A stretch of DNA of 64,000 nucleotides from Patescibacteria group bacterium. GTDB lineage: Bacteria; Patescibacteriota; Microgenomatia; UBA1400; PJMF01. The number at the start of each line of letters is the position of its first letter. Within the stretch, counting starts at the first letter, position 1. Positions 1 through 64,000 of this stretch are shown in pieces. The notes beneath the pieces are model-generated. The model had not been told where the DNA came from. It ran no database searches and saw nothing but the letters and a program-made list of their open reading frames with translations. The stretch lies in NCBI GenBank assembly GCA_039934415.1, contig JBDTME010000002.1, positions 14,351 through 78,350 on the forward strand. The letters are read 5' to 3'. The translations under genes were made by a program, and so were the position numbers.

Positions 1-210
1 AACCCCATGCTAAACAGAAATTTCTTCAGAAATCCCTCATATGCTTTAGACATGGGGAAAAGTACAAAAGAATAATCAGGAAAACTGGATGATAATTTTT
101 TTTCGCGCTCTAACAACTCAAGGGAAAGTAAAATTTGACGCTGTTGATCTGGCTCTAAAGACCCAAACCAAGCAGATGAGGTGACATTTTGGATGGTCAT
201 GATTCGAATG

Positions 211-1035
211 TTATTTTAAAAACGGCATGCCGGTTTTAATATTGTACTTCGCCGCAGCACTTTTTCCTTGAATCACAAAACCTAAAAATCTTCTATTTTC
301 TATACCAGAGCTTCCCACTATCAAACCAGTCTCTCCGTTAGGAACATCTTTTAACCGTTGATAGCACATAACTTCTCCAAACTGCGTCTGAATCTTCTTA
401 CCGGCTTCATGACCGACATCTTCAGGGAAGAGTGAAGTGACACAGTTACCAAAATTATCCACCCACCAAATACAATCGGGCATATCCTCAATTTGATCTA
501 TTGAGAGCGTTTCACTAGGAATTGCTATTCCATCGAATAACCACTTGGCCACTCGAGGAATGAATTCATAGCTTCTAAATTGGCTATCAACGACTAGTCT
601 ACGGTAGGTCTTATCAAAATGACCTTGCTCGATCATAGCGTCAATAACAGTTGGAATATCCATTAATTGGACAGAGTCAACCAATTTCATTTTCTTGATT
701 AACGATAGACTGTACCCATCAATCGTCGAGATAATGAGTGTCTTTTTGTAATAAAAGTAACAAAATGGAGTACCATTTGGCCACTTTTTGCCTTTACCAT
801 GTCGATTTGCGACATTGACAAGAATGACGCCTTCACTACTATTACTAGCATCCAGTGTGTCGATTAAATTCCCAGCGGCTTCAATCTCACCACTGCCCAG
901 GGTACCAAAATCACTGACACCTAAGGTCGAAACAGATGCACCAAATAAACTAGCTACTCGAGTAGCTTGTCGATTCATCGCATTTTGATCATTACAATCA
1001 TTGATGATAGAAACGAACATAGGTCTCCCGTTCAT
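211..1035 (-). CDS. SAM hydroxide adenosyltransferase-like protein (DUF62 family), tentative
   Basis: 274-aa ORF. The C-terminal block IWWVDNFGNCVTSLF resembles the hFGNlitN motif of DUF62 SAM hydrolases; the N-terminal block is divergent (INDCND instead of LTDFG). Divergently oriented to the PBP gene. Confidence 0.4.
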   Translation of the reverse strand: MNGRPMFVSIINDCNDQNAMNRQATRVASLFGASVSTLGVSDFGTLGSGEIEAAGNLIDTLDASNSSEGVILVNVANRHGKGKKWPNGTPFCYFYYKKTLIISTIDGYSLSLIKKMKLVDSVQLMDIPTVIDAMIEQGHFDKTYRRLVVDSQFRSYEFIPRVAKWLFDGIAIPSETLSIDQIEDMPDCIWWVDNFGNCVTSLFPEDVGHEAGKKIQTQFGEVMCYQRLKDVPNGETGLIVGSSGIENRRFLGFVIQGKSAAAKYNIKTGMPFLK

Positions 1036-1127
1036 TTAATTTGAGAAGAAAAACAAAAACAAGAGGTTATGATAGCATATGTGATCGAGAAAATAAATCG
1101 AAAGAACATCAAGTACGAGCACAATCC

Positions 1128-1164
1128 TCCTCTCCTGCACATTTGCCTTCAAAAAAGCTATAAT
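1128..1164 (+). promoter_or_regulatory. putative sigma70-type promoter in the divergent intergenic region upstream of PBP gene
   Basis: Consensus -10 TATAAT at about 1159-1164. No good -35 at 17-bp spacing (TTGCCT lies only 9 nt upstream). The ATG at 1196 is preceded by the RBS GGAAGG. Confidence 0.25.
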
Positions 1165-1195
1165 CAGTAGGTACCTTTTTCGGAAGGTTTTTTGT

Positions 1196-3574
1196 ATGTT
1201 TAGTAAATTAAAACCAAAAACCAAGAAACATAAAAAGTCAGTTCCTAAAAAAAGAATCCTTTGGAAACGGATTCCTAAAGGAGTGAAATTATTTACAGTG
1301 GGAATGACAGTAGCAGTGATGTTGGCTCTGGTCTTCTTCTTATACTCTATCTTTAAAGACCTGCCTTCTCCCAAAAATTTGAACTCTCCAAATAGCTTTG
1401 CAGTCAGTAGTGAGATTTATGATCGAAATGGCACCTTGCTGTATCAAATTTTTGCGGACGAAAACCGCACCCCAATCAAGCTCAAGGACTTACCACCGTA
1501 CGTGTACCAAGCGTCAATTTCAATTGAAGATAAAAGTTTTTATAAACATTTTGGTTTTGATTTTCTGGGCATGATTCGGGCTGTTCGCAATACTTTCTTT
1601 AATCAGTCTTTGCAAGGTGGTTCCACTATTACACAGCAACTTGTTAAAAATGTGTTACTGACTAAAGACCGTACTTTAAAACGTAAAATCAAAGAAGCAA
1701 TCCTGACTGTTGCGACCGAAGCCTTGTATTCTAAAGATCAAATTCTGGAGATGTATTTAAATGACATTCCATATGGTGGAACTTCCTACGGAGTTGAAGC
1801 AGCTTCAAAGGCGTATTTTAATAAGAGTGCCAAAGACTTAACGATTGGGGAAGCAGCTTTACTAGCAGGTCTTCCTCAAGCTCCTTCCCGTTATTCTCCA
1901 TTCCAAAGTGATCCTAAAAACTCAAGGAACCGCCAAGCAGAAGTGTTACGCAGAATGCGCGAAGATGGTTACATCACGACAGAACAGGAAACTCACGCGA
2001 ATACCGAAGAACTTCACTTTGCTTTATCACGAACAAATATTAAAGCACCTCATTTTGTTTTCTATGTCAAAGATCAATTGATTCAAAAATACGGAGAGGA
2101 TGTGGTCGAAAAAGGCGGACTGCGTGTCAGAACAAGTTTAGATCTCGGCTTACAAGAAGTAGCGCAAGCCTCTCTCTCTGCAGAAGTCGATAAATTGGCC
2201 AGGGCTAAGGTTTCCAATGGCGCAGCCATGATCACCAAACCAGATACAGGTGAAATTTTATCTATGATTGGGTCAAAGGATTATTTTGATGCAACTTCGG
2301 ACGGTCAAGTCAATGTAACAATTGAGCAACGTCAACCAGGTTCATCAATCAAACCAATTGATTTAGCCGTCTCTTTTGAAGATCGAAAACAAACCCCAGC
2401 GACAATGATTTTAGACATTCCAACTTGCTTCGTGAATGCAGGCCAAGCTTTGTATTGTCCTCAAAACTATGATCATAGTTTCCATGGACCGGTTCAGCAA
2501 CGCTTTGCCATCGGCAATTCGTACAACATTCCTGCTGTCAAAACGCTGTATATCAATGGCGTGGCTCATTTTATCGACATGGCCAAGAGGTTTGGAATTA
2601 CTACATGGGGCGATGCAAGTAATTATGGAATTTCACTCGGACTAGGCGCGGGAGAGGTTCGCATGAGTGAAATGGCCGAAGCATATGGCACTATTGCTAA
2701 TCAAGGCGTTCATGTTCCTTTGCTTTCTATTTTAGAAGTAAAAGATTATCAGGGAAAAGTGTTGGAAGATAATAGCGTGGCAAAACGGAAAGTGGACTTA
2801 CAGCAGATGACTGATGATGAATCGATTGAGGAGCTTGACGATTTGACCCGAGCTATTCACCGGGCACCCAGTTACTTGATTAGTCATATTATGCTTGATA
2901 ATAATGCTCGTACGGGCGCATTCGGCTCTAACTCAAAGTTGATTATTAAAGATCAAGTAGTCAGTGTCAAAACGGGTACGACAAATAACATTAAAGATAA
3001 CTGGACAGTTGGCTTTACTCCAGAATTTTTAACGATCACTTGGGTTGGCAATAATGACAACACATCCATGAATCAAAACTTGGTGTCCGGCGTCACTGGG
3101 GCAGCTCCCATTTGGAACGATATTATGACGTACGTATTGAAAGATCAAAAACCTCTCCCACCAGTTCAACCAGGGGATGTGGTTGCAGCACAAGTGTGTA
3201 CTATGAGTGGCTTACTTCCCAATCTTGAGAGTCCTTGTTCCACTAGAACTGAGTATTTCTGGGAAGGAACCGAACCAACTGCCATTGAAAACATTTCCAA
3301 AGAAATTTGGATTGACCCTACGACAGGCTTGCCACCAACTTTCGGTCAATCTTGGGAAGGCCTAGATCTCCAGCTCCAACGTCACACTGTTTTGTCAGAC
3401 CCATTCACTACAGACTATTGTTTGGATTGTACTCGAACCGTCGATGACAAAGGCAAAGTACAGTACGAAAGATACTCCATACCTGGCAATTTTGACCCAT
3501 CAGCCTTTAATCCAAACGATCCTAATGAACAAGTAGGACAACCTGGTCAACCCACTCCGACTCCAGCTCCGTAA
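1196..3574 (+). CDS. class A penicillin-binding protein (bifunctional transglycosylase/transpeptidase, PBP1A family)
   Basis: 792 aa with an N-terminal TM segment. GT51 motifs IEDKSFYKHFGF and GGSTITQQLVKN. Transpeptidase motifs SSIKP (SxxK) and KTGTTN. Pro/Thr-rich C-terminal tail. Confidence 0.9.
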   Translation: MFSKLKPKTKKHKKSVPKKRILWKRIPKGVKLFTVGMTVAVMLALVFFLYSIFKDLPSPKNLNSPNSFAVSSEIYDRNGTLLYQIFADENRTPIKLKDLPPYVYQASISIEDKSFYKHFGFDFLGMIRAVRNTFFNQSLQGGSTITQQLVKNVLLTKDRTLKRKIKEAILTVATEALYSKDQILEMYLNDIPYGGTSYGVEAASKAYFNKSAKDLTIGEAALLAGLPQAPSRYSPFQSDPKNSRNRQAEVLRRMREDGYITTEQETHANTEELHFALSRTNIKAPHFVFYVKDQLIQKYGEDVVEKGGLRVRTSLDLGLQEVAQASLSAEVDKLARAKVSNGAAMITKPDTGEILSMIGSKDYFDATSDGQVNVTIEQRQPGSSIKPIDLAVSFEDRKQTPATMILDIPTCFVNAGQALYCPQNYDHSFHGPVQQRFAIGNSYNIPAVKTLYINGVAHFIDMAKRFGITTWGDASNYGISLGLGAGEVRMSEMAEAYGTIANQGVHVPLLSILEVKDYQGKVLEDNSVAKRKVDLQQMTDDESIEELDDLTRAIHRAPSYLISHIMLDNNARTGAFGSNSKLIIKDQVVSVKTGTTNNIKDNWTVGFTPEFLTITWVGNNDNTSMNQNLVSGVTGAAPIWNDIMTYVLKDQKPLPPVQPGDVVAAQVCTMSGLLPNLESPCSTRTEYFWEGTEPTAIENISKEIWIDPTTGLPPTFGQSWEGLDLQLQRHTVLSDPFTTDYCLDCTRTVDDKGKVQYERYSIPGNFDPSAFNPNDPNEQVGQPGQPTPTPAP

Positions 3575-3769
3575 ATAACTTGAAATAGAAGCCTACTTTC
3601 CTTCTTTTATCTTTCTTGTTGAAGTGTTATTGCTTACTTTAGCTATCTCTTGTGCCATCCTTTTTGCATTCTTCCTCCTCAAACGTAAGAAGTCGTAACT
3701 CTCCTCGAAATACTTTCCTTAATTAAAGTGGTGATTAAATCAATTCTATTTACGAAAGATTTCTCAACT

Positions 3770-3805
3770 TCGCTGCTTTCCTTTCCTAAATTTCCTCTAT
3801 ATAAT
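3770..3805 (+). promoter_or_regulatory. putative promoter for second PBP gene, possibly giving a near-leaderless transcript
   Basis: TATAAT at about 3800-3805, only 7 nt before the ATG at 3813. No obvious Shine-Dalgarno sequence. Confidence 0.2.
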
Positions 3806-3812
3806 CCAGCCG

Positions 3813-6230
3813 ATGAAAACACGAAGAGTTATAGAATATTTTCAAACTGTTGGAAGGCCAGCTTACTACGCAGTTGCGTTTTGTTGGATCGCATATTTAA
3901 CGCTCCTTCTCAAAATAGAGCTCACATTTAGACCAGCACTTCACCTTGTCCTCAATCGTCTATCCGCTACATATACATACCTTTTCAGTCCATCTTTCAC
4001 TCAGAAAATAACCAAGCAGTTGCAGTCACTTTCATCAACAAAAGTAAGAGTTAAAAAAGCCTGGCCACTGCTCATCTTCTTGAAAAATGTCGGTGTGTTT
4101 TTCATTAAAAGTGTACTTACGCCGTTTTGGCTCTTAGAAAAAATTGTCCTGCTTCCTTTCCGGCTCCTACCCAGACGACCTCTCCTTCGTTTCTTGGCAG
4201 TTTCGTCAGTTTTTCTGTTGATATTGTCTGGACTAAGTTGGTGGGGATACATTTATATCTTTAAAGATCTGCCCTCACCCAAAGAGTTAACTAACCGTGA
4301 TCAAATTCTGACCACCAAAATCTATGACCGAACAGGCAAAGAGCTGTACAGCATTTATAAAGACGAAAATAGAAGATTGATTAAACTAAGCGACCTTCCT
4401 CCTCAGGTTATCCAAGCTACGTTGGCCATCGAGGATGCCGGCTTCTACAGCCATGCTGGATTCTCAATCAAAGGAATCTTGAGAGCAGCCAAAATCAATT
4501 TAACAGAAGATAAAGTCCAAGGTGGTTCTACTATTACTCAGCAGCTTGTCAAAAATACTCTCCTTACTTCAGAAAAAAAATTCCGCCGCAAGATCAGAGA
4601 GTTATTTTTGGCAATTGCTGTAGATGCCAATTATGAGAAAAATGAGATTCTGGAGATGTATTTTAATCAAATTCCATACGGAGGTTCGACATACGGAATC
4701 GAAGAAGCATCCGAAAAATATTTAGGTAAACATGCTAAAGATTTGACACTCGCAGAAGCAGCCCTCTTGGCCGGTATTCCCGCTTCGCCAACAGCCTATT
4801 CACCATTCAGTTCTACTCCTGAACTCGCCATTGATCGCCAACATGAAGTCCTGGCTCGCATGGTTAAAGAAGGCTATATCACTCCTGAACAATCTCAAAA
4901 AGCGATGGCTGAACCAATAAAGCTCGTGGAGAATCGTAATAGAATTGAAGCGCCTCACTTCGTGATGTATGTCCGCTCACTTTTGGCTGAAAAATTTGGC
5001 GAGGCTATGGTGTCGCAAGGTGGATTAGAGGTCTACACAACCCTTGATCTCGACACACAAAACCAAGCACAAGAAATCGTCACGAACGAAGTCAAAGACA
5101 TCAAGAAATTTCACATTACCAATGGTGCAGCCTTACTTACCCAACCTAGTGACGGTGAAATCCTCGCCATGGTAGGAAGTATTGATTACTTTGATCTGAA
5201 AAATGACGGCCAAGTCAACTTAACTGACCGACTCAGACAACCTGGGTCTTCCATCAAACCCCTTACCTACGCTATAGCACTCGAAAATGGATACACACCG
5301 TCAACTACAATTGCTGATGAGCCAATCACTTTCCAAATTCCAGGCAGTGCTCCATATTCACCAAAAAACTATGATGGGAAATTTCATGGCGCTGTCACTG
5401 TACGCCAAGCATTAGCAAGTTCCTACAACATTCCTGCTGTCAAAACACTAAACGCAATTGGTATCAACAGAATGATTGATAAAGCTCAGGAAATGGGTAT
5501 TAGTACTTGGCAAGATCGAAGTCGTTTCGGCCTTTCGTTAACATTGGGCGGCGGTGAAGTCTATATGACAGATATGGCCCAGATGTACGGAACATTTGCG
5601 AACATGGGGTATACCGTGCCTCTCAATCCACTTTTATTAGTTAAAGATTCCAAAGGAAACGTTCTATACGAGAATGAATGTGTAAGAGATGCCAGTAAAT
5701 GTGCAAGAAAGCGAACATTAGACCCTCGAGTAGCTTATCAAATCACTGACATGCTCTCTGATAACAATGCCCGTTCATCTGCATTCGGTCTCAACTCAGT
5801 TTTAAACATTCCAGGACAGCAAGTCGCCGTTAAAACTGGCACAACAAACAACCTAAAGGATAACTGGACGATCGGCTATACGACCGATCGACTCGTTGCA
5901 ACCTGGGTCGGCAACAACGATGGCACACCAATGAGTTATGTGGCTTCAGGAATTACTGGTGCTTCACCAATGTGGAATAAAATTATGAGAACCCAATTAA
6001 ACTCAGATTCACCAAACACCTTTAGTCTCCCTTCAGATTTGAAAAAAGTAGCCGTCTGCGTCAAAACTGGTACCTTGCCTTGTGGTGGTTGTCCTAATGT
6101 CAAAGAAGAGTACTTTATCCCTGGAACAGAACCTCAGAAAGCTTGCTCTCCAGAACAGTTTAAACCCAAAGAACAAAAAGATTCTAAAAATCCGACAGAA
6201 ATTAATTTGGATACACCAAACCCTCAATAA
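3813..6230 (+). CDS. class A penicillin-binding protein, tandem paralog with N-terminal extension
   Basis: 805 aa. GT51 motifs IEDAGFYSHAGF and GGSTITQQLVKN; transpeptidase SSIKP and KTGTTN. About 55 percent identical by eye to the upstream PBP over the transglycosylase domain. Has an extra hydrophobic N-terminal region of about 100 aa with no internal Met, so the true start may be a non-ATG codon such as the TTG near 4019. Confidence 0.85.
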   Translation: MKTRRVIEYFQTVGRPAYYAVAFCWIAYLTLLLKIELTFRPALHLVLNRLSATYTYLFSPSFTQKITKQLQSLSSTKVRVKKAWPLLIFLKNVGVFFIKSVLTPFWLLEKIVLLPFRLLPRRPLLRFLAVSSVFLLILSGLSWWGYIYIFKDLPSPKELTNRDQILTTKIYDRTGKELYSIYKDENRRLIKLSDLPPQVIQATLAIEDAGFYSHAGFSIKGILRAAKINLTEDKVQGGSTITQQLVKNTLLTSEKKFRRKIRELFLAIAVDANYEKNEILEMYFNQIPYGGSTYGIEEASEKYLGKHAKDLTLAEAALLAGIPASPTAYSPFSSTPELAIDRQHEVLARMVKEGYITPEQSQKAMAEPIKLVENRNRIEAPHFVMYVRSLLAEKFGEAMVSQGGLEVYTTLDLDTQNQAQEIVTNEVKDIKKFHITNGAALLTQPSDGEILAMVGSIDYFDLKNDGQVNLTDRLRQPGSSIKPLTYAIALENGYTPSTTIADEPITFQIPGSAPYSPKNYDGKFHGAVTVRQALASSYNIPAVKTLNAIGINRMIDKAQEMGISTWQDRSRFGLSLTLGGGEVYMTDMAQMYGTFANMGYTVPLNPLLLVKDSKGNVLYENECVRDASKCARKRTLDPRVAYQITDMLSDNNARSSAFGLNSVLNIPGQQVAVKTGTTNNLKDNWTIGYTTDRLVATWVGNNDGTPMSYVASGITGASPMWNKIMRTQLNSDSPNTFSLPSDLKKVAVCVKTGTLPCGGCPNVKEEYFIPGTEPQKACSPEQFKPKEQKDSKNPTEINLDTPNPQ

Positions 6231-6244
6231 AACGGGAATTTGGT

Positions 6245-6439
6245 CTATTTTTGAAGAAAACGAAGTATTATTGCAGCGATAACGGTCAGTAGCAGTAAAA
6301 TAACACCCCAATACCGACCTTTTTTTTCTTTCTCTTCCTTTGTTTCTCTTTTCTTTTTCGGCTCTTTTTCAAGGAGATCATTATCGTGCATCTTCACTTT
6401 AACCGGTTTTTCTGAACTCGAATGTGACAGGTGCTTCAT
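6245..6439 (-). CDS. small lysine-rich membrane protein, hypothetical
   Basis: 64 aa with a C-terminal TM helix. Its start overlaps the cmk stop by 4 nt, consistent with translational coupling. Confidence 0.3.
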   Translation of the reverse strand: MKHLSHSSSEKPVKVKMHDNDLLEKEPKKKRETKEEKEKKGRYWGVILLLLTVIAAIILRFLQK

Positions 6440-7143
6440 TTTTGTCTCGTCAAATGTTCTCGAGTAACTTTGACTCTCGCTTCAATAGAATCAACTACTT
6501 TTTCAATTTCTAAATCGCTGGTATCTAATACCCAAGCGTCAGACGTAATATGCAGAGGATCAACTTCTCTTTGCATATCTCTCTGGTCTCTTTCTAATAA
6601 ATCTTTGTAGACTGATTCAAACTCCACATCCTGACCACGAGTCTGCAACTCTTGATATCGCCGTTTCGCTCGAACAATATCTGATGCCGTCAGGAAAACT
6701 TTTAACTCTGCCTCTGGTAATACTCTAAAAGTAATATCTCTGCCTTCCATCACTACACTCTGGGTTTGAGCAATTTTCTGCTGTTGTTTGACTAACGCGG
6801 CACGAACTTTGGGAAACTGGGCAACTTTTGAAGCTCCAACACTGATTTGCTCTGTCCGTATCTTCCAAGACACATCTTCTCCATTAAGGATGACCGTAGT
6901 CAATCTACCATCCTTCTCTGCTTCGGTGGGATTCTGCATGTCCATCGTGCTTTTTTCAATGAGTTTACACAACGCCACTTCATCTTCTAAATTCACTTTC
7001 GCCTCTAGAGCAAGGTAGGCTACCATTCGGTACATCGCACCCGTATCGACATACAAAAAATTCAATCTATTTGCTACTAAACGAGCCACTGTACCTTTAC
7101 CGGCAGCGACTGGTCCATCCATTGCGATACGAAATACAGACAT
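6436..7143 (-). CDS. cmk: cytidylate kinase
   Basis: P-loop MDGPVAAGKGTVAR and conserved YVDTGAMYR block; 235 aa. Confidence 0.9.
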   Translation of the reverse strand: MSVFRIAMDGPVAAGKGTVARLVANRLNFLYVDTGAMYRMVAYLALEAKVNLEDEVALCKLIEKSTMDMQNPTEAEKDGRLTTVILNGEDVSWKIRTEQISVGASKVAQFPKVRAALVKQQQKIAQTQSVVMEGRDITFRVLPEAELKVFLTASDIVRAKRRYQELQTRGQDVEFESVYKDLLERDQRDMQREVDPLHITSDAWVLDTSDLEIEKVVDSIEARVKVTREHLTRQK

Positions 7144-7215
7144 AATTTCCTTATCTCACTAGAAGTCTAATGCCAAGATGATAAACAATTCAATTGGGAA
7201 AATCTAGAGAACAGA

Positions 7216-7428
7216 TTATTTCTTTTTCTTTGATGAACGGCCATGAGGAATAAGTTTTCTCTTTTCAGGATCAACACAAATCAATCCCACCAATCCAGCG
7301 ACTACCAACACGACAGGCCAGATCGCCATCACACTATTGGGAATCACACCCATGTTTCCTAATAACAATATCACACCAACAAAAATCACAGTCACAGCTA
7401 TTAACAGCGTCATTGATTTGGGCAGCAT
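7216..7428 (-). CDS. small two-TM membrane protein, hypothetical
   Basis: 70 aa, two hydrophobic helices and a basic C-terminal tail. Confidence 0.3.
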   Translation of the reverse strand: MLPKSMTLLIAVTVIFVGVILLLGNMGVIPNSVMAIWPVVLVVAGLVGLICVDPEKRKLIPHGRSSKKKK

Positions 7429-7512
7429 AAATTCCTTTCAAATATCTCTTTACTCATTATGGGAAATTCAGAGTGAAAAATCAACTGCAAAAAGTTATAA
7501 CATTCTGGAAAC

Positions 7513-8433
7513 TCACAAATATTTTTTGAGAACATCTGCCGATTTCCTTAAATTGTCTTGTTCTGATTCGTTTAGTGATAGCCTTAATTGTCGTTCTACC
7601 CCTCGAGCACCGATAATACATGGAATGCTCAGTGAAACTTGTGACACTCCATAGAAATCTTGCACTGGTACTGATGCTGGTAGAACGGTCTTGGCGTCAT
7701 TAAAAATGACGTGAGAAATTTTACGAATTACTGTTGCAATTGCATAGTAAGTCGAACCTTTGGCTTCGATAATTTTAGCCGCAGCAGAACGAGCAGATTG
7801 AAAGGCTTGCATAGCTTTTTCCGGAGAATATTCTGGAAAAGTGCTCAAGAGTTGCCCACCTACGCTGGCAGAAGATAAAACTGGAAAAGAACTCTCTCCA
7901 TGCTCACCAAGAATATAAGCATGAATACTGCGGGCACTCACATTTAATAATTCAGACAAATGAAATCGAAAACGCGCTGTATCAAGCATGGTGCCAGTAC
8001 CAAAAACTTGCCCTTCAGGAAGTCTCGCAAGCTCTACAGCTCGATAGGTTAAAATATCGACAGGATTAGCCACAATTACAATTGTCGCAAGCGGAGCTGC
8101 AGCTACAATTTTGGGAATAATCTCTTCAATAATTGCTAAATTTTTCTGAACTAAATCGAGTCTAGTCTCACCCACTTGTTGCGCGACACCTGCTGTGACT
8201 ACCACAAATTGAGAACCGGCAATCAAACCATAATCATCAGTCGCAGTAATCTCAGTAGATTGTAAGAATGGAATCGAATGTTCCAAATCCAACTGCTCAC
8301 CAATCAATTTGTTAACGTCACGAGACACCAATACGATATCTGTCGCCAGCCCATCAAGCAGCAATGCATACGCCGCCGTGACACCTACATGACCACCACC
8401 AACGATTGAAACTTTAAAGGTACATTTTGCCAT
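7513..8433 (-). CDS. ldh: L-lactate dehydrogenase (LDH/MDH family)
   Basis: Rossmann motif VSIVGGGHVG and active-site block ILGEHGES. Gln at the substrate-specificity position (VAQQVGETR) favours lactate over malate. Confidence 0.8.
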   Translation of the reverse strand: MAKCTFKVSIVGGGHVGVTAAYALLLDGLATDIVLVSRDVNKLIGEQLDLEHSIPFLQSTEITATDDYGLIAGSQFVVVTAGVAQQVGETRLDLVQKNLAIIEEIIPKIVAAAPLATIVIVANPVDILTYRAVELARLPEGQVFGTGTMLDTARFRFHLSELLNVSARSIHAYILGEHGESSFPVLSSASVGGQLLSTFPEYSPEKAMQAFQSARSAAAKIIEAKGSTYYAIATVIRKISHVIFNDAKTVLPASVPVQDFYGVSQVSLSIPCIIGARGVERQLRLSLNESEQDNLRKSADVLKKYL

Positions 8434-8465
8434 ATCTAATTACTTATATACCCTTTTTTCTCTCT

Positions 8466-8933
8466 CTACCATGCTTTGCCTCGTTTTAAATCTCGGGCTG
8501 TTTCTCTTTTAATATCTCGTTCCTTCAACTCTTTACGTCGATCGTAAAGTTTCTTTCCTTTAGCTATGGCGAAATTTAACTTTATTTGATTGTGAGCTAA
8601 CTCGAATGATAACGGAATTAAAGCTTTTCCTTTGAGACTAGACGCTTCAATCAATGCAAAAATCTCTCTTTTTCTGAGCAGCAATTTTCGAGATCGCTTA
8701 GGGTCATACTCTTTATTATCGGAGAATTTATACGGTGAAATTTGGGCACCCACCAAGAAGAGTTCATTACCAACTGGTTTGACAAAACTACCGTGCAAAC
8801 TTCCATTCTTGTTACGAATACTTTTAACCTCTGCACCCGACAAAACGATACCTGCTTGATAGGTTTCTATAATTTCGTACTCAGCTCGGGCTTTTCGGTA
8901 TTCGATCAGAATCATGAGGTGATTATATCGCAT
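8466..8933 (-). CDS. smpB: SsrA-binding protein SmpB
   Basis: Conserved AGIVLSGAEVKSIR and LVGAQISPY blocks and a basic C-terminal tail. Start moved to an internal Met (MRYNHL) to match the usual SmpB length; the ORF-track start is 8963. Confidence 0.85.
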   Translation of the reverse strand: MRYNHLMILIEYRKARAEYEIIETYQAGIVLSGAEVKSIRNKNGSLHGSFVKPVGNELFLVGAQISPYKFSDNKEYDPKRSRKLLLRKREIFALIEASSLKGKALIPLSFELAHNQIKLNFAIAKGKKLYDRRKELKERDIKRETARDLKRGKAW

Positions 8934-8978
8934 GCGCTTGATTCGCACATCGCAGTTACACAAAATCTCTATGATCTC

Positions 8979-10850
8979 TTAAAGCTCTAGTTCATAGACA
9001 AGACTGCCAGCCAATGCATAAGCTTTGTTTGTGGTTGGGGAAAAAATGATATCGGTTGCTGCTCCGAGTGATGGACTTTGAATCTGACGCACAAACACAC
9101 CATCTTTCGATAAACGAACAACGCGGTTCTTACCAGATTCAAGCACAAAAAGTGAGTCGAGATTTTCTTTGGTATACACTTTTACCATGGACGAAAAAGG
9201 ATCCTGCAAACCTTGCACACTAAAAGCAGCGGGATTTCCACGTTGATATCGGAGTATTTGACCTTGTTGAGTACCTAACCATACATCTCCATCGATCGCG
9301 AATGAACTAATGCTTGGAAAGTCCAAATCTTTTTTATCTTGGAACCAACCAATGGGTTGAGGAGCTTCATCACCGTCTTTCGCAACTGAGTAACGAAATA
9401 AATTTCTTTTCTCCGCATTAAAAACATAGATGTAATCACCAAACACTCGCACGAACTGACCTTCTCTATTTGAATCTCCTTCAGGAATAATTTTCTCGGC
9501 TGCTTTCTTGGAATCAATCGGGAATTTATACACACCATCAGCGAGCACAAAAAGCTGATCAGTTGAAAAACTCAAATCTTTTAAGGTGGGATACTGACCA
9601 ATAGGCAGTAGGGTCTGTTGTTTTGTATCCAACATTAACGAAATGGCCACTTGTTTTTCCAAATCTAGAAACACAGCGGAATTTTGATCAGTGTCAGCTT
9701 TGGCAGCGATGAAATCAGCACGAACTAACCGGAAATCATAAAAAATGGGTAACGTTTGAAGCTCCACTTTCCCAGATACATCTTTAACAAATGATGAAAC
9801 TTGAGATGAAAACGCAGTGAGTGAACCTTTTACAAAAAGATTACCTTTTAATCCTGTCTGTTGAGACTCAAATTCCTTTTGTAAAACGAGTACTTGATCT
9901 CGAGCAGCAACAGTATCCGTGTTGGCCAGCTGCGAAAGCAGCTCCAGTCTTTGTTGGAAAGGTTGAAGGAATACTTGCCCTTGATGTATTTGAACTGATC
10001 GAAATACTAAGAATCCAATGAGAACAAAACCAATGGCACAAACTGAGAGCAACGCAACTGCAATTTTTCTCCGTTGATCTTTAGTCCATTGTCGATTTTT
10101 AAGTTGACGTAGTTGGGCAATTGCAGGAGGTATCTGTCGCACACCTTCGCGGCTTAGCAGGATCGCTTTTCTTGATATTTTTTTGAGAATGTAAAGATAT
10201 TTTTTTAGCTTAACTGACCAAGAAACTTGAGGTACAGTTGGGGTAACAGCTGGAGTGTCTGGTTGTACGTTCATTGGCTCAGCAACAACTTCAACAACAC
10301 TCACTACGCAGCGGTCAGATAAACCAGATGAATTAATGTGTGATTGAATATGCAATTGGATATCTGAAAAATGCAGTTTGCCTTCAGTAACTTGTGCAAA
10401 AAGTGGTGAAAGGGCAACAGAGGTAGATTGAGTCAGCACAAGATAGTTATCTTGATCCTGAACGCGACCTTCAACTACTTTTAATTCCTCACTACTTTTC
10501 AAAACTCGTCCGAATTTTTCGCCCCGTTTTAACCAAATCTCACCGTTCATTACTAACAAGTACATTTTTTCTTCAAAGACAAACACAGCTGCCAGCTCCC
10601 CATACAATTCACTCCACTGCTCTTTTGCACGTTCGATCAATGATAAAAAAGACGTCGGAGAATCAACATCAGTGTGCTGAAATTTTGCTTGAATGTCTTT
10701 AGAAATTTGTTGAGCATCAGGTCCAGAGATCGCAAACGCTACACAATGATCTAACCCTGAAGCAGTTTGAGCTGCAGCAAGAGTACTGGATTGACCAACA
10801 AATGATGTAGTGCGTAACTGAGCCATCTTAAAAAAGTACGATAAAGGCAA
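8979..10850 (-). CDS. hypothetical single-pass membrane protein with cytoplasmic N-domain and extracellular beta-propeller-like C-domain
   Basis: 623 aa with one central TM (IAVALLSVCAIGFVLIGFLVF). The C-terminal half has repeated beta-strand-rich segments (ILRYQRG, VVRLSKDG, LVYELEL). Co-oriented with the next two genes. Confidence 0.45.
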   Translation of the reverse strand: MPLSYFFKMAQLRTTSFVGQSSTLAAAQTASGLDHCVAFAISGPDAQQISKDIQAKFQHTDVDSPTSFLSLIERAKEQWSELYGELAAVFVFEEKMYLLVMNGEIWLKRGEKFGRVLKSSEELKVVEGRVQDQDNYLVLTQSTSVALSPLFAQVTEGKLHFSDIQLHIQSHINSSGLSDRCVVSVVEVVAEPMNVQPDTPAVTPTVPQVSWSVKLKKYLYILKKISRKAILLSREGVRQIPPAIAQLRQLKNRQWTKDQRRKIAVALLSVCAIGFVLIGFLVFRSVQIHQGQVFLQPFQQRLELLSQLANTDTVAARDQVLVLQKEFESQQTGLKGNLFVKGSLTAFSSQVSSFVKDVSGKVELQTLPIFYDFRLVRADFIAAKADTDQNSAVFLDLEKQVAISLMLDTKQQTLLPIGQYPTLKDLSFSTDQLFVLADGVYKFPIDSKKAAEKIIPEGDSNREGQFVRVFGDYIYVFNAEKRNLFRYSVAKDGDEAPQPIGWFQDKKDLDFPSISSFAIDGDVWLGTQQGQILRYQRGNPAAFSVQGLQDPFSSMVKVYTKENLDSLFVLESGKNRVVRLSKDGVFVRQIQSPSLGAATDIIFSPTTNKAYALAGSLVYELEL

Positions 10851-11094
10851 AAATGATCATGCTGACTGCAAAGAAAAAATGTACAAATGAGAACATTTTG
10901 AGTACTATCCCCGCAGTCGTTTTAAAAGTGGATGCCATTAAGAAGACTTGACGAATTACGATCAAGGCGAAAAGTGCATAAACAAAAAAGCCAATCAACA
11001 ACATGAGTCCAATCACATCCCAGAAAAGAGTGACACCTGTTGAAACGTTTAGGAAAGGTAGAAGAAGCTGATCGAAAGGGACGTTTGTATTCAC
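10828..11094 (-). CDS. small 3-TM membrane protein (YdbS-like?), hypothetical
   Basis: 88 aa, strongly hydrophobic. Lies between the PH-domain protein and the 623-aa protein with overlapping stop/start. Confidence 0.4.
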   Translation of the reverse strand: MNTNVPFDQLLLPFLNVSTGVTLFWDVIGLMLLIGFFVYALFALIVIRQVFLMASTFKTTAGIVLKMFSFVHFFFAVSMIIFAFIVLF

Positions 11095-11798
11095 CGAATT
11101 CTCCCTTCAAGTTGTTCACGTTCTTCTTCCATAATGAGTTCATTTAAAATCTGCACAATTTTCTCAGGATTTGGCACTTGTTCAAAACTCAGTTCTCGAC
11201 TGTTCGCGGCGGTTTGAATATCGACGGTTCCATAATCGAGTAACGAACCCAAAAACCCACCTGTCGTACTCGTAACATCTTCAATTCGATCTATTTGCGC
11301 CGTAGATAATTTCTTGTAGAGCATCGAATAAAAATCAATATCAACAACTCTCTCATCGGTAAGAATATTTACATTAAAAAACCACAATAAAAAACTCTCC
11401 AATGCAAAACCAAAAATGAACGTGTACCAACCAGCCAAAAACACTAAGTGGAATCGCTCAGGAAAAAAGTCCAACAATGGCACAAAAGACAAAATGATAG
11501 GTAAAAGTGCAAGGATTATCGCGACAAGTATCCACCAAATTTGCGTAGCGAAATGTCTACGCACAAATAGCACGATTCGCTCTTCTTCTGCTTGTGATTC
11601 AAAACTGACTTGAAGAGGTCTAGGGGAAAACGCTACATAGGGATTAGTACACCGAGGTGTATCACGTAAAACTTGCGAAAATTCAGTAATATCGCGAAGT
11701 TCACCTCGACGAGAACGGCGTGGTGTTTCAGCTTCCGACTCTGGTTGGACCTCAGTCTTAGCTACTGGTTTTTTTGGCGCAACATACACATCTGGCAT
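11091..11798 (-). CDS. membrane protein with bacterial PH domain (YdbT/DUF304-like)
   Basis: 235 aa. A cytoplasmic acidic/basic N-terminus, then two TM helices, then a C-terminal domain with the typical bPH_2 layout. Confidence 0.45.
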   Translation of the reverse strand: MPDVYVAPKKPVAKTEVQPESEAETPRRSRRGELRDITEFSQVLRDTPRCTNPYVAFSPRPLQVSFESQAEEERIVLFVRRHFATQIWWILVAIILALLPIILSFVPLLDFFPERFHLVFLAGWYTFIFGFALESFLLWFFNVNILTDERVVDIDFYSMLYKKLSTAQIDRIEDVTSTTGGFLGSLLDYGTVDIQTAANSRELSFEQVPNPEKIVQILNELIMEEEREQLEGRIR

Positions 11799-11885
11799 GA
11801 AGGTAGTATAACATATTGAGGAAATTTTCGATTTTACAAATTCACAACTTTTGAAGTGCTTCTAGTCATGTCGCTATTCTTCTTT

Positions 11886-13673
11886 TTAGCGTTCTAAGAC
11901 TGCCAAAAATGCTTCCTGATTTAACATCACTTTTCCAATTTCTTTCATTCGTTTTTTACCCTTTTTTTGTTTCTCTAACAGCTTTTTTCGACGAGTGATA
12001 TCACCACCATACAATTTTGCTGTGACATCTTTGCGATATGCTTTGATTGTTTCGCGTGCTACGATCTTGCCACCAATAGCAGCTTGAATCGGCACTTCAA
12101 AGTTTTGTCGTGGGACAACTTCTTTTAATTTCTTAACTAACTTTCTCCCTATAAACTCCGCTTTATCACGCACTACCACTTGTGAAAGTGCTTCGATGTG
12201 CTCGCCTTGAATCATGATATCAAGTTTCACTGCATCGACTGGGTCGAAAGTGCTCACTTCATACTCCATACTAGCAAATCCCTGACTGGCAGATTTTAAT
12301 TGATCATGAAAGTTGATGATTAACTCAGCCAACGGCAAAGTGTAGACCATCTGAACACGAGCACCTATGTTTTGTACTTCAAGTAATGTGCCACGAAACT
12401 CTTCAGTTAAAACTAAGATGTTTCCGTAATACTCTTTAGGCGTAAAAATTGTCATTTTTGTCATGGGTTCAAAAATGGTTTTGATCAAACTTGGATCTGG
12501 GAAATCAGCGGAATTGTGAATTTCGTGTCGAGTACCATTCGTTAATTCAACCTGATATGTCACTGATGGTGACGTCGTGATAAGTTCAAGATTAAACTCA
12601 CGCTCAAGCCGTTCTTTGACAATTTCGTTGTGTAAAATTCCAAGGAAACCAACCCGCAAACCATTACCTAATGCAACAGAGTGAGTAGAGGTATATTTCA
12701 ACGCCGAGTCATCAAGAATGAGCTTTCCCATCGCATCTTGTAATAAGACATAATCATCACCATCTATTGGGTAAAAATCCATATAGACCATTGGTTTTGG
12801 CTCATTGTAGCCTGGCAATGAATCAAAGGCAGGATGGTTTGCAGATGTGATCGTGTCACCTACCCGAACGCTGGTCACATCTTTGAGTCCAGTCGCAACG
12901 TATCCGACTTCACCAGTTTTTAAACTGGGAATCGGTTGCATTTGTGGTGAAAAAATACCAATCTCGACTGGAAGAGCAGATGTTTTAGTGACCATGAATT
13001 GAAGCATCTCTTTAGTGAGTTCACCGTCGATCACACGACTGTATGCAATGACACCTTTGTGTTGATCGTACTTAGACGTAAAGATGAGGGCACGCAGGGG
13101 CTGATCCGAGTCACCCTGTGGAGCAGGGATTTTTTGAACAATAGCTTCAAGAAGGGTGTCAATATTGAGACCAGTCTTTGCTGAAACTAATATCACTTCT
13201 TCTTCCTGAATATGGAACAACTCCATAAGATCAAGAATGACGGTTTCCACATCTGAAGATGGCAAATCAATTTTGTTTAAAACTGGAATAATGGTGAGAC
13301 CGAGCTGTCTTGCTTTTTCGTAGTTAGACAAAGTCTGAGCTTGAATGCCCTGGGTGGCATCAACAACGAGCAGCGCACCTTCACAAGCAGCTAAAGATCG
13401 CGAAACTTCATAACCAAAATCAACATGCCCTGGTGTATCAATTAAATTTAACTGATACTGTTGACCATCCTTGGCTTGATAATTCATCCGCACCGGAGCG
13501 AGTTTAATTGTAATCCCACGCTCTTTTTCAATCGGATTACTATCCATCATTCTTTCCTCGAGTACTCGCTCGCTGACTGTACCTGTAGCATGAAGCAATC
13601 GATCAGTCAGCGTCGTTTTGCCGTGATCGATGTGTGCAATGATAGAAAAATTACGGATGTGAGATTGAGGCAT
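11886..13673 (-). CDS. lepA: elongation factor 4 (LepA)
   Basis: G1 motif AHIDHGKTTL, DTPGHVDF and NKID; length 595 aa; conserved LepA C-terminal domain. Confidence 0.95.
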   Translation of the reverse strand: MPQSHIRNFSIIAHIDHGKTTLTDRLLHATGTVSERVLEERMMDSNPIEKERGITIKLAPVRMNYQAKDGQQYQLNLIDTPGHVDFGYEVSRSLAACEGALLVVDATQGIQAQTLSNYEKARQLGLTIIPVLNKIDLPSSDVETVILDLMELFHIQEEEVILVSAKTGLNIDTLLEAIVQKIPAPQGDSDQPLRALIFTSKYDQHKGVIAYSRVIDGELTKEMLQFMVTKTSALPVEIGIFSPQMQPIPSLKTGEVGYVATGLKDVTSVRVGDTITSANHPAFDSLPGYNEPKPMVYMDFYPIDGDDYVLLQDAMGKLILDDSALKYTSTHSVALGNGLRVGFLGILHNEIVKERLEREFNLELITTSPSVTYQVELTNGTRHEIHNSADFPDPSLIKTIFEPMTKMTIFTPKEYYGNILVLTEEFRGTLLEVQNIGARVQMVYTLPLAELIINFHDQLKSASQGFASMEYEVSTFDPVDAVKLDIMIQGEHIEALSQVVVRDKAEFIGRKLVKKLKEVVPRQNFEVPIQAAIGGKIVARETIKAYRKDVTAKLYGGDITRRKKLLEKQKKGKKRMKEIGKVMLNQEAFLAVLER

Positions 13674-13699
13674 GAAAACAGTGTTAGTAGCACTATCCG

Positions 13700-13724
13700 C
13701 CTTCGGCGGAAGTAGTCAGTATCA
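13700..13724 (-). terminator. GC-rich hairpin between rpsT and lepA (possible weak terminator/attenuator)
   Basis: CCGCC-TTCG-GCGG stem-loop. No clear U-tract on either strand. Confidence 0.15.
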
Positions 13725-13780
13725 AGGAATTATAAACGAATGAAGTGTCAAACTCGATATGACTAATGCAATCCACTCAC

Positions 13781-14107
13781 TTATTTCTTGGCTTTTTTAC
13801 TCTTAGACTTGGTAGACTTCTTGGCTGTTGCTTTTGATTTCGCTTTAGGTGCTACTTCAGGTTTCGCATCTCCGCCAGCAAGTTTTTTACTCAACTGAGA
13901 TTTCAAACGAGCAGCCTTGTTTGGGTGAAGCAAGTGCTTACGAGCAGCGCGATCAATCGCAGAAAAGGCACCAGAAATGGTGTCGACTGTGATCGATTTC
14001 TTGGCTTTATCCATCATGGTCTTCATTTTTGACTTGACGACCTGATTTCGCTCAGCTTTACGTTTACTCACACGAAGAGCTTTTTTAGCATTCTTTAAAA
14101 TTGGCAT
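13781..14107 (-). CDS. rpsT: 30S ribosomal protein S20 with Lys/Ala-rich C-terminal extension
   Basis: N-terminal AKKALRVSKRKAERN and AIDRAARKHLLHPNKAARLKSQLSK match S20. There is an extra KAKSKATAKK tail. Confidence 0.8.
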   Translation of the reverse strand: MPILKNAKKALRVSKRKAERNQVVKSKMKTMMDKAKKSITVDTISGAFSAIDRAARKHLLHPNKAARLKSQLSKKLAGGDAKPEVAPKAKSKATAKKSTKSKSKKAKK

Positions 14108-14183
14108 AAAACTCCAAAAACTAATACGAAAGAAAGGCTATTTTACCCTAGAAACCGGGGGAAGGCAACAAGGCAGGGACGAC

Positions 14184-14948
14184 CTAAAGAGCGGGAGTCG
14201 CCGATGGAGTCGCTTCGCCAACTGAAGTTTGATAAGTGAAATTGAAAGTAGACAGAATTTGGTCAAACTCTAAGAGGTACTTTAAATCACTTAATGTCAC
14301 TATATATAACTCTTCAGACTTGGTAATGTAGACAACGATCTTGCTTCCCAAGCCTGGTCCATCAGAGATTGTTTCTTGTTGTTGGATTGCTGGAAATCCA
14401 GCAACGGTAACATTTTTTCTGTTTTGAACGACAGGACTAGTACTCGTTGTATCTGGAATAGTTACAACTTTAGGATCAGCGACTTTTTGGACAGAAATGC
14501 TGCCTGGGGCAGTATCAAAAGCACAACTAACAGTTGTGTCAGCGAGAATAGAGGGTCCCACAAAGGTGCTTGCTACACCTGAGTCACACAGCAAATAATG
14601 CCAGTCGTTTGGCACTTTAAAACTCCAATTGTAATTTTGTACCAATCTCCACCCCCCCAATGGGTCAATTGTCATCGTAGGCATAGGAGATAAAGGCACT
14701 TCAGTTGGGGAAACCGTAATCTGATTCACAGTCTTAGGTGTCATGGGATACATCTGCCCTAATGCGTAGCCCCCAGCACCTACGGCCACCAGCAACAAAA
14801 CACCGATGAATAGATAAAGTGCATTTGATTTGGATTGGGTCTTCGCGACCGGTTGCGAAGGTGGGACTGAAATCATTGGAGTTTGGACTGGTTCATCCGA
14901 AAAATGAGCAGTAAGGTCATTTGTGGGCAATTGGGCGGGATTTTCCAT
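14184..14948 (-). CDS. hypothetical membrane-anchored extracellular protein
   Basis: 254 aa; N-terminal region, then TM (LYLFIGVLLLVAVGAGGYALG), then a Ser/Thr/Pro-containing ectodomain. Confidence 0.4.
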   Translation of the reverse strand: MENPAQLPTNDLTAHFSDEPVQTPMISVPPSQPVAKTQSKSNALYLFIGVLLLVAVGAGGYALGQMYPMTPKTVNQITVSPTEVPLSPMPTMTIDPLGGWRLVQNYNWSFKVPNDWHYLLCDSGVASTFVGPSILADTTVSCAFDTAPGSISVQKVADPKVVTIPDTTSTSPVVQNRKNVTVAGFPAIQQQETISDGPGLGSKIVVYITKSEELYIVTLSDLKYLLEFDQILSTFNFTYQTSVGEATPSATPAL

Positions 14949-15028
14949 TCTACTATCATCTCAACTTTGAGCCGTATTGTCAAAATACTTTTCCCTCTTC
15001 AGAGATTGAATAGTTGCACCTATAATCC

Positions 15029-16756
15029 ATGGATAGTTTCCATGACTTTTATCCTCAAAACTTGCCTATGACTCTTCACCTTCCCAAATTTATCACCTAT
15101 GGCAATCAGTGGCTCGAAAAGCAGCAGGTGAGTATCTTATCTGGAGCAGTCATCATTACAACGGCAGCATTGGTATCTGGAATTGTCGGTTTTTTACGAA
15201 CGTATGTATTAATTGCCTACTATTATCAAAATGGTAGCAATCCTTTAATCGACGCGTTTTACGTTTCATTTCGGTTACCTGAACTTGTATTTCAGCTACT
15301 TGTCATTGGTGCGCTCTCTGCAGCGTATATCCCAGTTTTCACAAAATATGAACACCAATCAAAAGAGAGCGCTTTTCGGATGGCATCAAGCGTTTTAAAT
15401 GTCATTCTGCTCTGTTTTGTATTTTTTTCTGCACTGATTTTTATCTTTGCAGTCCCTATTACTCGGTTCATGACAGGAAGTGGGTTTAGTGATAATCAGA
15501 TCATGGTGTCTGCACAATTAACTCGAATCATGATTTTCGCGCAGTTCTTTTTTGCAATTTCAAATTTCCTATCTGGGACGATTCAGTCATATAAACGTTT
15601 TATCATTCCTGCTATCACCCCCATTGTTTACAACTTTGGAATTATCATTGGCATGGTGCTTTTTCATAATTCACTGGGTATTTACGCTCCTGCTATTGGT
15701 GTAGTCATCGGCGCATTTTTACATTTCGCACTACAGATTCCTCTGGCAATCAAACTTGGATTTCAGTACTTTCCAACTATCGATCTGAAACATCCCGGTG
15801 TGAGAGAAATGTTCCGACTCATGACTCCGCGTACTCTTGCGGTATCAGTCGATCAGATAGAGCTTTTTGCTCTCACTTTCTTTGCAACACATCTGGCTGC
15901 AAATAGTATTGTGATCATTAATCTTGCCCAATCTTTGATGACTTTCCCAATCCGTTTATTCGGTGCACCAATTGGACAAGCTGCACTGCCATTTTTATCT
16001 AAAGAGTCGAACAGTGGACATACCGAACCATTTCGCCAGCTCATGGATGAGTCTTTGCATCAGATCTCTTTCTTTGCAATGCCCGCTTCAGTTTTACTCC
16101 TCATTCTAAGAATCCCAATTGTGCGCTTAACACTGGGTAGTAAGGGATTTCCTTGGGCAGCTACGGTTTTGACTGGTCGAGTTGTAGCGGTTTTGGCCAC
16201 GTCTATTGCGGCACAAGCTATGGTCCATGTCCTGATTCGCGCGTTGTACGCTTTGCACAATACCAAAGCACCGTTAGTGGCTTCGATGGCCAGCACGGCG
16301 ATCTTTCTTTCTATGAGCTACTATTCTGTCTTCTACACTTCATGGGGATTACTAGGATTGGCAGCAACATTATCATTCGCAACTATTTTTGAAATGATCT
16401 TACTACTCCTTCTTTTGGATCGTAAAATTCCTTTTATTCTCGAAAAACGCTTCTGGTTTCCTCAAATTAAAATTATCATCGCAAGTTTTTTGATGGGAGT
16501 CTTTTTGTGGTTGCCATTTCGCATCCTTGACCAGTTAGTATTTGACACGACACACACTGTTGAATTACTCGGATTAACCGTCTGCGTGAGCACCATCGCC
16601 ATGCTGACCTACATTTTATTTGCCTATTTGCTCGACATTAGAGAGCTATCAATCATTTCTCGAATATTCGATACTTTTGGAAATTGGAAAGCAATTTTGT
16701 CTAAATCACCAGAACTGGTCGAAGCTGCCGGACAAAGCAGTGAAACGACAATGTGA
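15029..16756 (+). CDS. murJ: lipid II flippase MurJ (MviN family)
   Basis: 575 aa with about 14 TM helices and the typical MurJ N-terminal block FLRTYVLIAYY...NPLIDAFYVSFRLPELV. Confidence 0.85.
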   Translation: MDSFHDFYPQNLPMTLHLPKFITYGNQWLEKQQVSILSGAVIITTAALVSGIVGFLRTYVLIAYYYQNGSNPLIDAFYVSFRLPELVFQLLVIGALSAAYIPVFTKYEHQSKESAFRMASSVLNVILLCFVFFSALIFIFAVPITRFMTGSGFSDNQIMVSAQLTRIMIFAQFFFAISNFLSGTIQSYKRFIIPAITPIVYNFGIIIGMVLFHNSLGIYAPAIGVVIGAFLHFALQIPLAIKLGFQYFPTIDLKHPGVREMFRLMTPRTLAVSVDQIELFALTFFATHLAANSIVIINLAQSLMTFPIRLFGAPIGQAALPFLSKESNSGHTEPFRQLMDESLHQISFFAMPASVLLLILRIPIVRLTLGSKGFPWAATVLTGRVVAVLATSIAAQAMVHVLIRALYALHNTKAPLVASMASTAIFLSMSYYSVFYTSWGLLGLAATLSFATIFEMILLLLLLDRKIPFILEKRFWFPQIKIIIASFLMGVFLWLPFRILDQLVFDTTHTVELLGLTVCVSTIAMLTYILFAYLLDIRELSIISRIFDTFGNWKAILSKSPELVEAAGQSSETTM

Positions 16757-16863
16757 CCAACTCTTTAATCTGCAAGAGCCCATATTTCAAGTCAGTAAGA
16801 TACCTAAGATTTTTACACGTTGAAAATGGGAAAATGGTAAACTGAAAATTTCAGTCCCCTTTC

Positions 16864-16892
16864 TTGCATCCAGTGAAGCGAATCAGTATGCT
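16864..16892 (+). promoter_or_regulatory. putative promoter for pilN-like operon
   Basis: TTGCAT, 17-nt spacer, TATGCT, located about 28 nt upstream of the ATG at 16920. Confidence 0.3.
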
Positions 16893-16919
16893 ATAGGTGA
16901 AACGATAATTACTCTGCCC

Positions 16920-17510
16920 ATGTTTTCCAAAAAAAATAAACTCACCATCGATCAAACCAGGATCAACTTAGCACCAAAAGATCCTTACCTAGAAAGTTTC
17001 CTGGGAAAAATTACGACTTGGGCGCTGTCAGTCGGCCGGTACTTAGTCATCTTCACTGAATTAACGGTTATCATCAGTTTTCTGACTCGTTTCCAACTCG
17101 ATCGCCAAGTCACAGATCTCAATAGCTCAATTGTTAAGCAACAACGAATCATTGAATCCTACGGAGACCTCGAGCAGAACGTGCGTGATGTGCAGAAAAA
17201 AATTCTTGACTATAACCAGCTTAAAGTCGGAAAACCAATGAAAGAAATTTTCGAGCAGCTCACGGCGATTACACCAGAAGAAATCAAGTACCAGGAACTT
17301 GACATTAATTCTCAAAAAATCATAATTCATGCTCATGCGAACTCTCGCCAAGCGCTTGACCGATTCATTCTCAACATTCAAGCAAGCAACTATTTTTTAA
17401 ATCCCGTTTCCGATAATATTTCCAATAAAGACTCTCGCACGCAAGGCTACGATTTTCAAATTTCCGCACAAATCGGTGAATTAAAAACCCAGGATGCAGC
17501 AACACAGTAA
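16920..17510 (+). CDS. type IV pilus assembly protein PilN-like
   Basis: 196 aa; an N-terminal INLAP motif then a single TM, as in PilN/fimbrial assembly proteins; coiled-coil periplasmic region. Confidence 0.5.
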   Translation: MFSKKNKLTIDQTRINLAPKDPYLESFLGKITTWALSVGRYLVIFTELTVIISFLTRFQLDRQVTDLNSSIVKQQRIIESYGDLEQNVRDVQKKILDYNQLKVGKPMKEIFEQLTAITPEEIKYQELDINSQKIIIHAHANSRQALDRFILNIQASNYFLNPVSDNISNKDSRTQGYDFQISAQIGELKTQDAATQ

Positions 17511-17516
17511 ATTGAT

Positions 17517-18209
17517 ATGGCCGAACAACCAAAAAAAATAAATCCAGCTGTGCAAGTCCAACAAGCGAAACGCTTCTTGTTGGAATTTTATCAAAAACCG
17601 GTAGCGCAAATTTCTACTGAACTTTTCTTCACGATTGCAGCGACCATCTTTTTTGCTTTATTCGCAATCAGACCAACTATCATCACCATGACTGAACTCG
17701 TCAAAGAAATCGATGACAAGAAAAAAGCACTTGAACTATTAACTAGAAAAGTAGCTGCACTTTCCACTGTTCAAAATCAATACTTTACGCTCCAAGATCA
17801 ATTTTATTTGTTCGATGAAACCATTCCCACCAACTTATCTTTCCAAAAGATTTTACAAATCATCGAAAAAACTGCAAGCGATTTACAAATCAGCATTACC
17901 TCACTACAGGTACAACGACTGCCGATCTCCACTGTAGACGAGCTACCTTTCAGTGGAAAAAAACCACAACTTGTTAATTTGACGATATCTATCACTGGAA
18001 GTTACGCACAAATTCGTGATTTTGCTGATCAATTGACTAGACAGAGACCTTTATTAACTATCGATAGCGTAAGCATCGCTAACGGCGAAAAGAGTGAATC
18101 ACTCGACTTTCTAACAGCCACAATCACAGTACAAGCTCATTACTATGGCAAAGAAGTGCTCAAAAAGAATGCTGTTCCAACAACCAATACGCAAGAACCT
18201 ACCCTATGA
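17517..18209 (+). CDS. type IV pilus assembly protein PilO-like
   Basis: 230 aa; N-terminal TM then a coiled coil (KKKALELLTRKVAAL); sits immediately after the PilN-like gene. Confidence 0.45.
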   Translation: MAEQPKKINPAVQVQQAKRFLLEFYQKPVAQISTELFFTIAATIFFALFAIRPTIITMTELVKEIDDKKKALELLTRKVAALSTVQNQYFTLQDQFYLFDETIPTNLSFQKILQIIEKTASDLQISITSLQVQRLPISTVDELPFSGKKPQLVNLTISITGSYAQIRDFADQLTRQRPLLTIDSVSIANGEKSESLDFLTATITVQAHYYGKEVLKKNAVPTTNTQEPTL

Positions 18210-18652
18210 ATAACGTAAATACATCAAAACCATTTTACCTTCAAGCACTCGCTGCACTCCGTCGCAGAGAAACACTGTTTCGAATCTTGTTGTTTACTCT
18301 TGTTACCGCTGCTTTTTGGATCGGATTTAGCATCTTCTTTTCTCAACAAAAAACTAAGGTGAGTATTGATATTCAAAAACACACTGAACCTTTGAATCCG
18401 AACATTGATAAAACATCATTAGAAGAACTAGCAACTAGAAGAGCGTTTACAGATCAAGAACTCGCTAATTTTCCGTTGTATGACCGAGTCGTCGGTGAAG
18501 ATAAAATCAGCAAGTTGGTGATCGCAGGGTCAGTTGTGGATGGGGTGGTGCAAGAAACTCCCGCAACAGCTTTAGTTATTAGTTCCTCTTCTGCTATTCC
18601 TTCAGCCACCACCGAGGCCGTACCACAAGCAACAGATTCTGGAAATTTCTAG
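18206..18652 (+). CDS. hypothetical membrane protein (pilus-operon associated)
   Basis: 148 aa, one TM, Ser/Thr-rich C-terminus; start overlaps the stop of the PilO-like gene. Confidence 0.35.
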   Translation: MNNVNTSKPFYLQALAALRRRETLFRILLFTLVTAAFWIGFSIFFSQQKTKVSIDIQKHTEPLNPNIDKTSLEELATRRAFTDQELANFPLYDRVVGEDKISKLVIAGSVVDGVVQETPATALVISSSSAIPSATTEAVPQATDSGNF

Positions 18653-18774
18653 AGTTAGTTGCTCTTATAAAACATCCCGATTTTTCTTGCACTACTTGTA
18701 AATTTCAGACGAATTCTTTAGAGTTAATGACAGAGTTTCAAAGAACCTGTTTGTAATAGGTCTCCGTTCTTTTT

Positions 18775-19860
18775 ATGGAAACAAAATCACTGCTCAACAA
18801 GCGTATTCCTACAATTTTAGGGCTCATTGTCCTATTTGGTGCTTTGGGAGCTGGTGTTTTTTTCATTGGCGCAGGACCCGGCTTGTTTAGTCCGCGCGCA
18901 ACCCCTCAAACTACTCCGAAAAATGTCAAAATTACGAATATCACTGACACAACATTTACTGTTTCTTTTTTGACAGACGATTCCTCTGCTTCATTTGTTA
19001 AGTATGGGACTTCTGCAACCTCTCTCACCAACAGAGAAGGTGATGATCGTGATCAACTTGCCGGCAACGTTGGTACCTATAACACACACCACATTACTCT
19101 GCGTAATTTACAGTCGGGAACAAACTATTTCTTTACGATTGGCACGAGTTCCAATGGTCAATTTGATAACAATGGAAAACCTTACACAGTTAAAACCGTT
19201 CAAAAAGCGAGTAACCAATCTGCAGCTCAAACTATCTACGGCACAGTCTTAACGCAAGATTCCAATCCTGCAGACGGCAGTATTGTCTACGTGACAGTGG
19301 ATAAAGGGGCAGAAATGTCTGCATTAGTTCGGTCTTCAGGGACTTGGGCCATTCCTCTCTCTCAATTACGTGGTACTGATGGAGGCGTTCCGCCAGCAAT
19401 TACAACAAATACATTGATGCTCGTATTTGTACAAGGAAAAACCCCTCAAGATACTGCCACACTTACCACTACAGTAGGACAACCACAGTTTCCAGTCAAA
19501 ACTATTACATTGGGAGAGAATAACGCACCTGCAACGACAACAGCGCCAAGCACAGCTACTCAAGCACCTGCACAAGTTCAACCAACTTCTACTCCACAAT
19601 CTGGGACTAATGCTCAACCAGTTATCAGTGCATCTGGTTCGGCCAGTCCAACTATAAAAGTTTCAGTGACTATTAAACCAACAAGCACAACAGTTCCATC
19701 TAAGACACCAACGCCTACCACCGATACGGATATTACTATTCCTGCTACCAACGCACCAAAACCAATCTCTGGATCAGCAGAAGACACACTCGCTGTTTTC
19801 GTCGCTGGCCTTCTTCTGATATCATTTGGAGGTGTCTTGTATCTTTCAATTCGAAAGTGA
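18775..19860 (+). CDS. cell-surface protein with FN3-like domain and C-terminal PISGSA-TM-IRK sorting-signal-like tail
   Basis: 361 aa. N-terminal signal anchor. FN3/purple-acid-phosphatase-N-like block (TFTVSFLTDD...VKYG...HHITLRNLQSGTNYFF). Thr/Pro/Gln-rich linker. C-terminal motif, hydrophobic helix, basic end. Confidence 0.5.
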   Translation: METKSLLNKRIPTILGLIVLFGALGAGVFFIGAGPGLFSPRATPQTTPKNVKITNITDTTFTVSFLTDDSSASFVKYGTSATSLTNREGDDRDQLAGNVGTYNTHHITLRNLQSGTNYFFTIGTSSNGQFDNNGKPYTVKTVQKASNQSAAQTIYGTVLTQDSNPADGSIVYVTVDKGAEMSALVRSSGTWAIPLSQLRGTDGGVPPAITTNTLMLVFVQGKTPQDTATLTTTVGQPQFPVKTITLGENNAPATTTAPSTATQAPAQVQPTSTPQSGTNAQPVISASGSASPTIKVSVTIKPTSTTVPSKTPTPTTDTDITIPATNAPKPISGSAEDTLAVFVAGLLLISFGGVLYLSIRK

Positions 19861-19861
19861 T

Positions 19862-19897
19862 GAATTGATCGATACACTTTTTAAATCGATCAATTCA
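19862..19897 (+). terminator. perfect 11-bp inverted repeat immediately after the stop codon (hairpin; terminator or regulatory palindrome)
   Basis: AATTGATCGAT, 11-nt loop, ATCGATCAATT. T-rich loop but no downstream U-tract. Coordinates approximate to about 2 nt. Confidence 0.3.
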
Positions 19898-19940
19898 GGT
19901 AGAAACGCACATTCCTTACTGCAAAAATCACTAATTACCC

Positions 19941-21068
19941 ATGCCCACATCAACTCCGACCACTCCACCCGCTGCAGCACCACAGAACCCACCTGGAGGT
20001 TTTTTTATTCCCCAGAAAACAACGACAACAACAAACTTGAGTGAGTCACCAGTACTTTCAAGTCCAGCGATTAAAAACACTCCACCGGTAACACCAAATG
20101 TGGGACTCAAACCTTCGTCTTCAAGAAATAAAATACTGTTAGGGCTCTCGGTCGTAGTTGTTATATTAGTTTTGATTGGCGTCGGTGCTGGTCTCTATTT
20201 AACTCAAACAAACGTAGACAATCGGCAACAAGCCTCAACGTCCTCTGGCTCAGCAAAACTGACAGTTTCACCTGACTCTGGTACTTTCAAAGGAAACACT
20301 GAGCAACAAGTTAATTTTAGCCTAGACCTTACTTCGACTCCGATCACGCTATCAGATATCGAACTGTCCATCAGTTTTGCTGGGAAAATTCCGAGTGATC
20401 TGCAGTTTTTTCCTCAGCAACTCCAAAACTTTCTGCCTGCTGATATATCTATTACTGATTCTGATACAGGTAAATTACTTATTATTAGTTTCAAACCAAG
20501 TGGTACTCAAGGATTTAGTGCCACATCAACGAATATCAGTTTAGGTGTGCTTAAATTTACTAGCCCAGATTCTGGCCAGCTGAATTTACGGTTCAACGCC
20601 AGTGATTCAAAAGTACTGCTGCAACAATCTAATCTCGATATCCTCAGACCACCCAGCCTCGTCAGTTACTCTTTTGAGTCTAGCCTCACGCCATCCACAC
20701 TCCTAGAAAATGACCTCACGAATCTAGCATCAAGTTCAGGAAATGAAGTCGCGACCAACAGCGCAACGCCAACTCAAAGTCCAACTCCAACACTATCTGG
20801 AATAGGTGGCGCTATTCCTACAAACACACCGACACTGCTCGCCCAAATAAATACAACTACGACGCCAACCAATACACCCACCAAGACGCCTAGTTTGACA
20901 CCTACGCCAACTGACGTTCGAGAAAGTTCATTACCCGCTAACACGCAAGACACCCCAGTTTCAGGCTCTGCTGGCCTCACCGTTACTCTATTCGGATCTG
21001 GACTCCTATTCATCCTCACAGGCTTCTATTTGATACCAAAGAAAAAGGCGCTTCGATCTGACCACTGA
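19941..21068 (+). CDS. cell-surface protein, Thr/Pro-rich, with NRQQA leader and C-terminal PVSGSA-TM-KKK tail
   Basis: 375 aa. Pro/Thr-rich N-terminus. TM followed by YLTQTNVDNRQQA, which resembles the leaders of the Cys-rich proteins at 48930 and 51971. PT-repeat linker near the C-terminus. C-terminal motif, TM and basic tail. Confidence 0.5.
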   Translation: MPTSTPTTPPAAAPQNPPGGFFIPQKTTTTTNLSESPVLSSPAIKNTPPVTPNVGLKPSSSRNKILLGLSVVVVILVLIGVGAGLYLTQTNVDNRQQASTSSGSAKLTVSPDSGTFKGNTEQQVNFSLDLTSTPITLSDIELSISFAGKIPSDLQFFPQQLQNFLPADISITDSDTGKLLIISFKPSGTQGFSATSTNISLGVLKFTSPDSGQLNLRFNASDSKVLLQQSNLDILRPPSLVSYSFESSLTPSTLLENDLTNLASSSGNEVATNSATPTQSPTPTLSGIGGAIPTNTPTLLAQINTTTTPTNTPTKTPSLTPTPTDVRESSLPANTQDTPVSGSAGLTVTLFGSGLLFILTGFYLIPKKKALRSDH

Positions 21069-21075
21069 CAAGTAT

Positions 21076-21729
21076 GTGTCTGCTGGTTACAATGTCGGCA
21101 TGTTGGCTGTTGAAATCTCACCGTATTTTTTTTCGCGAGAGAAACGCATATTTGACATACTTGTATCTATTTTTTTACTCGCCTTACTTGTTCCACTCTT
21201 TCTCATCATTTCAATCCTGATTATTTTTACTTCAGGGTTTCCCATTTTCTTTATTCAAGACAGAATCGGTAGAGATAAGAAACGTTTTAAAATAATTAAA
21301 TTTCGCACCATGTACCCTCATGCTCACAAAGATCAAAAAAAGTATTGGAAGCTCAATGAGTCTCCTTTTCCAGCCTTCAAACTCGCCGATGACCCTCGGT
21401 TCGTTGGCATTGGGAAATGGCTATCCAAAACGGGCTTGGATGAGCTTCCTCAGCTCATTAACATCCTTCGAGGTGAAATGAGTCTCATCGGTCCACGACC
21501 ACTTCCTCCTCTAGAAGCAAAAAAAATGACAGGAAGTTGGGATTTTCGGTATAAAGTCAGACCAGGAGTTATCTCTTTATGGGCATTATCAGATAAAAGA
21601 CACAAGTCACTGAAGCATTGGCAAAGACTGGAGATACAAACATTGAAAAAAGCCAATCTGCTTAAAGATTTTCTGATTATTTTTCAATCTATAAAAGTGC
21701 CGTTAAAAAATGGACGAAATCATTATTGA
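21076..21729 (+). CDS. polyprenyl-phosphate sugar-1-phosphate transferase (bacterial sugar transferase family, WbaP/PglC-like initiating enzyme)
   Basis: 217 aa with an N-terminal TM. Conserved blocks KFRTM and LDELPQLINILRGEMSLIGPRP are typical of PF02397. Confidence 0.8.
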   Translation: MSAGYNVGMLAVEISPYFFSREKRIFDILVSIFLLALLVPLFLIISILIIFTSGFPIFFIQDRIGRDKKRFKIIKFRTMYPHAHKDQKKYWKLNESPFPAFKLADDPRFVGIGKWLSKTGLDELPQLINILRGEMSLIGPRPLPPLEAKKMTGSWDFRYKVRPGVISLWALSDKRHKSLKHWQRLEIQTLKKANLLKDFLIIFQSIKVPLKNGRNHY

Positions 21730-24641
21730 AAGACTTGCTGCCAAGTTTTTTCACCTTTTATAATTTCACCGACTTTTTTAAATCTATCTTTATCACTATA
21801 CCCTTGATGGAGACAATCTTGATGAGATCCTGGGAATTCTGAAACACATTTACTGTATTCAACTTCCATCTCAGCTTTGTCACCAACAGATAAGAAGTAA
21901 TTGCCAAGTTGTTGGGTGATCCAAAAATCGTTTGGTTTCAAAACATTCATAAACCTTAAAATCATCACTGTTTCCTCAGGATTATTCTTTTGCAACGACT
22001 CTTCAGCCTGGGTCTCTAATTGCCGAATAAATAAATCTAAGCTTGTGTTGTCAGACAATTTAAAAAATTCCGCTAAAGCTAAATATTTTTTTACGCCCTC
22101 CAAGTTTCCTTGCTCATACAAATGGAGACATAAATAAAGTAAAAGTTGATAACTTTTTGCTTTTCTACCTTCATTAATTTTAGGGTAATAATTTTCAAAT
22201 GAGTCAAAATACTTTTGTGCATCCTCAGATTTTATTGATTCAACTGACTCAACATCTAAAAAATGGCCAGTTTTGCTGTTAAAAATCCAGGGATTGATAC
22301 TCAGGGCAGTTTTATAATTTTCAAGTAAGTAATCAAAGTCAATATGTACAGTTTCATTTCCAACCTGAATTAAAGAGCTGGCAAGCATCACCTGATATTT
22401 GTCATCAATATATCCCGCTTTTTTGAGCATCAATTGCCTCGTGTCACTCCAAATCGCTAGCGATTTTTTTGCGCTATCTAAATCCTTATTCGTTTTTGAA
22501 ACATTCATTTTTTCTTGAATCATCCGAGAAATATCAGGCCAAATCAGATGTGCTGTGCCAGGCGAAATGTCTATTGCTCGGTGAAGGCTTAAACTGGTTT
22601 TCTCAAATTCATTCTGATCAAACTGCCATTTAGCAAGCTCCCAATATTTTTGAGCGTATACCCTATTTTGGATTCCAAAATTGTCGGCAGGTATTTGATT
22701 AAGTTGAGTTAAAAATTGCTCTAGTTCCAAACCAGTAACATGCTGCAACTTATACTCATGATCTTGGATACTGAAATGTACTAGTGCATGAGAAAGTACA
22801 TATAACTTTCCTGCAAGCTCAGCTTGCCCTGACAGTAAAAGCTCATCTGCAAAATAGAGTGTTTTATTGGCTAATATCTTTTTTTGTTCAAAAGTAAGAT
22901 TCTGACCATGTGTATTTTTCTCGGCAAATATAACGAACTGTGCCAAGTTAAACACAGTGTCCTGATTCAAACCCATCTTTTTAAAATCTCTCAAGTCTTG
23001 TGTCGAAAAAAAGACAAGCTTCCACGGATCTAAAATGAATAAAGTATTGTTATCTTGGATACTATTTACTGCTGTTCCTACGTCATCAGTGAGAACATAC
23101 GTTTCACTATCGCTTCGATATATCTGTTGGAAAAATGTCGTTTGTTCAGGAGTTAATGATTGACTCGTCAAAAAAGCTTTTCTTTGATAAAAATAATACG
23201 GAAAAATTTGAAATGCAGTGGAAAATTTCCTTTGTGAAAGCAGGCTCTCATTGAGTAAAAATAGGATGCTGTATGCAAAAATAAATATACACGTTATGGT
23301 TGAAATCATGAGTAACCCATGTTTAAGATGAATATCATTCATTTTTTTACTTTGTGTATTACGAGTACCTCTCAAGATAATCGCAATCAGAATGACAACT
23401 ACTAAAAAGAGTGCGGAAAATGACCAGCTAAAATCAAAAAAACTATCAATAGAAGTTGAAAGTAGTGCAACTAACAAAAACGATTGTTCGCTAAATGGCT
23501 GAAGATTTCTTCTGGCATGACTCAAGACAACGAGGAAAATACTGACAAAAAGCAAAATGAAAAAAACGCCGGTAAAAATCCCTGATTCACTAAAAACTTG
23601 TAAAAACGAATTATGCGAGAACGTCGTGAACGCATATGAAGTGGCTCTATATTTACTTGAGATCAGTTGAAAAGTTCCTGGTCCATACCCAGTTAATGGA
23701 TAATTTTTAACACCTTGAAATGCTTCCCTCCAATATTCTGAGCGTAGATCTTTGTCAAGATTCTTGCACAACTTATTTTGCAAAGAAGGAAACGGACATA
23801 CAAATGAAGGTTGAATAATTTGAACAACAGAAAAAAACAATTTAAACGCTATTATCCCTATAAATAAAATTCCCAGGAAAAAAAGTGTGATTCTGTCAAA
23901 ACTGGTTTGTAATTTAATTACACTGGCCCTTTTATTGAAAGAGTGAAGAAAAATAAAGACGTATGATAATTGAAAGAATCCAATGAGAATTGCTACTCGT
24001 GCAAAAGTCGTTAGCAGTAATAGATTGAAAAACACATATAGATACAGGAATTTGTGTTTTTCAAATTTATCAAAATATTTTTTTTCTTCTCGATTTTGTG
24101 GTATTTTTTTAAAATTTAACAAAAAAATAATTGGATTAATCAGTATAATATAAGAGGCAATATGATTATGACCATATGTTTCATATATAAAATTCATGCC
24201 TGGTAAGTGAATTGCCCATTCTAGGTTGAGACGGACCAAAGTACTGATCACAAAAAGCACTCCCCCTATAAGTATCAAAATTAAAAAAAGAAATGATTTA
24301 TTTAAAAAGTTGGACGAAACAAGTAGAAAAAAAACAAAGACAATAAAATAAATACCAGAGAAAAAAATGGATTGCAGACTGAGTGGGAGATTATGGGTGA
24401 AAAAAGCTGAGACACACAAAAAAAATAAGTACAATAGCCACACAGAAATGACAAAAATGTTTGATTGATATTTAAGTTGATTCCAATCTAGTTCCCGCAC
24501 AAAAAAACAAACAAGTACTATAAACGCTCCCCCAGTTACTATTCCCAAGTAGGTCTCTCCCAAAAGAAATTGACACAAAAGAAGAATACTAAAAAAGAAT
24601 AAGAAAAAAAGATCTTTAATTCCAATCAACTTTGAGACCAT
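21723..24641 (-). CDS. O-antigen ligase/Wzy_C-family polytopic membrane protein fused to large C-terminal TPR-like domain
   Basis: 972 aa, at least 12 TM helices. Wzy_C signature SHNSFLQVFSESGIFTG. A C-terminal soluble region of about 500 aa is rich in helical repeats. Confidence 0.6.
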   Translation of the reverse strand: MVSKLIGIKDLFFLFFFSILLLCQFLLGETYLGIVTGGAFIVLVCFFVRELDWNQLKYQSNIFVISVWLLYLFFLCVSAFFTHNLPLSLQSIFFSGIYFIVFVFFLLVSSNFLNKSFLFLILILIGGVLFVISTLVRLNLEWAIHLPGMNFIYETYGHNHIASYIILINPIIFLLNFKKIPQNREEKKYFDKFEKHKFLYLYVFFNLLLLTTFARVAILIGFFQLSYVFIFLHSFNKRASVIKLQTSFDRITLFFLGILFIGIIAFKLFFSVVQIIQPSFVCPFPSLQNKLCKNLDKDLRSEYWREAFQGVKNYPLTGYGPGTFQLISSKYRATSYAFTTFSHNSFLQVFSESGIFTGVFFILLFVSIFLVVLSHARRNLQPFSEQSFLLVALLSTSIDSFFDFSWSFSALFLVVVILIAIILRGTRNTQSKKMNDIHLKHGLLMISTITCIFIFAYSILFLLNESLLSQRKFSTAFQIFPYYFYQRKAFLTSQSLTPEQTTFFQQIYRSDSETYVLTDDVGTAVNSIQDNNTLFILDPWKLVFFSTQDLRDFKKMGLNQDTVFNLAQFVIFAEKNTHGQNLTFEQKKILANKTLYFADELLLSGQAELAGKLYVLSHALVHFSIQDHEYKLQHVTGLELEQFLTQLNQIPADNFGIQNRVYAQKYWELAKWQFDQNEFEKTSLSLHRAIDISPGTAHLIWPDISRMIQEKMNVSKTNKDLDSAKKSLAIWSDTRQLMLKKAGYIDDKYQVMLASSLIQVGNETVHIDFDYLLENYKTALSINPWIFNSKTGHFLDVESVESIKSEDAQKYFDSFENYYPKINEGRKAKSYQLLLYLCLHLYEQGNLEGVKKYLALAEFFKLSDNTSLDLFIRQLETQAEESLQKNNPEETVMILRFMNVLKPNDFWITQQLGNYFLSVGDKAEMEVEYSKCVSEFPGSHQDCLHQGYSDKDRFKKVGEIIKGEKTWQQVFQ

Positions 24642-24642
24642 A

Positions 24643-25362
24643 TCATGATTTTTGAGCTAGAATGATAACGCTCGAGCCAAATGGCAAATTAACATGTTTT
24701 AAGGCCCAAGCTTCAAACTTCATTATTTTTTTCAGGATTGCATTCAAAACTGAAGGAACTTTGTCGACATAATTCTCACTTTGTATCTGCTTTTTAACCA
24801 ATCGATGTAGTATGAAAAGAGGAAAAACAAAGCAAAAAATATTCGACGATCGCAATACTTTGAATCCAGATAATTTTATTAACTCTTCTAACTCCTTTTT
24901 TCGAAATCTTTTTTTTGCTTCCATTGCCTCATCATGCTTACTCCATAACCAAGGACAAATACAGTCAGTAACAATGATATATCCCTTATGCTTTAACACT
25001 CGATGAGCTTCTGACAGAGCTTTTATTTCATCTACTTGCTTATGATAGAGCACGTCGCAAAAGGCAACTAGATCAAAATTAGTGTCTTGCAATGGCAGGA
25101 CGTTGGCCGAACCTTTTATTGCTGTTATTTTCCTTCTTAATAGTTTTTCGTAAGCTAACTGATTTTTTTCTACGGCAGTGACTTTACCCCATTCTGAAAA
25201 GAGAGTAGTTATTCCACCTGTTCCTGCGCCAACATCCACAATTTTTTTTCTACCATCACCTAAAAACTGAGTAATGAAAACTCGAATGAAATTTCTTTTT
25301 GAAATAAACCACCAATGGTGATCTTCTAAATCAGCCATTTGAGTGTACTCATTTTTTTTCAT
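24643..25362 (-). CDS. class I SAM-dependent methyltransferase
   Basis: Motif I VDVGAGTGG; 239 aa; lies within the glycan locus. Confidence 0.7.
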   Translation of the reverse strand: MKKNEYTQMADLEDHHWWFISKRNFIRVFITQFLGDGRKKIVDVGAGTGGITTLFSEWGKVTAVEKNQLAYEKLLRRKITAIKGSANVLPLQDTNFDLVAFCDVLYHKQVDEIKALSEAHRVLKHKGYIIVTDCICPWLWSKHDEAMEAKKRFRKKELEELIKLSGFKVLRSSNIFCFVFPLFILHRLVKKQIQSENYVDKVPSVLNAILKKIMKFEAWALKHVNLPFGSSVIILAQKS

Positions 25363-25440
25363 AACTAAAAAGTGCTTTATGGCGAATTAACGCATATAAT
25401 GTGCTGGCATTCCGTTCAAATTGAATATCTATCATAACTT

Positions 25441-25890
25441 ATGAAAATTTTAATTGTAACCTCATCTGGAGGGCACTTATTTAAGACTTTTCAACTTAAG
25501 CCATGGTGGTCAAAGTATGAAAGAGTTTGGGTTACCAAAAAAGACGAGTTTTCGGAGAGCATCTTAAATGGTGAGAAGATTATTCCCGGCAATTTTCCTG
25601 AACAAAGAAATATACTAAATTTTTTTAAAAATTTGTTCTTTGCTCTCAAATTACTCCGTACCGAAAAACCAGACCTCATCTTCTCGATGGGCGCTGGCAT
25701 TGCTCCACCGTTCTTTCTGGTTGCAAAACTATATAAAATTAAGACAGTCTTCATCGAAACATTTATCTCTATTAGTCAATCAACCATTTCAGGGAAAATG
25801 ATTTACCCACTTGCTGATCTCTTTTTAGTACAAAATAAAAAGCTGCTGCACGTCTATAAAAAAAGTCTATACTTGGGACCAATCCTGTGA
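25441..25890 (+). CDS. Alg14-like glycosyltransferase membrane-anchor subunit (PssD/Cps14F-like)
   Basis: 149 aa; N-terminal ILIVTSSGGH; overall Alg14-like layout; overlaps the downstream Alg13-like gene. Confidence 0.6.
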   Translation: MKILIVTSSGGHLFKTFQLKPWWSKYERVWVTKKDEFSESILNGEKIIPGNFPEQRNILNFFKNLFFALKLLRTEKPDLIFSMGAGIAPPFFLVAKLYKIKTVFIETFISISQSTISGKMIYPLADLFLVQNKKLLHVYKKSLYLGPIL

Positions 25891-26375
25891 TATTTATCAG
25901 TTTGGGCACTACATTAATACCCTTCCCTAGGCTGATTGAATCCAGTTTAGAAATCTTGAGTAACACCAGACAAGAGATTCACATTCAACACGGAAATACT
26001 CCAGTTGAGAGTCAAAGTAAATCAATCATCACAACACCATATATTTCTAACTCTGAAATGATTGAGGAAATAAGAAATGCAAACATGATAATATGTGCTG
26101 CAGGAGAGGCAACAGTTTTTCAGATATTACAAAATGCTCGTTATAAACCCATCCTTTTCCCTAGATTAAAAAAGTTCCATGAGCACGTTGATGACCAGCA
26201 ATTGTCTATTGCACAATACTTTGAAAAAAAAGATAAAGCATATTGTGCTTTAGATAGTGAACAACTTCAACAAATTATGAATGAATATCCAGTATTAGAA
26301 AAGAATAACCATCTAAGAAAAGAAACGAATAAAAAAATAATTGACAAATTAATTAGATTTACCGAAAACTTGTGA
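25887..26375 (+). CDS. Alg13-like glycosyltransferase catalytic subunit (GT28 C-terminal domain, PssE/Cps14G-like)
   Basis: 162 aa; starts IFISLGTT like Alg13/MurG C-domain proteins; paired with the Alg14-like gene. Confidence 0.55.
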   Translation: MIFISLGTTLIPFPRLIESSLEILSNTRQEIHIQHGNTPVESQSKSIITTPYISNSEMIEEIRNANMIICAAGEATVFQILQNARYKPILFPRLKKFHEHVDDQQLSIAQYFEKKDKAYCALDSEQLQQIMNEYPVLEKNNHLRKETNKKIIDKLIRFTENL

Positions 26376-27352
26376 ATAAAAAACAAAAGAAAATAATTCT
26401 GGTGACTGGTGCTGCAGGCTTCATTGGGTCAAACTTAGCAAACGAACTGCTTCGCCTCAATTACCAAGTAGTTGGTCTCGATAATTTTTTAGATAACTAT
26501 GAGGTTTCCATTAAAAAAAATAATATTCGACGGCTGTTAAGTTTTAAGCACTTCACTTTTTATGAAACCAACATACTTGATGTAACTGACTTAGAAAAGA
26601 TTTTCAGTACCTACCGATTTGACATTATTATTCATTTAGCCGCTCGAGCTGGTATCCGTCCTTCACTAGTACTGCCCCAAGCATATTTTGAAACAAATGT
26701 GATAGGCACCATCAATATCTTAGAGCTCATGCGAAAAAAATCCATTAAACAACTTATTTTCGCAAGCTCTTCAAGTGTGTACGGAAATAACAAAAAAACG
26801 CCTTTTTCAGAAACAGACAATACTGATCATCCTGTTTCACCATATGGGGCTTCCAAAAAATCAGCGGAAATTATTTGTCAGACGTACGCCCATCTTTACC
26901 AAATCCAAACCACTGTTTTCCGATTCTTTAGTGTGTATGGAAATGCAGGTCGACCTGATATGGCACCCTATATTTTCTCTCAAGCAATCCTCCATAAAAA
27001 ACCCATTCGAGTATTTGGCAAATCAATAACTAGAGACTACACCCATATCGACGATATTGTGCGTGGGATCATTTCTGGGATTGAGCATCCAACCCAATTT
27101 GAAATCATTAACTTAGGAAACAACTCACCAATTGGTCTGGAACAGCTAATAGGTTCCTTGGAAAAAATCCTGCACAAAAAATCAGACGTGATACATGAAG
27201 GGAGAGTTTCTGGAGACGTGAATACTACTTATGCTGATATTCGAAAAGCAAAAAAATTACTTGATTGGGAACCGCTTGTCTCTCTAGAAAAAGGACTTAA
27301 ACAATTCACAAAGTGGCTACAAATGAACGGCCCTACACATGATTCCAGTTAG
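26372..27352 (+). CDS. NAD-dependent nucleotide-sugar epimerase/dehydratase (extended SDR)
   Basis: Rossmann motif VTGAAGFIGSNL and catalytic YGASK (YxxxK); 326 aa. Confidence 0.85.
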   Translation: MNKKQKKIILVTGAAGFIGSNLANELLRLNYQVVGLDNFLDNYEVSIKKNNIRRLLSFKHFTFYETNILDVTDLEKIFSTYRFDIIIHLAARAGIRPSLVLPQAYFETNVIGTINILELMRKKSIKQLIFASSSSVYGNNKKTPFSETDNTDHPVSPYGASKKSAEIICQTYAHLYQIQTTVFRFFSVYGNAGRPDMAPYIFSQAILHKKPIRVFGKSITRDYTHIDDIVRGIISGIEHPTQFEIINLGNNSPIGLEQLIGSLEKILHKKSDVIHEGRVSGDVNTTYADIRKAKKLLDWEPLVSLEKGLKQFTKWLQMNGPTHDSS

Positions 27353-28451
27353 TCGAACACATATACCAAAAAAATCAGTGCAGCTTGTAACAGAGTGTCT
27401 CAACAGCGGTTGGATTTCTGGTCAGGGCAAATATGTTGAAAAATTTGAAAAAAAGTTTTCTCAATTCGTCGGTACAAAGTACGCATTAGCTACGAATTCA
27501 GGCACATCCGCACTTCATTTAGCGATACTAACTCTAGGTATTGGCCCGGGTGACGAAGTGATTTTGCCAGCATCAACCATTGCATCCTGTTTTTTTGCGA
27601 TCTGGTATACAGGAGCAAAAGCCATTCCTGTTGACGTAACACCCGACACCTACACTATAAATCCTCAGCTCATAGAGTCACACATCACAAAAAACACTAA
27701 AGCAATCATGGCTGTTCATCTCTATGGACATCCTTGCGACATGGATGCATTAGTTCATCTCTGTCATAAGCACAAATTATTCTTGATTGAGGACGCAGCT
27801 GAAGCACACGGAGCAGAATACAAAGGTAAAAAAGTTGGAAGTTTTGGTGACGTAAGCTGTTTTAGCTTCTACGCTAATAAACTCATCACAACTGGCGAAG
27901 GTGGCGCAGTGGTAACAAATAGTAATTCACACCATGTGCTTGCTAAAAAACTAAGAACACTTTATTTTTCTGATCAAAAACGATTTATTCATGATGGTAT
28001 CGGATATAAGTACGTGATGACAAATCTGCAAGCAGCGCTCGGCCTCGCTTCTCTAGCAGAGATAAAGAAATCAATTTCATTCAAAAAGAAAATGGCAGAG
28101 TTATACCAAAATCATCTCTATGAGATTCCAGGTTTAATACTTCCGATAGAAAAAGTGAACTGTTCAAACGTATATTGGATGTATGCCATTTGTATTGAGG
28201 AAAAAAAGTTTGGAATGAATAGAGATCAACTCATGGATATTTTATGGAATAAATATCATATCGAAACGCGAACATTTTTTTATCCCCCAAACATAGCCTT
28301 TGCATCTCTAGGCGTTTTCTCAAAACAATATTTCCCTATAGCTGATAAAATCTCTCAAGAAGGTCTGTACTTACCATCAGGTCTAGGGAACACTACTGAA
28401 GAGTTTAAGGCAGTTTGTAATGCAATCCAAAAAATTTCCAAAACCCATTAA
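27339..28451 (+). CDS. DegT/DnrJ/EryC1/StrS-family PLP-dependent sugar aminotransferase (ArnB/WecE-like)
   Basis: 370 aa; N-terminal block VTECLNSGWISGQGKYVEKFEKKF...ATNSGTSALHLA and a Lys-containing active-site region typical of the family. Confidence 0.85.
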   Translation: MIPVSRTHIPKKSVQLVTECLNSGWISGQGKYVEKFEKKFSQFVGTKYALATNSGTSALHLAILTLGIGPGDEVILPASTIASCFFAIWYTGAKAIPVDVTPDTYTINPQLIESHITKNTKAIMAVHLYGHPCDMDALVHLCHKHKLFLIEDAAEAHGAEYKGKKVGSFGDVSCFSFYANKLITTGEGGAVVTNSNSHHVLAKKLRTLYFSDQKRFIHDGIGYKYVMTNLQAALGLASLAEIKKSISFKKKMAELYQNHLYEIPGLILPIEKVNCSNVYWMYAICIEEKKFGMNRDQLMDILWNKYHIETRTFFYPPNIAFASLGVFSKQYFPIADKISQEGLYLPSGLGNTTEEFKAVCNAIQKISKTH

Positions 28452-30531
28452 GTTTTTTTTAAAAAAGGAAGTGCTTGCAGTTTGTTGCTGCTTTTTGTTT
28501 ATTTTGGCACTTTCTTGGAAAGGCTTGAATTGGGGGAGATATGAATCCTGGAATGCTGATCAGATGGCATTCAAAGACATTTTTATACAGAATGAAACCC
28601 CATTCAATCCAAAGTGGTTTCTAAAACCTCCGTTCTACACATACTTTATTTTTTTTGTAAGTGAGTATCCTCTAAATACGCTCTCTACCTTCCTCCACTT
28701 AAACCTAACTGACTTAGACACTATGAAATACTTGTGGGCAAAGATTTTGAATGTTCTAGCTTATAGTCTCTCCTGCGTCATCTTATTTAAAATCATTAGA
28801 AAAATTCGGCCAGTTGAAATAGCAGTAACTCTTACTGTCATTTTTATAACAAGTGCAGGAATGATTCCTTTTCTTTTTTTTCTGACACCTGACCTTTTCT
28901 TAATTTTATGGATGCTACTTTCCTTTTATTTCTCTCAATTAGTCTATGTCACTGACGATAAAAAAATAACAAACTATGTTCTTGCTGGTTTTTTTGTAGG
29001 AGTATCTACAGCATGCAAATATAACGGCGGCATTGTTTTGTTTGCTCTAATGATTTTTCACTTTTTAAGTCTGAAGAAATCCAATTCAAACTTGATAACC
29101 ACAAAAAAAAACCTCTTATTGTTTTCAGCCATGGGGGTTGCCGCACTTGCCTTTTTGATCTGTAATCCTTTCTCAGTTTTTGATTTCCCCACTTTCTCTT
29201 CAGACCTGTACTATCTTCTTACTACTGATGGCGCATATTTCGACATGGTAGTGAATTCGCAAAATGGACTAATTCGTTTCATTTTGCAGTTTCTTGAACT
29301 GATGGGAATTCCGGCTTTTATCCTACTCTTTATTTCAGTTGCACTTTCATTTAAAGCAAGAGCACAATGGAAAATGAAACTGACCGCGACTTTTCTTGCT
29401 TCATTTAGTTTGCTCCTAATTCCAGCTTTTATATTTTATAGTTATCGCGAAATACCAACTCGTTACGTGCTTCCTCTGTATCCGTTTTTACTCATTTCAG
29501 TAGCATGTTTATTTGATAAAAAAGTTATCTTCCAAAAAATTTTCATTGCCTCTCTGCTACTAACTCTTTCTTACAACATATTTTGTTCACTACAAGTCAG
29601 CACTCGATTTTCCCAAGATCCTCGGACACAGATGCAACGTGAAATCCTGACACTCATTCCTCCTTTTTCTAAAGTTGAACAAACCGCTTTCACGCCCAAT
29701 ATACCAACTGCATCAAAATCAAAATTCTTAATCTCTGAAATACCCATGATCACAGGTAGGAATCGCTACTTCAAAGAAAAATTCAAAGACAATGAGAAAA
29801 TTTTGAGTTTGATTGATCATCACGAAGGTACCGAAAATCTCAATTGGTTTAGTTCTGAAAATTTTCAAAAGAGAAACCCGGATTACATCATTTTGGACTC
29901 TTGGCAATATTTCTATGTGGGTAGCCCGTACATACAACAAAACTACCCTGAACTCGTAAGCTATTACAACTTCTTACTAGAGAAACACGATAAATATAGG
30001 GTGGTTTTTCAAAAGCAGACACCACTTCCACCCTGGTATCTATATCCTCGTGATATTGATTTTTTACAAAACACGATTACTTTACTTGAGCTCGATAATA
30101 ACGAAGTGAATTATGATATTGACGTTACAAATATCCGCCAGCAACTACTAAGTCAAACCCGTCTTATCCTTCTAAATACTGAACAAAAAAAACTGATGTA
30201 CAAATTTGCTACCTTCGAATCTATAAATAGTAATATGGAGAAATCTCAATTACTCTACAATCTCGCAGTTCACTTTAATGGTAAAATCCCACCAGAGCTA
30301 ATTGAAAATCTTTTGCAATTAAGTGTCACAACCTCGCCTGGTTGGAGTCATTTTTATATTGAAACGGCTAATTACTATTGGGAACATAGTGAGTATCAAA
30401 AAGCTCAAGATACGTTAAGAGCATGTTTGAAAATTCAAGTAGCGCAAGAACATTGCTTCAACATTTATAAAAAAGATACCTTGGGGAAATTTGGTGAGCT
30501 TTTGAAGTCCATTAATTCACTACCACAATGA
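28420..30531 (+). CDS. GT-C fold polytopic membrane glycosyltransferase (ArnT/PMT-like, GT39/GT83 family), tentative
   Basis: 703 aa. The N-terminal ~400 aa carry about 11 TM helices, with an acidic first-loop motif (RYESWNADQ). Soluble C-terminal domain. Follows the aminotransferase. Confidence 0.45.
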   Translation: MQSKKFPKPIKFFLKKEVLAVCCCFLFILALSWKGLNWGRYESWNADQMAFKDIFIQNETPFNPKWFLKPPFYTYFIFFVSEYPLNTLSTFLHLNLTDLDTMKYLWAKILNVLAYSLSCVILFKIIRKIRPVEIAVTLTVIFITSAGMIPFLFFLTPDLFLILWMLLSFYFSQLVYVTDDKKITNYVLAGFFVGVSTACKYNGGIVLFALMIFHFLSLKKSNSNLITTKKNLLLFSAMGVAALAFLICNPFSVFDFPTFSSDLYYLLTTDGAYFDMVVNSQNGLIRFILQFLELMGIPAFILLFISVALSFKARAQWKMKLTATFLASFSLLLIPAFIFYSYREIPTRYVLPLYPFLLISVACLFDKKVIFQKIFIASLLLTLSYNIFCSLQVSTRFSQDPRTQMQREILTLIPPFSKVEQTAFTPNIPTASKSKFLISEIPMITGRNRYFKEKFKDNEKILSLIDHHEGTENLNWFSSENFQKRNPDYIILDSWQYFYVGSPYIQQNYPELVSYYNFLLEKHDKYRVVFQKQTPLPPWYLYPRDIDFLQNTITLLELDNNEVNYDIDVTNIRQQLLSQTRLILLNTEQKKLMYKFATFESINSNMEKSQLLYNLAVHFNGKIPPELIENLLQLSVTTSPGWSHFYIETANYYWEHSEYQKAQDTLRACLKIQVAQEHCFNIYKKDTLGKFGELLKSINSLPQ

Positions 30532-30932
30532 TAGAACACATTATTTTTCTAGAAGAAAAAATTGCAACAATCGTTAGAGGTACACACACTGTGGAGAATT
30601 TAGAGTTCTTCACCGATGACACAAACCCCTTGCAAGTAGGCATGCACAGTAAAAAAGCTGGCACTAATCTTACTCCTCATATTCATCTTTCAAAAACTAA
30701 AGTGATAACAGAAATTCAAGAAGTTTTATATCTCATTAAAGGCAAAGTGAAGGTTACTTTTTATACAATAGAGGGTGATATTATTGATGAAAAAACTCTA
30801 AATACCGGGGATATTGCCATTTTAATGAAACTTGGTCACGGTTTTGAAGTTATAGAAGATAGTCTCATTTTGGAAGTTAAACAAGGACCGTACCCAGGTA
30901 CGCAACATGCGAAAATCTATTTAAAAAAATAG
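30528..30932 (+). CDS. cupin-fold protein (WbuC/sugar ketoisomerase-like?), tentative
   Basis: 134 aa; PHIHLSK...GDIAILMKLGHGFEV arrangement fits the two-motif cupin pattern. Confidence 0.3.
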   Translation: MIEHIIFLEEKIATIVRGTHTVENLEFFTDDTNPLQVGMHSKKAGTNLTPHIHLSKTKVITEIQEVLYLIKGKVKVTFYTIEGDIIDEKTLNTGDIAILMKLGHGFEVIEDSLILEVKQGPYPGTQHAKIYLKK

Positions 30933-30944
30933 AACAGTAATGAA

Positions 30945-31652
30945 TTATTTACTTGAAAGTGAGTACGCTACTTTAAGGTAACTAAAAAACATTTCCAGAA
31001 ACTTCGATTTGCTCCTACCTGAAGTCCTGTTAGGGTAATACACAGGTACTTCTTTTATAACAAATGCACTTTTCTTTGCCCAATATACAAGCCGAAGATG
31101 GTAGTCACCATAACCTTGGTATATTTCCTTCATATCAAGCATGAACAATTTATTTCTTTTAACAGCATAAAAGCCGCTGGTATTATCGTGGACTGGAAAC
31201 TGGAAAAAAAATTGGAGAAGCACGTTAAAAAGATAACTCGTAAGAAACCGCCACTTATCTTCCATGCCGCCACCATTGATGAACCGAGTGCCCACAACAA
31301 TATCTGCTGTTTTTAATGCCTGTAACATGGGAATCAGATGTCTTGGATGATGGTTAAAATCAGCATCCATACCAATAATGAAGGTACCTCTACTTTCTTG
31401 TATTCCCAATATAATAGATTGGCTGAGATCTCTAGGTGCGTTATGAGTAAAAACCTTAATATTTTTATTCTTTGTAGAATAATCTTTTACGAGATTAAAA
31501 GTCCCATCAGTACTCTCATCATCCACTACTATGATCTCGAAACGGTACTGAACTAAAGTTTTTGATATTTCATCAAGTAATCTCTGGATGTTTCCTACCT
31601 CATTAAAAGTAGGTATGATGATGGATATTAAATCTTTAGATTGAAATGCCAT
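30945..31652 (-). CDS. GT2 polyprenyl-phosphate glycosyltransferase (DPM1/ArnC/Ppm1-like)
   Basis: 235 aa; SIIIPTFNE, VVDDESTDGT and DADFNH blocks typical of Dpm1-like GT2 enzymes; convergent with the GT-C gene. Confidence 0.75.
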   Translation of the reverse strand: MAFQSKDLISIIIPTFNEVGNIQRLLDEISKTLVQYRFEIIVVDDESTDGTFNLVKDYSTKNKNIKVFTHNAPRDLSQSIILGIQESRGTFIIGMDADFNHHPRHLIPMLQALKTADIVVGTRFINGGGMEDKWRFLTSYLFNVLLQFFFQFPVHDNTSGFYAVKRNKLFMLDMKEIYQGYGDYHLRLVYWAKKSAFVIKEVPVYYPNRTSGRSKSKFLEMFFSYLKVAYSLSSK

Positions 31653-31669
31653 ATTGAAAAGCTAGCGTT

Positions 31670-32674
31670 ATGAAAAGACTAAAAAAAATCATATTTCTCA
31701 TATTTTTTTCTGTATTGTCTTGCATTGTTGCATTTTATCTGTCTTTTTATATTACAGAAAAGTTTTTTTTCGATAAAGTTTTTCTTCAAAAGAGTATTTT
31801 GCATGGATATGTGCTACCAGGCTCAATGGATCATCCCGAAATATTTGGACAAAGAATAGCAGGAATCATTTCTATTAACAACTTTTTGGCAAATGACTCG
31901 AAACAAGTGTTAGGAGAGAACATTACAAAAGATGAAAATAAAAAGCCCTTTGTTGTAGCTGTATTTGGTGATTCCTATGTGTTCGGAGCCGGGGTAAGAA
32001 ACGAGCAAGTCTTTCCACTTTTGTTAGAAAAGAAACTGAACCGGATACGACCCACCAAAGTACTTTCTTTCGCCTTATCCGGTGATACTATATTCGATAA
32101 TTATGAAAAATACAAAATCATTCAGGAAATGGGAGTACAACCCAATGTAGTTGTATTCGGTTTGGTCAATAATGATTTACTTCTTTCACCATTAAAATGG
32201 GCACCTTCCCCTACCATATATACAAGGTTTTCCGTAGAGTCTAGTAACATTTTCAATGGATGTACTGGGGAAATTATCAGACAGGAAGATGGTGACTCAT
32301 ATGAAAGAGACGTGTCGGCCCCTTTTGAAGTAGATACACTAAATTACTGTGGTTTTTTAAAAACTCTGACTCTTTTACCTAAAGAGAAAGCGATTTATTT
32401 CAATTTTTGGGATGTTAACCTGGAACCTGATACTCGAATGGAAAAGTTAATAGCTGGATTATCATCAAAAGGACTTCACATTGTCACACCTTTAAAAGAG
32501 TTCAAAAAATATCTTGGTAATAATAACGATAAAATTTCTGAAGTACCGGCTTTCCATGTTAGCAAGTTAGACTTTCATCCGTCGGCTGTCTCGCACGAAT
32601 TATTCGCAGAATCACTGTTTCAAGAAATTACATCGAATACTGACTATCAGTTCATGCAAATTAAACAAAACTGA
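31670..32674 (+). CDS. membrane-anchored SGNH/GDSL-family hydrolase, paralog 1
   Basis: 334 aa; N-terminal TM plus FFDKVFLQKS leader; block I VAVFGDSYVFGAGV, block II LSGDT, block III GLVNND, block V DFHPSAVSHE. Confidence 0.6.
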   Translation: MKRLKKIIFLIFFSVLSCIVAFYLSFYITEKFFFDKVFLQKSILHGYVLPGSMDHPEIFGQRIAGIISINNFLANDSKQVLGENITKDENKKPFVVAVFGDSYVFGAGVRNEQVFPLLLEKKLNRIRPTKVLSFALSGDTIFDNYEKYKIIQEMGVQPNVVVFGLVNNDLLLSPLKWAPSPTIYTRFSVESSNIFNGCTGEIIRQEDGDSYERDVSAPFEVDTLNYCGFLKTLTLLPKEKAIYFNFWDVNLEPDTRMEKLIAGLSSKGLHIVTPLKEFKKYLGNNNDKISEVPAFHVSKLDFHPSAVSHELFAESLFQEITSNTDYQFMQIKQN

Positions 32675-32699
32675 CAATATTTATCTAAAGTAAATTGGA

Positions 32700-33686
32700 A
32701 TGAGTACTAAATTAAAAAATGTAATTCTATTAACTCATTTTTCCATTTTGACTTGTTTAATTGCATTTTACGTTTCATTTTTCTTCACTGAAAAATTCTT
32801 CTTCGATAAAGTCTTTCTCGAAAAAAGTGCTTTGCATGGCTATCTTCACGTCAACCAATTGAGCAAACTCGAAATTTTTGGACAACGATCTGAAGGAGAG
32901 AGAGCTCTAAGAGAGTTTTCATCCACCTCATCTAAAAAAGTATTGGGTGAATATTATGATGCAGACCAGAAACAAAAACCTTTTTTGGTTATTATCATTG
33001 GTGATTCGTTTGTTTGGGGGCAGGGAGTAAGAAATGAATCCCTTTTTCCAGTGCTATTGGAAAAAAAATTAAATAGTATTAGACCAGCTAAAGTGCTTGC
33101 TTTTGGATTTCCAGGCGATACCATCTTTGATTATTACAAGAAATACAGAACCATTAACGAGATCGGATTAGAACCCGATTTAGTTATTTTTGGCTTAGTA
33201 GACAATGATTTAATCCTTCAGAACTACTTTGACGAAAATTCAGATACTGACATGCAAAGAATATTTCACGACTGTACAGGACCATTAATCAAACAAAAAA
33301 AAGATGCTACGTACGAAGAAGAAGTTCTAGAATCATTTAAGGATGGTAATAAGAATTTTTGTGCATTTTCAAACCTTTTAGACAAATTGCCAAAACGACA
33401 TGCTATTTATTTCAACTTTTGGCCAGTTGAGTTACAAAGTAATGTCGGAATCATTACGTATATAAAATCATTCCAAGATAACGGATTTCGGGTCACTAGT
33501 CCATTGAATGAAATGAGAAGTTTTGTACAAAAGAATGACTTTCAGATTGGGGATATTCCTGACTTTCATGTCAGCCAAATAGATTATCATCCCTCTGCAA
33601 CGGCTCACGAGATATTTGCACAGTCTTTATTTAATGAAATTACGAACAATAACGAGCTCGGCTTTAAGATTACAAAGGATAATTGA
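32700..33686 (+). CDS. membrane-anchored SGNH/GDSL-family hydrolase, paralog 2
   Basis: 328 aa; same leader (FFDKVFLEKS); IIIGDSFVWGQGV, PGDT, GLVDND, DYHPSATAHE. Confidence 0.6.
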   Translation: MSTKLKNVILLTHFSILTCLIAFYVSFFFTEKFFFDKVFLEKSALHGYLHVNQLSKLEIFGQRSEGERALREFSSTSSKKVLGEYYDADQKQKPFLVIIIGDSFVWGQGVRNESLFPVLLEKKLNSIRPAKVLAFGFPGDTIFDYYKKYRTINEIGLEPDLVIFGLVDNDLILQNYFDENSDTDMQRIFHDCTGPLIKQKKDATYEEEVLESFKDGNKNFCAFSNLLDKLPKRHAIYFNFWPVELQSNVGIITYIKSFQDNGFRVTSPLNEMRSFVQKNDFQIGDIPDFHVSQIDYHPSATAHEIFAQSLFNEITNNNELGFKITKDN

Positions 33687-33729
33687 GATACAATAGTATT
33701 ATCCTTGAGAAAATGCTACATTGCATGAC

Positions 33730-35526
33730 ATGTGTGGAATTCTAGGTTTTACGGGCAAAAAAGATCCTTCTGTAACCAGAGGTTTATTAAAACTCATTCA
33801 CCATCGAGGATTTGATGATGAAACAATTGGATATCAATCTGGGCTAAATTACGCAATGAATCGGCTCGCTATTGTCGATCTGACTAAAGGATATTATCCC
33901 TTCCGATATAAACATTTTTCATTGATCTATAACGGTGAAATATACAACTACCCAGTTTTGAAAAAAAAGTTGATCAAACAAAAAGTCCAGTTTAAAACAC
34001 ATTGTGATGCCGAAGTCATCCTGCCACTTTTTGATAAATATGGTCCAAAAGCTTTTGCCATGTTGGAAGGTATGTTTGCAATTTGTATCATTGATCATCA
34101 AAAAAAAATTGTTTATCTATCTCGAGACAAATCTGGAGAGAAACCTTTATATTATAGTCAAACCCGAGGATTTAGTTTTGCTTCTGAGATGAAGGTTCTT
34201 CTGAATTTATCTTCTACAAAGATCCTTGATCGAGAGTCACTTTCTCAATATTTAACTCACGGCTCAGTGTTTGGGGAAAATACTCTAGTGACAGACATAA
34301 AAAAAGTTCCTCCTTCTCATTACCTTCGCTATTCATTAGAAACTCAACAAATTGAGGTGAAACAATACTGGAGTCCTGAGCTTTTTCAAGAGAACAACTA
34401 TCAAGAAGATTGTGTTTCTCACCTCACTTCACTGATCAAGAATGCAGTCGAAATAAGGTTACTCGCAGATGTTCCGGTAGGTACTTTCCTTAGTGGTGGA
34501 GTGGACTCAAGTTTGGTGACATATTTTGCAATGAATAAACTCAAAAAACTCAAAACCTTTAGCATCTCTTTTCCTGATCAAGCAGAAGACGAATCACAAT
34601 ATTCGCAAATCGCTTCCAAGTTTCTAGGGACAGAACATACTGAGATCCCCTGTACTTCGACTCATGTGCGAACAATTATGGAACAAATCGGTGAAATTAT
34701 TGATGAACCAATCTCAGATCCAGCAATATTACCTACCTTTCTAATGAGTAAAGTTGCTCGAAAACAGGTCAAAGTTGTTTTAGGCGGTGAAGGTGCTGAT
34801 GAGTTATTCGGCGGTTACTATCGCTATCAGAAACAACTGTTTCAACTTTATGTAAACAGAATATTGAGTGCTCATCATCTCTTGCCTAAGTTGTTACAAA
34901 ATATCCCTTCCAATAGAGTTAAAAACTTTTTAAAAAGTGGTAAAGAGGCATACTCAGCTCAAAACATCTGGACCGAAAATGAGCTATCAGAACTCCTGAT
35001 TACAGGATCTAACACTAAAGTACTAAAGAGAGATCCCGCAGTACTTCGTTCTAATCCTATGTTGTTTTTACAACTAAGTGATTATCGTGAATACTTACCG
35101 GATCAGCTGCTCATGAAGGTTGACAAAATTACCATGCAGCATAACTTGGAAGCGAGGGCCCCTTTTCTTGATACCAAATTAATCAACTTTGCTTTTAATT
35201 TAAAAACCAAAGAAAAAATACATGGTTTGCATAATAAGTACTTACTGAGAAAAGTCGCCGCTCAATTTTTGCCACCTGAGATTGTTTGGCGGTTAAAACA
35301 TGGCTTCTCACTACCTTTGAATGACTGGTTTCGAAATGAACTCAAAGATTTTGCATACTTAACACTTGAGAATGTGAAAGAATATCGACACATCTTTAAT
35401 GTTGATTTCTTCTCCAAAAAACTTGAAGAGCACATGACTAGTGAAGTTCGATATCGTGACAAAATTTGGAGTATTTTTGTACTTACTGAGTGGATGAAGA
35501 AATACCAAATTATAGAGTGCCAATAA
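33730..35526 (+). CDS. asparagine synthase (glutamine-hydrolysing)-family amidotransferase
   Basis: Ntn catalytic MCGILGF directly at the ATG (the ORF-track start 33721 is a TTG three codons upstream); synthetase-domain PP-loop FLSGGVDSS. Confidence 0.85.
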   Translation: MCGILGFTGKKDPSVTRGLLKLIHHRGFDDETIGYQSGLNYAMNRLAIVDLTKGYYPFRYKHFSLIYNGEIYNYPVLKKKLIKQKVQFKTHCDAEVILPLFDKYGPKAFAMLEGMFAICIIDHQKKIVYLSRDKSGEKPLYYSQTRGFSFASEMKVLLNLSSTKILDRESLSQYLTHGSVFGENTLVTDIKKVPPSHYLRYSLETQQIEVKQYWSPELFQENNYQEDCVSHLTSLIKNAVEIRLLADVPVGTFLSGGVDSSLVTYFAMNKLKKLKTFSISFPDQAEDESQYSQIASKFLGTEHTEIPCTSTHVRTIMEQIGEIIDEPISDPAILPTFLMSKVARKQVKVVLGGEGADELFGGYYRYQKQLFQLYVNRILSAHHLLPKLLQNIPSNRVKNFLKSGKEAYSAQNIWTENELSELLITGSNTKVLKRDPAVLRSNPMLFLQLSDYREYLPDQLLMKVDKITMQHNLEARAPFLDTKLINFAFNLKTKEKIHGLHNKYLLRKVAAQFLPPEIVWRLKHGFSLPLNDWFRNELKDFAYLTLENVKEYRHIFNVDFFSKKLEEHMTSEVRYRDKIWSIFVLTEWMKKYQIIECQ

Positions 35527-35528
35527 AT

Positions 35529-36536
35529 ATGTGGAACTACAAACAATCGCTCCTTCTTTTATTTCTACTTGCCTCATCACTGATAGTCAGTTTCTTAGGC
35601 GCTTTCTACATTGGTGAACATTATTTTTTTGACAAACTTTTTTATCAAAAATCGGCAATTCATGGATATGAAAAAGATACGGCCTCGCTCGTCACCTCTC
35701 TCTATAAAAATAATTCGGATCTCCCAAAAGAACAGCAACCTTCTTGGTTTATAAAAGAAAGAATAAAGGATCTTCATCAACTTGTCGCTTCAAACACGAA
35801 TTCTCCAATACTCGGAGTATCAACTTCCAAAGAAGAGAATTCTGTATTCAAAATAGTTATTATTGGAGACTCTTTTGTTTACGGAACGGGTGTAAGAGAA
35901 AACCAAAGATTTGGCAATGTTTTAGAAGAAAAATTAAATAAAATAAAACCAACAAAGGTATATAGCTTGGGTTTGAACGGCGACAGTATTGTTGATAACT
36001 ATCTAAAATATCTGCTTGCACAAAAAGAAATTCAACCTGATCTTGTCATATTTGGCATGGTTGAAAATGACCTTTTCTTAAACTCTCCCAGATATCCGAA
36101 TCATGAAAATCTAATGAACACACTAAAAGAAAAATGTACTTTGCCACAATTTGAATACTATTTTGAAGATCCGACAGCTTCCTATGATGAACAATTAGCT
36201 AAAGCCTACTTACCTAGTTTTTCTGATGAGTATGGGAATATATGCTATATGGACCAAATTCTCCAACAAATTGATATGTCAAAATCCTTCTTTTTTGTCT
36301 TCAATGACCTTTATTCTCAGAATGAAGATCAACCACAAAAGAAAATAATGACAAAATATGAACGGATGGTTATAGATCATAATGGTGTGGTCATTCACCC
36401 AAGTGATCCTGAAAATGCACATTATTACACTGTTTCAAAACAAGAAGGTCATCCCTCCGCTCGACAACACGAAGAGTATGCAGAGAAACTCTTCAGCGAA
36501 ATTACGTCCAACTCCACATGGGGATTCAAAGAATGA
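35529..36536 (+). CDS. membrane-anchored SGNH/GDSL-family hydrolase, paralog 3
   Basis: Same TM plus YFFDKLFYQKS leader; IVIIGDSFVYGTGV, NGDS, GMVEND, C-terminal GHPSARQHEE. Start placed at the ATG right after the asnB-like stop (ORF-track start 35490). Confidence 0.55.
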   Translation: MWNYKQSLLLLFLLASSLIVSFLGAFYIGEHYFFDKLFYQKSAIHGYEKDTASLVTSLYKNNSDLPKEQQPSWFIKERIKDLHQLVASNTNSPILGVSTSKEENSVFKIVIIGDSFVYGTGVRENQRFGNVLEEKLNKIKPTKVYSLGLNGDSIVDNYLKYLLAQKEIQPDLVIFGMVENDLFLNSPRYPNHENLMNTLKEKCTLPQFEYYFEDPTASYDEQLAKAYLPSFSDEYGNICYMDQILQQIDMSKSFFFVFNDLYSQNEDQPQKKIMTKYERMVIDHNGVVIHPSDPENAHYYTVSKQEGHPSARQHEEYAEKLFSEITSNSTWGFKE

Positions 36537-37645
36537 AAAGAAAATTACTAATTGTCATCTGGGACATGGCATTGGGTGGCATTCAAAAAAGAGTTCGTGA
36601 TCTCATTCTCGAGATAAATACCAACCAGCCTGATTGGGAAATCCATTTATTGCTCAAATTTGAAGAACCTGCATATTTCCTCGACAGCCTAGCAGACTGT
36701 AAAAATCTTCACCTTCATTTTTACAAAAAGAACAGAGAACAACTTGGCAGGAGCCTGCCACTGGCTTGGATTATTCAACCTTTTTTTTCCATAAAACCAG
36801 ATGTGTGCCTCACTTTTCTAGAACATTTATCGATTAGCATGGTTATCGTTAAACATTTAATGCGCTGGCGGAAAGACTCTCGACTCGTTTTAAATGAGGG
36901 AATCTTAACTTCAACATATCTAGGACTTAATAAGGACATTTTAGGTTGGAAACCATATGCTTTTTTGATAAAAATATTTTATCGATTTTCAAATCTCATC
37001 ATAGTTCCTACAAAAGAAGTAAAAGAAGATTTGGTCTTCTCTTTTAAAGTTCCCTCCAACAAAATTAAGGTGATTTCAAACTGGACACTTTTTCCTCCCA
37101 AAAGCGCCGATAAGAAAAGGTACGATCTCATTTATGTTACAAGATACGAAAGAGAGAAAAATCCAAAGCTATTTCTAGAAATCATAGATAATCTGAAAAA
37201 AAAGCTACCCAATATTAAAGGCTGCTTAGTTGGAGAAGGTAGTCTTAAAAAGGAGCTAGTACAGTTTGTGAAAGACCATAAACTTGATAAAAATGTGAAA
37301 ATTCTTGATTTTCAAGCAAACACACAAGCTTTTCTCCTAGATTCGAAAATCTTTGTAATTACTTCTAAAAATGAGGGGATGCCAAATGTCGTTCTAGAAG
37401 CTGGGATATCCTCTTTACCGACTGTTTCAACAAACTTTCGAGGAAGTAATGAAGTCATCATACAAGGCAAAACTGGCTACATCTTAAAGGATGGTTCTGT
37501 TACCGAATTTACTCACTATTGTTTCGAATTACTGAAAAACGATGTTAAAAGAAAAAAAATGGGTCAAGCAGCTCAGAGACACATTGTTCAAAATTTTTCG
37601 TACAACACACAGCAAAAGTTTATTAAATATTTATTAAAAGTCTAG
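36533..37645 (+). CDS. glycosyltransferase family 4
   Basis: GT4 C-terminal EGMPNVVLEAGISSLPTV block. Its ATG overlaps the upstream stop (ATGA); ORF-track start 36518. Confidence 0.8.
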   Translation: MKRKLLIVIWDMALGGIQKRVRDLILEINTNQPDWEIHLLLKFEEPAYFLDSLADCKNLHLHFYKKNREQLGRSLPLAWIIQPFFSIKPDVCLTFLEHLSISMVIVKHLMRWRKDSRLVLNEGILTSTYLGLNKDILGWKPYAFLIKIFYRFSNLIIVPTKEVKEDLVFSFKVPSNKIKVISNWTLFPPKSADKKRYDLIYVTRYEREKNPKLFLEIIDNLKKKLPNIKGCLVGEGSLKKELVQFVKDHKLDKNVKILDFQANTQAFLLDSKIFVITSKNEGMPNVVLEAGISSLPTVSTNFRGSNEVIIQGKTGYILKDGSVTEFTHYCFELLKNDVKRKKMGQAAQRHIVQNFSYNTQQKFIKYLLKV

Positions 37646-38767
37646 TATCGCTGAAGAAGTGCAAATGACACTAGCTGTTTTTTTGATTAAATCTTTGTTA
37701 TATCTTTGCTTAATCTCTTGTCTTGCATTCTTTCCAAACTGATTTCTAAATTGAGCATTATTTAGTAAAAACTCAATATTTCTTTTCATTTCTTGAAGAT
37801 CTTCGCCAATATAACCTGTCATGCTATCGCTGAAGTACTCTTTCAAACCTGGGTAATTAAGTACTACCGACGGTAATCCCATAGCCATAGCCTCCAAAAG
37901 TATCATTGGATGACCTTCAAAATCTGAGGTGAGAATCATGATTCGAGACTGTGATAACAATTTTAAAATATTTTGAGCTGGTTTTTTAAAGATGATATGT
38001 TGAGAAAGTTTCTTTTGCTTGACTACCAAACGCAACATATCTTCTTCGATACCAGTACCAACTAAAAGCACCTTCATTTTCTTATTCTTTATTGTCAGAA
38101 GCTCGGTGAGTTGTATGATTCGTTCTATTCTTTTTTGCCGAACGAACCTGCCTGAGAAAATTAAATCAAACTTCTTAGTTGTTTTTTTAAATTGAGGAAG
38201 TAAAAATGGTCCCCAATTCGGAATGACCTGGATTTTATCATTCGGCACCTTGTAGTGAAGAAATAAATCCTTTTTTGCATACTTAGTTTGCACAATGACA
38301 ATGTCTACTAAAAAAAATAATTTGCTTAATAGCCAAGTGGGAAGAACTGTATTTAGGTGAGGCCGTTTATTATAGAGTGACAAGATATTGTCATTGCTCA
38401 CCACAATCTTTGCCCTCTTGAATCTAAAAATCAAAAAAAAGCGAGCCATAATCACGTATGGCAGATTAAACTGGAGGAAAGTGAAAATGACGTCTGGTTT
38501 CCAGCCAAAAACGTATTTAATGAAGTAAAAAAGATGAACAACTTTTACTATTTTTTTTGAATAACTCAAAGAGGGTAATTGATACAAACAACAACGAGGA
38601 TTACGAATTTGATTCAAGAAAGAAAATTCTTTACAGTCTCTATATACCAAGCTTATCTCTATATCATTAGCGGATTCAAGAAAATTGATGATATCAATTA
38701 TTTTTCTTTGAACCCCTCCTAGACCCATATCCGGAAAAAAGATGAGTATTTTTTTTCTTAAAACCAT
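37634..38767 (-). CDS. glycosyltransferase family 4
   Basis: EGHPMILLEAMAMGLPSVV block; 377 aa. Confidence 0.8.
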   Translation of the reverse strand: MVLRKKILIFFPDMGLGGVQRKIIDIINFLESANDIEISLVYRDCKEFSFLNQIRNPRCCLYQLPSLSYSKKIVKVVHLFYFIKYVFGWKPDVIFTFLQFNLPYVIMARFFLIFRFKRAKIVVSNDNILSLYNKRPHLNTVLPTWLLSKLFFLVDIVIVQTKYAKKDLFLHYKVPNDKIQVIPNWGPFLLPQFKKTTKKFDLIFSGRFVRQKRIERIIQLTELLTIKNKKMKVLLVGTGIEEDMLRLVVKQKKLSQHIIFKKPAQNILKLLSQSRIMILTSDFEGHPMILLEAMAMGLPSVVLNYPGLKEYFSDSMTGYIGEDLQEMKRNIEFLLNNAQFRNQFGKNARQEIKQRYNKDLIKKTASVICTSSAILDF

Positions 38768-38770
38768 ACT

Positions 38771-39613
38771 TTATAGTTCTTTTTCTTCAAGAATCTCTGT
38801 GATGATTGCGTAGGATACTGATGATTTTTCAGTTTGAGCCCAGACTTGCATACCAATCTTTATTGGTTGATCTTCGTTGAAATAACACACGCCTAGTTCA
38901 CAATTTGCAGTAAGTTGAACTTCAGTTTCAATATTACGATGTAGATCACTTTCAACAAATTGCATGGTCCCTCCCTCTACTTTAGCTACCTCTTCAGTGG
39001 AAGGTTTCACCGAAAGCACTTTTACAATCTGGAAAATTTGATTGTTCTTTTCGTCATAAACTGTAAAGGAATCGTCATACGTCTTCAGTAACCAAATAGG
39101 AACATTTCTCATAAAAAGTTTTAATCTAAACTTTTTTTTTGAAACTATATTTTGATCTTCAGAGTTATGAATTCGCTGAATTAAACCTGTAAATTTTACA
39201 TTCTTAATAGTTAACGTAAGATTATCACCAATCCTTAATCTTTGATTTCCATAGCTATAGAGTTGAGTTCTGCTATTTAATAACGCATCTATCCCTACAG
39301 ACACTCTTAAGTAGCGAAATTCTCCACCATAGTCAACATTTTGTACTTTGTTGACAGTTCCAACCAGTTTGCCAAATTCATTGTATATCTTATCTTGTTC
39401 ATGAATCGAGTTTGTCAACCAATATTGAGGTGGTGGACCACCTGGGTAGTAACTAGACTGCGCAACTAAATCAATTATTACTTGTTTTTTTGACCTGGAA
39501 AACCAAAAAAGTGAAAACAAAATTGCGACCGCAACGATAAGAATGATTAACATCTCTATTAAAGTTAATTTTCTAATTTTTCTCAGAATCGATGAAAAAA
39601 ATTGATTTGTCAT
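38771..39613 (-). CDS. hypothetical membrane-anchored protein
   Basis: N-terminal TM (LIEMLIILIVAVAILFSLFWF). Start placed at the internal Met abutting the stop of the Wzy-like gene; the ORF-track start 39727 would overlap it by 118 nt. Confidence 0.35.
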   Translation of the reverse strand: MTNQFFSSILRKIRKLTLIEMLIILIVAVAILFSLFWFSRSKKQVIIDLVAQSSYYPGGPPPQYWLTNSIHEQDKIYNEFGKLVGTVNKVQNVDYGGEFRYLRVSVGIDALLNSRTQLYSYGNQRLRIGDNLTLTIKNVKFTGLIQRIHNSEDQNIVSKKKFRLKLFMRNVPIWLLKTYDDSFTVYDEKNNQIFQIVKVLSVKPSTEEVAKVEGGTMQFVESDLHRNIETEVQLTANCELGVCYFNEDQPIKIGMQVWAQTEKSSVSYAIITEILEEKEL

Positions 39614-41055
39614 GTTATTGTTCCTTTTTTTTCGGCTAAAAAGCTTAATCCTATCATTATCCAAAAAATCTCTGCCAATGGTGAACGAAGTAGGTATGGA
39701 TATGCCTGAGAAGCAGTAATATAGCATACACCACAGAGGAATATTGCAAGAAAAAAATCATCTTTTGCTTCTAACCAATAGACAAATTGTCTTTTAAAGG
39801 AGAAATATAAAAATATACAAAAACTGAAAAGTCCAAGAATACCTGAGCCCACTGCAACTTCGACTAATATATTGTGAGGTGATGTTGGATCATAAGAAAA
39901 AAGCTCAGGTGGGAAATTTCCTAATATCTCATACTTAAACATTCCTAGACCAATTCCAAAAGGATTATTTAATATGTACTGCAAAGATAATAGATAATGT
40001 GACAATCGGTAATCAATTCCACCACCACTACTAAAGGTATATGAAAAGTTTGAAAGTCTAAGAATAATTAACGGAATAAATAACAAAGAAGTGACACCCA
40101 TTAAGATGGCAAACTTTTTATATTTTGTAAATAATCTTATAGCAAGTTGCCGATATTTTTTTTGACTGAGATAAAAAAATCCCAATAATAAAGTTACTAT
40201 CCAAACAAATCTACTAGAGGTAATAATGAGTCCTACTATGGCAAAGAAAAGTAAAAAGACATAAAATAAATTTTCAAATCTGTTTTTCTCACTTCCAACG
40301 ATTTTGTAAACTACAAGAGGTAGGATCGTAATAATTAAAGTTCCAGCTGCATTTGGGTCAAAAAAGTATCCTCCAGGACGATATTTATTTTGCGCCTCCA
40401 CTTGAAAAGATCCAAATGGGCTCTCATCCGAAACTTGTTCTAGTTCAATACCTAACTGACTTCCTTTCCTAAATTGTAGACAAAGCAGCGCGACAAGAAC
40501 AAAACAATGAATAAGTAGAATGGGAAATACAAAATTTAAATGCGGCTTATATCTCTGAATAAGACCACTAATAACACTAAGAGAAACAACTAGAGAAAAA
40601 GTAAGGTATTGATAAAAAGCAAATGATGTATATGTTGCATTAAAAGAGGATAATCCCGCTATAATTAAAAAAAAGAAAAGAAAAAACAGTTCTTTTGGTG
40701 ATCTAGTATCGAAGATATTTGAGTTTCCATGAAGTACTTTTAATCTTAAAAAAAGGCCGATTAAACAAAGGATGATAAAATCAGAAAATTTAAAATAATA
40801 CTCAATATTGATTGGAAAATTTCCTCCCCAAAATTCTTTTTCTACTACAAATGATAAAAAATAGCGCCCTCGCTGAAAAGGAAAGATGGTAAGAAAAATA
40901 TGCCATAAGGCAATAATGGCATTTTTATTGATTTTATAAGAAATCACAAAAAAAAACGCCAATAAAAAAATGTAACCTTTATTTGAAAAGTTATAAAGAT
41001 GACAAAAAATGAAAAATATGGAAACAGCAGAATTTAATAATTGTTTATTTATCAT
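39610..41055 (-). CDS. O-antigen polymerase/ligase (Wzy_C)-family membrane protein
   Basis: 481 aa, about 11 TM helices; Wzy_C-like block SPHNILVEVAVGSGILGLFSF. Confidence 0.6.
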   Translation of the reverse strand: MINKQLLNSAVSIFFIFCHLYNFSNKGYIFLLAFFFVISYKINKNAIIALWHIFLTIFPFQRGRYFLSFVVEKEFWGGNFPINIEYYFKFSDFIILCLIGLFLRLKVLHGNSNIFDTRSPKELFFLFFFLIIAGLSSFNATYTSFAFYQYLTFSLVVSLSVISGLIQRYKPHLNFVFPILLIHCFVLVALLCLQFRKGSQLGIELEQVSDESPFGSFQVEAQNKYRPGGYFFDPNAAGTLIITILPLVVYKIVGSEKNRFENLFYVFLLFFAIVGLIITSSRFVWIVTLLLGFFYLSQKKYRQLAIRLFTKYKKFAILMGVTSLLFIPLIILRLSNFSYTFSSGGGIDYRLSHYLLSLQYILNNPFGIGLGMFKYEILGNFPPELFSYDPTSPHNILVEVAVGSGILGLFSFCIFLYFSFKRQFVYWLEAKDDFFLAIFLCGVCYITASQAYPYLLRSPLAEIFWIMIGLSFLAEKKGTIT

Positions 41056-42190
41056 GCCATTGGATCATCCTTTTGAGCTCACTGCTGATTACCAAAACCA
41101 AACAGCTCAGATCTTATCACGGAAATACCAGTTCAAAGTACTAGCTTACAGAGCTTATGAAAGTCAAATTAGGCCATGGAAACTATTCCAAAAGACTAAC
41201 AGAAAAAAATTGTTTGAAATTAGTCCACAGGGAAATATTCTGTTGGTGAGTCCTGTTCACATTATACCATTTGAAAGATTTCAATTTATCTATGAGATTA
41301 ATAAAAAAATTTCCTTTGTTTTGTGGGTACTCGCTGCCCAAATTTATTTTAGAAAAATACAAACAACCTTATGGATATTTCATCCAAGGTTTTTTTGGAC
41401 TGTGAGTAGTTCGTCAATTATTTTTGCTAAAAAAAGAGTTGTTTACGATTGTTTAGATTATTTAAGTTCGATCAAAAAAAAAGAGGAAAGCTTGCTCAGA
41501 ACCGGCGAAAAGTATTTATTTAAAAAAAGTGATCTTGTCGTTTTTAATTCCCAGTTTTTGGCAAACTTTCATAAAAAAAACATTTCAGATGGTCTTGTCT
41601 CTCCCTCTGGATTTGTGGTACCTACACAACTTCTAGAAAAAGAAAAAAAAACGGAAGAAGTACCAAACATTGGTTTTGGTGGTTCAATAAATTACAGGAT
41701 CGACTTTGATCTAATAACTGAGGTGTGTAAAAAATTACCTAATTTTCAGTTCAAATTTTATGGTGAATCATATACAGCGGAAGAGGACGATTTATTAGAT
41801 GTAAAAAAGAAAATGGAAACGTTTTTTAAATTGAAAAATGTCGAGCTTGTTCAATTTACGCCCCGGGAAAAACTTTATAAACAGATGGTTAGTTGGGACG
41901 TTGGTATTATTCCTTATAACCTTAAGGTTCCTTTAAATTATTATTGTAAGCCTTTAAAGTTGTATGAATATTTCTATTTTGGACTTCCAGTTGTAAGCGT
42001 GCCAATTCCGTCTATTAGACAATACTCTGATGTTGTATATTTGGCTGAATCGGCAAATGATTGGATCCAGGCCATTCAAGAGGCTGTAAAAAATAAACAG
42101 ACCAGCCACCAATTGTCATACAAAAAAAATGAAGCACTCAATAACTCCTGGGAGAAAAAAATCGAATTTATTTTAAAAAAAATGAAATAA
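41054..42190 (+). CDS. glycosyltransferase (GT1/GT4-like C-terminal domain)
   Basis: C-terminal GLPVVSVPIPSIRQY after KPLKLYEYFYF resembles the GT4 donor-binding region. Start moved to an internal Met to avoid overlap with the convergent Wzy gene (ORF-track start 41009). Confidence 0.45.
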   Translation: MPLDHPFELTADYQNQTAQILSRKYQFKVLAYRAYESQIRPWKLFQKTNRKKLFEISPQGNILLVSPVHIIPFERFQFIYEINKKISFVLWVLAAQIYFRKIQTTLWIFHPRFFWTVSSSSIIFAKKRVVYDCLDYLSSIKKKEESLLRTGEKYLFKKSDLVVFNSQFLANFHKKNISDGLVSPSGFVVPTQLLEKEKKTEEVPNIGFGGSINYRIDFDLITEVCKKLPNFQFKFYGESYTAEEDDLLDVKKKMETFFKLKNVELVQFTPREKLYKQMVSWDVGIIPYNLKVPLNYYCKPLKLYEYFYFGLPVVSVPIPSIRQYSDVVYLAESANDWIQAIQEAVKNKQTSHQLSYKKNEALNNSWEKKIEFILKKMK

Positions 42191-42191
42191 A

Positions 42192-43109
42192 ATGGAATTT
42201 TCAATAATTGTCCCAACTAGAAATCGATATGTTTTATTAAAAAAACACCTGGACAGACTTCTCTTTCTTGACTATCCAAAAGATAAATATGAAGTGATCG
42301 TAGTAAATAACTCAGCTGAAGACGATCAAACTCAAATATACCTTCGTGAACTTTCTAAAAAGCATAAGAATTTTCGTTTTCATCAGGAAATGCGTTTAGG
42401 CCCATCGTTTGCTCGGAATGCTGGAATAAAAATGGCAAAATATCCATTTCATATTCTTATTGATGATGATATTGAAGTAAAAAAAACACTTTTAAAAGAA
42501 TTTGTGTTAGCTTGGCAGAAGCATAGTAAAGCAATCGCAATTGGTGGAAAAATCATTGCTAAACCTACCATAGGTCAACTTGGTGAGAAACAAGAGAGGT
42601 TGATCACAAAACACAGTTGGGTATTTGGACAGCAAGACAAAGGCTCTCAAGAAGTTCAAATTCAAAAAGGTGAAATGTTATGTTCAGGTACTCTTGGACT
42701 ACATCAAAAGGAAAAAAATCTGATTCTATTCGATCACAGGTTAGGAATCAGTCTGAACCCAGATACAATATTGTATGGTGAAGACAGTGAATTATGTACT
42801 CGATTATTTTTAAATAAACATGAGATTTGGTATGTTCCTGATATTATTACAATCAATCACTTCAATAGACAACGTTTAACAGATAAATACCTCTCCAAGC
42901 GGTATTTCACTAATGGTTTAGAAATTTATTTGGCTGATTCAATCTTAAAAAAACACTTTCCTCATTACGATTCTTCCTATGGAATAAGATTAAAACAAGA
43001 ATTGACAAAATTATTATTTTTTAATTTTTCAGTCTTCAAGAAATATATAAGAACTAAATATGATTTTATAATGATATTTAGTTATTTTTTCTGTGGCAGA
43101 TATTTTTAA
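42192..43109 (+). CDS. glycosyltransferase family 2
   Basis: FSIIVPTRNR, VIVVNNSAEDDQT and IDDDIEV (DxD) blocks. Confidence 0.75.
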   Translation: MEFSIIVPTRNRYVLLKKHLDRLLFLDYPKDKYEVIVVNNSAEDDQTQIYLRELSKKHKNFRFHQEMRLGPSFARNAGIKMAKYPFHILIDDDIEVKKTLLKEFVLAWQKHSKAIAIGGKIIAKPTIGQLGEKQERLITKHSWVFGQQDKGSQEVQIQKGEMLCSGTLGLHQKEKNLILFDHRLGISLNPDTILYGEDSELCTRLFLNKHEIWYVPDIITINHFNRQRLTDKYLSKRYFTNGLEIYLADSILKKHFPHYDSSYGIRLKQELTKLLFFNFSVFKKYIRTKYDFIMIFSYFFCGRYF

Positions 43110-44023
43110 AAAATTCTCTTGCCAAAAGATAGTATGGAGTAAAAAAAATTAAAACTCATTTTTTTTACAATATTCGTGGTTTTACTTCTTTTTCGTTGAG
43201 TAAGATTTACTTCATCACTTGTAAGGAGATAGTGCTTCCACATTGTTTGAAAATAACTTTTATTCTGCCAAGGTTTAGCGCTATTTCCAAATGGACAAAA
43301 ATGTAGAATGGTTCCCCAGATTAAAAAATATGGCAAAAAATATTTGATGTGAATATATTCTGGAGATGTGTTGAAACGCAAAGGCAATTTCTGCCACTGT
43401 TTATAAAAATAAAAATTCAAGATTGATTGATCACCATAATATGAAATGTCGTTATATTTTTTTTGAAATTTTTTTAATTTTTGGAAAGTGTTTTTCTTAA
43501 TAACAGAAGTTTCAAATGCGAGGACTCCACTATTGAAAGAAGGCTCTGTAAAGTCTAAATCATTGAGAAGCTCTTGCCTCAATCTTTCGTGTTTGTCTTT
43601 CATTTTTTTGAATGAATCATTTTTACGGAATTGATATCCTAAAGTGTGATCATCTAAATCTGGTGCAGCCCAAAATCCTTTTACTTTTTCAAAAAAATCT
43701 AAGTTGTGTGTAACAATTGCATCTGCATCAATATAAAGAACAGTATCCCATTTTTTAAAGTATCTTGTAAAAAGTCGTAATTTTAAGCCAACTATAGAGG
43801 GCATAATACCAATTTCCCGTTTATCTTTGTTAGAGTAAGTTTTGACTAGAATACCTCTATTCTGAAACCATTGAACTTCGCGCAGTGGAATTCCATCAGT
43901 AATGAGTAAATAATCACCTTTCCAACCAGAGGTATGATAAACACTTGAAAAAAGCTGTTTGGCTTGTGAAATATATTTCTTATTCGCTAATGTAGCAATC
44001 ACACTGCTTGACATAACAATCAA
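43106..44023 (-). CDS. glycosyltransferase family 8 (LgtC/glycogenin-like)
   Basis: GT8 triad of motifs: YIDADAIV, FNSGVLAF, GDQSILNF. Confidence 0.65.
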   Translation of the reverse strand: MIVMSSSVIATLANKKYISQAKQLFSSVYHTSGWKGDYLLITDGIPLREVQWFQNRGILVKTYSNKDKREIGIMPSIVGLKLRLFTRYFKKWDTVLYIDADAIVTHNLDFFEKVKGFWAAPDLDDHTLGYQFRKNDSFKKMKDKHERLRQELLNDLDFTEPSFNSGVLAFETSVIKKNTFQKLKKFQKKYNDISYYGDQSILNFYFYKQWQKLPLRFNTSPEYIHIKYFLPYFLIWGTILHFCPFGNSAKPWQNKSYFQTMWKHYLLTSDEVNLTQRKRSKTTNIVKKMSFNFFYSILSFGKRIF

Positions 44024-44053
44024 ATATTAAAATTATGGCTAAGTTATAAACTT

Positions 44054-44950
44054 TTATAATGATAAAAAACCTGCCAAGTAACCTGAAAAGAACGCTATAT
44101 CTCTTATAAAAAATCCAAATTTATATTTTTTATCCAAATTTGGTATTGATAGCGACTCTATGGTTTTAAATATATGAAAAAAATGAAAGAAAAAATTCTT
44201 CAACTTGCTACTAGCATGTAGATCTATGGATTGCCGAGAAAAAGAAAAAGTTCCAAGTCCATAGTAATACCATTGTCTAAAAAAACTCCTTAGACTTGTT
44301 CTAAAATCATCAAAAACGATAATAGATGAATCGAAATCAAGCTTCCCGCCTTTTGCTAATATTTGCTGACAAAAATCATAGTCTTCAATAACACCTTTAA
44401 AAATTCGAATCTTAATTTTATTTTTGTGTATGTATTGAATATCAAAAATGCTATTCCCACCAGGGATAAAGTGAATCTTGTTTGTTTTCAAGTATCTATT
44501 AACTTCAATCTTTTCCCATATTTGGTTCCAATAATTATTCTCGTAATGAGAAGTTCTCTTTCCTCCCAATCCAACAACACTGGCATTTTTTTGGAAATAT
44601 TTCTGAATATTTAAGATCCAATCTTTATCTGGAATTTGATCATCATCCAAAAAAGCCACATACCTGGATTTAACTAGAGATAATCCTTTGCTTCTTGCCA
44701 CATCAACACCTTTAATTTCAGGGATTTCTTTATATGTATACGGAACTGAAGATTGGTCTAGTAACTTTAAGACTGTTTTTCGAAAAAAAATCGAGATTGC
44801 ATTAATTGCAACACTGTTGTCTATAATTATGATATTTTCTGGCAAATTTGTATTTAAAAGGAGAAAAGTAACAGCCCTAAGTAACAACTCAGACCTATCT
44901 CTAGTAATAATGAGTACATCGACCTTGGGGATTGTTTCTTTAACACTCAT
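44054..44950 (-). CDS. glycosyltransferase family 2
   Basis: VDVLIITRDR, IIIIDNS, AFLDDDQ. Confidence 0.75.
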   Translation of the reverse strand: MSVKETIPKVDVLIITRDRSELLLRAVTFLLLNTNLPENIIIIDNSVAINAISIFFRKTVLKLLDQSSVPYTYKEIPEIKGVDVARSKGLSLVKSRYVAFLDDDQIPDKDWILNIQKYFQKNASVVGLGGKRTSHYENNYWNQIWEKIEVNRYLKTNKIHFIPGGNSIFDIQYIHKNKIKIRIFKGVIEDYDFCQQILAKGGKLDFDSSIIVFDDFRTSLRSFFRQWYYYGLGTFSFSRQSIDLHASSKLKNFFFHFFHIFKTIESLSIPNLDKKYKFGFFIRDIAFFSGYLAGFLSL

Positions 44951-45063
44951 ACATTAATTCAATTATATTCAAAGATGCTTATATAAAACATTTAGCAATA
45001 CTTATTCCGAATAGCGATCTGTCAATTTTTTTTTGAGGCCTATTGTAAAGCCTCAGACTCCTT

Positions 45064-45801
45064 TTAAGATATCATCTGGAATTTTTTGTATTTTTTAATG
45101 ACACTAATAGAACCACTCTCCTCAATCTCTCCTTTTTTAATCCAAACAATTCTGTTACATCTTGCTTCAAGGTAATCAAGCCAGTGACTCACAACGATTA
45201 TCGTTTTTTTAAGTTTAAAAAATTCTTCAATTTTTTGAGTGGATTTCTCCACAAAATTCTGGTCCCCAGCGCTAATTCCTTCATCTAAAACTAGAATATC
45301 TGGATCAGCAAATACTCCTATCGAAAATCCCACTCTGAGTTTCATCCCCAATGAATAAGTATACATTGGTGCATCAATGAAAGTTCCGATGTCTGCAAAC
45401 TGCACAATATTATCAAACTTTTCTTTGATCTCTTTCTGAGACATACCAACAATGAGACCATTAAGATAGATATTCTCTACTCCAGTTAGATCAGGATGAA
45501 AACCAGCTCCTAAATCTAATAAAGACACAATTTTGCCTTGTGTGACTACAGTACCCACATTAGGGGCTGTAACTCCGGTGATGAGTTTAAGTAAAGTGGT
45601 TTTTCCGGCTCCATTAGATCCGATAATGCCAACCTTTTCCCCTTTATAAATAGTCAGGTCAATATCATTCAATGCTGTAAAAATTTGCTTCTGGCTTCTT
45701 TTGAGTAATTTTTCCGAAAAAGTTGGTTTTTCGTGATGAATTGTATATCGTTTTGTAACGTTAGTGAGCTTGATAGCGATTTCGCGAGAATTTTTTTTCA
45801 T
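45064..45801 (-). CDS. polysaccharide-export ABC transporter ATP-binding protein (Wzt/TagH-like)
   Basis: Walker A GIIGSNGAGKTT, signature LSAGDQ-like region, Walker B ILVLDE. Confidence 0.85.
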   Translation of the reverse strand: MKKNSREIAIKLTNVTKRYTIHHEKPTFSEKLLKRSQKQIFTALNDIDLTIYKGEKVGIIGSNGAGKTTLLKLITGVTAPNVGTVVTQGKIVSLLDLGAGFHPDLTGVENIYLNGLIVGMSQKEIKEKFDNIVQFADIGTFIDAPMYTYSLGMKLRVGFSIGVFADPDILVLDEGISAGDQNFVEKSTQKIEEFFKLKKTIIVVSHWLDYLEARCNRIVWIKKGEIEESGSISVIKKYKKFQMIS

Positions 45802-45813
45802 AAGTCACTAGAT

Positions 45814-46623
45814 CTACATCCAATCATCAAAGAATTTAGCTTCTTTTTGAAAATACCACCAACCGATCATAAAAATAAAAAAAGCCGTGAGTAAATTACA
45901 AAAAATAAATAGAGGTGAGCTAAACGTCTGATTAAGTAGTATGACTTGAAAACCTTCAATCAGTGAAGTCATCGGGTTTAACATAAATAACCATCTGACT
46001 TTTTCTGGAAGCAAATTGAGTTGATATACCACTGGTGTCACATAAAACCAAAGAGGCATAATGGCAGAGACCACGAAGTTTACATCACGGTATTTGACAT
46101 TAAGCGCGCTAGTTAATAGCACAGTCCCAGCTGTGAGCACACAAAGCCAGATGATTAAGGGCAGAGTCCACAACATATTTCCCAAATACATCAGTAAATG
46201 AAAAAAAGTATAGCGCTCAAAAAACATTTTGTTGAAAACTAAGGCAAGTAATAACAGGCTAAATGCGATCAAAAAGTGAAATAAGTTCGATAAAATTATC
46301 GAAAGCACAATTGACTCTCTAGGGAATTTGGCTTTTTGAATCAAGGATCTTTCAAAGATAATGGCTGGAGTACATTTTAAAACAGTCATTGAAAAGAAGT
46401 TCCAAGGCAGAAGTCCTGTGAACAAAAACAAAAAATAGTTATCAACTTTCACTGGTACAAAAAACTGAAACACAAACCCCATAACAAGCATCTGAAGTAA
46501 CGGATTTAAAACGATCCATAAGAAACCAAGGACTGCAAATTTATACCTGGCCTTGATTTCCTTGCCAGTCATTGCCAGAAGAAAATCAATATAATATTTT
46601 TGCTGAGTGGTAAGTATTTGCAC
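45814..46623 (-). CDS. ABC-2 type polysaccharide-export permease (Wzm/TagG-like)
   Basis: 269 aa, 6 TM helices; adjacent upstream of the ATPase gene. Confidence 0.75.
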   Translation of the reverse strand: MQILTTQQKYYIDFLLAMTGKEIKARYKFAVLGFLWIVLNPLLQMLVMGFVFQFFVPVKVDNYFLFLFTGLLPWNFFSMTVLKCTPAIIFERSLIQKAKFPRESIVLSIILSNLFHFLIAFSLLLLALVFNKMFFERYTFFHLLMYLGNMLWTLPLIIWLCVLTAGTVLLTSALNVKYRDVNFVVSAIMPLWFYVTPVVYQLNLLPEKVRWLFMLNPMTSLIEGFQVILLNQTFSSPLFIFCNLLTAFFIFMIGWWYFQKEAKFFDDWM

Positions 46624-46755
46624 GGTCGCTACTATAGCAGGGAAATTTTAAATTTCTAAGGGTCTGTTTACTTTAGATTCATGACTTTTTTTTAGATCTA
46701 TTCTCACCCCAAATTGCTAATAGAAAAATATTAATGTTATACGTAGAATGGCCCT

Positions 46756-46974
46756 ATGCTTCAACGTCTGTTCGCTTTCAAAAAACTTCTTCAAGAAAAA
46801 ATTGAATGGTTGCTTAACTTTCTGGCGTTGGTATTTGTCTACCCATTGGGAATTGGCTTGACTTCATTTTTTGCGAAAGTTTTTCAAAAAAGATTTTTGG
46901 ATCGTGATGTTCACCAGAAATCTTTTTGGCGAGAGGTTCACTACGATGATCAATCAAATACTCATATGTTTTAA
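46756..46974 (+). CDS. small membrane protein upstream of carbamoyltransferase (possible SxtJ-like partner), hypothetical
   Basis: 72 aa with one TM; function unknown. Confidence 0.3.
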   Translation: MLQRLFAFKKLLQEKIEWLLNFLALVFVYPLGIGLTSFFAKVFQKRFLDRDVHQKSFWREVHYDDQSNTHMF

Positions 46975-46983
46975 AAGGGCAGC

Positions 46984-48678
46984 ATGCACATTTTAGGCAT
47001 TTCTTGTTTTTATCATGACTCTGCGGCTAGTTTGGTTCGGGATGGTAAAGTCATTGCTGCAACAGCTGAAGAACGTTTTACTCGCAAAAAGCATGATAAT
47101 AATTTTCCCTATAAATCAATAGATTTTTGTTTGGACTTTGCAGGATTGGCCATCAATGAATTAGATGCGATTGTCTTTTACGAAAAACCAATCGTCAAAT
47201 TTGAGCGGATTTTATCTCAGCACCTTGATCATTTCCCCAAAAGTTATGCGTCTTTTTTCAACACCTCAGCATCGTGGTTGAATCAAAAGCTGAACATCAA
47301 AAAAATACTTAAAGATGAACTCCACTATCACGGTGAAGTGTTGTTCATTCCGCATCATTTGTCACACGCAGCGAGCGCATATTATCTCTCCCCTTTTTCA
47401 GAAGCCTCGATCGTTACTATAGATGGAGTCGGAGAATGGGCCACGACTACGGTTGGTATTGGTAAAAAAGCTGAGGTCAGCATTCAAAAAGAGATTTGTT
47501 TTCCTCACTCACTTGGTTTGCTCTACAGCACCTTGACGACCTACTTGGGTTTCTCAGCAAATGATGCTGAATACAAGGTCATGGGGCTCGCTGCCTATGG
47601 TGATCCCAAACCATTTCGCAAACATTTCAACAAAATAATTCAGATCAAAAAAGATGGCAGCTACTGTCTCAACATGGAGTATTTTGATTTTGACTGGGCG
47701 GAACACATGGCATCCTCAAAAATGGTTGAACTGTTTGGTTATCCAGCACGCGAACCTGAGAGTAAAGCCTACTCATATCATGAGAACATTGCCGCTTCTC
47801 TCCAAGAGAAACTCGAGCAGGTCGTGTTCAATCTGCTAGACGCAACGTACAAAGAACACCAACTCCCCAATCTCTGCTTAGCAGGCGGTGTAGCTTTAAA
47901 CTCGGTGATGAATGGCAAGATTTTGTCGAAGACCAAGTTTAAGGAATTATTTATTCCACCTGATCCGAGTGATGCCGGTGGTTCAATGGGTGCGGCATTG
48001 TATGTATGGCACCAGACGCAAAAGAAAAAAACGAATCCCCATTTTAGTCCGTATTTAGGACCGAATTTCCCGTCCTATCAGGTAGAGCAAATTTTAAAGC
48101 AACATAAACTGAAATATGAATTTGTTGAAAAAAAGAAGTTGGTCAAGAAGATGGCTAAGTGCATTGTTGATCAAAAAGTGATTGGTTGGTTTCAAGGCAG
48201 AATGGAGTGGGGTCCACGCGCTTTAGGAAATAGAAGCATCCTTGCTTCTGCTGCTACTGAAAAAATGAAAGATATTATTAACGCTCGAGTCAAACATCGG
48301 GAGTTGTTCCGACCATTTGCACCAGTCATTTTAGAAAAATACGTCAGTACTTATTTTGAAGCTGATAAAAATGTGCCGATATCGGCTAAATGGATGTTGA
48401 TGGTGTATCCATTTAAAAAAATTGGCAAAAAAAATGTGCCTGCGGTCTACCATGTTGATGGAACTGGCAGACTGCAAACGCTGTCACGAACTGATAACTC
48501 ACTTTACTATGATCTGGTTTTGGAACATTACCGATTAACCGGTGTGCCAATTATCATTAATACCTCTTTTAATGTGCGCGGTGAACCTATTGTGTGCACG
48601 CCTGAAGATGCGATAAACTGCTTTTTGAAAACAGATATTGATTATTTGGTCATCGACCAATTTCTGGTTTCAAAATAG
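46984..48678 (+). CDS. carbamoyltransferase (NodU/CmcH/NovN family)
   Basis: N-terminal ILGISCFYHDSAASLVRDGKVIAATAEERFTRKKHD (ASKHA-like Carbam_trans_N); 564 aa with the C-terminal Carbam_trans_C region. Confidence 0.85.
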   Translation: MHILGISCFYHDSAASLVRDGKVIAATAEERFTRKKHDNNFPYKSIDFCLDFAGLAINELDAIVFYEKPIVKFERILSQHLDHFPKSYASFFNTSASWLNQKLNIKKILKDELHYHGEVLFIPHHLSHAASAYYLSPFSEASIVTIDGVGEWATTTVGIGKKAEVSIQKEICFPHSLGLLYSTLTTYLGFSANDAEYKVMGLAAYGDPKPFRKHFNKIIQIKKDGSYCLNMEYFDFDWAEHMASSKMVELFGYPAREPESKAYSYHENIAASLQEKLEQVVFNLLDATYKEHQLPNLCLAGGVALNSVMNGKILSKTKFKELFIPPDPSDAGGSMGAALYVWHQTQKKKTNPHFSPYLGPNFPSYQVEQILKQHKLKYEFVEKKKLVKKMAKCIVDQKVIGWFQGRMEWGPRALGNRSILASAATEKMKDIINARVKHRELFRPFAPVILEKYVSTYFEADKNVPISAKWMLMVYPFKKIGKKNVPAVYHVDGTGRLQTLSRTDNSLYYDLVLEHYRLTGVPIIINTSFNVRGEPIVCTPEDAINCFLKTDIDYLVIDQFLVSK

Positions 48679-48706
48679 GATCAAAAATACTAATTGAAAG
48701 ACAATT

Positions 48707-48850
48707 ATGTACAAAGAACTTTTTCATTTCCTGATGCAAAATAAAAAATGGTGGTTGCTGCCGCCAATTATTATTTTCGTTATATTTGGTGCATTGGTTA
48801 TTTTTTCGACAACATCACCTGTCAGTCCTTTTATCTACATGTTATTTTGA
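48707..48850 (+). CDS. DUF5989-like micro-protein (47 aa) associated with carbamoyltransferases
   Basis: Not in the ORF track (under 60 aa). Translation MYKELFHFLMQNKKWWLLPPIIIFVIFGALVIFSTTSPVSPFIYMLF has the KKxWLxP...GAL...PFIYxLF pattern remembered for DUF5989/SxtK-like peptides. Starts 29 nt after the carbamoyltransferase stop. Confidence 0.45.
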   Translation: MYKELFHFLMQNKKWWLLPPIIIFVIFGALVIFSTTSPVSPFIYMLF

Positions 48851-48929
48851 TGTTTTATGGAAAATAATCAGACCGAAAGAGGTCGCTGAGTTCAAGAAGT
48901 TTAGTATTCCGTATTGACTTCATACCCTC

Positions 48930-50495
48930 ATGGTTTGTATCCTGAATAGTAAGATATTACACACGCTACTCAATAAGCGAATTTCTATGTCAAACATTCC
49001 AGACCGCCTCACAGCTGCATTTAGCCAAGTTAAAAAAGATGTCAAAATGCTGACCAGTTCTCAAACATATTCCAAAATGTCACAGAACCAGATCATCGGC
49101 GGATTGACAATGCTGCTATTGACTGTGGGCGTAGCCGCTGGAGTATATCTCGGTCAGATCAGTCAAGAAAATAGACAACAAGCATTTGTTCCTTATGACA
49201 CTTGTGTAAGTGGTGACAGTAATTGTATAGGACATGGTGATGGTTTCGCCTGCAGCAGTAACGGTCGCTGTGCATTAAGCCAACTTACTGGAAGTTGTTC
49301 ATGTGACCAAACAAATCCAATACCAACTGGCACAATCAGTCTCGGTTGTAGTTCAGGGCAAGAGTTTTTAAATGAAAATACCTGTAATGCTATTTGTGGA
49401 GGAGGTTGTATCCAAGGTGGCATTGGGTATTGCTGTGTGGGTACAGGCCCGACTAGCACACCTGCTTTAGATAATGGCTGCGCTGCTAGTGGCGGTACTT
49501 GCAAAGGGACTTGCGGAGCTAGTGATACACAAACTGGCCTTTGTTCTGGTTCAAGCTCTGGACCAAAATGCTGTAAACCAGTATTACCAACAGCCACCCT
49601 TTTCTGTTGGGGCGCAGGAACGGCTTGCGGAAACTCAGGTGGTAGCGCATCTTGTTGCCCAGGGCTGTCCTGCACAATTGATACTTCCGACAATAATACC
49701 GCCAAGTGTACGGCCCCTGCTAATTGTGGAAATAATGTCTGCTCACAAGGTGAGAATTGTACTACCTGTCCAACTGATTGTGGTCTTTGTCCTCAACCGA
49801 CCAACACGCCTGTCCCAGTGAGTTCTTGCCCATCTGGTGAAACTTGTGTAGAAACAGCAGGTACTTGCGGAGGCATCGGCGGTTCTTTGACATCTAATCG
49901 TTGCGGATCAGGAAATTCACAGTTTTGTTGTTTAGTTATCGATTCATGTCCAAGTGGAGAAACTTGTGTCGAAAATGTTCAAGCTTGTGGCATCATCGGC
50001 GGAACGACTACAAGTAATAGGTGTGGCTCAGAACAAGATTCGAAAACATGTTGTAAGTTGAACTCTGGTCCATCGGCTGCACCTCGTCCAACCAACACAC
50101 CAGTTCCATTACCAACGAACACATCAGTGCCTGTCAGTCCAGGGCAACCAACAAATACGCCTGTTCCAAATCCAAACCCAACGAATACGTCAGTGCCTGT
50201 GGCAACAGACGTACTCGCCCCAGTCTGTGTGAATATCACAATGAACAATCCAGCATCACTGACACCTAATACTCCACCTAACACGGGTGACGTGGTGACC
50301 TTCACCTGTTCTCAAGTGGCTGGCGCAAGTCGATATGAGTTCCGCGTCAAGTTACCAGACAACTCATATGTCAACATCAACCCAAGTCTGGCAACACTCT
50401 ATGTGTCGCAGCAATACCAGATCCCTTCAGCTGGTACTTTCACAGCTGCTTGCCGACCATGTAACGCAAACGCCTGTTCAGCTTGGGAGAATTAA
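48930..50495 (+). CDS. secreted/anchored Cys-rich surface protein, paralog A (type-B leader; C-terminal RYEFR-WEN domain)
   Basis: 521 aa. TM then YLGQISQENRQQAF. A Cys-rich module about 90 percent identical to the one in 51971. Further Cys-rich repeats, a PTNT linker, and a conserved C-terminal domain ending ...CSAWEN-stop. The true start may be the internal MSNIPDRL. Confidence 0.6.
   Translation: MVCILNSKILHTLLNKRISMSNIPDRLTAAFSQVKKDVKMLTSSQTYSKMSQNQIIGGLTMLLLTVGVAAGVYLGQISQENRQQAFVPYDTCVSGDSNCIGHGDGFACSSNGRCALSQLTGSCSCDQTNPIPTGTISLGCSSGQEFLNENTCNAICGGGCIQGGIGYCCVGTGPTSTPALDNGCAASGGTCKGTCGASDTQTGLCSGSSSGPKCCKPVLPTATLFCWGAGTACGNSGGSASCCPGLSCTIDTSDNNTAKCTAPANCGNNVCSQGENCTTCPTDCGLCPQPTNTPVPVSSCPSGETCVETAGTCGGIGGSLTSNRCGSGNSQFCCLVIDSCPSGETCVENVQACGIIGGTTTSNRCGSEQDSKTCCKLNSGPSAAPRPTNTPVPLPTNTSVPVSPGQPTNTPVPNPNPTNTSVPVATDVLAPVCVNITMNNPASLTPNTPPNTGDVVTFTCSQVAGASRYEFRVKLPDNSYVNINPSLATLYVSQQYQIPSAGTFTAACRPCNANACSAWEN
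49174..49441 (+). repeat. dispersed direct repeat copy 1 (Cys-rich module DNA)
   Basis: About 270 bp; roughly 85-90 percent identical by eye to 52211-52478. Confidence 0.7.
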
Positions 50496-50509
50496 AATTA
50501 GACTTATTG

Positions 50510-50545
50510 GTAGGGGTTTCAGCAATTGGAATCCCTACTGTTTAA
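50510..50545 (+). terminator. hairpin after Cys-rich protein A gene (weak terminator candidate)
   Basis: GTAGGG, 17-nt loop, CCCTAC, followed by TGTTTAAT. Confidence 0.25.
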
Positions 50546-50606
50546 TAACTGACTCGTTATTTTGAATGAAAAATGCAACCACGATTGAACGAAAAAGTAA
50601 TATTTT

Positions 50607-51962
50607 ATGGATAGGAAACCTAACCTCCCCTTCCGGTGGAACTCTGTTTTAATCATAGGTCTCATTGTTTTAGTCGGAATTTTTGCAGTTGCCACAGCTC
50701 TTTTTCAGAGAAATCGTGGCCCTCTCGCTCCAAATGCACCTGGATCTCAACCAAAAGCTGATGTTGTCACTGAAGGATGCACGGTTCGCTTCTCCATTTC
50801 AGATGATGCTAATCTCACATGCACCAAAAGAGCATTTCTAGATGAGCTCGACAACATTGCAGGAACCTATCATTTAAGAAATGAAATTCAAAGCATAAAA
50901 GCTGGTGATATCGTCGTCTTCAATATAGATATCCAAAATAACAGCAGCACTGGAACGACTGTGAATTTAAATGATTTGTTTGCAGTGAGTCCCTCTGTTT
51001 CAAATGCCGTGGAATACATTGACTCAAATTGCCCAGGAGGCGGTACCTTTAATCAAAGTACACTCAATTTGACCTGCTCAAATAAATTTGTCGGCGGCGG
51101 TCAAAACCAACAACTCACTTTCCGAGTCAAAGTAAATGCCGCTGCCACAATAGGTACTCAGATCAGTAACACGGCTACAACTTCCGATGGAACAAGTACC
51201 GCAATTTGTACTAGGAGCATCATCGTTGCTGAAGCAACGACTCAAAAAGCCTGCAATCAAAGCTGCGAAACAAGTAAAGAATGTACTGGCACTTTAGAAT
51301 GTACGAATGTAAATGGTTTGTTTGTTTGTAGAGATCCACAAATTCCTAGCGATTCAACATGTGGTGCACCGACTGCCACCCCAACCTTTACTCTAGTCCC
51401 CAGTTCTACGTCTACTTCAACACCAACACGTACGCCGACCAGTACTCCTACTCCTACTCATACTCCAACGGCTACATTCACTTTAGTGCCTACGGCGACG
51501 AGTACTCGAACACCAACTCCAACATTTACTAATACGCCAACTAACACTCCTACAAGAACTCCGAGCCCAACGGCTACTTACACACCGTCGCCTACTTTCA
51601 CTGCACTGCCAACAAGCACAGGCACGGTTACACCAACGGCCACGTTCACTATTACTTTGACACCATCTGCTACGGCTACAACAAGAGTTCTCGCTCAATG
51701 TAACCAGGGTTGCAGTACTAATGCTGATTGTGCCAACTCTAATCAAATTTGTTACACCACGAATGATGGAAATCGTTGTCGTCTCGCAGATAACGTCGGC
51801 AGCGACAATTGCTCGACCACCATCGCTTCGGGTGCAACGTCGACTCCATTCATTCCTCAGTTACCAAAATCTGGTAGTGAAAACCAACGAGTGTTGCTCA
51901 TAGGTGGGGTCATCCTAGTTGTGATCATCATCGGAATTGTGGGCTTCTTACTCATTTTGTAA
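50607..51962 (+). CDS. surface protein with type-A leader ([11 protein letters not shown]), PT-repeat linker, Cys-rich C-terminal module and LPKSG-TM C-terminus
   Basis: 451 aa. TM then [29 protein letters not shown]. Thr/Pro tandem repeats. C-terminal [33 protein letters not shown]-stop. Confidence 0.6.
51365..51690 (+). repeat. imperfect tandem ACN-CCN (Thr-Pro) coding repeat tract
   Basis: Encodes TPTxT/TPTFT repeats inside the 50607 gene. Confidence 0.6.
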
Positions 51963-51970
51963 AAGATTTT

Positions 51971-53548
51971 ATGAGTGATCAAAATTTACCACCACAATCA
52001 AATAATGGCCTGGATGAAATCCTGAAAGAGTTGGAACAACGCTTTGGCATTAATACTGACCAATCGGAAAACCAATCCGACTCCAAAAAAAATAGTGGTG
52101 TTAATTTTAAACGATACGGCAAAAACCAAATTATTGGTGGATTAACACTGGTACTCTTGGTTGTTGGTGCAGTTGCCGGTATATACCTTGGTCAAACAAA
52201 TCAAGAGAACAGACAACAAGCATTTAATCCTTATGACACTTGCGTAAGTGGTGATGGTAATTGTTTAGGACATGGTGATGGTTTTGCCTGTAGTAGCAAT
52301 GGTCGTTGTTCACTGAGTCAGCTCAATGGGAGCTGTTCCTGTGACCAAACAAATCCGATACCAACTAGCACCATTAGTCTCGGTTGTAGTTCGGGGCAAG
52401 AGTTTTTAAATGAAAGTACTTGTAATGCCATTTGTGGTGGCGGATGTATCCAGGCTGGCATTGGGTATTGCTGTGTCGGAAGTGGTTCTAACCCAACCAA
52501 TACTCCGAGTAGTCCAGGCATCACTAACACCCCCAAACCCACCAACACTTCTGTCCCCACTACTCCTGGAGCTCCGACAAATACACCCGTCCCAGTGTCG
52601 ACAACCCAACCACCTGCAAGTACACCTGGCAATCCAGTCAACACACCTGTCCCCGTCCCTGCCACTGCCACACCGCCTACTTCGTGCGGAAATAGTATCG
52701 TGAATACTGGAGAACAATGTGATGACGGAAATTCAAACAATAATGATTATTGTTTGAATAACTGCACATTGAGTTCTTACTGTAAATTTTATGATTTAGA
52801 GGGTTTACCCATTGGAGAAATGCAACCGCTAGGAAGTCCCTACTCAGCAGATGGCATACAATTTTCTAGCAACGGTCAATATTGGGTTGGGAACTATGCC
52901 AGTGTCTTAATTGACCCAGCAGGTGGAGCTGCCTCACCGGTGCACGGTATCTGCGTAAATAACTGTGCTCAAGGGGCATTCGATATATTCTTTAATCCAC
53001 CGGTCGATTTCTTTGGCATAGTTGTGTTTAGTGGACCGAGTTTAGATCCAGTAACATCAACAACAGGACTTACATATTATTACGGCACGAGTAGTAGCCA
53101 GTATGTTAGTAATACTGAGACAGCATACACGCGACATACTATTTCACAAACTGGCATCAATCGCGTCAATTTAACATCATCAAATTCTTATGAAGGTTGG
53201 GATGATATAGTCATTTGTAGATTTCCAACACCAACAAGTACACCGACTACCGCAATTGGCCCTACGTGTAATGGAATCAAAGTTTCATACGGAAACAGCA
53301 ACGAACCAACCAGACCTGTTCGGATTGGTGATAACTTAACGTTCACTTGTGGCACCTTAAGCAGTGCAGCTCGCTATGAATTTAGACTGTTCTTAAACGG
53401 AGTTTTCTTGCAAAACATCAATCCAATTTCCACATCGGCTAGTATTTCGCAACCATTTCCTATTGCACAAAGCGGGAACTATAGTGCACAATGTAGGATG
53501 TGTACTGATAGTACAGCTACAAGTTGTCAATCTTGGGAACCACTATGA
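51971..53548 (+). CDS. secreted/anchored Cys-rich surface protein, paralog B (type-B leader; C-terminal RYEFR-WE domain)
   Basis: 525 aa. TM then YLGQTNQENRQQAF. Cys-rich module near-identical to paralog A. PTNT linker, then a central beta-rich region. C-terminal ...ARYEFRLF...CQSWEPL-stop. Confidence 0.6.
   Translation: MSDQNLPPQSNNGLDEILKELEQRFGINTDQSENQSDSKKNSGVNFKRYGKNQIIGGLTLVLLVVGAVAGIYLGQTNQENRQQAFNPYDTCVSGDGNCLGHGDGFACSSNGRCSLSQLNGSCSCDQTNPIPTSTISLGCSSGQEFLNESTCNAICGGGCIQAGIGYCCVGSGSNPTNTPSSPGITNTPKPTNTSVPTTPGAPTNTPVPVSTTQPPASTPGNPVNTPVPVPATATPPTSCGNSIVNTGEQCDDGNSNNNDYCLNNCTLSSYCKFYDLEGLPIGEMQPLGSPYSADGIQFSSNGQYWVGNYASVLIDPAGGAASPVHGICVNNCAQGAFDIFFNPPVDFFGIVVFSGPSLDPVTSTTGLTYYYGTSSSQYVSNTETAYTRHTISQTGINRVNLTSSNSYEGWDDIVICRFPTPTSTPTTAIGPTCNGIKVSYGNSNEPTRPVRIGDNLTFTCGTLSSAARYEFRLFLNGVFLQNINPISTSASISQPFPIAQSGNYSAQCRMCTDSTATSCQSWEPL
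52211..52478 (+). repeat. dispersed direct repeat copy 2 (Cys-rich module DNA)
   Basis: Matches 49174-49441. Confidence 0.7.
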
Positions 53549-55503
53549 AACAAAAATACCCCATCCTTTCATCACAATTCGTTGATTCGGTGTTCACACC
53601 GCTGTCACTCGTTCTAATTAGTATTGTTGCCATCATTGCTGTGGCAGTGGCTTTGTTCCAAGTGAATAAAGGTCCAGTAGCTCCTAATGCTCCTGGGTCA
53701 CAACCAAAAGCAGCCGACTTTACAGGACAAACTTGTGCCCTCACATTTGTCGTTGCTGGACCATCAGCAACACCAGCTCCTCAGGTCATTGATTTAGAAT
53801 TACAAAAGACCGCAGATAAGTCAGCAGTAAATGTCGGTCAACAAATCACCTTCACAGTTTCACTTTTCAACCGAGGACCTGCAGATGCAACAAATGTCCG
53901 AGTTCAGGATATTTTGCCAACCGGGTTGCAGTACGTTTTAGATACTAGCAGCGGTGCATACAACTCGACGAGTGGCGTTTGGAGCATTGCTAGTTTAGCT
54001 GCGAATCAAACTGTCAGTCTCAATATTACGGCAACAGTAACTCAATCTGGTTCTTTAACTAACTACACTCAAGTTTCAGCTGCAGATCAAACCGATGTGG
54101 ACTCCACTCCAGGAGATAATTCTGGAACTGGCACAGTTGCACATCAAGACGATGACAGCGCAGTTGTGATCAATTCAACAGCCAACACTAGTGACCTTGA
54201 ATTAACCAAACGTGCTAACACTACAACTCCTTCAGTCGGAGGCTCAGTAGTATTCACTATTGATGTTGTGAACAAAGGCCCACAGAACGCAACCGGTGTC
54301 AAAGTAGCCGACTTACTCCCAACTGGATTGAGCTATCTGTCTCACTCCACTGCAACCGGCAACTTTAACTCTACTTCAGGTATCTGGGATATCGGGAATT
54401 TAGCAACAGGTTCAACTGTGAGTTTGACATTGACTGCACAAGTCAACACCACCTCACCTGTAACAAATTACTCTCAGATCACAGCCAGTTCCCCAACGGA
54501 TTCAGATTCAACACCTGGAAATAACTCAGGAAACGGAACAGTGCCACACGAAGATGATGATGACTCGGTCGTACTGACCCCTCAGTCAACACCTACGAAC
54601 ACACCTCCGGCAGTAAGTGCTGATCTATCACTGACCAAACAAATCAGTAATAGTACACCAAAAGTCGGAGAGAACATCACATACACTGTTACGGTCTACA
54701 ATGCCGGACCAAATGACGCAACCAACGTAACAGTCAGTGAGCCACTCGTAGGAGGAACAACATTCGTCTCTGCTACACCGTCTCAAGGTACTTACAATGT
54801 ATCGGCAGGCCTTTGGACAATTGGCACCATTCCTGTCAACCAAAGCAGAACCTTGCAGATCGTCGTGACTGTCAATGTCTCGACCAGCATAACCAACACT
54901 GCACAAGTTCAGCACAGTGACCAACCTGATCCAGACTCTACACCGGGCAATAACAACCCAAATGAAGATGATCAACAGTCAGCTACAACAAACCCTGTTG
55001 CACAAGGCGCTGATCTATCACTCAACAAACGAGTCAATGTGACCAGACCAGTCGTTGGACAGAATGCAATCTTCACAGTTGAAGTGCATAATGCAGGACC
55101 TCTGCAAGCAGATAATGTGACCGTCAAAGACTTGGTCCCATCAGGCACCACCTTTATTGATGCTCAACCTTCTCAAGGTAGCTACAATTCAGGAAACGGT
55201 ATCTGGACGATCGGTTCGATCACAAAAGATTCTACGGTAAGCATACAATTAACGCTGAGAGTTGATACCAACTCACAGATCGTAAACGTGGCAGAAGTAG
55301 CATCAAGCAGTCAACCTGACCCTGACTCTACACCAAACAATAACAATCCAAACGAGGATGACCAAGATGATGCAGTTCTAAATCCTCAGACAGCAGCAGC
55401 TTTACCAAAGTCGGGAAATGCTTCAAACACCACCCTCTTTGTCATAGCAACTGGAGTCATAGTATTGATCATCGGAGCCATGGGACTGCTACTCCTTCTG
55501 TAA
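53545..55503 (+). CDS. DUF11-repeat surface protein with type-A leader and LPKSG-TM C-terminus
   Basis: The ATG overlaps the upstream TGA (ATGA); ORF-track start 53524 is a TTG. TM then [28 protein letters not shown]. Five DUF11-like repeats (LTKxxS...VxNxGPxxATxVxVxDxLPxGxxF). DSTPGNN spacers. C-terminal LPKSGNASNTTLFVIATGVIVLIIGAMGLLLLL-stop. Confidence 0.7.
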   Translation: MKQKYPILSSQFVDSVFTPLSLVLISIVAIIAVAVALFQVNKGPVAPNAPGSQPKAADFTGQTCALTFVVAGPSATPAPQVIDLELQKTADKSAVNVGQQITFTVSLFNRGPADATNVRVQDILPTGLQYVLDTSSGAYNSTSGVWSIASLAANQTVSLNITATVTQSGSLTNYTQVSAADQTDVDSTPGDNSGTGTVAHQDDDSAVVINSTANTSDLELTKRANTTTPSVGGSVVFTIDVVNKGPQNATGVKVADLLPTGLSYLSHSTATGNFNSTSGIWDIGNLATGSTVSLTLTAQVNTTSPVTNYSQITASSPTDSDSTPGNNSGNGTVPHEDDDDSVVLTPQSTPTNTPPAVSADLSLTKQISNSTPKVGENITYTVTVYNAGPNDATNVTVSEPLVGGTTFVSATPSQGTYNVSAGLWTIGTIPVNQSRTLQIVVTVNVSTSITNTAQVQHSDQPDPDSTPGNNNPNEDDQQSATTNPVAQGADLSLNKRVNVTRPVVGQNAIFTVEVHNAGPLQADNVTVKDLVPSGTTFIDAQPSQGSYNSGNGIWTIGSITKDSTVSIQLTLRVDTNSQIVNVAEVASSSQPDPDSTPNNNNPNEDDQDDAVLNPQTAAALPKSGNASNTTLFVIATGVIVLIIGAMGLLLLL

Positions 55504-55535
55504 AAGTAGAAAGAGTTCGTTTAAAACGTAAAAAG

Positions 55536-55569
55536 AAAAGAGGTCTTATTCATTAAGGCCTCTTTTTTT
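55536..55569 (+). terminator. rho-independent terminator after DUF11 surface-protein gene
   Basis: AAAAGAGG, 15-nt loop, CCTCTTTT, then a T7 run. Confidence 0.5.
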
Positions 55570-55659
55570 CAAGAAGAAAGTGAGCATAAAAGTTAGGTGA
55601 AAAAGTAAACAGGATAGAAAGTTAAGTACTTTTTATAAAATTTTTAGAATATAAACGAG

Positions 55660-56535
55660 ATGCAAGAAAGTTTTACTCCTCCGACACAAACTGAACCACA
55701 AGTTTCAAGAGTATCCAAAGTAAAAATGGTTTTGCCTATTTTAGGAGTGGTGGTGGTTGCAGTTGCTGCCGTAGCAGTGAGTTTATTTTTATCACAAAAG
55801 CAGGAACCAGTTGCACCAAATGTCCCCGCCTCACAGCCAAAAGCCTCGGAGATCGTTAATGATATTACTTGTACTTTGAACTTTGAGGTACTCGCACCGA
55901 CTCCGACGCCCACCTTTACTGCAACCTTGACGCCAAGCAATACACCTACTGCTACCCCTACTTTTACGCCAACGAGAACGCCGACCGCCACGCCTACTTT
56001 TACCCCTACACCTATTCCTCCAACGAGTACTCCTACTCGAACACCAACACCAACTGCTACAGCCACTCCGACTGCTACACCAACGAGAACACCAACACCG
56101 ATTCCACCGACCAGTACTCCGACAAATACGCCGACATCGACACCAACATCGACACCAACTGCCACTCCGACTAGAACACCAACGATCACGTTAACACCGT
56201 CAGCAACTGCTACTTACACTCCATCAGCGACTCCAACCTCACCAATTGCCGCTACTTGTAACTCTATTAAGATGATCTATGGCGTTGGGGAGCCAGACAG
56301 AGCACCAAAACTCTCTGACAATGTTCAGTTCCAATGTGGAACAATTGCAGGTGCATCTCGATATGAGTTTAGAATTCTGGCTCCTGCACCGAACAATACC
56401 TACCAACCTTGGCCAGCTATCTCTGGAGGAACATTATCTCAACCATATACCATCGCTGCGTATGGTTCGTACAGCGCGCAATGTCGAGCTTGTGCCGGAG
56501 TTGATGCTTCAAGCTGTCAGCCATGGGAAAACTAA
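55660..56535 (+). CDS. surface protein with type-A leader, long PT-repeat linker and C-terminal RYEFR-WEN domain
   Basis: 291 aa. TM then [31 protein letters not shown]. About 110 aa of TPTxT repeats. C-terminal ...[10 protein letters not shown]...CQPWEN-stop. Confidence 0.55.
55893..56245 (+). repeat. imperfect tandem ACN-CCN (Thr-Pro) coding repeat tract
   Basis: Encodes PTxTPT repeats. Its reverse complement yields the spurious GV-repeat ORF 55644-56189. Confidence 0.6.
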
Positions 56536-56611
56536 CGACTACATTGATCTTCACCAGATTGTTTTTTTAAGAAAAATTCTCTACACTTAAAAGTGGAATC
56601 AATTAATATAC

Positions 56612-58261
56612 ATGCTTACTTTATCCAGTCTCTGGCGGTCGAAGCGTTCAGTGATGGCAGTGCTTGCCATCGTAGTTGTGGCTGTAGCAGCTGTAGGTAT
56701 TTCACTTTTTCAACGTTTTTCGCAAGGAACCCTCGCTCCCAACGCTCCACAGTCTCGACCAGCGGCTTCAGAAGTAAACTCAAATACCTGCACATTAAGT
56801 TTTTCAGTTGAACCACCCGCTGCTCCGTGTATCGCATTGACAAAAGTTGCTAGCCCCATCTGTTTGCCAAATGGTTCACCTGGCGCCCAAATTACTCTCG
56901 GAACGAACGCGACTTGTCCTCCTCAACCAGGAACTCGTAAACCAGTTGATGTCATGATCGTGATGGATAACTCAACTTCTCTATCTGCCGATAAATTTTG
57001 GGGTCCGATTAAAACTGCAACTGCTAATAGTGTGATGAATTTCGATCCAGCTGTAGACAGAGTTGGTTTAGTAACTTTTAATCGCAGTGCGACACTTCGC
57101 TCTGGTTTGACGAATAATCTTAGTTCAGTTCAATCAATTGTTGATAATTTGTCCGTTCCAGCCAGTGGATCAGCGACCAATATCGGTAATGGATTAGAAA
57201 TAGCAAAAAATACACTGGCGAGCACTGCCCGACCAGAAGCAGTCAAAGTAGTTATCTTATTCACAGATGGCCAGGCAAATGCAGATTCCACACTCACGAT
57301 CTGCGATACCTTTGATCTGAACTGGAACTCATGCAAACAGCACGCTCAAACTCAAGCAACGCTTATTAAGAGTGCTGGAAGCACCTTGTATGCTGTTGGA
57401 TTTAATACGGTGAGTGAAACACAGCATCCAGGCTCAACTGCGATGTTGCATGATTTACTTTTACAAATGGCCTCTTCGAGTAACACGTATTACACCTCAA
57501 ACAACTCCACTGAACTCGCTGCTGCATTTGCTCACATTGCAGATACTATTACCGATACTTTGGCAAATAGCGCAGTGATCACAGATATTCTTCCTCCGGG
57601 AATTTCGCTCGTTTCCGGAAGCGCCATCCCTGCTTTTACAACTCAAAGTGGCCAAACGCTCACTTGGAATCTGGGTACAGTTGGAGTTGATCAACAAACC
57701 ACAGTGACATTTCAAGTTGCTTTACCCAACTTCTCAGCCAACCAACTCGTTGACGTCTATCCCGACTCCGAAATCAACTACACTGACCACTTAGGCAATC
57801 CTATTACATTGTCTTTCCCTGAAACTCGAGTTTCACCGAATACTTGTGCGACACCAACTGCTATTCCTTCACCTACTTCTAATCCAACTAACACACCAAC
57901 AAGTAGTCCAACGCCGACTTTCACGGCCACCCCAACTAACACCAGGACGCCTACACCAACTTTTACAGCAACTCCGACGAACACGCCAACAAATACTCCA
58001 ACGCCTACCAATACTGCAACCAATACGCCAACACGCACCCCAACACCGACGGCTACTGCCACAGCGACGAGTACTCCTTCACATACACCTACGCTGACTG
58101 CAACCAATACAGCAACTCAAACACCAACATCGACATTCACGCCTACTCCAACCCCACCAGGACTGCCGAAAGCTGGCACTACAGGACCAACATTCATGAT
58201 TCTAGGAATCGGCGTTGCAGCAATCGCCTTCGGACTGCTGGGAATCTTGTTACTCTTCTAG
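56612..58261 (+). CDS. von Willebrand factor A-domain surface protein with type-A leader and LPKAG-TM C-terminus
   Basis: 549 aa. TM then [28 protein letters not shown]. vWA blocks [12 protein letters not shown] (MIDAS DxSxS), [17 protein letters not shown]-repeat linker. C-terminal [32 protein letters not shown]-stop. Confidence 0.7.
57850..58160 (+). repeat. imperfect tandem ACN-CCN (Thr-Pro) coding repeat tract
   Basis: Encodes PTNTPT repeats. Reverse strand gives the spurious ORFs 57778-58107 and 57846-58097. Confidence 0.6.
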
Positions 58262-58282
58262 AGTTGCAAATCAGACTTCGTT

Positions 58283-58312
58283 CTTCAGTCTTCACCAACC
58301 TGGCTGTATAAT
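58283..58312 (+). promoter_or_regulatory. putative promoter for tRNA gene
   Basis: TATAAT at about 58307-58312, 15 nt upstream of the tRNA 5' end; the -35 is weak or unclear. Confidence 0.25.
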
Positions 58313-58327
58313 CCACCTATCTTGATA

Positions 58328-58401
58328 GCGCCTGTAGCTCAATCGGTTAGAGCATCAAGCTTATACCTTGAGGGTTCTAGGTTCGAGTCCTAGCAGGCGC
58401 A
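58328..58401 (+). tRNA. tRNA-Ile with anticodon UAU (TAT)
   Basis: 74-nt cloverleaf folded by hand. Acceptor GCGCCTG/CAGGCGC with discriminator A. D-arm GCTC/GAGC. Anticodon stem TCAAG/CTTGA, loop CTTATAC with U33 and A37. T-arm CTAGG-TTCGAGT-CCTAG. No encoded CCA. Confidence 0.85.
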
Positions 58402-58413
58402 CAGGAAAAAATT

Positions 58414-58818
58414 ATGCAACCCGATTTCTTTTTTTGGTTATCAGTAGCCACTTCAACTATTAGCGCCGTTCTCTTGTTTATTTCTATTTGGCAATATTTT
58501 GATGCTCAGAAAGAGCGTGATAAAAATAAAGCCCAGGTTAAAGTATGGATGCAAGACGCAAACGGATTAGCACAAGCTCTTCGACGAATTGTCGTTGATA
58601 ACCTTGAAAAGAGATATAGTTCAACAGATGACGTATGCAATGCTATCTGGGCACTTCATGCAAGCTCATTTTCACTTTATCAATCACTTTATGAAGAAAG
58701 GTGTGTAACTGAAAAAGAATACAAAGAACAACAGAAGCAACTCATGGAAGAATTGAAAAGAACCCAAAAAGTAATTAGTGAGGATCTAAAAACCATAACA
58801 GAGAAATCTACGAAATAG
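58414..58818 (+). CDS. hypothetical membrane-anchored coiled-coil protein
   Basis: 134 aa; N-terminal TM; RBS AGGAAA 8 nt upstream; immediately downstream of the tRNA. Confidence 0.4.
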   Translation: MQPDFFFWLSVATSTISAVLLFISIWQYFDAQKERDKNKAQVKVWMQDANGLAQALRRIVVDNLEKRYSSTDDVCNAIWALHASSFSLYQSLYEERCVTEKEYKEQQKQLMEELKRTQKVISEDLKTITEKSTK

Positions 58819-58831
58819 TCAGAATTTTACT

Positions 58832-61165
58832 TTACAATTTCGCTCGTTTATTCATATCTTCTTCGACAACGGCACGGGGTTTGCCATATTTCAGTCGTGA
58901 CAGTTCTTTGATCATCTCAGCAAGCTTGGGGTTCATCTGAGCTTTTTGAGCATCCATGTCCTTTTTCAGAGACATGCTAAATGGTGGAACGGGTTCATTT
59001 CCGACAATTGTCTTGATATACACGTTATATTTTTCAATATTAGTTAAATCATTTTCGGAAAACACCGGTGCAAATTCGTGCTGCAAGAAATTGGCATCAG
59101 GTACACCGACACGGAAACAAATCATGGTACCAACGTTTCCAAACACAGCATTTTTGACATCTTCTTCGATCTGGGCTACAAATTGATTTGCCACAATTAG
59201 ATTCAATCGATATTTCCGAGCCTCGGACAGAATAACGGCAAAATCTTCAGTCGCATAATTCTGAAACTCATCAACGTATAAATAGAAGTCAGTACGCTGT
59301 TCCATCGGAATATTTGCACGACCCATTGCAGCTGTCAACACTTTCGGCACCAAGATCAAACCCAAGAACTTTGCATCCTCTTCACCCAACTTTCCTTTAG
59401 ACAAGTTCACTAATAAAATTTTCTGCTCATCCATAATTCTGCGAACATTAAACGCACTATCCGATTGACCAATGATATTACGCATCGTTTTATTGGTAAT
59501 AAATCGACCGAACTTTGACACAATATAGTCCAGCACTTCTGACTTATGAAAATCAGACGTTTGAGCAATTTGATCCGTCCAATATCGGCGCACGATTGGA
59601 TCTTTGACATACGGTAGCATCTCTTCTACAAACTTCGCGTCGGTCAGTAAGCGAACCATCTCAATAAACGTTCCACCTGGTTTCGACATGATCGTTAACA
59701 TTGCGTTACGAATGGCGTGTTCGAATCGAGGACCGATGATACCTGTCTTGTGTGGATCGTACAGTTTATACATTAACCCAATCACGGATGACGCCACAAA
59801 ATGCTGCTCTTCTTCTGTAAAGGCCTCCATCATATTCATACCCATCGGTCGATCTGTATCAGACGGATTAAAATAAATCACATCCTCAGCACGCTCTGGT
59901 GGCATCAGCTGCATCACATCTTCCACAAACTCTCCATGCGGATCGATCGCGCAGACCCCTTTTCCATCCACAATGTCCTGCAAAATCATTTCTTTCAGGA
60001 ACTCCGATTTTCCTGTTCCAGTCTTTCCAATGATGTACATGTGACGTCGACGATCATCTAATCCCAAGAAGATTTTCTTATCTTGACCACGATAGGAACT
60101 TTTCCCAAGATACAAACCAGTCTGAGAAATGTTTTCAGGAGCCGGTGCGCTTTTCGCGTTTAACCAAAAAATGTGGTGAGTCTCGACAGTTTTATTAGGA
60201 AAATGAAAAACAGTCGCCAACTCTTCTGAGTTTAAAATAAATGAGCCACGATTAAACATCGGTATATACCGATAAATCATGTCGATCATGAATAATTGTT
60301 TGACCCAAATTCGAGTTTTTTCAAACGCATTAAATGACGAAGTGTATTGGGCGAAAGCACTCACTATATTATTTAAATGCGATTGAGCCGTCCTTTCTTG
60401 GGGAGAGGAGACCACAATTCGCATACTTACACGAAAACCTGGACGACTCACTTTATTATCAATACTTTCTAGTTGTTTTGGATCATTTCTGTATGAAGCT
60501 TTCTCTGGATCCGCTTCTTTCTTTTTGATATTAGAAACATACGAACTCCCACTTTTTTGCCACCCTTCGCCTTCTGGTTGAATCAGAATCTGCAACACAG
60601 CACCTTCACCATCCACCATTTTTGACATTGCAGAAGTGATCAAAGATAAACCATCTGTTGGCAAATCTTTGTAGGTTTTAATAGGAAAATAATTTGGATG
60701 TTTGAGATGAATAGCGCTAAAAGCCACTTTGCCGTGCTCAGAAAAAATATTCACCTCGTCGTGCTCTTCAATTCGTGCGCCAGGATACGCCCCATGAACT
60801 TGCTTCTCCACTAAGTCTCGCAGTGATCGAGGGACATTGATATAAAACTTAATTTCTTCTTTTAAGGCTACAATCTCAAAACCAATATGAGGCTGTGGCT
60901 TTAAGAAAGAGAACCAACCATCCTCACGCAATGAATGCAGTGACGCAAACATTTGCTCAGCTGCATCAATTTTAATTTCATTATCTTTAGGAAGTGCAAC
61001 TAACAGTGTGACAAAATCTAAGGAATATTTTTCTTTATTGCGATATTTAAACCATTGAAAAAACATGTACAAGAACACTGCCAAACCAAGCAACGAGATA
61101 AACAACAACACGAGCATGCTGACGTACACGAGCGACTGGGCGATGAGTTCGTTAAGTTGATTCAT
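58832..61165 (-). CDS. membrane-anchored P-loop NTPase of the TraD/TraG/VirD4 coupling-protein (FtsK-HerA superfamily, DUF87-like) type
   Basis: 777 aa. Two N-terminal TM helices. Walker A IIGKTGTGKS, resembling TraD GxTGxGKS. Walker B LYVDEFQNY followed by LIVANQ. Overall T4CP-like layout. Exact family not resolvable by eye. Confidence 0.5.
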   Translation of the reverse strand: MNQLNELIAQSLVYVSMLVLLFISLLGLAVFLYMFFQWFKYRNKEKYSLDFVTLLVALPKDNEIKIDAAEQMFASLHSLREDGWFSFLKPQPHIGFEIVALKEEIKFYINVPRSLRDLVEKQVHGAYPGARIEEHDEVNIFSEHGKVAFSAIHLKHPNYFPIKTYKDLPTDGLSLITSAMSKMVDGEGAVLQILIQPEGEGWQKSGSSYVSNIKKKEADPEKASYRNDPKQLESIDNKVSRPGFRVSMRIVVSSPQERTAQSHLNNIVSAFAQYTSSFNAFEKTRIWVKQLFMIDMIYRYIPMFNRGSFILNSEELATVFHFPNKTVETHHIFWLNAKSAPAPENISQTGLYLGKSSYRGQDKKIFLGLDDRRRHMYIIGKTGTGKSEFLKEMILQDIVDGKGVCAIDPHGEFVEDVMQLMPPERAEDVIYFNPSDTDRPMGMNMMEAFTEEEQHFVASSVIGLMYKLYDPHKTGIIGPRFEHAIRNAMLTIMSKPGGTFIEMVRLLTDAKFVEEMLPYVKDPIVRRYWTDQIAQTSDFHKSEVLDYIVSKFGRFITNKTMRNIIGQSDSAFNVRRIMDEQKILLVNLSKGKLGEEDAKFLGLILVPKVLTAAMGRANIPMEQRTDFYLYVDEFQNYATEDFAVILSEARKYRLNLIVANQFVAQIEEDVKNAVFGNVGTMICFRVGVPDANFLQHEFAPVFSENDLTNIEKYNVYIKTIVGNEPVPPFSMSLKKDMDAQKAQMNPKLAEMIKELSRLKYGKPRAVVEEDMNKRAKL

Positions 61166-61186
61166 ACAAGAAGACTACAATTTTTC

Positions 61187-61747
61187 TTAAGCAGTCTTTT
61201 CTCTAAAAAGAACGCTACCACCAAATATTTTTTGAATCTTCTCAGTGAACTCTGCCAACCATCTGCGAGCAGTGTCAGGTGATGCTTTTTTACCTTCTTC
61301 AAATTCTTCTTGGGTCATTGGCAGTACGATCACAGGTTGAGCAATGAAACCATTGGCCGGCTGAACTAACTTTTGGTCGGCTATGACAACTTCATGAGGA
61401 AATGACGAAGGCTCCTCGGCCACCTGCTCAATATACTTCTCAACCTCTGGTGAAATTTCAGGCGTTCTTAACGCTTCAACACTTTGCATACCTGCCGGCA
61501 TCTCTCCAGAAACTTCAATATTCAGCGGTGCATTTTCTTTGACTGAAGATGTTGGATGAGCGGGATTGAGTGGGTCAGGTTGCGTAGCAACCTGAGACAT
61601 CATCGCATTCATCGCAGCAAGTGGACGATCATTTTGCAATTGAGCTTGATTGAATACTTCCTGAGAAGGCTGCATCACAGGATCTGGTTGTACTTGATCG
61701 TTCGGTACATTTTGAACTGGAGTATTAGGATCTTGAAAGTCTTGCAT
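61187..61747 (-). CDS. hypothetical Gln/Pro-rich protein co-transcribed with the T4CP-like ATPase
   Basis: 186 aa; low-complexity Q/P-rich N-terminal half; more structured C-terminus; 21 nt upstream of the ATPase gene. Confidence 0.4.
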   Translation of the reverse strand: MQDFQDPNTPVQNVPNDQVQPDPVMQPSQEVFNQAQLQNDRPLAAMNAMMSQVATQPDPLNPAHPTSSVKENAPLNIEVSGEMPAGMQSVEALRTPEISPEVEKYIEQVAEEPSSFPHEVVIADQKLVQPANGFIAQPVIVLPMTQEEFEEGKKASPDTARRWLAEFTEKIQKIFGGSVLFREKTA

Positions 61748-61809
61748 AAGATCCCACTATGATAGCAAATTCAAGAGAGAGACGAAAGGATGACTCACTA
61801 AAAATCACA

Positions 61810-62439
61810 CTACTCTTTGACGCCTAAGTATTTCTCAATGACTGCATGTATGTTTACTGGAACTTGAATTTCAAATTCCGACAGCATTTCAACAACTTTC
61901 ACTAAGGGAAATCCGATAACATTTGTCCAACTCCCCTCCAAGTGATCGAGAAACGGTCGTGCCCCTGACTGCAGACCATATGCGCCGGCTTTCCCCAAGG
62001 ATTCACCAGTTTGTATATATTTTTCAATCTGGACTTCACTTAATTTTTTAAAAGTAACGGCGCTTTCTATTGATTGAGTAAGGGTTTTACCGGAAGAACT
62101 ATCTGTTACGGTCACACCAGAAAAAATGAGATGGGTTCTATCCGACAATTTTCTCAAGATGTTTCTCGCATCATCTAAATCTTTGGGTTTCCCAATTGCT
62201 TCTCCATCACAATCAACCAACGTGTCACCTGAGATAATAACTGCATCAGGAAAATGATCTACGACACTGAACGCTTTCCCAAATGAAAGTGCCTCGACAA
62301 AAGTCGCCGTGGATGGGAAAGAAGATCGAGAAAGTTGAGCCTCTTCAAAATTCGGCGCAATAATCTCAAAGACCAAACCGGTCCATTTCAAGAGTTCTTG
62401 TCTGCGAAAGGAAGTAGAGGCCAAAATTAGTTTTTTCAT
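61810..62439 (-). CDS. maf: Maf-family nucleoside triphosphate pyrophosphatase
   Basis: LILASTSFRRQELL N-terminal motif and GKP...GAYGLQ regions; 209 aa. Confidence 0.85.
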   Translation of the reverse strand: MKKLILASTSFRRQELLKWTGLVFEIIAPNFEEAQLSRSSFPSTATFVEALSFGKAFSVVDHFPDAVIISGDTLVDCDGEAIGKPKDLDDARNILRKLSDRTHLIFSGVTVTDSSSGKTLTQSIESAVTFKKLSEVQIEKYIQTGESLGKAGAYGLQSGARPFLDHLEGSWTNVIGFPLVKVVEMLSEFEIQVPVNIHAVIEKYLGVKE

Positions 62440-62903
62440 TGGTCGCTCAATGTTACCTTGTCACCTACTTTTAAGTTTTCCTTTTGAGCAAAGCCTGCGT
62501 TTACCTCAAGCATCATATCCACTTGTTGAGCTGGCTTATAAATTGGTAACTGTACTGCTTTATCCTGCGGCCGTGGCACATTTGGCATAATCTCAACAAT
62601 TTCACCTTTACGTATCCAAATAAAGTCCAAATCAAATAACATATCTTTCATCCAAAACTTGGGAGTACCGGGAGAATTAAAAACAAACAACATTCCGTCA
62701 CTTCCAATTGCTGTTCGGTCACTCAAGCCTTGCTCTTGTTCTTGAGCAATCCGCGCCAGTTCAATCGGATAGATCTTTTCGTTAATCAATAATTTTGCGG
62801 ACCGATCAGATGAAAAAGAACTAAACTGTTTCTTGCAGCCACTCAAGATAGCACCAATAATGAATATCACTCCCAAAACAATAAGCGTGGTGCTGAATCT
62901 CAT
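62436..62903 (-). CDS. DUF192 domain protein (COG1430)
   Basis: N-terminal lipoprotein-like signal (ILSGC); GLSDR...GMLFVF...MKDMLFDLDFIWI matches the DUF192 core. Confidence 0.6.
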   Translation of the reverse strand: MRFSTTLIVLGVIFIIGAILSGCKKQFSSFSSDRSAKLLINEKIYPIELARIAQEQEQGLSDRTAIGSDGMLFVFNSPGTPKFWMKDMLFDLDFIWIRKGEIVEIMPNVPRPQDKAVQLPIYKPAQQVDMMLEVNAGFAQKENLKVGDKVTLSDQ

Positions 62904-62961
62904 AAGATTTCTAATTATTTTGTAACTTCAAGTTCATTCAGAAAGAATGTGGAACATTTTG

Positions 62962-63741
62962 TTACACATTTTTTTTCTGTTCATTTTTATGTTGCCAATA
63001 AAATAATACTGTACTCACCACAAACACTCCAACCATCATCCACTGTGCAGTCGTGAGTATACTGAGGGGAAATACAGAACCTCGACTGCTTTCGATCCGT
63101 AAAAACTCTAGTAAAAACCGTATGACAGCATAATACATTCCATAAACAGCAAGATACTTTCCGGTTCCGACATCACCCAGTGCTTTTTTTCTATACATCC
63201 ACCAAATCAAAACTCCAAACGACACCATTGCCAAACTCTCGTATAAAAATAACGGATGATACCTTGCATTCAAATCTAGTCCCGGTAATAAATGCTCAGC
63301 CGAAATATGAATTCCCCAAGGCAAACTCGTCGCGACACCATACAACTCTTGATTGAAAAAATTCCCCCATCGCCCAATAGCCTGACCAAACGGTAGACTC
63401 AAAGCACACATGTCTCCAATTAGCCAAATTTTCTCTACTTTTTTTTGAACATATAAAAAACACCACAAGCCAATTACTCCCCCGATCAATGCACCAATGA
63501 TACCGATACCTCCATTCCAAACCGCAATTAAATCCCAAAAAGAAGCCTGAGTGTACAGCTGCCAATCAGTAACCAAATGATAGACCCGAGCACCCACAAT
63601 CCCAGGAATAATCATCCACACTGTCAGTTGATTGATTGGTAAACCTAACTTCTCTTTTTCGGCCACTTTCTCAAACAAAAGTAACGCCGTCGCGATCCCT
63701 AATCCGACAAAAAAACCGTAGAGATGAAATTGAAAGATCAT
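62962..63741 (-). CDS. lgt: prolipoprotein diacylglyceryl transferase
   Basis: Lgt signature GRWGNFFNQELYG; 259 aa; multiple TM helices. Confidence 0.9.
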   Translation of the reverse strand: MIFQFHLYGFFVGLGIATALLLFEKVAEKEKLGLPINQLTVWMIIPGIVGARVYHLVTDWQLYTQASFWDLIAVWNGGIGIIGALIGGVIGLWCFLYVQKKVEKIWLIGDMCALSLPFGQAIGRWGNFFNQELYGVATSLPWGIHISAEHLLPGLDLNARYHPLFLYESLAMVSFGVLIWWMYRKKALGDVGTGKYLAVYGMYYAVIRFLLEFLRIESSRGSVFPLSILTTAQWMMVGVFVVSTVLFYWQHKNEQKKNV

Positions 63742-63932
63742 AAAGCAACGAAAAAGGACACGATGAGAAATAGCACCACAAATGCACTCATCAGTTTCTG
63801 GACATCAGCGTCACTCACTTTTGATGACAACTGCTTAAAATACAACATCCTTACTCCACTCACTTTTTTGTAACTCAATATGAAATGAGCACTATATGAC
63901 AGTCCTAAACCAAGCATCAAGCCCGTCCCCAC
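63738..63932 (-). CDS. small hydrophobic ORF upstream of lgt, hypothetical (could be the 3' end of a longer gene)
   Basis: 64 aa; C-terminal TM; overlaps the lgt start by 4 nt. Confidence 0.2.
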   Translation of the reverse strand: MGTGLMLGLGLSYSAHFILSYKKVSGVRMLYFKQLSSKVSDADVQKLMSAFVVLFLIVSFFVAL

Positions 63933-64000
63933 TACACTGCCGCTCGATGAAATTAAGTAGAGTGCTAAAGGAAAGTATATAAGTAAAAAATAAAACGACG

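Follow-up and report, generated by a model that had tools for sequence, protein, structure and literature searches.

Tail-less LPXTG-type C-terminal signals in a surface-protein gene cluster of Patescibacteria: candidate sortase substrates

The window analyzed here, a 64-kb stretch of DNA from an uncultured, ultrasmall Patescibacteria group (CPR) bacterium, encodes five proteins that each carry a short motif with Pro and Gly ahead of a C-terminal hydrophobic helix. This raises the question of whether these ends are signals read by an envelope sorting enzyme and, if so, by which one. A sequence-only reading had described them as two separate non-canonical signals, which might serve a divergent enzyme or be coincidental. 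The five genes and their surroundings are listed in Table 1.

Table 1. Genes and motifs of the window, with positions in nucleotides
Feature	Position	Strand	Remarks
PilN-like gene, PilO-like gene and 148-aa membrane protein	16920..18652	+	immediately 5' of both xPxSG genes
18775 (class II), conserved fn3-type protein (Pfam Pur_ac_phosph_N)	18775..19860	+	directly 3' of the pilN/pilO-like genes
18775, KPISG motif	19759-19773		then SAED, membrane helix, tail RK
19941 (class II), neighbor of 18775, 375 aa	19941..21068	+	long N-terminal region, then membrane helix
19941, NVDNRQQA motif	20211-20234
19941, TPVSG motif	20952-20966		then membrane helix, tail PKKKALRSDH
Partner protein 1, Cys-rich	48987..50495	+	start probably ATG 48987; listed ORF from 48930
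Partner protein 1, SQENRQQA	49161-49184		after N-terminal helix
50607 (class I), surface protein, 451 aa	50607..51962	+	ends LPKSG, hydrophobic helix, TAA; passenger: CLIPPER-like beta-sandwich, small Cys-knot modules from 51252 and from 51699, Thr/Pro linker
50607, 14-residue post-helix motif	50718-50759		after N-terminal membrane helix
50607, LPKSG motif	51861-51875		33 residues from C-terminus; 23-residue helix up to TAA
Partner protein 2	51971..53548	+	C-terminal Ig-like four-Cys domain as in partner protein 1
Partner protein 2, NQENRQQA	52199-52222
53545 (class I), surface protein with four DUF11/CLIPPER repeats	53545..55503	+	ends LPKSG, NASN, helix, TAA; listed ORF from TTG 53524, ATG 53545 favored by orthologues
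53545, 14-residue post-helix motif	53671-53712		after N-terminal helix
53545, LPKSG motif	55402-55416		33 residues from C-terminus
Partner protein 3, 291 aa	55660..56535	+	C-terminal Ig-like four-Cys domain
Partner protein 3, N-terminal motif of 13-residue-consensus type	55804-55845
56612 (class I), VWA-domain surface protein, 549 aa	56612..58261	+	ends LPKAG, TTGP, helix, TAG
56612, 14-residue motif	56726-56767		after N-terminal helix; followed by Thr/Pro linker
56612, LPKAG motif	58163-58177		32 residues from C-terminus; 23-residue helix up to TAG
VirD4/TrwB-like coupling-protein ATPase	58832..61165	-	Pfam TrwB_AAD_bind, DUF87, TraG-D_C; flanks adhesin block

The three class I proteins share one architecture, consisting of the pentapeptide, a polar spacer of 4 to 5 residues, 23 to 24 uncharged hydrophobic residues, and a stop codon. 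No residue lies beyond the helix, and hence there is no Arg/Lys tail; both the hydrophobic run to the very C-terminus and the missing charged tail, as described in the sequence-only reading, were borne out. Because the genes end in TAA, TAA, and TAG and all three stop codons are commonly used in the window, a recoded UGA cannot account for these termini. The C-terminus of 53545 reads LPKSG-NASN-TTLFVIATGVIVLIIGAMGLLLLL, with the last 24 residues forming the helix up to the stop, and was nearly identical in the orthologues of three related loci (L002, L004, and L005), LP[K/R][A/S]GN[A/T]S[N/R]TTLFVIATGVIVLIIGAMGLLLLL. The relatives of 56612 in the same three loci carry LPKAG, LPPAG, LPRAG, or IPRAG with a tail-less helix, and the 50607 orthologues (P0001-P0009) kept LP[K/R/A][A/S]G and the tail-less helix. 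Among the orthologues and paralogues in L002-L009, the general form was LP[K/R/A/E/P/S][A/S]G followed by a tail-less helix. The LPKxG position is conserved in orthologues of both sets (L002-L009 and P0001-P0009).

The passengers of these proteins were assigned with Pfam and structure models. DUF11 (CLIPPER) was matched over four stretches of 53545 (E 1.9e-127) and VWA in 56612 (E 4.6e-21). In the AlphaFold model of 50607, the C-terminal helix was predicted at residues 425-450, and the top match of this model among PDB folds was the CLIPPER domain 9IFR (E 5e-7), with Ig domains of PrgB, AspA, and pilins also among the matches. Adhesins anchored by sortases typically carry passengers of this sort (four DUF11/CLIPPER repeats, a VWA domain, and a CLIPPER-like fold), and in the relative P0263, RrgB_K2N_iso_D2 scored above its cutoff.

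The two class II proteins had been described as ending in P(I/V)SGSA, a transmembrane segment, and a basic tail. The motif and the transmembrane segment stood in both proteins, but the basic tail, although present in the window, is not a conserved feature. Among 120 homologues of the fn3-type protein, the tails are mostly acidic with a median length of 8 aa (net charge negative in 75, neutral in 18, and positive in 24), and the basic tails of the window proteins are therefore lineage noise. The motif [V/I/L/K/Q/M]Px[S/A/T]G precedes the helix in 117 of the 120, as PVSG in 81 and as PISG in 12, and LPKAG, LPRSG, or LPQTG occupies its position in some homologues. The helix and its flanks are conserved across the 120 homologues (GG.FF...G.WS[F/Y]W). 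The 19941 orthologues in L007, L041, and L042 kept [Q/K]PVSGS, the helix, and a polar tail. The pilN/pilO-like genes of the window (Pfam PilN, E 4.6e-12; PilO, E 5e-8) and the class II genes stand in the same order in these loci, and the block is kept in relatives.

Next, a profile search with the C-terminal module retrieved 402 protein clusters at E<=1e-3, and composition was counted on the best 146 of the 402. The pattern xPxxG was present in 142 of these 146 representatives, with L at position 1 in 134, P in 142, T, S, or A at position 4 in 141, and G in 142; LPQTG (35) and LPETG (22) were the commonest pentapeptides. Of the 142 motif-bearing representatives, 139 end exactly at the hydrophobic stretch, as in the window, and G lies 24 to 37 aa (median, 25) from the C-terminus. 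A charged residue occurs within the last 14 aa in only 2 of the best 146. The spacer and helix are conserved unusually well, e.g., PxDWxNWLK-AGLxxLGxGAxLLLLL. In addition, the related loci, which belong to MAGs of Pacebacteria, Woesebacteria, Microgenomates, and 'Patescibacteria group', contain 38 distinct tail-less LPx[T/S/A]G signals. The motifs thus exist, keep a constant spacing to the C-terminus, and are conserved over unrelated passengers and hundreds of Patescibacteria clusters. The idea of two separate non-canonical signals did not hold, since both fit the LPXTG-type pattern [L/I/V]-P-x-[T/S/A]-G, class I relatives carry mostly LPQTG or LPETG, and LPXTG-like variants stand at the class II position; judged from their sequences, class I and class II are one kind of motif, within LPXTG-type degeneracy.

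The C-termini were also scored against profile models with curated cutoffs of 15.9 bits for TIGR01167 (LPXTG_anchor) and 20 bits for PF00746. TIGR01167 was the sole C-terminal anchor or sorting-signal domain model to reach its cutoff, with 16.7 bits for whole 50607 and 19.9 bits for its C-terminus. The native tails of the other two class I proteins, with no residue past the helix, consequently fell below the cutoff (11.1 and 10.9 bits). When an artificial RRKKEN was added to the class I tails, the scores rose to 26.1, 25.3, and 18.6 bits, all above the cutoff, thereby indicating that the failure of the model on class I is largely due to the missing charged tail. In class II, TIGR01167 gave 14.2 bits for 18775 and nothing for 19941, and the pentapeptide was matched in neither. 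The PF00746 score of 17.8 bits was under its cutoff. The only further anchor-type matches to native tails were EF0750_LPXTG and LPXTG_double, far under their cutoffs. The PEP-, PGF-, and GlyGly-CTERM models did not match the native C-termini (NCBIfam, E<=10), and PEF-CTERM, GG_III-CTERM, Loki-CTERM, and Heimdall-CTERM gave weak sub-cutoff matches solely after addition of the artificial basic tail. A tail-less LPXTG-type signal is widespread in Patescibacteria and missed by current annotation models, and it is best read as typical of Microgenomates-like Patescibacteria.

At the other end, each protein has a single N-terminal hydrophobic helix with up to about 60 residues ahead of it, followed by a conserved motif, PVAPNAPxSxPxA or QxNRQQA, with atypical -3 residues. 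In sequence, such an N-terminus resembles a signal anchor that follows a long cytoplasmic leader. The C-terminal ~95 aa of partner protein 1 form an Ig-like four-Cys domain (RYEFR...CRxC...C..WEN), and LPxxG is absent from this protein; its gene is paired with the LPKSG gene 3' of it, likewise in L002, L004, L005, and L007-L009. The AlphaFold model of the corresponding domain in partner protein 2 is a six-strand sandwich (pLDDT, 72.5) with no fold match in the PDB at E <= 0.001. The C-terminal 60 residues of partner protein 3 are identical to those of P0012, which is the NCBI entry 'MAG: hypothetical protein ABI425_02965 [Patescibacteria group bacterium]'. The VirD4-like ATPase is 70-83% identical to ORFs in L007, L013, L018, L021-L023, L025, L026, and L028, and its position beside tail-less LPXTG genes is kept in distant Patescibacteria loci. 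Within the gene cluster lies an island for glycan assembly that includes Wzy_C and PMT_2 proteins.

We then examined which enzyme might act on these proteins. In agreement with the sequence-only reading, no sortase, exosortase, or rhombosortase was found to be encoded in the window by motif scan and family searches. In a six-frame regex scan of the window, no plausible ORF contained a TLxTC-type sortase motif, and no sortase was found in 67 related loci (~0.93 Mb) either by TLxTC regex or by phmmer with the queries SrtA and SrtB; likewise, no exosortase or rhomboid was seen in the window or the related loci (~0.9 Mb). The absence of a sortase from the window and the related loci indicates that the presumed enzyme is unlinked to the substrate genes. 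The polytopic membrane proteins scanned in the window were MurJ, which belongs to the peptidoglycan machinery, two Wzy_C proteins, and one PMT_2 protein. An ABC-2 permease, identified from orthologue annotations only, adjoins them. In the related loci, the recurrent neighbors are ABC transporters, a YknX-like adaptor, the VirD4-like ATPase, and housekeeping genes, and no unassigned membrane enzyme recurs beside the substrates. A sortase family is reported from over half of the CPR genomes and as near ubiquitous in Microgenomates (PMC6744442), and one complete Microgenomates genome encodes a sortase (PMC7143001). Elsewhere in the window, two large ORFs (1196-6230) appear PBP-like by eye.

In S. 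aureus, the charged tail of a sorting signal is needed for retention. Compared with the Gram-positive sorting signal (TIGR01167/PF00746; sortase A/E-type), the signals described here share [L]Px[T/S/A]G at 24 to 37 residues from the C-terminus with a hydrophobic segment, an N-terminal export segment, and adhesin-type passengers (CLIPPER/DUF11, VWA, and Thr/Pro stalks). They differ in that class I has zero residues past the hydrophobic segment, whereas the textbook signal by definition includes a positively charged tail (e.g., PMC4155245). In addition, the window lineage has S or A rather than T at position 4, the spacer and helix are far more conserved in relatives than in classical signals, class II has K, T, Q, V, or I at position 1 and a mostly acidic tail, and no sortase is linked to the genes.

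Other known systems were compared as well. The sortase-assembled pilus and adhesin islands of Firmicutes and Actinobacteria (RrgA/B/C, SpaA/B/C) have the same tandem LPXTG-type block with VWA and Ig-like isopeptide-type (CnaA/CLIPPER) proteins. However, in the window cluster, each LPxxG gene is paired with one for a secreted protein with a C-terminal four-Cys Ig-like domain. No sortase was found in the cluster or its relatives, hence no pilus-specific class C enzyme, and the only conserved N-terminal candidate for a pilin-motif lysine, that of SQPKA, gives way to Q, A, S, or E in relatives; both speak against a sortase-assembled pilus locus. Exosortase, archaeosortase, and rhombosortase domains (PEP-, PGF-, and GlyGly-CTERM) are likewise conserved as modules of signature, helix, and C-terminus over many passengers of one lineage, but their signatures abut the helix and an Arg/Lys-rich tail follows, whereas the class I signature is LPXTG-like and spacer-separated with no tail. 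Such a domain was rejected because no family model matched the native sequences and no cognate polytopic enzyme was found in the window or the related loci. The PrgB-type mating adhesins of Gram-positive type IV secretion (pCF10) also have LPXTG-type Ig adhesin genes adjoining a VirD4-like gene, and PrgB Ig domains were among the fold matches. In contrast, there is no PrgB polymer-adhesin domain here and no virB4 or virB6 in the window, and a published survey reported no PrgB-like adhesins in Patescibacteria (PMC12102498). The functional link of the adhesins to the VirD4-like ATPase is only positional.

Altogether, the five proteins are probably exported surface proteins with LPXTG-class C-terminal sorting signals and thus sortase substrates, those of class I without a tail; the motif degeneracy of class II, being the same as that of class I, was counted for this reading. 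Which enzyme acts, where it cuts, and what it attaches the protein to are inferred, and we propose the following steps. The N-terminal hydrophobic segment would direct export via Sec, and the C-terminal helix would keep the precursor membrane-bound. A sortase whose gene lies in another part of the genome would then cut between residue four (T/S/A) and Gly and move the protein onto lipid II or peptidoglycan, or possibly another envelope acceptor. Against this reading, no sortase was found in the window or ~0.93 Mb of related loci, class I lacks the charged tail, and the N-termini may be signal anchors rather than cleaved signal peptides. The well-conserved spacer and helix of class I and helix of class II would also fit a retained helix or a different membrane enzyme.

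Three other explanations were weighed against sortase processing. The chance that the motifs are random matches in hydrophobic C-termini or ORF-calling artefacts is negligible. Nothing beyond the shortness of the motif speaks for it, the tail-less genes stop at TAA or TAG, and the six-frame regex scan of the window found the pattern solely in the five ORFs. Orthologues and paralogues keep the motifs, as do remote clusters by the hundred (142 of 146 representatives, 38 related-locus signals, and 117 of 120 fn3 homologues), and this refutes the explanation, including the coincidental motifs allowed for in the sequence-only reading. It is unlikely that the C-terminal helices stay in place for good as type-I membrane anchors, with Pro-x-[S/T/A]-Gly as an uncleaved juxtamembrane structural motif. 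The absence of a sortase from the window and ~0.93 Mb of related loci and the missing charged tail of class I are consistent with such anchors. The case for them is strongest in the two class II proteins, whose helix and flanks are conserved in sequence over 120 homologues, whose pentapeptides TIGR01167 misses, and whose genes always adjoin pilN/pilO; these proteins may be fixed membrane partners of the adjacent PilN/PilO-like proteins. However, the pentapeptide degeneracy is exactly sortase-like, with literal LPQTG or LPETG mostly in the wider class I family, and many unrelated passengers at a fixed C-terminal distance form the pattern of a sorting signal rather than of a structural hinge.

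The signals could also be read by an enzyme specific to Patescibacteria, an unrecognized protease or transpeptidase of the membrane other than a classical sortase. It would dock on the conserved glycine-rich, Leu-terminated helix, and its product may be attached to a lipid, S-layer, or glycan and not to peptidoglycan. The spacer, helix, -LLL-COOH end, and fixed length are conserved as in exosortase/archaeosortase 'CTERM' domains, the signal is accompanied by two dedicated N-terminal motifs, no sortase is linked in ~0.93 Mb, and the Wzy_C/PMT_2 island lies inside the gene cluster. We nevertheless regard such an enzyme as distinctly improbable because no conserved candidate recurs beside the substrates, a sortase is the simplest explanation for a literal LPXTG pentapeptide, and sortases are reported to be common in this group (PMC6744442).

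A broader proposal, which we consider quite unlikely as a whole, is that Microgenomates-like Patescibacteria have a dedicated two-ended sorting system. Hundreds of adhesin families would combine one of two N-terminal motifs (Q-x-x-Q-D-x-R-Q-Q-A or P-V-A-P-N/T-A-P-x-S-x-P-x-A) with the tail-less LPXTG module and its glycine-rich helix ending in -LLL-COOH. The reader of this module would be a sortase without the charge-retention rule or an undescribed enzyme, and the system, positionally coupled to an orphan VirD4-like ATPase, may display glycosylated adhesins. If so, these adhesins may serve in the attachment of the bacteria to host cells.

A six-frame regular-expression scan of the window returned five C-terminal motif matches, which were exactly the five surface-protein ORFs listed below. 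Translation of the three LPK(S/A)G proteins (451, 659, and 549 amino acids) confirmed the hydrophobic run to the very C-terminus described by the sequence-only reading and also the lack of an Arg/Lys tail, with the stop codon placed directly after the hydrophobic stretch. A recoded stop codon as the cause of the "missing" tails was ruled out: the tail-less genes at 50607, 53524, and 56612 end at TAA, TAA, and TAG, respectively. The coding share of the window is 94% under the standard genetic code. Judged from orthologue starts, the true start of ORF 53524 is probably the ATG at 53545 (MKQKYP...) and not the listed TTG at 53524, and that of ORF 48930 is probably the ATG at 48987 (MSNIPDR...) and not the listed ATG at 48930.

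Features of the surface-protein genes and their neighbourhood in the window
Feature	Position	Strand	Basis
pilN-like and pilO-like genes and gene for a 148-aa membrane protein, between murJ and the fn3 gene	16920-18652	+	Pfam PilN, PilO
KPISG, then SAED, helix, and RK (fn3 protein)	18775-19860	+	translation
TPVSG, then helix and PKKKALRSDH (19941 protein)	19941-21068	+	translation
Glycan-assembly island, low GC	about 21076-48678		Pfam, GC profile
Partner genes, one before each LPK(S/A)G gene	48987-50495, 51971-53548, 55660-56535	+	sequence
LPKSG, then SENQR and 23 hydrophobic residues, stop	50607-51962	+	translation
LPKSG, then NASN and 24 hydrophobic residues, stop	53524-55503	+	translation
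LPKAG, then TTGP and 23 hydrophobic residues, stop	56612-58261	+	translation
Disulfide-rich module, two copies in the 451-aa protein	51252-51330, 51699-51815	+	sequence, alignment of the C-terminal module
Type 1 motif, (G)P[V/L]AP[N/T]APxSxPxA, then C-x-[L/V]-x-F	50718-50759, 53671-53712, 55804-55845, 56726-56767	+	
Type 2 motif, YL[G/T]Q..Q[D/E]xRQQA	49161-49184, 52199-52222, 20211-20234	+	
VirD4/TrwB-like coupling-protein ATPase	58832-61165	-	Pfam
Small conserved protein beside the VirD4-like ATPase	61187-61747	-	related-locus comparison

The motifs had initially been regarded as possibly coincidental. They were kept in orthologues, paralogues, and hundreds of remote clusters, and this conservation excludes a chance origin. 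Homologues of the 451-aa protein end in QLP[K/R][A/S]G-SENQ[R/K]-helix with nothing beyond the helix, so that the LPKxG position is retained as LP[K/R][A/S]G. Paralogues in the related gene neighbourhoods L002-L009 end in LPKAG, LPRAG, LPRSG, LPPAG, LPSAG, LPAAG, LPEAG, IPRAG, LPETG, or QPVTG signals, without a tail throughout save for one with a single terminal Lys. Tabulation of such C-termini over the related loci collected at that stage gave 38 distinct tail-less signals, and the only genuine tailed signals in the same loci were those of the fn3 protein and its neighbour. A profile covering the C-terminal ~90 residues (small Cys-knot, LPxxG, and helix) was then searched against 1.84 billion cluster representatives, with 402 matches at E <= 1e-3 and 206 at E <= 1e-10. 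Among the best 146 of the 402 matches, xPxxG preceded the helix in 142, with L at position 1 in 134, P in 142, G in 142, and T, S, or A at position 4 in 73, 42, and 26, respectively; the most frequent pentapeptides were LPQTG (35), LPETG (22), LPQSG (19), LPVAG (13), and LPESG (10). The hydrophobic stretch was the end of the protein in 139 of these 142 xPxxG-bearing representatives. The terminal tripeptide was LLL in 93, and the motif Gly lay 24 to 37 residues (median, 25) from the C-terminus, a typical C-terminus being LPxTG-PxDWxNWLK-AGLxxLGxGAxLLLLL-COOH. Since the family consensus is a literal LPXTG, the LPK(S/A)G of the window is a lineage variant of this large family.

A charged tail is part of the textbook definition of the sorting signal (PMC4155245), and but for its absence the three LPK(S/A)G C-termini have the anatomy of a sortase sorting signal. 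The curated LPXTG_anchor model (TIGR01167; cutoff, 15.9 bits) gave 19.9, 11.1, and 10.9 bits for the three native C-termini and 26.1, 25.3, and 18.6 bits once an artificial RRKKEN tail was added. Typical relatives scored 13.6 to 13.8 bits, under the cutoff; the model misses most tail-less clusters because it expects a tail. The native C-termini matched no PEP-, PGF-, GlyGly-, or other CTERM model, and NCBIfam holds no dedicated model for the tail-less signal.

The other two C-termini had been read as a second, separate signal, P(I/V)SGSA followed by a transmembrane segment and a basic tail. That description fits both proteins in the window, but the basic charge is not a property of the family, and the motif proved to be of the same kind as the first. 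In the best 120 homologues of the fn3 protein (Pfam Pur_ac_phosph_N/fn3), [V/I/L/K/Q/M]-P-x-[S/A/T]-G preceded the helix in 117, as PVSG in 81, PISG in 12, and the variants PRSG, PKSG, PKAG, PRAG, PAAG, and PQTG; their tails had a median length of 8 residues and a net charge that was negative in 75, neutral in 18, and positive in 24. Given these variants and charges, it is more accurate to speak of an xPxSG motif, similar to LPXTG, whose polar tail varies. In three related loci (L007, L041, and L042), [Q/K]PVSGS is retained by the orthologues of the 19941 protein. The murJ-pilN-pilO-x-fn3 block is retained in L007, L029, L041, and L042, which makes the widely conserved fn3 protein a possible member of the type IV pilus alignment complex; no pilM, pilB, or pilC was found in the window.

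The LPK(S/A)G proteins carry domains of the kind that sortase-anchored adhesins would be expected to have. In the 659-aa protein these are four DUF11/CLIPPER repeats (Pfam, E = 1.9e-127), which are CnaA-like isopeptide domains of fibrillar adhesins (PMC12617251), and the 549-aa protein has a VWA domain (Pfam, E = 4.6e-21). The AlphaFold model of the 451-aa protein (mean pLDDT, 60; folded parts, 75 to 87) starts with an N-terminal helix and a disordered conserved segment, which lead to a beta-sandwich at residues 70 to 207; beyond it come two Cys-knots separated by a disordered Thr/Pro linker, then the LPKSG segment, likewise disordered, and finally a C-terminal helix at residues 425 to 450. 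The best fold match of the sandwich was the CLIPPER domain 9IFR (E = 5e-7); others were Ig-like domains of PrgB and AspA and the pilins CppA and EbpC. Pilin-type polymerisation was rejected, since neither a conserved pilin lysine nor a class C sortase was found. The disulfide-rich module of this protein (CNxxCxxNxDC....IC......NRCRL......C), whose second copy directly precedes the LPxxG signal, is the part of the profile that retrieved the 402 clusters and had only faint WAP matches in Pfam.

Each LPK(S/A)G gene is paired with a gene for a partner protein, which has an export helix, no LPxxG, and a C-terminal four-Cys domain of ~95 residues (RYEFR...AQCRxC...C..WE); the pairing recurs in L002, L004, L005, and L007-L009. 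This domain was modelled as an Ig-like sandwich (pLDDT, 72.5) without a match in a PDB fold search at E <= 0.001, and the partner may bind the anchored protein or serve as a module that binds the wall or glycans. Two conserved motif types lie past the N-terminal membrane helix of the surface proteins. Of the 124 remote tail-less LPXTG proteins whose N-terminus could be scored, 70 matched a loose R-x-x-A expression that takes in type 2, and 40 matched a loose P-x-AP expression for type 1. Neither type matched an NCBIfam or Pfam model. They may be leader-cleavage or sorting motifs and are loosely comparable to the YSIRK signal peptides of LPXTG proteins.

The surface-protein genes form two blocks parted by a low-GC island (31 to 37% GC versus 40 to 44% in the flanks). 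In L007, where the island is absent between the two halves, the order is LepA, S20, MurJ, PilN, PilO, a small membrane protein, the fn3 protein (QPVSG), the 19941-like protein (QPVSG), partner/LPxxG gene pairs, and a VirD4-like ATPase at the cluster end; the two blocks form one conserved cluster. In the window, L041, and L042, the island sits after the 19941-like gene. It encodes a Bac_transf priming transferase, many glycosyltransferases, two Wzy_C proteins like O-antigen ligase or O-oligosaccharyltransferase, a PMT_2 protein like protein mannosyltransferase, an ABC-2 exporter, three GDSL-like paralogues, and a carbamoyltransferase-like protein named after its L042 orthologue. The long Thr/Pro linkers of the adjacent surface proteins are plausible O-glycosylation targets. 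In distant Patescibacteria loci (L007, L013, L018, L021-L023, L025, L026, and L028), the VirD4-like ATPase and its small neighbour lie a few kilobases 3' of tail-less LPXTG adhesin genes, and the ATPase of the window is 70 to 83% identical to its counterparts. In more distant relatives (L008, L009, L011, L013, L017-L023, L025-L029, and L035), genes for a YknX-like membrane-fusion protein, the ATPase and permease of a MacB-type ABC transporter, and a small membrane protein come after the tail-less LPXTG gene, a gene set not found in the window.

In agreement with the sequence-only reading, no sortase, exosortase, or rhomboid was found among 28 window ORFs scanned with Pfam (large membrane proteins and most ORFs without obvious function), which gave MurJ, PilN, PilO, Bac_transf, two Wzy_C, PMT_2, GDSL, GT8, VirD4/TrwB-like ATPase, and DUF192, and the six-frame scan showed no TLxTC-type motif in any plausible ORF of the window. 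The search was extended to 67 related loci (~0.93 Mb in all, including 31 from GTDB genomes and 25 from metagenomes), in which neither the TLxTC expression nor phmmer with Staphylococcus aureus SrtA and SrtB sequences found a sortase; the sole weak match was a UDP-galactopyranose-mutase-like ORF. At roughly one sortase per ~1-Mb genome, this result shows absence of linkage, not of the gene. The record titles of these loci name Pacebacteria, Woesebacteria, Microgenomates, Paceibacterota, and "Patescibacteria group." Many GTDB/ENA records with typical Patescibacteria gene content are titled "uncultured Pseudomonadales bacterium" (L010, L012, L014-L018, L025-L028, and L033-L038), including GCA_964583795.1, which is syntenic with the window; these submissions appear to be systematically mislabelled.

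What is directly observed is the motif, together with where it sits and how it is conserved. We consider it reasonably probable that the five proteins are sortase substrates with a tail-less or variant sorting signal, an account in which we infer the cleavage, the acceptor, and the enzyme. The positive evidence for a sortase comes solely from the literature, in which a sortase family is reported for over half of the CPR genomes and as almost universal among Microgenomates (PMC6744442), and a closed Microgenomates genome encodes a sortase (PMC7143001). The main rival, a permanent membrane anchor in which Pro and Gly form a structural hinge, is rather unlikely for the set as a whole; it is most plausible for the two proteins next to PilN/PilO, which have a helix of conserved sequence. 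Less likely still, a Patescibacteria-specific enzyme other than a sortase might read the signals; such an enzyme would fit the fixed length and strong conservation of the C-terminal module as a whole, and also the presence of two dedicated N-terminal motifs. All-against-all clustering of the ORFs in the related loci returned no recurrent unknown membrane enzyme, the recurrent neighbours being only ABC transporters, the YknX-like adaptor, the VirD4-like ATPase, and housekeeping genes.

Patescibacteria (CPR) make up a big share of bacterial diversity and are mostly uncultured, and to our knowledge, almost nothing is known of their adhesins and surface-display routes. Every cultivated member is described as living in attachment to other microbes (PMC11623550). 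The LPXTG sorting signal is well known as a kind of element, and our literature search found no published description of tail-less LPXTG signals or CPR sortase substrates. As far as could be checked, three things are new: the tail-less form in which the helix runs to the C-terminus, how common this form is in the group, and the failure of the curated model to see it. At least several hundred Patescibacteria protein clusters bear a recognisable LPXTG-type signal that lacks the canonical charged tail. This offers a simple means to list candidate surface adhesins in CPR genomes and a natural way to ask whether sortase substrates always follow the rule that a charged tail is needed for retention. 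These candidates adjoin an orphan VirD4-like coupling protein; for this phylum, a survey in the literature reported thousands of orphan VirD4-like genes and did not find PrgB-like adhesins (PMC12102498). The LPXTG-type Ig-domain proteins near the VirD4-like ATPase could be the missing adhesins.

Follow-up and report, generated by a model that had tools for sequence, protein, structure and literature searches.

Results

Gene content of the locus

We analyzed a window of 64,000 nucleotides from a contig of a Patescibacteria MAG, representing a Microgenomates-type, uncultivated ultrasmall bacterium. Positions 21076–48850 had a GC content of 0.343, vs 0.411 upstream (1–21075) and 0.433 downstream (48851–64000), a deficit of 7–9 points that was also seen per gene (25 island vs 28 flank genes, Mann-Whitney p=1.8e-9) and in GC3 (p=1.8e-4). 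The carbamoyltransferase gene had a genome-level GC of 0.41. Family assignments came from Pfam and NCBIfam profile searches with scores compared to family cut-offs (Table 1). The glycan genes filled 21076–48678 and were tightly packed, with the majority overlapping or separated by <35 bp.

The original prediction had described a contiguous block of about 27 genes that was more AT-rich than its flanks. The base composition and packing were reproduced, and the gene count was corrected to 25 ORFs. The searches also recovered the content it had listed, namely an initiating phosphoglycosyltransferase, three GT2, three GT4-type, and one GT8 enzymes, Wzm/Wzt, a methyltransferase, AsnB, a carbamoyltransferase, three SGNH proteins, and two Wzy_C proteins (45.7 bits for the long and 50.0 bits for the short, cut-off 31.7). 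Additional content comprised a PMT_2 GT-C enzyme, a PssD/PssE pair, an NDP-sugar epimerase/dehydratase, a DegT aminotransferase, a WbuC cupin, and a DUF4330-like partner of the short Wzy_C. The AsnB-type enzyme may amidate sugar acids, and SGNH/GDSL protein 1 may handle O-acyl groups of the glycan. The ATPase had no C-terminal carbohydrate-binding extension.

The flanks were as predicted, with MurJ, PilN, and PilO upstream and Pro/Thr-rich surface proteins downstream. The phosphoglycosyltransferase gene closed a + strand string, MurJ-PilN-PilO-unk148-fn3-unk375, that it shared with two stalked surface proteins, and was 7 nt from the co-directional gene upstream. Directly upstream of the long Wzy_C gene, on the same strand, was the methyltransferase gene.

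Table 1 Features of the glycan locus and its flanks.
Feature	Position	Strand	Evidence
fn3 protein, membrane-anchored, Ser/Thr/Pro-rich stalk, C-terminal PISGS then TM helix; candidate acceptor	18775..19860	+	fn3/Pur_ac_phosph_N; sequence
Pro/Thr-rich membrane protein ending PVSGS then TM helix; candidate acceptor	19941..21068	+	sequence
Initiating phosphoglycosyltransferase, PglC/WbaP-C-terminal type, 217 aa, one TM	21076..21729	+	Bac_transf E 1.5e-52; NCBIfam EPS_sugtrans, WbaP
Long Wzy_C-TPR protein, 972 aa, candidate en bloc glycan ligase/O-oligosaccharyltransferase	21723..24641	-	Wzy_C
SAM-dependent methyltransferase	24643..25362	-	Methyltransf_11 E 2.3e-13
PssD/Cps14F (Alg14-like), membrane-anchor subunit of split glycosyltransferase	25441..25890	+	NCBIfam PssD 124.7 bits (> cut-off 110); Pfam Alg14
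PssE/Cps14G (Alg13-like), catalytic subunit of split glycosyltransferase	25887..26375	+	Glyco_tran_28_C; NCBIfam PssE 74.5 bits (< cut-off 120)
NDP-sugar 4-epimerase or 4,6-dehydratase (SDR)	26372..27352	+	Epimerase/GDP_Man_Dehyd E 1e-56; best NCBIfam GalE, RmlB, LegB, all < cut-off
DegT/LegC/PseC-type sugar aminotransferase	27339..28451	+	DegT_DnrJ_EryC1 E 5e-111; LegC family 296.8 bits
GT-C glycosyltransferase, 703 aa	28420..30531	+	PMT_2 33.9 bits (cut-off 26.1)
WbuC-family cupin	30528..30932	+	TIGR04366 40.5 bits (cut-off 42)
Soluble GT2	30945..31652	-	Glycos_transf_2 E 3.6e-30
SGNH/GDSL protein 1, membrane-anchored	31670..32674	+	Lipase_GDSL_2 E 6e-4; N-terminal TM helix
SGNH/GDSL protein 2, membrane-anchored	32700..33686	+	Lipase_GDSL_2 E 7.7e-6; N-terminal TM helix
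AsnB-type glutamine amidotransferase	33721..35526	+	Asn_synthase E 2.4e-86; TIGR01536 430 bits (> cut-off 267)
SGNH/GDSL protein 3, membrane-anchored	35490..36536	+	Lipase_GDSL_2 35.6 bits (> cut-off 32.9)
GT4 glycosyltransferase a	36518..37645	+	Glycos_transf_1 E 1.2e-32
GT4 glycosyltransferase b	37634..38767	-	Glycos_transf_1 E 6.4e-31
Bitopic membrane protein, partner of short Wzy_C (true start probably ~39613)	38771..39727	-	DUF4330 E 2.1e-5 (< cut-off)
Short Wzy_C protein, 481-aa ORF	39610..41055	-	Wzy_C 50 bits
TuaH-like GT4 glycosyltransferase	41009..42190	+	NCBIfam TuaH 77 bits (far < cut-off 550)
GT2 glycosyltransferase b	42192..43109	+	Glycos_transf_2 E 1.9e-19
GT8 glycosyltransferase	43106..44023	-	Glyco_transf_8 E 7.6e-18
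GT2 glycosyltransferase c	44054..44950	-	Glycos_transf_2 E 2e-14
Wzt/TagH-type ABC ATPase, 245 aa	45064..45801	-	ABC_tran; NCBIfam TagH 202-217 bits, galactan Wzt 193 bits (< cut-offs)
Wzm ABC-2 permease	45814..46623	-	ABC2_membrane E 1.6e-12
NodU-type O-carbamoyltransferase	46984..48678	+	Carbam_trans_N E 5e-89, Carbam_trans_C E 2.8e-68
Six surface proteins with Thr/Pro-rich linkers; candidate acceptors	48930..58261 (48930-50495, 50607-51962, 51971-53548, 53524-55503, 55660-56535, 56612-58261)	+	translations; DUF11, VWA domains

Conservation in related loci

Comparison with related Microgenomates, which had been suggested for the locus position, found the phosphoglycosyltransferase and the long Wzy_C constant at the same position in an otherwise variable locus, a pattern much like that of an O-antigen locus. 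Orthologues of the phosphoglycosyltransferase (50–59% identical) adjoined a long Wzy_C in ~15 of 19 related loci, and at least six divergent relatives carried this pair and a glycan cluster after LepA-S20-MurJ-PilN-PilO-fn3. The export route also varied, with Wzm/Wzt in the window and L008 and a Wzx adjoining the long Wzy_C in L004. Carbamoyltransferase orthologues (59–65% identical) occurred in four loci (L007, L010, L011, L012) and adjoined the long Wzy_C in relatives; orthologues of SGNH/GDSL protein 3 adjoined the carbamoyltransferase in the first three of these. In other CPR lineages the PilN-PilO-fn3 string ran straight into an SP-type gene.

We conclude with a probability of about 0.95 that the 28-kb AT-rich block is a surface-glycan locus. 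Its gene content is hypervariable and its chromosomal position conserved. Patescibacteria have a monoderm cell plan (PMC11665869), and LPS is therefore not its product. The block had also been called an island, and a recent acquisition at an accidental position, with low GC marking foreign origin and no functional tie to the neighbors, is very improbable. Low GC of glycan clusters is often taken as lateral transfer (PMC2943079), and the deficit here was clear, but the cluster held its place in divergent relatives, the phosphoglycosyltransferase lay in an upstream gene string, and no integrase, transposase, flanking repeat, or adjacent tRNA was found at the locus.

The two Wzy_C proteins

Long Wzy_C. 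The 972-aa protein combined a WaaL-fold core of 12 TM helices with one further TM helix, the 13th, and a TPR solenoid of 500 aa. The core had invariant Arg/Arg/His residues, and every member of the long family had a C-terminal extension of 72–500 aa (median 305 aa; ≥218 aa in all but one). From the positive-inside rule and the presence of a 13th helix, the TPR domain is predicted to be extracytoplasmic. TPR domains are also known from polysaccharide-export scaffolds such as BcsC, which counts against the oligosaccharyltransferase (OTase) reading. No NCBIfam equivalog matched the protein. In a comparison covering PglL and WaaL, the long-family profile matched 9rmk_A, a solved PglL-type O-OTase numbered as N. 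meningitidis PglL, with 33–34 bits (E about 1e-7) and WaaL with 19–20 bits. This preference amounted to only ~13 bits, and a narrower profile, built from the 14 closest sequences, lost it and matched WaaL only. The alignment to 9rmk_A reached the PglL-specific E404 region, where D403 of the window protein aligned, while the PglL-specific H400 and P406 were not conserved in the family. The long Wzy_C is probably a ligase rather than a polymerase, since it was kept beside the initiating transferase while glycosyltransferases and export route changed.

Short Wzy_C. Gene callers begin this protein at 40962, giving 450 aa. Family invariants included R350, G367, G369, and H394, and the best fold match of its AF2 model (pLDDT 78) was WaaL (TM 0.56/0.61). 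The short-family profile matched WaaL only, with no OTase-like signal. The pair formed with the DUF4330-like partner recurred in five loci (L001, L008, L013, L020, and the P0011 locus), the TuaH-like GT4 accompanied the short Wzy_C in L005, L008, L013, and L020, and in L008 a Wzm orthologue (46% identical) adjoined the module. The short Wzy_C and its partner form part of the exchangeable, glycan-specific gene set, and the enzyme may be a polymerase or else a second ligase.

The original prediction had proposed PglL_A scoring of both Wzy_C proteins; PglL_A and Wzy_C_2 matched neither, even at E ≤ 10. The candidacy of the 972-aa protein as an O-OTase is accordingly weakened on this point and retained on its Wzy_C/WaaL fold, TPR domain, and PglL-over-WaaL profile score.

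GT-C enzyme and candidate acceptors

GT-C enzyme. TM prediction gave at least nine helices and a C-terminal soluble part of ~300 aa. The enzyme had no sequence relative in the PDB and no PMT or PMT_4TMC domain, and BLAST found it to have no similarity with the L027 PMT. The soluble GT2 gene lay close by, and its best NCBIfam matches were PgfS, AglJ, ArnC, and PpgS, with scores far under the cut-offs. This GT2 is a probable polyprenyl-phosphate sugar synthase partnering the GT-C enzyme. With such a sugar as donor, the GT-C enzyme is another candidate for protein glycosylation or for decoration of the glycan.

Candidate acceptors. The fn3 protein was a conserved neighbor of the phosphoglycosyltransferase, with orthologues ending in (L/V/I)PxSG(S/N) and a TM helix in eight loci; the second upstream protein had an orthologue in one related locus (L002). 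Three of the six downstream array proteins ended in LPKSG or LPKAG and a TM helix. Ser+Thr+Pro reached 0.6–0.85 in 40-aa windows in five of six, the DUF11 protein (53524–55503) staying below 0.6. Known O-OTase genes often adjoin the genes of their substrates (PMC12645811), and both the upstream stalked proteins and the downstream array could be acceptors of the glycan.

Proposed pathway and alternatives

In the pathway we propose, the PglC-like phosphoglycosyltransferase would start the glycan on undecaprenyl phosphate; the first residue is probably an amino-deoxy sugar, for which the dehydratase and aminotransferase would be responsible. Cytoplasmic chain extension would fall to PssD/PssE together with the GT2, GT4, and GT8 enzymes, and tailoring to the methyltransferase, amidotransferase, carbamoyltransferase, and SGNH proteins, before export by Wzm/Wzt. 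On the outward side of the membrane the 972-aa Wzy_C would use its WaaL/PglL-type Arg/Arg/His site to move the chain, en bloc, from its lipid carrier onto an acceptor chosen by the outward-facing TPR solenoid. The GT2 and PMT_2 GT-C pair may, drawing on a polyprenyl-phosphate donor, add single sugars to the glycan itself or to the proteins that would carry it. We put the acceptor being a protein at slightly less than even odds; likely targets would then be Ser/Thr in the Pro/Thr-rich stalks of LPxSG-anchored surface proteins on both sides of the locus. The step from the exclusion of LPS, which stands, to protein O-glycosylation had overlooked the roles of TacL and TuaE/SscD, and such glycosylation by this locus is plausible.

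One alternative is that the long or short Wzy_C is a TacL-like ligase that joins an Und-PP-linked polymer to a membrane glycolipid, giving an LTA-like or LPS-like coat for which the neighboring surface proteins are not targets. In a monoderm, the Wzy_C protein TacL joins a chain assembled on Und-PP to Glc-diacylglycerol (PMC5727136). The two Wzy_C proteins of the window shared the WaaL fold and catalytic Arg/His, WaaL was the sole match of the short-family profile, and TagH-type teichoic-acid exporters were the best matches of the ATPase. In another Patescibacteria MAG, a Wzy_C gene shared its cluster with an MGDG-synthase-type glycolipid synthase and three GT9 enzymes. However, Pfam and NCBIfam recognized no glycolipid synthase or teichoic-acid-specific genes in the window, TacL and WaaL are ~400 aa with no extra domain, unlike the long family, and the long-family profile preferred PglL. 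A lipid acceptor is unlikely. A secondary cell-wall polymer or capsule, with one or both Wzy_C proteins acting as inverting Wzy-type polymerases like TuaE/SscD and any peptidoglycan attachment left to enzymes encoded elsewhere, such as LCP proteins, is likewise unlikely. Wzy_C occurs in most beta-linking Wzy polymerases (PMC12502699) and in TuaE/SscD of Firmicutes (PMC11841062), and EPS genes matter for the epibiotic growth of Saccharibacteria (PMC10633639). The short Wzy_C adjoined a TuaH-like GT4 in the variable part, and the Wzx of L004 fits as well. Against it, Pfam and TM prediction found no Wzx or PCP/Wzz among the window's genes, which instead encode an ABC exporter that delivers finished chains, and no LCP gene was present in the window or the flanks of related loci. 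A repeat-unit-specific polymerase would also not be expected to persist, as the long Wzy_C did, through changes in the glycosyltransferases that set the repeat unit.

The Thr/Pro-rich stalks might instead be glycosylated by the GT-C enzyme using a polyprenyl-phosphate sugar from the adjacent GT2, as in the actinobacterial Pmt or streptococcal Pgf system, a possible if doubtful route that is compatible with the other readings. Thr/Pro-rich linkers are classical Pmt targets in actinobacterial O-mannosylation. That the locus would glycosylate such proteins had been predicted with this enzyme overlooked; the dedicated surface-glycan locus stands. The PMT_2 score exceeded its cut-off, PMT_2-like enzymes recurred in the variable part of related loci, and a full PMT protein O-mannosyltransferase (PF02366, PMT_2, PMT_4TMC) adjoined an SP-type gene at the equivalent locus of one other CPR lineage. 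Yet PMT_2 includes ArnT-like lipid and glycan modifiers, the window enzyme lacked the other PMT domains and was itself not conserved across related loci, and the GT2 matches fell far short of equivalog cut-offs.

Comparison with known systems

If its acceptor is a protein, the 972-aa enzyme would, as an O-oligosaccharyltransferase, be an analogue of PglL and of WsfB/WsaB from Bacillales. WsfB and PglL share its architecture, with a C-terminal TPR motif (PMC2943079). The closest analogue of the locus is the S-layer glycosylation clusters of Bacillales: slg clusters have low GC and encode Wzm/Wzt, a WbaP-type initiator, and a Wzy_C OTase, along with an AsnB homologue, which in the P. alvei slg cluster is wsfA (PMC2943079).

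Composition and gene content of the glycan locus

GC content fell from ~0.41 at window positions 1-21075 to 0.343 at 21076-48850 and rose to 0.433 beyond, with minima of ~0.29-0.31 at 39-45 kb. A gene-by-gene comparison of 25 island and 28 flank genes separated them by GC (p = 1.8e-9) and GC3 (p = 1.8e-4), and both measures agree with the original prediction of an AT-rich block distinct from its flanks. GC skew gave no usable signal across the island because its genes lie in mixed strand orientation. The contiguous packing that had been predicted was also observed, with most ORFs overlapping or ≤35 bp apart, while the expected count of about 27 genes came down to 25.

Every gene type first listed for the block (phosphoglycosyltransferase, GT2/GT4/GT8 enzymes, Wzm/Wzt exporter, methyltransferase, AsnB-like amidotransferase, carbamoyltransferase, SGNH proteins, and two Wzy_C proteins) was backed by Pfam and NCBIfam. 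These also identified genes missed earlier: a PssD/PssE (Alg14/Alg13-like) split glycosyltransferase, an NDP-sugar epimerase/dehydratase, a LegC/PseC-like aminotransferase, a WbuC cupin, a 703-aa PMT_2 enzyme of the GT-C type, and a soluble GT2 with polyprenyl-phosphate sugar synthases as its best family matches. The multi-pass proteins of the island were the two Wzy_C proteins, the GT-C enzyme, and Wzm; a few others had one or two predicted helices. The flanks were arranged as predicted, with MurJ, PilN, and PilO upstream and an array of six surface proteins with Thr/Pro-rich linkers downstream. The window contained no Wzx (MOP) flippase or PCP/Wzz and no recognised teichoic-acid building gene or glycolipid-anchor synthase, and the window proteins scanned had no SLH or S-layer domain.

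Coordinates of features in the window and in two loci from other sources
Location	Position	Strand	Feature
Window	1196-3574	+	Class A penicillin-binding protein (transglycosylase and transpeptidase), tandem copy
Window	3813-6230	+	Class A penicillin-binding protein (transglycosylase and transpeptidase), tandem copy
Window	15029-21068		String (LepA-)S20-MurJ-PilN-PilO-small TM protein-fn3
Window	18775-19860	+	fn3 protein; C-terminal (L/V/I)PxSG(S/N) or LPK(S/A)G and TM helix
Window	19941-21068	+	375-aa protein; same C-terminal signature; G(V/L)YL(G/T)Q...NRQQA past TM helix
Window	21076-48678		Glycan locus (island), 25 ORFs
Window	21076-21729	+	Phosphoglycosyltransferase (Bac_transf)
Window	21723-24641	-	Long Wzy_C (Wzy_C-TPR), 972 aa
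Window	28420-30531	+	GT-C enzyme (PMT_2), 703 aa
Window	39610-41055	-	Short Wzy_C, 481 aa
Window	39610-39727		118-nt overlap of short Wzy_C and DUF4330-like partner ORFs as listed
Window	48930-58261	+	Array of six surface proteins
Window	48930-50495	+	Surface protein, Cys-rich; G(V/L)YL(G/T)Q...NRQQA past TM helix; C-terminal RYEFR...CRxC...WE
Window	50607-58261	+	Four surface proteins with N-terminal TM helix, then APN(A/V)PxSQPKA
Window	50607-51962	+	Surface protein; C-terminal (L/V/I)PxSG(S/N) or LPK(S/A)G and TM helix
Window	51971-53548	+	Surface protein, Cys-rich; G(V/L)YL(G/T)Q...NRQQA past TM helix; C-terminal RYEFR...CRxC...WE
Window	53524-55503	+	Surface protein; C-terminal (L/V/I)PxSG(S/N) or LPK(S/A)G and TM helix
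Window	55660	+	Surface protein; C-terminal RYEFR...CRxC...WE
Window	56612-58261	+	Surface protein; C-terminal (L/V/I)PxSG(S/N) or LPK(S/A)G and TM helix
Window	49193-49705	-	Antisense ORF, rejected
Window	52318-52740	-	Antisense ORF, rejected
Window	55644-56189	-	Antisense ORF, rejected
Window	58328-58402	+	tRNA-Ile, anticodon TAT, just past the array
Window	58832-61165	-	TrwB/TraG-like type IV secretion coupling ATPase, 777 aa, adjoining the array
L027	961-3405	+	PMT + PMT_2 + PMT_4TMC protein, 814 aa
L032 (GCA_040756075.1, JBFLZX010000001.1)	1-17500		411-aa Wzy_C gene clustered with three GT9 (heptosyltransferase-family) genes, a 465-aa Bac_transf protein, an HAD phosphatase, and an MGDG-synthase-type gene (MGDG_synth)

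Conserved position and variable content

The 972-aa long Wzy_C was identical to a Patescibacteria MAG entry annotated 'O-antigen ligase family protein'. Its relatives came from MAGs labelled Pacebacteria, Woesebacteria, Gottesmanbacteria, or plain Patescibacteria, and several records were labelled otherwise, e.g. 'uncultured Pseudomonadales'. Patescibacteria are monoderms (PMC11665869).

Related loci were retrieved with an alignment of eight long-family sequences. The gene string LepA-S20-MurJ-PilN-PilO-148aa-fn3 protein-phosphoglycosyltransferase-long Wzy_C also occurred in L002/L006, L004, L010, L011, L020, and the P0011 locus, and the phosphoglycosyltransferase adjoined the long Wzy_C in ~15 of 19 loci. 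The remainder of the locus varied, with carbamoyltransferase and SGNH proteins in some members and PssD/PssE in others, and PMT_2-like enzymes and additional Wzy_C proteins among the variable genes. Export genes varied as well: L004 had Wzx, and L008 and the window had Wzm/Wzt. The window island had no integrase, transposase, or bordering tRNA, and its borders held only short AT-rich chance repeats. A conserved position, varying content, and the absence of integrase, flanking repeats, and bordering tRNA form the pattern expected of a fixed-site, hypervariable glycan locus like O-antigen and capsule loci rather than a recent insertion. Glycan clusters of the O-antigen and capsule kind are usually low in GC. 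Low GC is also found in the slg clusters of Bacillales (PMC2943079).

Surface proteins and neighboring genes

The phosphoglycosyltransferase gene begins 7 nt after the co-directional gene for the 375-aa Pro/Thr-rich protein, which the fn3 protein precedes. Both of these proteins carry P(I/V)SGS and then a TM helix at their C-termini. The fn3 orthologues in eight loci kept a Ser/Thr/Pro-rich stalk and the (L/V/I)PxSG(S/N) and TM tail, and three of the six array proteins end in LPKSG or LPKAG and then a TM helix. This C-terminal arrangement resembles an LPXTG-type sortase signal in which Ser or Ala replaces Thr. The window yielded no sortase gene.

The N-terminal motif APN(A/V)PxSQPKA (also written APNAPxSQPKA) had no confirmed match when metagenomes were scanned with an alignment of the surface-protein N-termini. 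A degenerate DNA pattern for it recovered 10 metagenome loci (L022-L031) with the same N-terminal TM context, and in 8/10 the C-terminus of the motif protein was within the sequence and ended in LPxSG/IPKAG and a TM helix. The motif has the appearance of a hitherto unrecognised signal for processing or sorting. A second class of N-terminal motif, G(V/L)YL(G/T)Q...NRQQA, is common to two Cys-rich array proteins and the 375-aa protein, and three array proteins have in common a Cys-containing C-terminal domain (RYEFR...CRxC...WE). In L023, L027, and L030 the motif-bearing gene directly follows PilN-PilO-fn3 with no intervening glycan locus, and the window glycan locus therefore sits within a surface-protein locus that is contiguous elsewhere. 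In at least one lineage this place holds a bona fide member of a protein O-glycosyltransferase family. Both observations fit functional coupling without proving it.

The upstream string tabulated for the window was also seen in L002, L004, L010, L011, L020, L023, L027, and L030. Neither PilM nor a pilin gene was recognised within or beside it in the loci seen, and some lineages have LPxSG-type surface-protein genes directly after it. Rather than a pilus alignment complex, the string may represent a module for assembling surface proteins or the envelope. Three antisense ORFs within the array were rejected as genes, being artefacts of low-complexity Pro/Thr-rich coding sequence. The tRNA-Ile beyond the array has a TAT anticodon, an uncommon bacterial way of reading AUA.

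Long Wzy_C

Both Wzy_C proteins exceeded the Pfam Wzy_C (PF04932) cut-off of 31.7, the long at 45.7 bits and the short at 50.0 bits, and belong to the Wzy_C (O-antigen-ligase) superfamily. The AlphaFold model of the 972-aa protein (pLDDT 86) had 13 membrane helices and was all-helical from 473 to 972. It showed the multi-pass fold of the WaaL type, in which TM9 is followed by a large external loop, and its best structural match was WaaL (7TPG/7TPJ). Across 25 long-family sequences N150, G157, H158, R215, R300, G318, G320, H343, N344, E352, and D403 were invariant, with R215/R300/H343 the counterpart of the WaaL catalytic-loop residues R215/R288/H338. The C-terminal part of the model matched TPR superhelices (OGT, SPINDLY, APC/C subunits, and designed CTPR proteins). 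Pfam detected no TPR in the 972-aa protein, and the long-family profile matched consensus TPR proteins at E 1e-19. By the positive-inside rule, the side with the Lys/Arg-rich loops (178-200, 236-246, 377-378, and 426-436) is predicted to be cytoplasmic, which would place the catalytic loop (277-344) and, past the 13th helix, the TPR domain outside the membrane.

The long family is large, with 852 representatives at E ≤ 1e-30 and at least 150 proteins at E < 1e-114 that were mostly 590-1100 aa and covered most of the profile. A C-terminal extension of 72-500 aa (median 305 aa) was present throughout, and a single member fell below 218 aa. NCBIfam equivalogs gave at most a weak BcsC-TPR hint for the two Wzy_C proteins, and single-sequence PDB searches with both of them and the GT-C enzyme returned nothing useful.

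Function cannot be assigned from Wzy_C alone (PMC12645811). PglL_A (PF15864), which had been proposed as a check on O-oligosaccharyltransferase (O-OTase) identity, had no match in either Wzy_C protein at E ≤ 10, and neither did Wzy_C_2 (PF11846); in the long protein a far larger TPR solenoid occupies the position equivalent to Wzy_C_2. The O-OTases TfpO and TfpM also lack both domains (PMC12645811). The only sequence signal that appeared to discriminate among ligase, O-OTase, and polymerase came from searching long-family profiles against PDB sequences, where 9rmk_A scored 34.2 and 33.1 bits (E ~1e-7) and WaaL 19.2 and 20.4 bits. The 610-aa 9rmk_A is named 'Oligosaccharyltransferase' in the PDB, and we take it to be a PglL-type enzyme given that its R298, P313, G316, G318, H349, H400, E404, and P406 are numbered exactly as in N. 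meningitidis PglL (PMC3643930). The alignment with 9rmk_A continued past the region shared with WaaL into the PglL 'LEYPLW' segment and paired D403 with E404. PglL H400 aligned with Asn/Asp and P406 with Asp/Ser in the long family, and neither was conserved; Gly-x-Gly is present in the solved WaaL as well as in PglL and the long family. A narrow N-terminal profile of the 14 closest long-family sequences matched WaaL alone and no PglL, so the PglL preference is not robust and the score difference should be read as a modest signal.

The long Wzy_C stayed fixed while glycosyltransferases and export route changed. In this it behaves like a ligase with relaxed donor specificity, unlike polymerases specific for a repeat unit. 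The original prediction of the 972-aa protein as a candidate O-OTase survives in part: the broader long-family profiles lean toward PglL, and the narrow one finds WaaL only. With the two defining domains absent, the protein would not be classed with PglL, but it may still work like one.

Short Wzy_C and the GT-C enzyme

The short Wzy_C had WaaL as its best fold match (TM 0.56/0.61), and a structure search matched only WaaL and SEDS proteins, so structure does not separate ligase from polymerase here. It carries the Arg...Gly-x-Gly...His motif, and R350, H394, and further Arg residues were invariant in seven short-family sequences. Its relatives are very divergent. The short-family profile matched WaaL only, and a broad profile around it gave WaaL 73 bits and PglL 61 bits. 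Unlike the fixed long Wzy_C, the short Wzy_C covaries with repeat-unit glycosyltransferases. In just six loci seen it was accompanied by a TuaH-like GT4 and a bitopic, DUF4330-like partner, with Wzm/Wzt joining them in the window and L008, and it is therefore part of the exchangeable portion of the locus. At 450-481 aa the short protein fits the format of the pneumococcal ligase TacL (~400 aa, no added domain), whereas the long Wzy_C has 500 extra residues. By analogy it could be either a polymerase, as TuaE and SscD (PMC11841062), or a second ligase, as TacL (PMC5727136) or the pair of OTases in Acinetobacter cited in PMC12645811. The true start of the DUF4330-like partner is most likely an internal Met near 39613, so that its gene would abut that of the short Wzy_C.

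The window GT-C enzyme matched PMT_2 only; PMT (PF02366) and PMT_4TMC domains were absent. The soluble GT2 scored 61 bits against PgfS (cut-off 500). By its domains the 814-aa protein of L027, a CPR metagenome contig, is a complete, bona fide member of the protein O-mannosyltransferase family; its gene is convergent with an adjoining surface-protein-type gene. BLASTP of the window GT-C enzyme against it found no similarity.

Proposed pathway and alternatives

In the pathway we propose, a glycan would be initiated on undecaprenyl phosphate, extended and tailored in the cytoplasm, and exported by Wzm/Wzt, after which the long Wzy_C-TPR enzyme would transfer it en bloc to an external acceptor. 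The GT2 and GT-C pair could add side decoration from a polyprenyl-phosphate sugar. We favor a protein as the acceptor and put the probability of this at about 0.45. A TacL-like lipoglycan, which we consider improbable, would place the same chain on a glycolipid. The L032 Patescibacteria MAG, where a Wzy_C gene is grouped with GT9 enzymes and a glycolipid synthase, speaks for this option; the length of the long Wzy_C and the lack of recognised teichoic-acid genes in the window speak against it. A wall or exopolysaccharide made by Wzy-type polymerisation, which we consider slightly less probable still, would be in keeping with Wzx in the related L004 and with the covariation of the short Wzy_C, but the window has neither Wzx nor PCP, and the long Wzy_C does not change as the glycosyltransferases do.

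Compatible with any of these readings, the GT-C enzyme could be the actual protein glycosyltransferase. Its lack of PMT and PMT_4TMC domains and of BLAST similarity to the L027 protein makes this doubtful, if somewhat less so than the lipoglycan. The L032 cluster itself points to an LPS-core-like glycan with a glycolipid anchor in a monoderm host.

Returning to a protein acceptor, a fuller version of that reading is tentative and less likely than not. The long Wzy_C-TPR protein would be the O-OTase of a Patescibacteria-native general protein O-glycosylation system, hard-wired into the MurJ-PilN-PilO-fn3-LPxSG locus and served by a swappable low-GC 'serotype' gene set. The family forms hundreds of 50%-identity clusters, and its taxonomically placed relatives are mostly Patescibacteria. 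If the proposal is true, each lineage would have its own glycan 'serotype' on sortase-type anchored adhesins, which could shape host attachment of these episymbionts and phage recognition.

Patescibacteria live attached to other cells, and their surface chemistry should therefore influence which hosts they choose, how they adhere, and how sensitive they are to phage. Glycosylation in these organisms is essentially unexplored: we found no paper on protein glycosylation in Patescibacteria in the literature searched, and a 2024 study of Saccharibacteria pili only predicted O-glycosylation sites and called the processes unexplored (bioRxiv 10.1101/2024.11.25.624915). The locus would hardly surprise a glycobiologist, yet it offers a concrete, testable entry into Patescibacteria glycobiology through a conserved, easily recognised pair (small phosphoglycosyltransferase and Wzy_C-TPR enzyme), a large enzyme family that can be tested in E. 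coli glyco-engineering strains with no need to culture the organism, and candidate acceptor proteins encoded next door. Should the enzyme glycosylate the Thr/Pro-rich stalks, it would also provide bioconjugation with a new O-OTase scaffold; a lipoglycan or wall polymer as the product would instead make this an ordinary surface polysaccharide cluster, albeit a large one.

Comparison with known systems

The closest known system is the Bacillales slg cluster, as in Geobacillus stearothermophilus NRS 2004/3a and Paenibacillus alvei CCM 2051T (O-OTases WsaB/WsfB), and the next closest is Neisseria PglL. The slg clusters share with the window a monoderm host, Wzm/Wzt with a WbaP-type (Bac_transf) initiator, a Wzy_C final transferase, which bears a C-terminal TPR in WsfB, a methyltransferase, an asparagine-synthase homologue, and GC below that of the genome (PMC2943079). 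The window combines Wzm/Wzt, the Bac_transf initiator, and a Wzy_C transferase in one low-GC cluster, and its long Wzy_C likewise carries TPRs. The likeness drawn here is one of architecture. The window differs from slg in having no recognised S-layer gene, a far larger TPR part (500 aa), a second Wzy_C, and a GT-C enzyme, and its candidate acceptors are Thr/Pro-rich LPxSG-type anchored stalks in place of S-layer Tyr/Thr/Ser sites.

PglL and the long Wzy_C share the Wzy_C core with Arg/Arg/His (PMC3643930; PMC12645811), Pro-x-x-Gly-x-Gly equally far from the second Arg (R298/P313/G316/G318 and R300/P315/G318/G320, respectively), an acidic residue at the E404 position, and a predicted outward C-terminal helical repeat domain. 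Neisseria pgl and the window both have a small phosphoglycosyltransferase and an aminotransferase, which by analogy suggests an amino-dideoxy start sugar. In contrast to pgl, the window belongs to a monoderm and relies on an ABC transporter for export in place of a Wzx-type flippase. Its stalks are rich in Thr, and known PglL enzymes act mostly on Ser.

TacL (RafX) of Streptococcus pneumoniae is a monoderm Wzy_C enzyme that moves an Und-PP-built chain to an external acceptor, and its pathway starts with an amino-dideoxy sugar, as suggested for the window (PMC5727136). With 397 aa, no extra domain, and a glycolipid acceptor, it is nearer in format to the short Wzy_C than to the long.

O-antigen loci resemble the window as hypervariable low-GC clusters at a fixed chromosomal site, and WaaL, as proposed for the long Wzy_C, has relaxed donor specificity and works with a Wzx- or ABC-dependent route. 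They differ in that the window is from a monoderm with no lipid A-core acceptor and its TPR-bearing ligase lies inside the locus beside the initiating transferase. Finally, the window GT-C enzyme is set apart from actinobacterial Pmt (GT39) by its PMT_2-only match, while Pmt and Streptococcus mutans Pgf share with the window a GT-C enzyme, a polyprenyl-phosphate sugar synthase-like GT2, and Thr/Pro-rich or Thr-rich surface-protein regions as likely targets.

Follow-up and report, generated by a model that had tools for sequence, protein, structure and literature searches.

A candidate Arn-like module for extracytoplasmic glycosylation, with a probable GDP-perosamine-like donor, in a Patescibacterial glycan locus

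Described systems and the layout of the locus

In the Arn pathway of Gram-negative bacteria, which places Ara4N on lipid A, a DegT-family aminotransferase and a GT2 enzyme of the DPMS/GtrB/ArnC group are combined with GT-C transfer outside. Members of the DPMS family (PfDPMS, human DPM1, mycobacterial Ppm1) are described with PMT/GT-C transferases. Mycobacterial PpgS (Rv3631) and Rv3779 put galactosamine on arabinogalactan, and FlmF2/FlmK of Francisella are comparable: a short GT2 makes the polyprenyl-phosphate amino-sugar donor and a GT-C enzyme adds the cationic sugar to a wall polymer. GDP-perosamine, made by GDP-mannose 4,6-dehydratase (GMD) and perosamine synthase for the O-antigens of Caulobacter, Vibrio cholerae O1, E. 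coli O157 and Brucella, is N-acylated in the known pathways and consumed by cytoplasmic Leloir transferases. Three-component extracytoplasmic glycosylation, pentofuranose systems included, uses a polyprenyl-phosphate sugar synthase and a GT-C enzyme encoded in or near a glycan cluster (PMC11127046).

We analysed a window of 64 kb, the whole stretch of DNA considered here, from a 163.5-kb contig of a Patescibacteria group bacterium MAG. Gene identities, a GT-C fold, a DPMS-type active site and gene co-occurrence lead us to propose, with moderate confidence, that an Arn-like module for extracytoplasmic glycosylation, of the three-component kind and with a GDP-perosamine-like donor, is encoded there. 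Attaching a lipid-linked sugar outside the cell is a known strategy; the donor sugar has probably not been described before. The genes concerned are:

21723-24641, minus strand: polytopic membrane protein with Wzy_C domain (O-antigen ligase/polymerase-like), 972 aa (Pfam Wzy_C, E 7.6e-12)
24643-25362, minus strand: class I SAM-dependent methyltransferase, 239 aa (Pfam Methyltransf_11, E 2.3e-13)
25441-26375, plus strand: PssD-like (25441-25890) and PssE-like (25887-26375) genes, a two-part Alg14/Alg13-type glycosyltransferase
26372-27352, plus strand: extended SDR of the UDP-glucuronate 4-epimerase type, 326 aa (PDB relatives, motifs)
27339-28451, plus strand: DegT-family PLP aminotransferase, 370 aa, Schiff-base Lys181 (Pfam, PDB relatives)
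28420-30531, plus strand: GT-C fold membrane glycosyltransferase, 703 aa (PMT_2, AF2 model, Foldseek)
30528-30932, plus strand: WbuC-like metal-binding cupin, 134 aa (NCBIfam TIGR04366, conserved residues)
30945-31652, minus strand: DPMS/Dpm1-like polyprenyl-phosphate glycosyltransferase (GT2), 235 aa (PDB relatives, active-site residues)

The initial annotation had drawn the module as the five genes of 26372-31652. All five ORFs were found there, and the Pfam domains of the SDR, DegT, GT-C and GT2 proteins lie far above chance level; the extent was too narrow, as the methyltransferase and the Wzy_C protein share the conserved neighbourhood. The SDR, DegT, GT-C and cupin genes continue an operon that starts with the PssD/PssE-like genes at 25441, and they overlap by 14 nt (SDR/DegT), 32 nt (DegT/GT-C) and 4 nt (GT-C/cupin); the GT2 gene is convergent with the cupin gene, 12 nt past its stop. 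The deposited NCBI annotation holds the same proteins under consecutive accessions (MEO8581497, DegT; MEO8581498, GT-C; MEO8581500, GT2). The surrounding low-GC island (~21.7-46.6 kb) encodes a phosphoglycosyl transferase, GT4, GT2 and GT8 enzymes, an ABC-2 exporter and two Wzy_C proteins. At least six proteins with Thr/Pro-rich linkers flank this glycan island on both sides, and an AsnB-like amidotransferase is encoded downstream.

As in the Gtr (O-antigen glucosylation) and CsbB/GtcA/YfhO (teichoic acid) three-component systems, synthase and GT-C enzyme lie in or beside a glycan cluster, which fits decoration after polymerisation. Unlike these systems, the window synthase has no membrane domain, the module brings its own tailoring enzymes (aminotransferase, cupin, methyltransferase), and no flippase component was found in the window, with no GtrA, SMR or other small candidate in the island.

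The two glycosyltransferases

As first supposed, the 703-aa protein belongs to the GT-C fold enzymes. Of two Pfam families considered for it, PMT_2 was matched (33.9 bits; cut-off 26.1) and PMT (PF02366) was not. Its AF2 model has a pLDDT of 87.8, and all 21 Foldseek hits in the PDB at E<=0.001 are GT-C enzymes, including ALG9/12, DPY19, STT3/AglB, ArnT, AftA and Pmt4. About 11 TM helices (1-412) are followed by a conserved alpha/beta domain (~415-560) and a C-terminal helical-repeat (TPR-like) extension (~570-703). Across the family (1121 HMMER hits), Lys200 and Tyr201 are invariant, and Asp47, in the first loop on the outside, nearly so. We propose that this enzyme takes the sugar from polyprenyl phosphate and attaches it to an extracytoplasmic acceptor.

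The 235-aa GT2 (Glycos_transf_2, E 3.6e-30) has Pyrococcus DPMS as its best solved relative (5mlz, E 3.7e-26, residues 3-232), followed by GtrB and ArnC, so that ArnC and ArnT both occur among the solved relatives of the pair. In PfDPMS, the residues that serve binding of metal, dolichol phosphate and the A-loop are described, and Lys178 hydrogen-bonds mannose O4/O6 (PMC5526996). The catalytic, lipid-phosphate and A-loop residues are all kept: E18, D96, D98 and H101 correspond to PfDPMS E12, D89, D91 and H94, and R123, R135, S139, R209 and K215 to R117, R131 and S135 (lipid phosphate) and R202 and K208 (A-loop). D96 and H101, which contact mannose O2/O3, are retained; Asp183 stands in for Lys178, and Asn100 for Gln93. 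No hydrophobic segment or TM helix was found in the protein, an architecture shared with human DPM1 and unlike that of ArnC, which has TM helices. It scores 45.2 bits on the NCBIfam ArnC model (cut-off 529) and 35.1 on the PpgS model (cut-off 370). Judged by sequence, GT2 is a dolichol-phosphate-mannose-synthase-like lipid-phosphate glycosyltransferase and not a generic GT2, in agreement with its earlier description as Dpm1/ArnC-like, and we propose that it loads an amino sugar from a GDP derivative onto polyprenyl phosphate.

The position of Lys178 distinguishes families. It is Lys in 19 of the 21 GT2s that lie beside GT-C relatives without DegT, and Asp or Glu in all 45 members of the Patescibacterial GT2 family (45-54% identity among relatives). 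Among metagenome loci with both flanks present, an acidic residue occurs with DegT in 17 and without it in four, and Lys with DegT in none and without it in eight (Fisher p = 1.2e-4, kinship ignored).

This residue bears on Ppm1/Pmt-like O-mannosylation, the alternative offered in the initial annotation. GT2 would then make polyprenyl-phosphate mannose and GT-C would mannosylate the Thr/Pro-rich proteins, with DegT, cupin and methyltransferase feeding another sugar to an Und-PP glycan via Leloir transferases. Such a reading could draw on the kinship of GT2 with a true Dol-P-Man synthase, the kept O2/O3 contacts, the JGI name of GT2 relatives ('dolichol-phosphate mannosyltransferase'), the PMT_2 match and the six or more linker proteins around the island. 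However, the acidic replacement runs throughout the Patescibacterial family and tracks the presence of the aminotransferase, and most related loci have DegT abutting or overlapping GT2, among them stand-alone four-gene operons without other glycan genes, a coupling that also sets the gene apart from the DPMS family. Because the O4/O6-contact lysine is Asp and PF02366 is unmatched, plain O-mannosylation is disfavoured, and we regard it as unlikely.

The aminotransferase and its conserved neighbours

The DegT protein (Pfam DegT, E 5e-111), with its PLP lysine retained, best matches Caulobacter perosamine synthetase in the PDB (3bn1, E 3.7e-77; ArnB, 1e-47), and its relatives at 55-64% identity are mostly from Microgenomates/Pacebacteria. 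This kinship places it closest to GDP-perosamine synthase, and we propose that it makes a 4-amino sugar nucleotide. The module departs from the Arn pathway in several respects. It lacks an ArnA-type oxidative decarboxylase/formyltransferase, an ArnD deformylase and an ArnE/F flippase, and its SDR is an epimerase; DegT (222.7 bits on the NCBIfam ArnB model, cut-off 631) and GT2 both fall below the Arn equivalog cut-offs; and the precursor is probably a GDP-6-deoxyhexose, the Arn precursor being a UDP-pentose. Patescibacteria are not known to make lipid A. The PpgS/Rv3779 and FlmF2/FlmK systems differ in another way, as they start from UDP-GalNAc, with later deacetylation and no aminotransferase.

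We examined 77 loci of GT-C relatives from cyanobacteria, Verrucomicrobia, Anaerolineae, gammaproteobacteria and others. In 26 of them, a Dpm1-like GT2 gene stands no more than 500 bp from the GT-C gene, 19 of these GT2s being aligned nearly full length, and L017 and L066 are compact GMD - GT-C - GT2::GtrA_DPMS_TM operons with housekeeping genes on either side. As a control, DegT occurs in none of the 77. Conversely, among 15 metagenome loci of at least 6 kb with a close GT2 homologue (>=150 bits), 13 have DegT within 5 kb of GT2, mostly abutting or overlapping. L086 and L088 are stand-alone cupin-DegT-methyltransferase-GT2 operons; in L083-L085 the same four genes are rearranged and adjoin a Wzy_C protein and a polytopic 544-547-aa membrane protein, and L087 has GT2-YfhO(GT-C)-DegT with two PMT_2 proteins. 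The Patescibacterial GT2 family, DegT, the small cupin and the methyltransferase form a conserved module.

In Patescibacterial relatives, the membrane partner of GT2 is not detectably homologous to the window GT-C (hhalign E 0.64; no Pfam hit), and the 78 genome loci that carry relatives of GT-C include no Patescibacterial one. The case for pairing GT2 with GT-C here is therefore one of adjacency and analogy. The GT-C fold, the DPMS-like GT2 and the adjacency of the two across phyla support the lipid-linked logic initially suggested, and since DegT is tightly coupled to the GT2 family, an ArnB-ArnC-ArnT style of logic (amino sugar on polyprenyl phosphate, with a GT-C user) is the best reading.

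The genes could also be mere neighbours in a surface-glycan island, GT2 being a Leloir transferase on an Und-PP repeat unit and GT-C polymerase- or ligase-like. The many other transferases of the island, its exporter and two Wzy_C proteins, the TM-less GT2 and the missing flippase would suit such an arrangement, which we nevertheless hold to be highly improbable: GT2 keeps the DPMS lipid-phosphate and A-loop residues, GT-C/GT2 adjacency recurs across phyla, including in three-gene operons outside glycan islands, and the DegT-methyltransferase-GT2-cupin set is found again as an operon of its own.

The cupin has no Pfam match and no PDB sequence relative, and scores 40.5 bits on the WbuC model TIGR04366 (cut-off 42). 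Its H51, H53, E65, H104, D95 and K118, with the HxH...E...H set, are invariant in 11 homologues. Homologues directly adjoin DegT in L083-L086, L088, L090, L136, L138 and L150, and GMD in L123. As a module member, it may, at a guess, be an epimerase or isomerase acting on a 4-keto-6-deoxy intermediate. The methyltransferase, a member absent from the first description, received no specific assignment from NCBIfam or the PDB; orthologues (188-208 bits) directly adjoin GT2 in L083-L086, L088, L090 and L103, a homologue occurs in 10 of 30 DegT-GT2 loci, and our guess is that it methylates the amino sugar. The 972-aa Wzy_C protein has ~13 hydrophobic segments, and its homologues adjoin DegT in L081, L083/84 and L085, with more Wzy_C proteins in L087. 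This conserved neighbour probably handles the Und-PP-linked glycan and not the monosaccharide donor.

The donor sugar, the proposed pathway and the backbone glycan

The sugar is probably a perosamine-like 4-amino-4,6-dideoxyhexose, and its precursor is likely a GDP-sugar rather than a UDP-sugar, to judge by the kinship of DegT, the recurrence of GMD and the acidic replacement of Lys178 in GT2s paired with an aminotransferase. As in the GDP-perosamine pathway, GMD accompanies DegT-GT2 pairs: it is the best match of their SDR neighbours in five of eight cases. Its 415-bit cut-off is cleared by L138 only, L123 scoring 413.8, and the L142 SDR is an extra case through similarity to the L138 enzyme. 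Neither RmlB nor a GFO oxidoreductase was found beside any DegT-GT2 pair. GMD also lies directly upstream of GT-C relatives in L006, L017 and L066, and is the sole keto-sugar enzyme recurring near both families. An argument against the GDP-4-keto reading comes from L079-L082, which hold the nearest relatives of DegT (60-64% identity): there its partners are a GFO/IDH/MocA oxidoreductase and a GT2 of another kind, suggesting that these loci go via a 3-keto UDP-sugar. Unlike the known perosamine loci, the window has no N-acyltransferase, and the sugar nucleotide seems to go to a DPMS-like lipid-phosphate transferase.

From these elements we infer the sugar, the order of tailoring, the flipping step and the acceptor as follows. 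A 4-keto sugar nucleotide, most likely GDP-4-keto-6-deoxy-D-mannose, would be made by GMD outside the window; neither GMD nor another keto-sugar-forming enzyme is encoded within the 64 kb, which counts against the scheme, as does the missing flippase. DegT would transaminate it to a GDP-perosamine-like 4-amino-4,6-dideoxyhexose nucleotide, possibly modified by the WbuC-type cupin and the methyltransferase. The TM-less GT2 would load polyprenyl phosphate with the amino sugar on the inner side of the membrane, a flippase would carry the lipid-linked sugar across, and GT-C would pass it to an outside acceptor. The glycan that the surrounding island builds is the probable acceptor; the Thr/Pro-rich surface proteins encoded on either side could serve instead.

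The SDR was initially taken for an analogue of the ArnA C-domain or UXS, an assignment that we reject. It matches Epimerase/GDP_Man_Dehyd (E 1e-56), and its nearest PDB relatives are a Klebsiella epimerase (5u4q, E 1.3e-73) and Bacillus UDP-glucuronate 4-epimerase (6zl6, E 2e-53). Its motifs are GAAGFIG at 13, SSSSVYG at 132, YGASK at 158 and RFFSVYGNAGRPDM at 184, and SSSSVYG...YGASK is that of an epimerase; dehydratase or decarboxylase residues are absent, and the SDR stays below the cut-offs of the ArnA (54.5 vs 777 bits), gmd (68.6 vs 415) and dTDP-glucose dehydratase (157 vs 365) models. Nor does it travel with the module: this SDR type was not found in the retrieved DegT-GT2 loci and lies beside GT-C relatives in one of 77.

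An epimerase two genes upstream of GT-C, translationally coupled in the same operon, raises the possibility of Rgt-like decoration, in which the SDR would make UDP-galacturonate, GT2 polyprenyl-phosphate GalA (as Rhizobium RgtE) and GT-C would add GalA (as RgtA-D), DegT being unrelated. L006, where UDP-glucose dehydrogenase and a homologous SDR (233 bits) stand just upstream of GMD-GT-C, is in line with this, and the AsnB-like amidotransferase is compatible with uronic-acid chemistry. We nonetheless find it quite improbable, given the scarcity of this SDR type in related loci and an acidic sugar-contact residue in GT2 that would be unlikely to suit an anionic uronate. Furthermore, GDP-sugars are the donors of the DPMS-like enzymes nearest to PfDPMS, and galacturonate is activated with UDP.

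Under the amino-sugar pathway, the SDR does not contribute to the keto-sugar of DegT and probably makes UDP-galacturonate available to the glycan cluster around it; it would serve the backbone glycan together with the upstream PssD/E-like transferase and the downstream AsnB-like amidotransferase. The PssD/PssE-like genes are absent from every related module locus. The first scores 124.7 bits on PssD (cut-off 110), the second 74.5 on PssE (below the cut-off of 120), and both weakly match the glucuronosyltransferase WelK; they probably act in backbone glycan synthesis, outside the lipid-monosaccharide module.

The gene set and its GT-C transferase

All five open reading frames that the initial annotation had joined into a lipid-linked sugar module, modelled there on the Arn pathway or on Ppm1-Pmt, were recovered in the window:

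26372-27352 (+), SDR protein
27339-28451 (+), DegT aminotransferase
28420-30531 (+), 703-aa GT-C protein
30528-30932 (+), cupin
30945-31652 (-), GT2 glycosyltransferase

Their operon starts with PssD/PssE-like genes at 25441 and continues through SDR, DegT, GT-C and cupin, with successive overlaps of 14, 32 and 4 nt; the GT2 gene is convergent to the cupin and ends 12 nt past it. The GT-C, DegT and GT2 proteins are identical (100%) to NCBI entries MEO8581498, MEO8581497 and MEO8581500, all from one 163.5-kb contig of a 'Patescibacteria group bacterium' MAG.

At the level of profile and modelled structure, the predicted GT-C fold of the 703-aa protein can be regarded as established, as had been proposed. 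The protein passes Pfam PMT_2 (PF13231; ArnT/GT83/GT39-like clan) with 33.9 bits against a gathering cut-off of 26.1 (residues 109-242), and when its AF2 model, built from a 44-member alignment (pLDDT 87.8, pTM 0.81), was compared with the PDB by Foldseek, 21 of 21 matches at E<=1e-3 were GT-C enzymes (ALG9/12, DPY19, STT3/AglB, ArnT, AftA, AftD). The more specific placement proposed by the initial annotation fared less evenly. Besides the PMT_2 match there was none at E<=0.01 to Pfam PMT (PF02366, the GT39 protein O-mannosyltransferases), on which some family members score 29-47 bits; and ArnT (5f15/5ezm) resembles the model at the level of fold only (E 1.6e-4 and 8e-4, TM about 0.4-0.5), no better than ALG9/12 or STT3, so that assignment to GT39 or GT83 is not established. 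A phmmer search against PDB chains, ArnT included, gave no match at E<=1, and an exact-match look-up of the GT-C gene found no entry.

An exhaustive HMMER search returned 1121 relatives (74 with E<1e-30); most have a length of about 550 aa and share about 30% identity across residues 20-557. In the alignment of 44 members, Lys200 and Tyr201 are invariant and Asp47 (WNADQMA) is conserved in at least 90%; Asp47 is the conserved acidic residue of the first extracytoplasmic loop, which is placed outside on account of the Lys-rich N-terminus before TM1. Relatives with N-terminal extensions of 200-280 aa were considered as 'Rosetta stone' fusions of GT2 to GT-C, a possibility that was rejected because they gave only PMT/PMT_2 in Pfam and no GT2.

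A link between the two transferases comes from other phyla. We retrieved 78 genome loci with GT-C relatives, from cyanobacteria, Chthoniobacterales and other Verrucomicrobia, Anaerolineae, gammaproteobacteria, Binatia and others; none was Patescibacterial, although the pattern used for the DNA search would have overlooked CKYNG, the motif in the window itself, as well. At least 26 of the 77 scorable loci, a lower bound as many contigs end early, have a homologue of the window GT2 no more than 500 bp from the GT-C gene, and 19 of these homologues align nearly full length. Two Verrucomicrobial loci (L017, 6677-10699; L066, 6792-10749) hold a three-gene operon, flanked by housekeeping genes, of a GDP-mannose 4,6-dehydratase (GMD), GT-C and a GT2 fused to GtrA_DPMS_TM, a domain that the window GT2 lacks. 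This operon seems to encode a lipid-linked 6-deoxyhexose system not yet characterised. DegT and cupin genes are absent from all 77 loci.

A probable lipid-phosphate synthase with a changed sugar contact

Among solved structures, the window GT2 is closest to the Pyrococcus dolichol-phosphate-mannose synthase (PfDPMS; E 3.7e-26, residues 3-232); GtrB and ArnC come next, and each of the three is a lipid-phosphate glycosyltransferase. We mapped its residues in a 148-sequence alignment anchored on PfDPMS.

Functional residues of PfDPMS (roles from PMC5526996) and their equivalents in the window GT2
Role; PfDPMS; window GT2
DxD metal site; D89, D91; D96, D98
Metal site; Q93; N100 (changed)
Mannose O3 contact; H94; H101
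Dolichol-phosphate binding; R117, R131, S135; R123, R135, S139
A-loop network; R202, K208, E12; R209, K215, E18
Mannose O4/O6 contact; K178; D183 (changed)

Together with its closest solved relatives, the retention of metal, A-loop and acceptor-phosphate residues places the window GT2 in the DPMS/GtrB/ArnC group, in agreement with the initial annotation. Among 45 family members the acceptor-phosphate residues, R, R and S or T, are kept in 45, 43 and 45. Its 235 aa contain no hydrophobic segment that could serve as a membrane anchor, and no DPM2/3-like partner was identified; in being TM-less it is like the DPM1-type enzymes.

A bona fide dolichol- or polyprenol-phosphate mannose synthase is disfavoured by the position of K178, which in PfDPMS hydrogen-bonds mannose O4/O6 (PMC5526996) and which is Asp183 in the window GT2 and Asp or Glu in 45 of 45 family members. 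The same position is Lys in 19 of 21 GT2s that stand beside GT-C relatives in other phyla, at loci without DegT. Where a metagenome locus extends 1.5 kb or more in both directions from the GT2 gene, an acidic residue occurs 17 times with DegT and four times without, and Lys never with DegT and eight times without (Fisher p = 1.2e-4, a statistic that ignores phylogeny). Exchange of a positive for a negative charge where the sugar's O4 and O6 are contacted would be expected of an enzyme whose donor bears a protonated 4-amino group. Lys versus Asp/Glu at this position offers a candidate single-residue specificity marker that could predict amino-sugar-using lipid-phosphate synthases from sequence.

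Probable identity of the sugar and the Patescibacterial gene set

The aminotransferase has GDP-perosamine synthase (3bn1/3dr4) as its best PDB match (3bn1, E 3.7e-77, 263 bits), as against about 1e-47 and 166-172 bits for ArnB structures, and it keeps the PLP lysine (K181). The possibility that it is ArnB, the UDP-Ara4N aminotransferase, was rejected, since it scores 222.7 bits on the equivalog HMM against a cut-off of 631.

Relatives of DegT at 55-64% identity are numerous and come mostly from Microgenomates-type lineages, in which relatives of the GT2 (about 235 aa, 45-54% identity) occur too. Of the 80 metagenome loci that the GT2 alignment retrieved, 15 have a GT2 of at least 150 bits and a sequence of 6 kb or more; in 13 of these 15, DegT is no more than 5 kb from GT2 and mostly abuts or overlaps it. 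The SDR beside the DegT-GT2 pair has GMD as its best NCBIfam match in five of eight cases (537 bits at L138, cut-off 415; 413.8, just under the cut-off, at L123), and L142 can be added because its SDR resembles that of L138, so that GMD stands beside homologous DegT-GT2 pairs in five to six loci. Independently of these Patescibacterial data, GMD lies directly upstream of GT-C relatives at L006, L017 and L066 (515-543 bits). In the 64-kb window we found neither GMD nor another enzyme that would form the keto-sugar for DegT. Taken together, the similarity of DegT, the GMD neighbours of DegT-GT2 pairs and of GT-C relatives, and the replacement of K178 suggest that the sugar is a 4-amino-4,6-dideoxyhexose with a GDP-sugar as its precursor.

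It is also possible that the donor is a 3-amino UDP-sugar made by a GFO-type route. The nearest DegT relatives (L079-L082, 60-64% identity) form a conserved trio with a GFO/IDH/MocA oxidoreductase (GFO) and a 265-aa GT2 of a different type; beside the DegT-GT2 pairs, no GFO oxidoreductase and no RmlB were found. In Patescibacteria, closely similar aminotransferases may therefore work in two distinct keto-sugar routes. Another 3-amino route, to a mycaminose-like 3-amino-3,6-dideoxyhexose, would draw on cupin, DegT and methyltransferase in the manner of Tyl1a, TylB and TylM1. The methyltransferase shows no TylM1/DesVI similarity among its PDB matches (its NCBIfam matches are generic only), and the cupin has no FdtA/QdtA Pfam match and no PDB sequence match, even with a profile. 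With these results and no RmlB beside the pairs, we gave up the mycaminose-like route and preferred the GMD route. The cupin reaches 40.5 bits on the WbuC model TIGR04366 (cut-off 42), with HxH...E...H invariant in 11 homologues; its single-sequence structure model (pLDDT 40) is too low for use.

For the GMD route we propose, tentatively and at well below an even chance, that Patescibacteria, and by extension several other phyla, would make a polyprenyl-phosphate donor of perosamine or of an N-methylated 4-amino-4,6-dideoxyhexose, that a DPMS-like enzyme would have been switched from GDP-mannose to a GDP-amino-sugar by the Lys to Asp/Glu change at the O4/O6 contact, and that the GT-C enzyme would put the free cationic sugar on a surface without lipid A. 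Our literature search found no paper describing a polyprenyl-phosphate perosamine-type donor, and nothing relevant on O-antigen ligase or glycosylation in Patescibacteria.

The analysis defines a recurrent, compact Patescibacterial gene set of aminotransferase, cupin, methyltransferase, TM-less DPMS-like synthase and polytopic transferase. Stand-alone operons of cupin, DegT, methyltransferase and GT2 are found at L086 and L088; four loci (L083, L084, L085, L090) have the same genes with a Wzy_C protein and a polytopic membrane protein of 544-547 aa; and L087 holds GT2, YfhO (GT-C) and DegT, plus two PMT_2 proteins and Wzy_C proteins. Every element of the set is present in the window, where insertion of the GT-C gene separates DegT from the cupin. 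Polytopic proteins of 520-547 aa with 7-11 hydrophobic segments lie beside methyltransferase-GT2 at L083 (10962-12596), L085 (6622-8265) and L088 (5122-6684). They may represent a divergent family of transferases or flippases; they match nothing in Pfam or NCBIfam and are not detectably similar to the window GT-C (hhalign E 0.64 for those of 544-547 aa).

In mode of working, the window module is like the Arn pathway, although it fails the ArnA, ArnB and ArnC equivalog tests, and like the three-component extracytoplasmic glycosylation systems (PMC11127046). It differs from both in its TM-less DPMS-like synthase, in having no formyl or acetyl handling, in probably starting from a GDP-sugar, and in that no flippase was found. 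No island ORF of 60-260 aa has the three or more hydrophobic segments of a GtrA, SMR/ArnEF or MATE-type candidate, and the sole MOP-family protein found is MurJ (15029-16756).

Patescibacteria live attached to host cells, and to our knowledge almost nothing is known experimentally of their cell-surface chemistry. Given this way of life, it is likely that surface glycans help them to attach and to resist cationic peptides. If the proposal holds, such decoration would play in ultra-small episymbiotic bacteria a role equivalent to that of Ara4N.

The SDR and the surrounding glycan island

The initial annotation had likened the SDR to the C-terminal domain of ArnA. That analogy has to be corrected: its motif is SSSSVYG, not the STSEVYG type with Thr/Ser-Glu, and it scores 54.5 on the ArnA model (cut-off 777) and 51.4 on UDP-4-keto-pentose/UDP-xylose synthase (cut-off 294). 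A 4,6-dehydratase of the RmlB or GMD kind was rejected as well, for SSSSVYG has no acidic residue and the scores were 157.5 against 365 for dTDP-glucose dehydratase and 68.6 against 415 for gmd, the latter over the N-terminal half only. The protein carries SSSSVYG...YGASK and RFFSVYGNAGRPDM; the S-S-S...YxxxK and RFFTVYGPWGRPDMA-type motifs of UDP-glucuronate 4-epimerases are present, and its best solved relatives, a Klebsiella epimerase (5u4q, E 1.3e-73) and the Bacillus UDP-glucuronate 4-epimerase (6zl6, E 2e-53), are ahead of all GalE and dehydratase entries. By these similarities it is predicted to be of the UDP-glucuronate 4-epimerase type, a family with no curated HMM in the libraries used.

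An SDR of this type does not accompany the DegT-GT2 module in the related loci retrieved. One exception in a wider sense is L006, from Anaerolineae, where UDP-glucose dehydrogenase and a homologous SDR precede GMD and GT-C. Read most simply, the SDR would provide UDP-galacturonate for a backbone glycan, working with the upstream PssD/E-like transferase and the downstream AsnB-like amidotransferase.

These genes belong to an island at about 21.1-46.6 kb with 31-37% G+C, compared with 39-46% in the flanks. Its low G+C and the non-Patescibacterial relatives of its GT-C (the nearest at most 38% identical, from cyanobacteria, Verrucomicrobia and others) fit acquisition by horizontal transfer, with the reservation on the DNA search pattern given above.

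Further genes of the glycan island and its edge
Gene; position
Phosphoglycosyl transferase; 21076-21729
Two Wzy_C proteins; island
GT4, GT2 and GT8 transferases; island
ABC-2 exporter; island
Three membrane-anchored GDSL/SGNH-like paralogues; 31670-32674, 32700-33686, 35490-36536
AsnB-like glutamine amidotransferase; 33721-35526, interleaved among the GDSL-like paralogues
NodU/CmcH-type carbamoyltransferase; 46984-48678, just beyond the island edge, adjoining ABC-2 exporter genes

The GDSL-like paralogues and the AsnB-like protein possibly serve O-acyl handling of the glycan and amidation of uronic acids, and the NodU-like gene at the edge hints at carbamoylated sugars. The start codons of GT2 (-) and of the first GDSL-like gene (+) are divergent and 17 nt apart (31652-31670), a gap so short that the promoters would have to be located within adjacent coding sequence, unless the two genes depend on read-through.

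Genes for surface proteins whose long linkers are rich in Thr and Pro (S/T/P content of up to 87% in 30 aa) flank the island, in a run at 50607-58261 and also at 18775-21068 and 48930-50495. These proteins, or a wall glycan, may be the acceptor of the sugar; no link between the proteins and the GT-C was found. One of these proteins has DUF11 repeats and one a VWA domain. In four consecutive surface proteins (starts 50607, 53524, 55660 and 56612) an N-terminal TM helix precedes a conserved 'APNAP(G/Q/A)SQP'-like motif, an arrangement that suggests a common sorting or processing signal. Elsewhere in the window (1196-6230, 16920-18652) lie a tandem pair of class A penicillin-binding proteins (792 and 805 aa) and genes for pilus assembly of the PilN/PilO-like kind, with MurJ between the PBP/pilus genes and the island.
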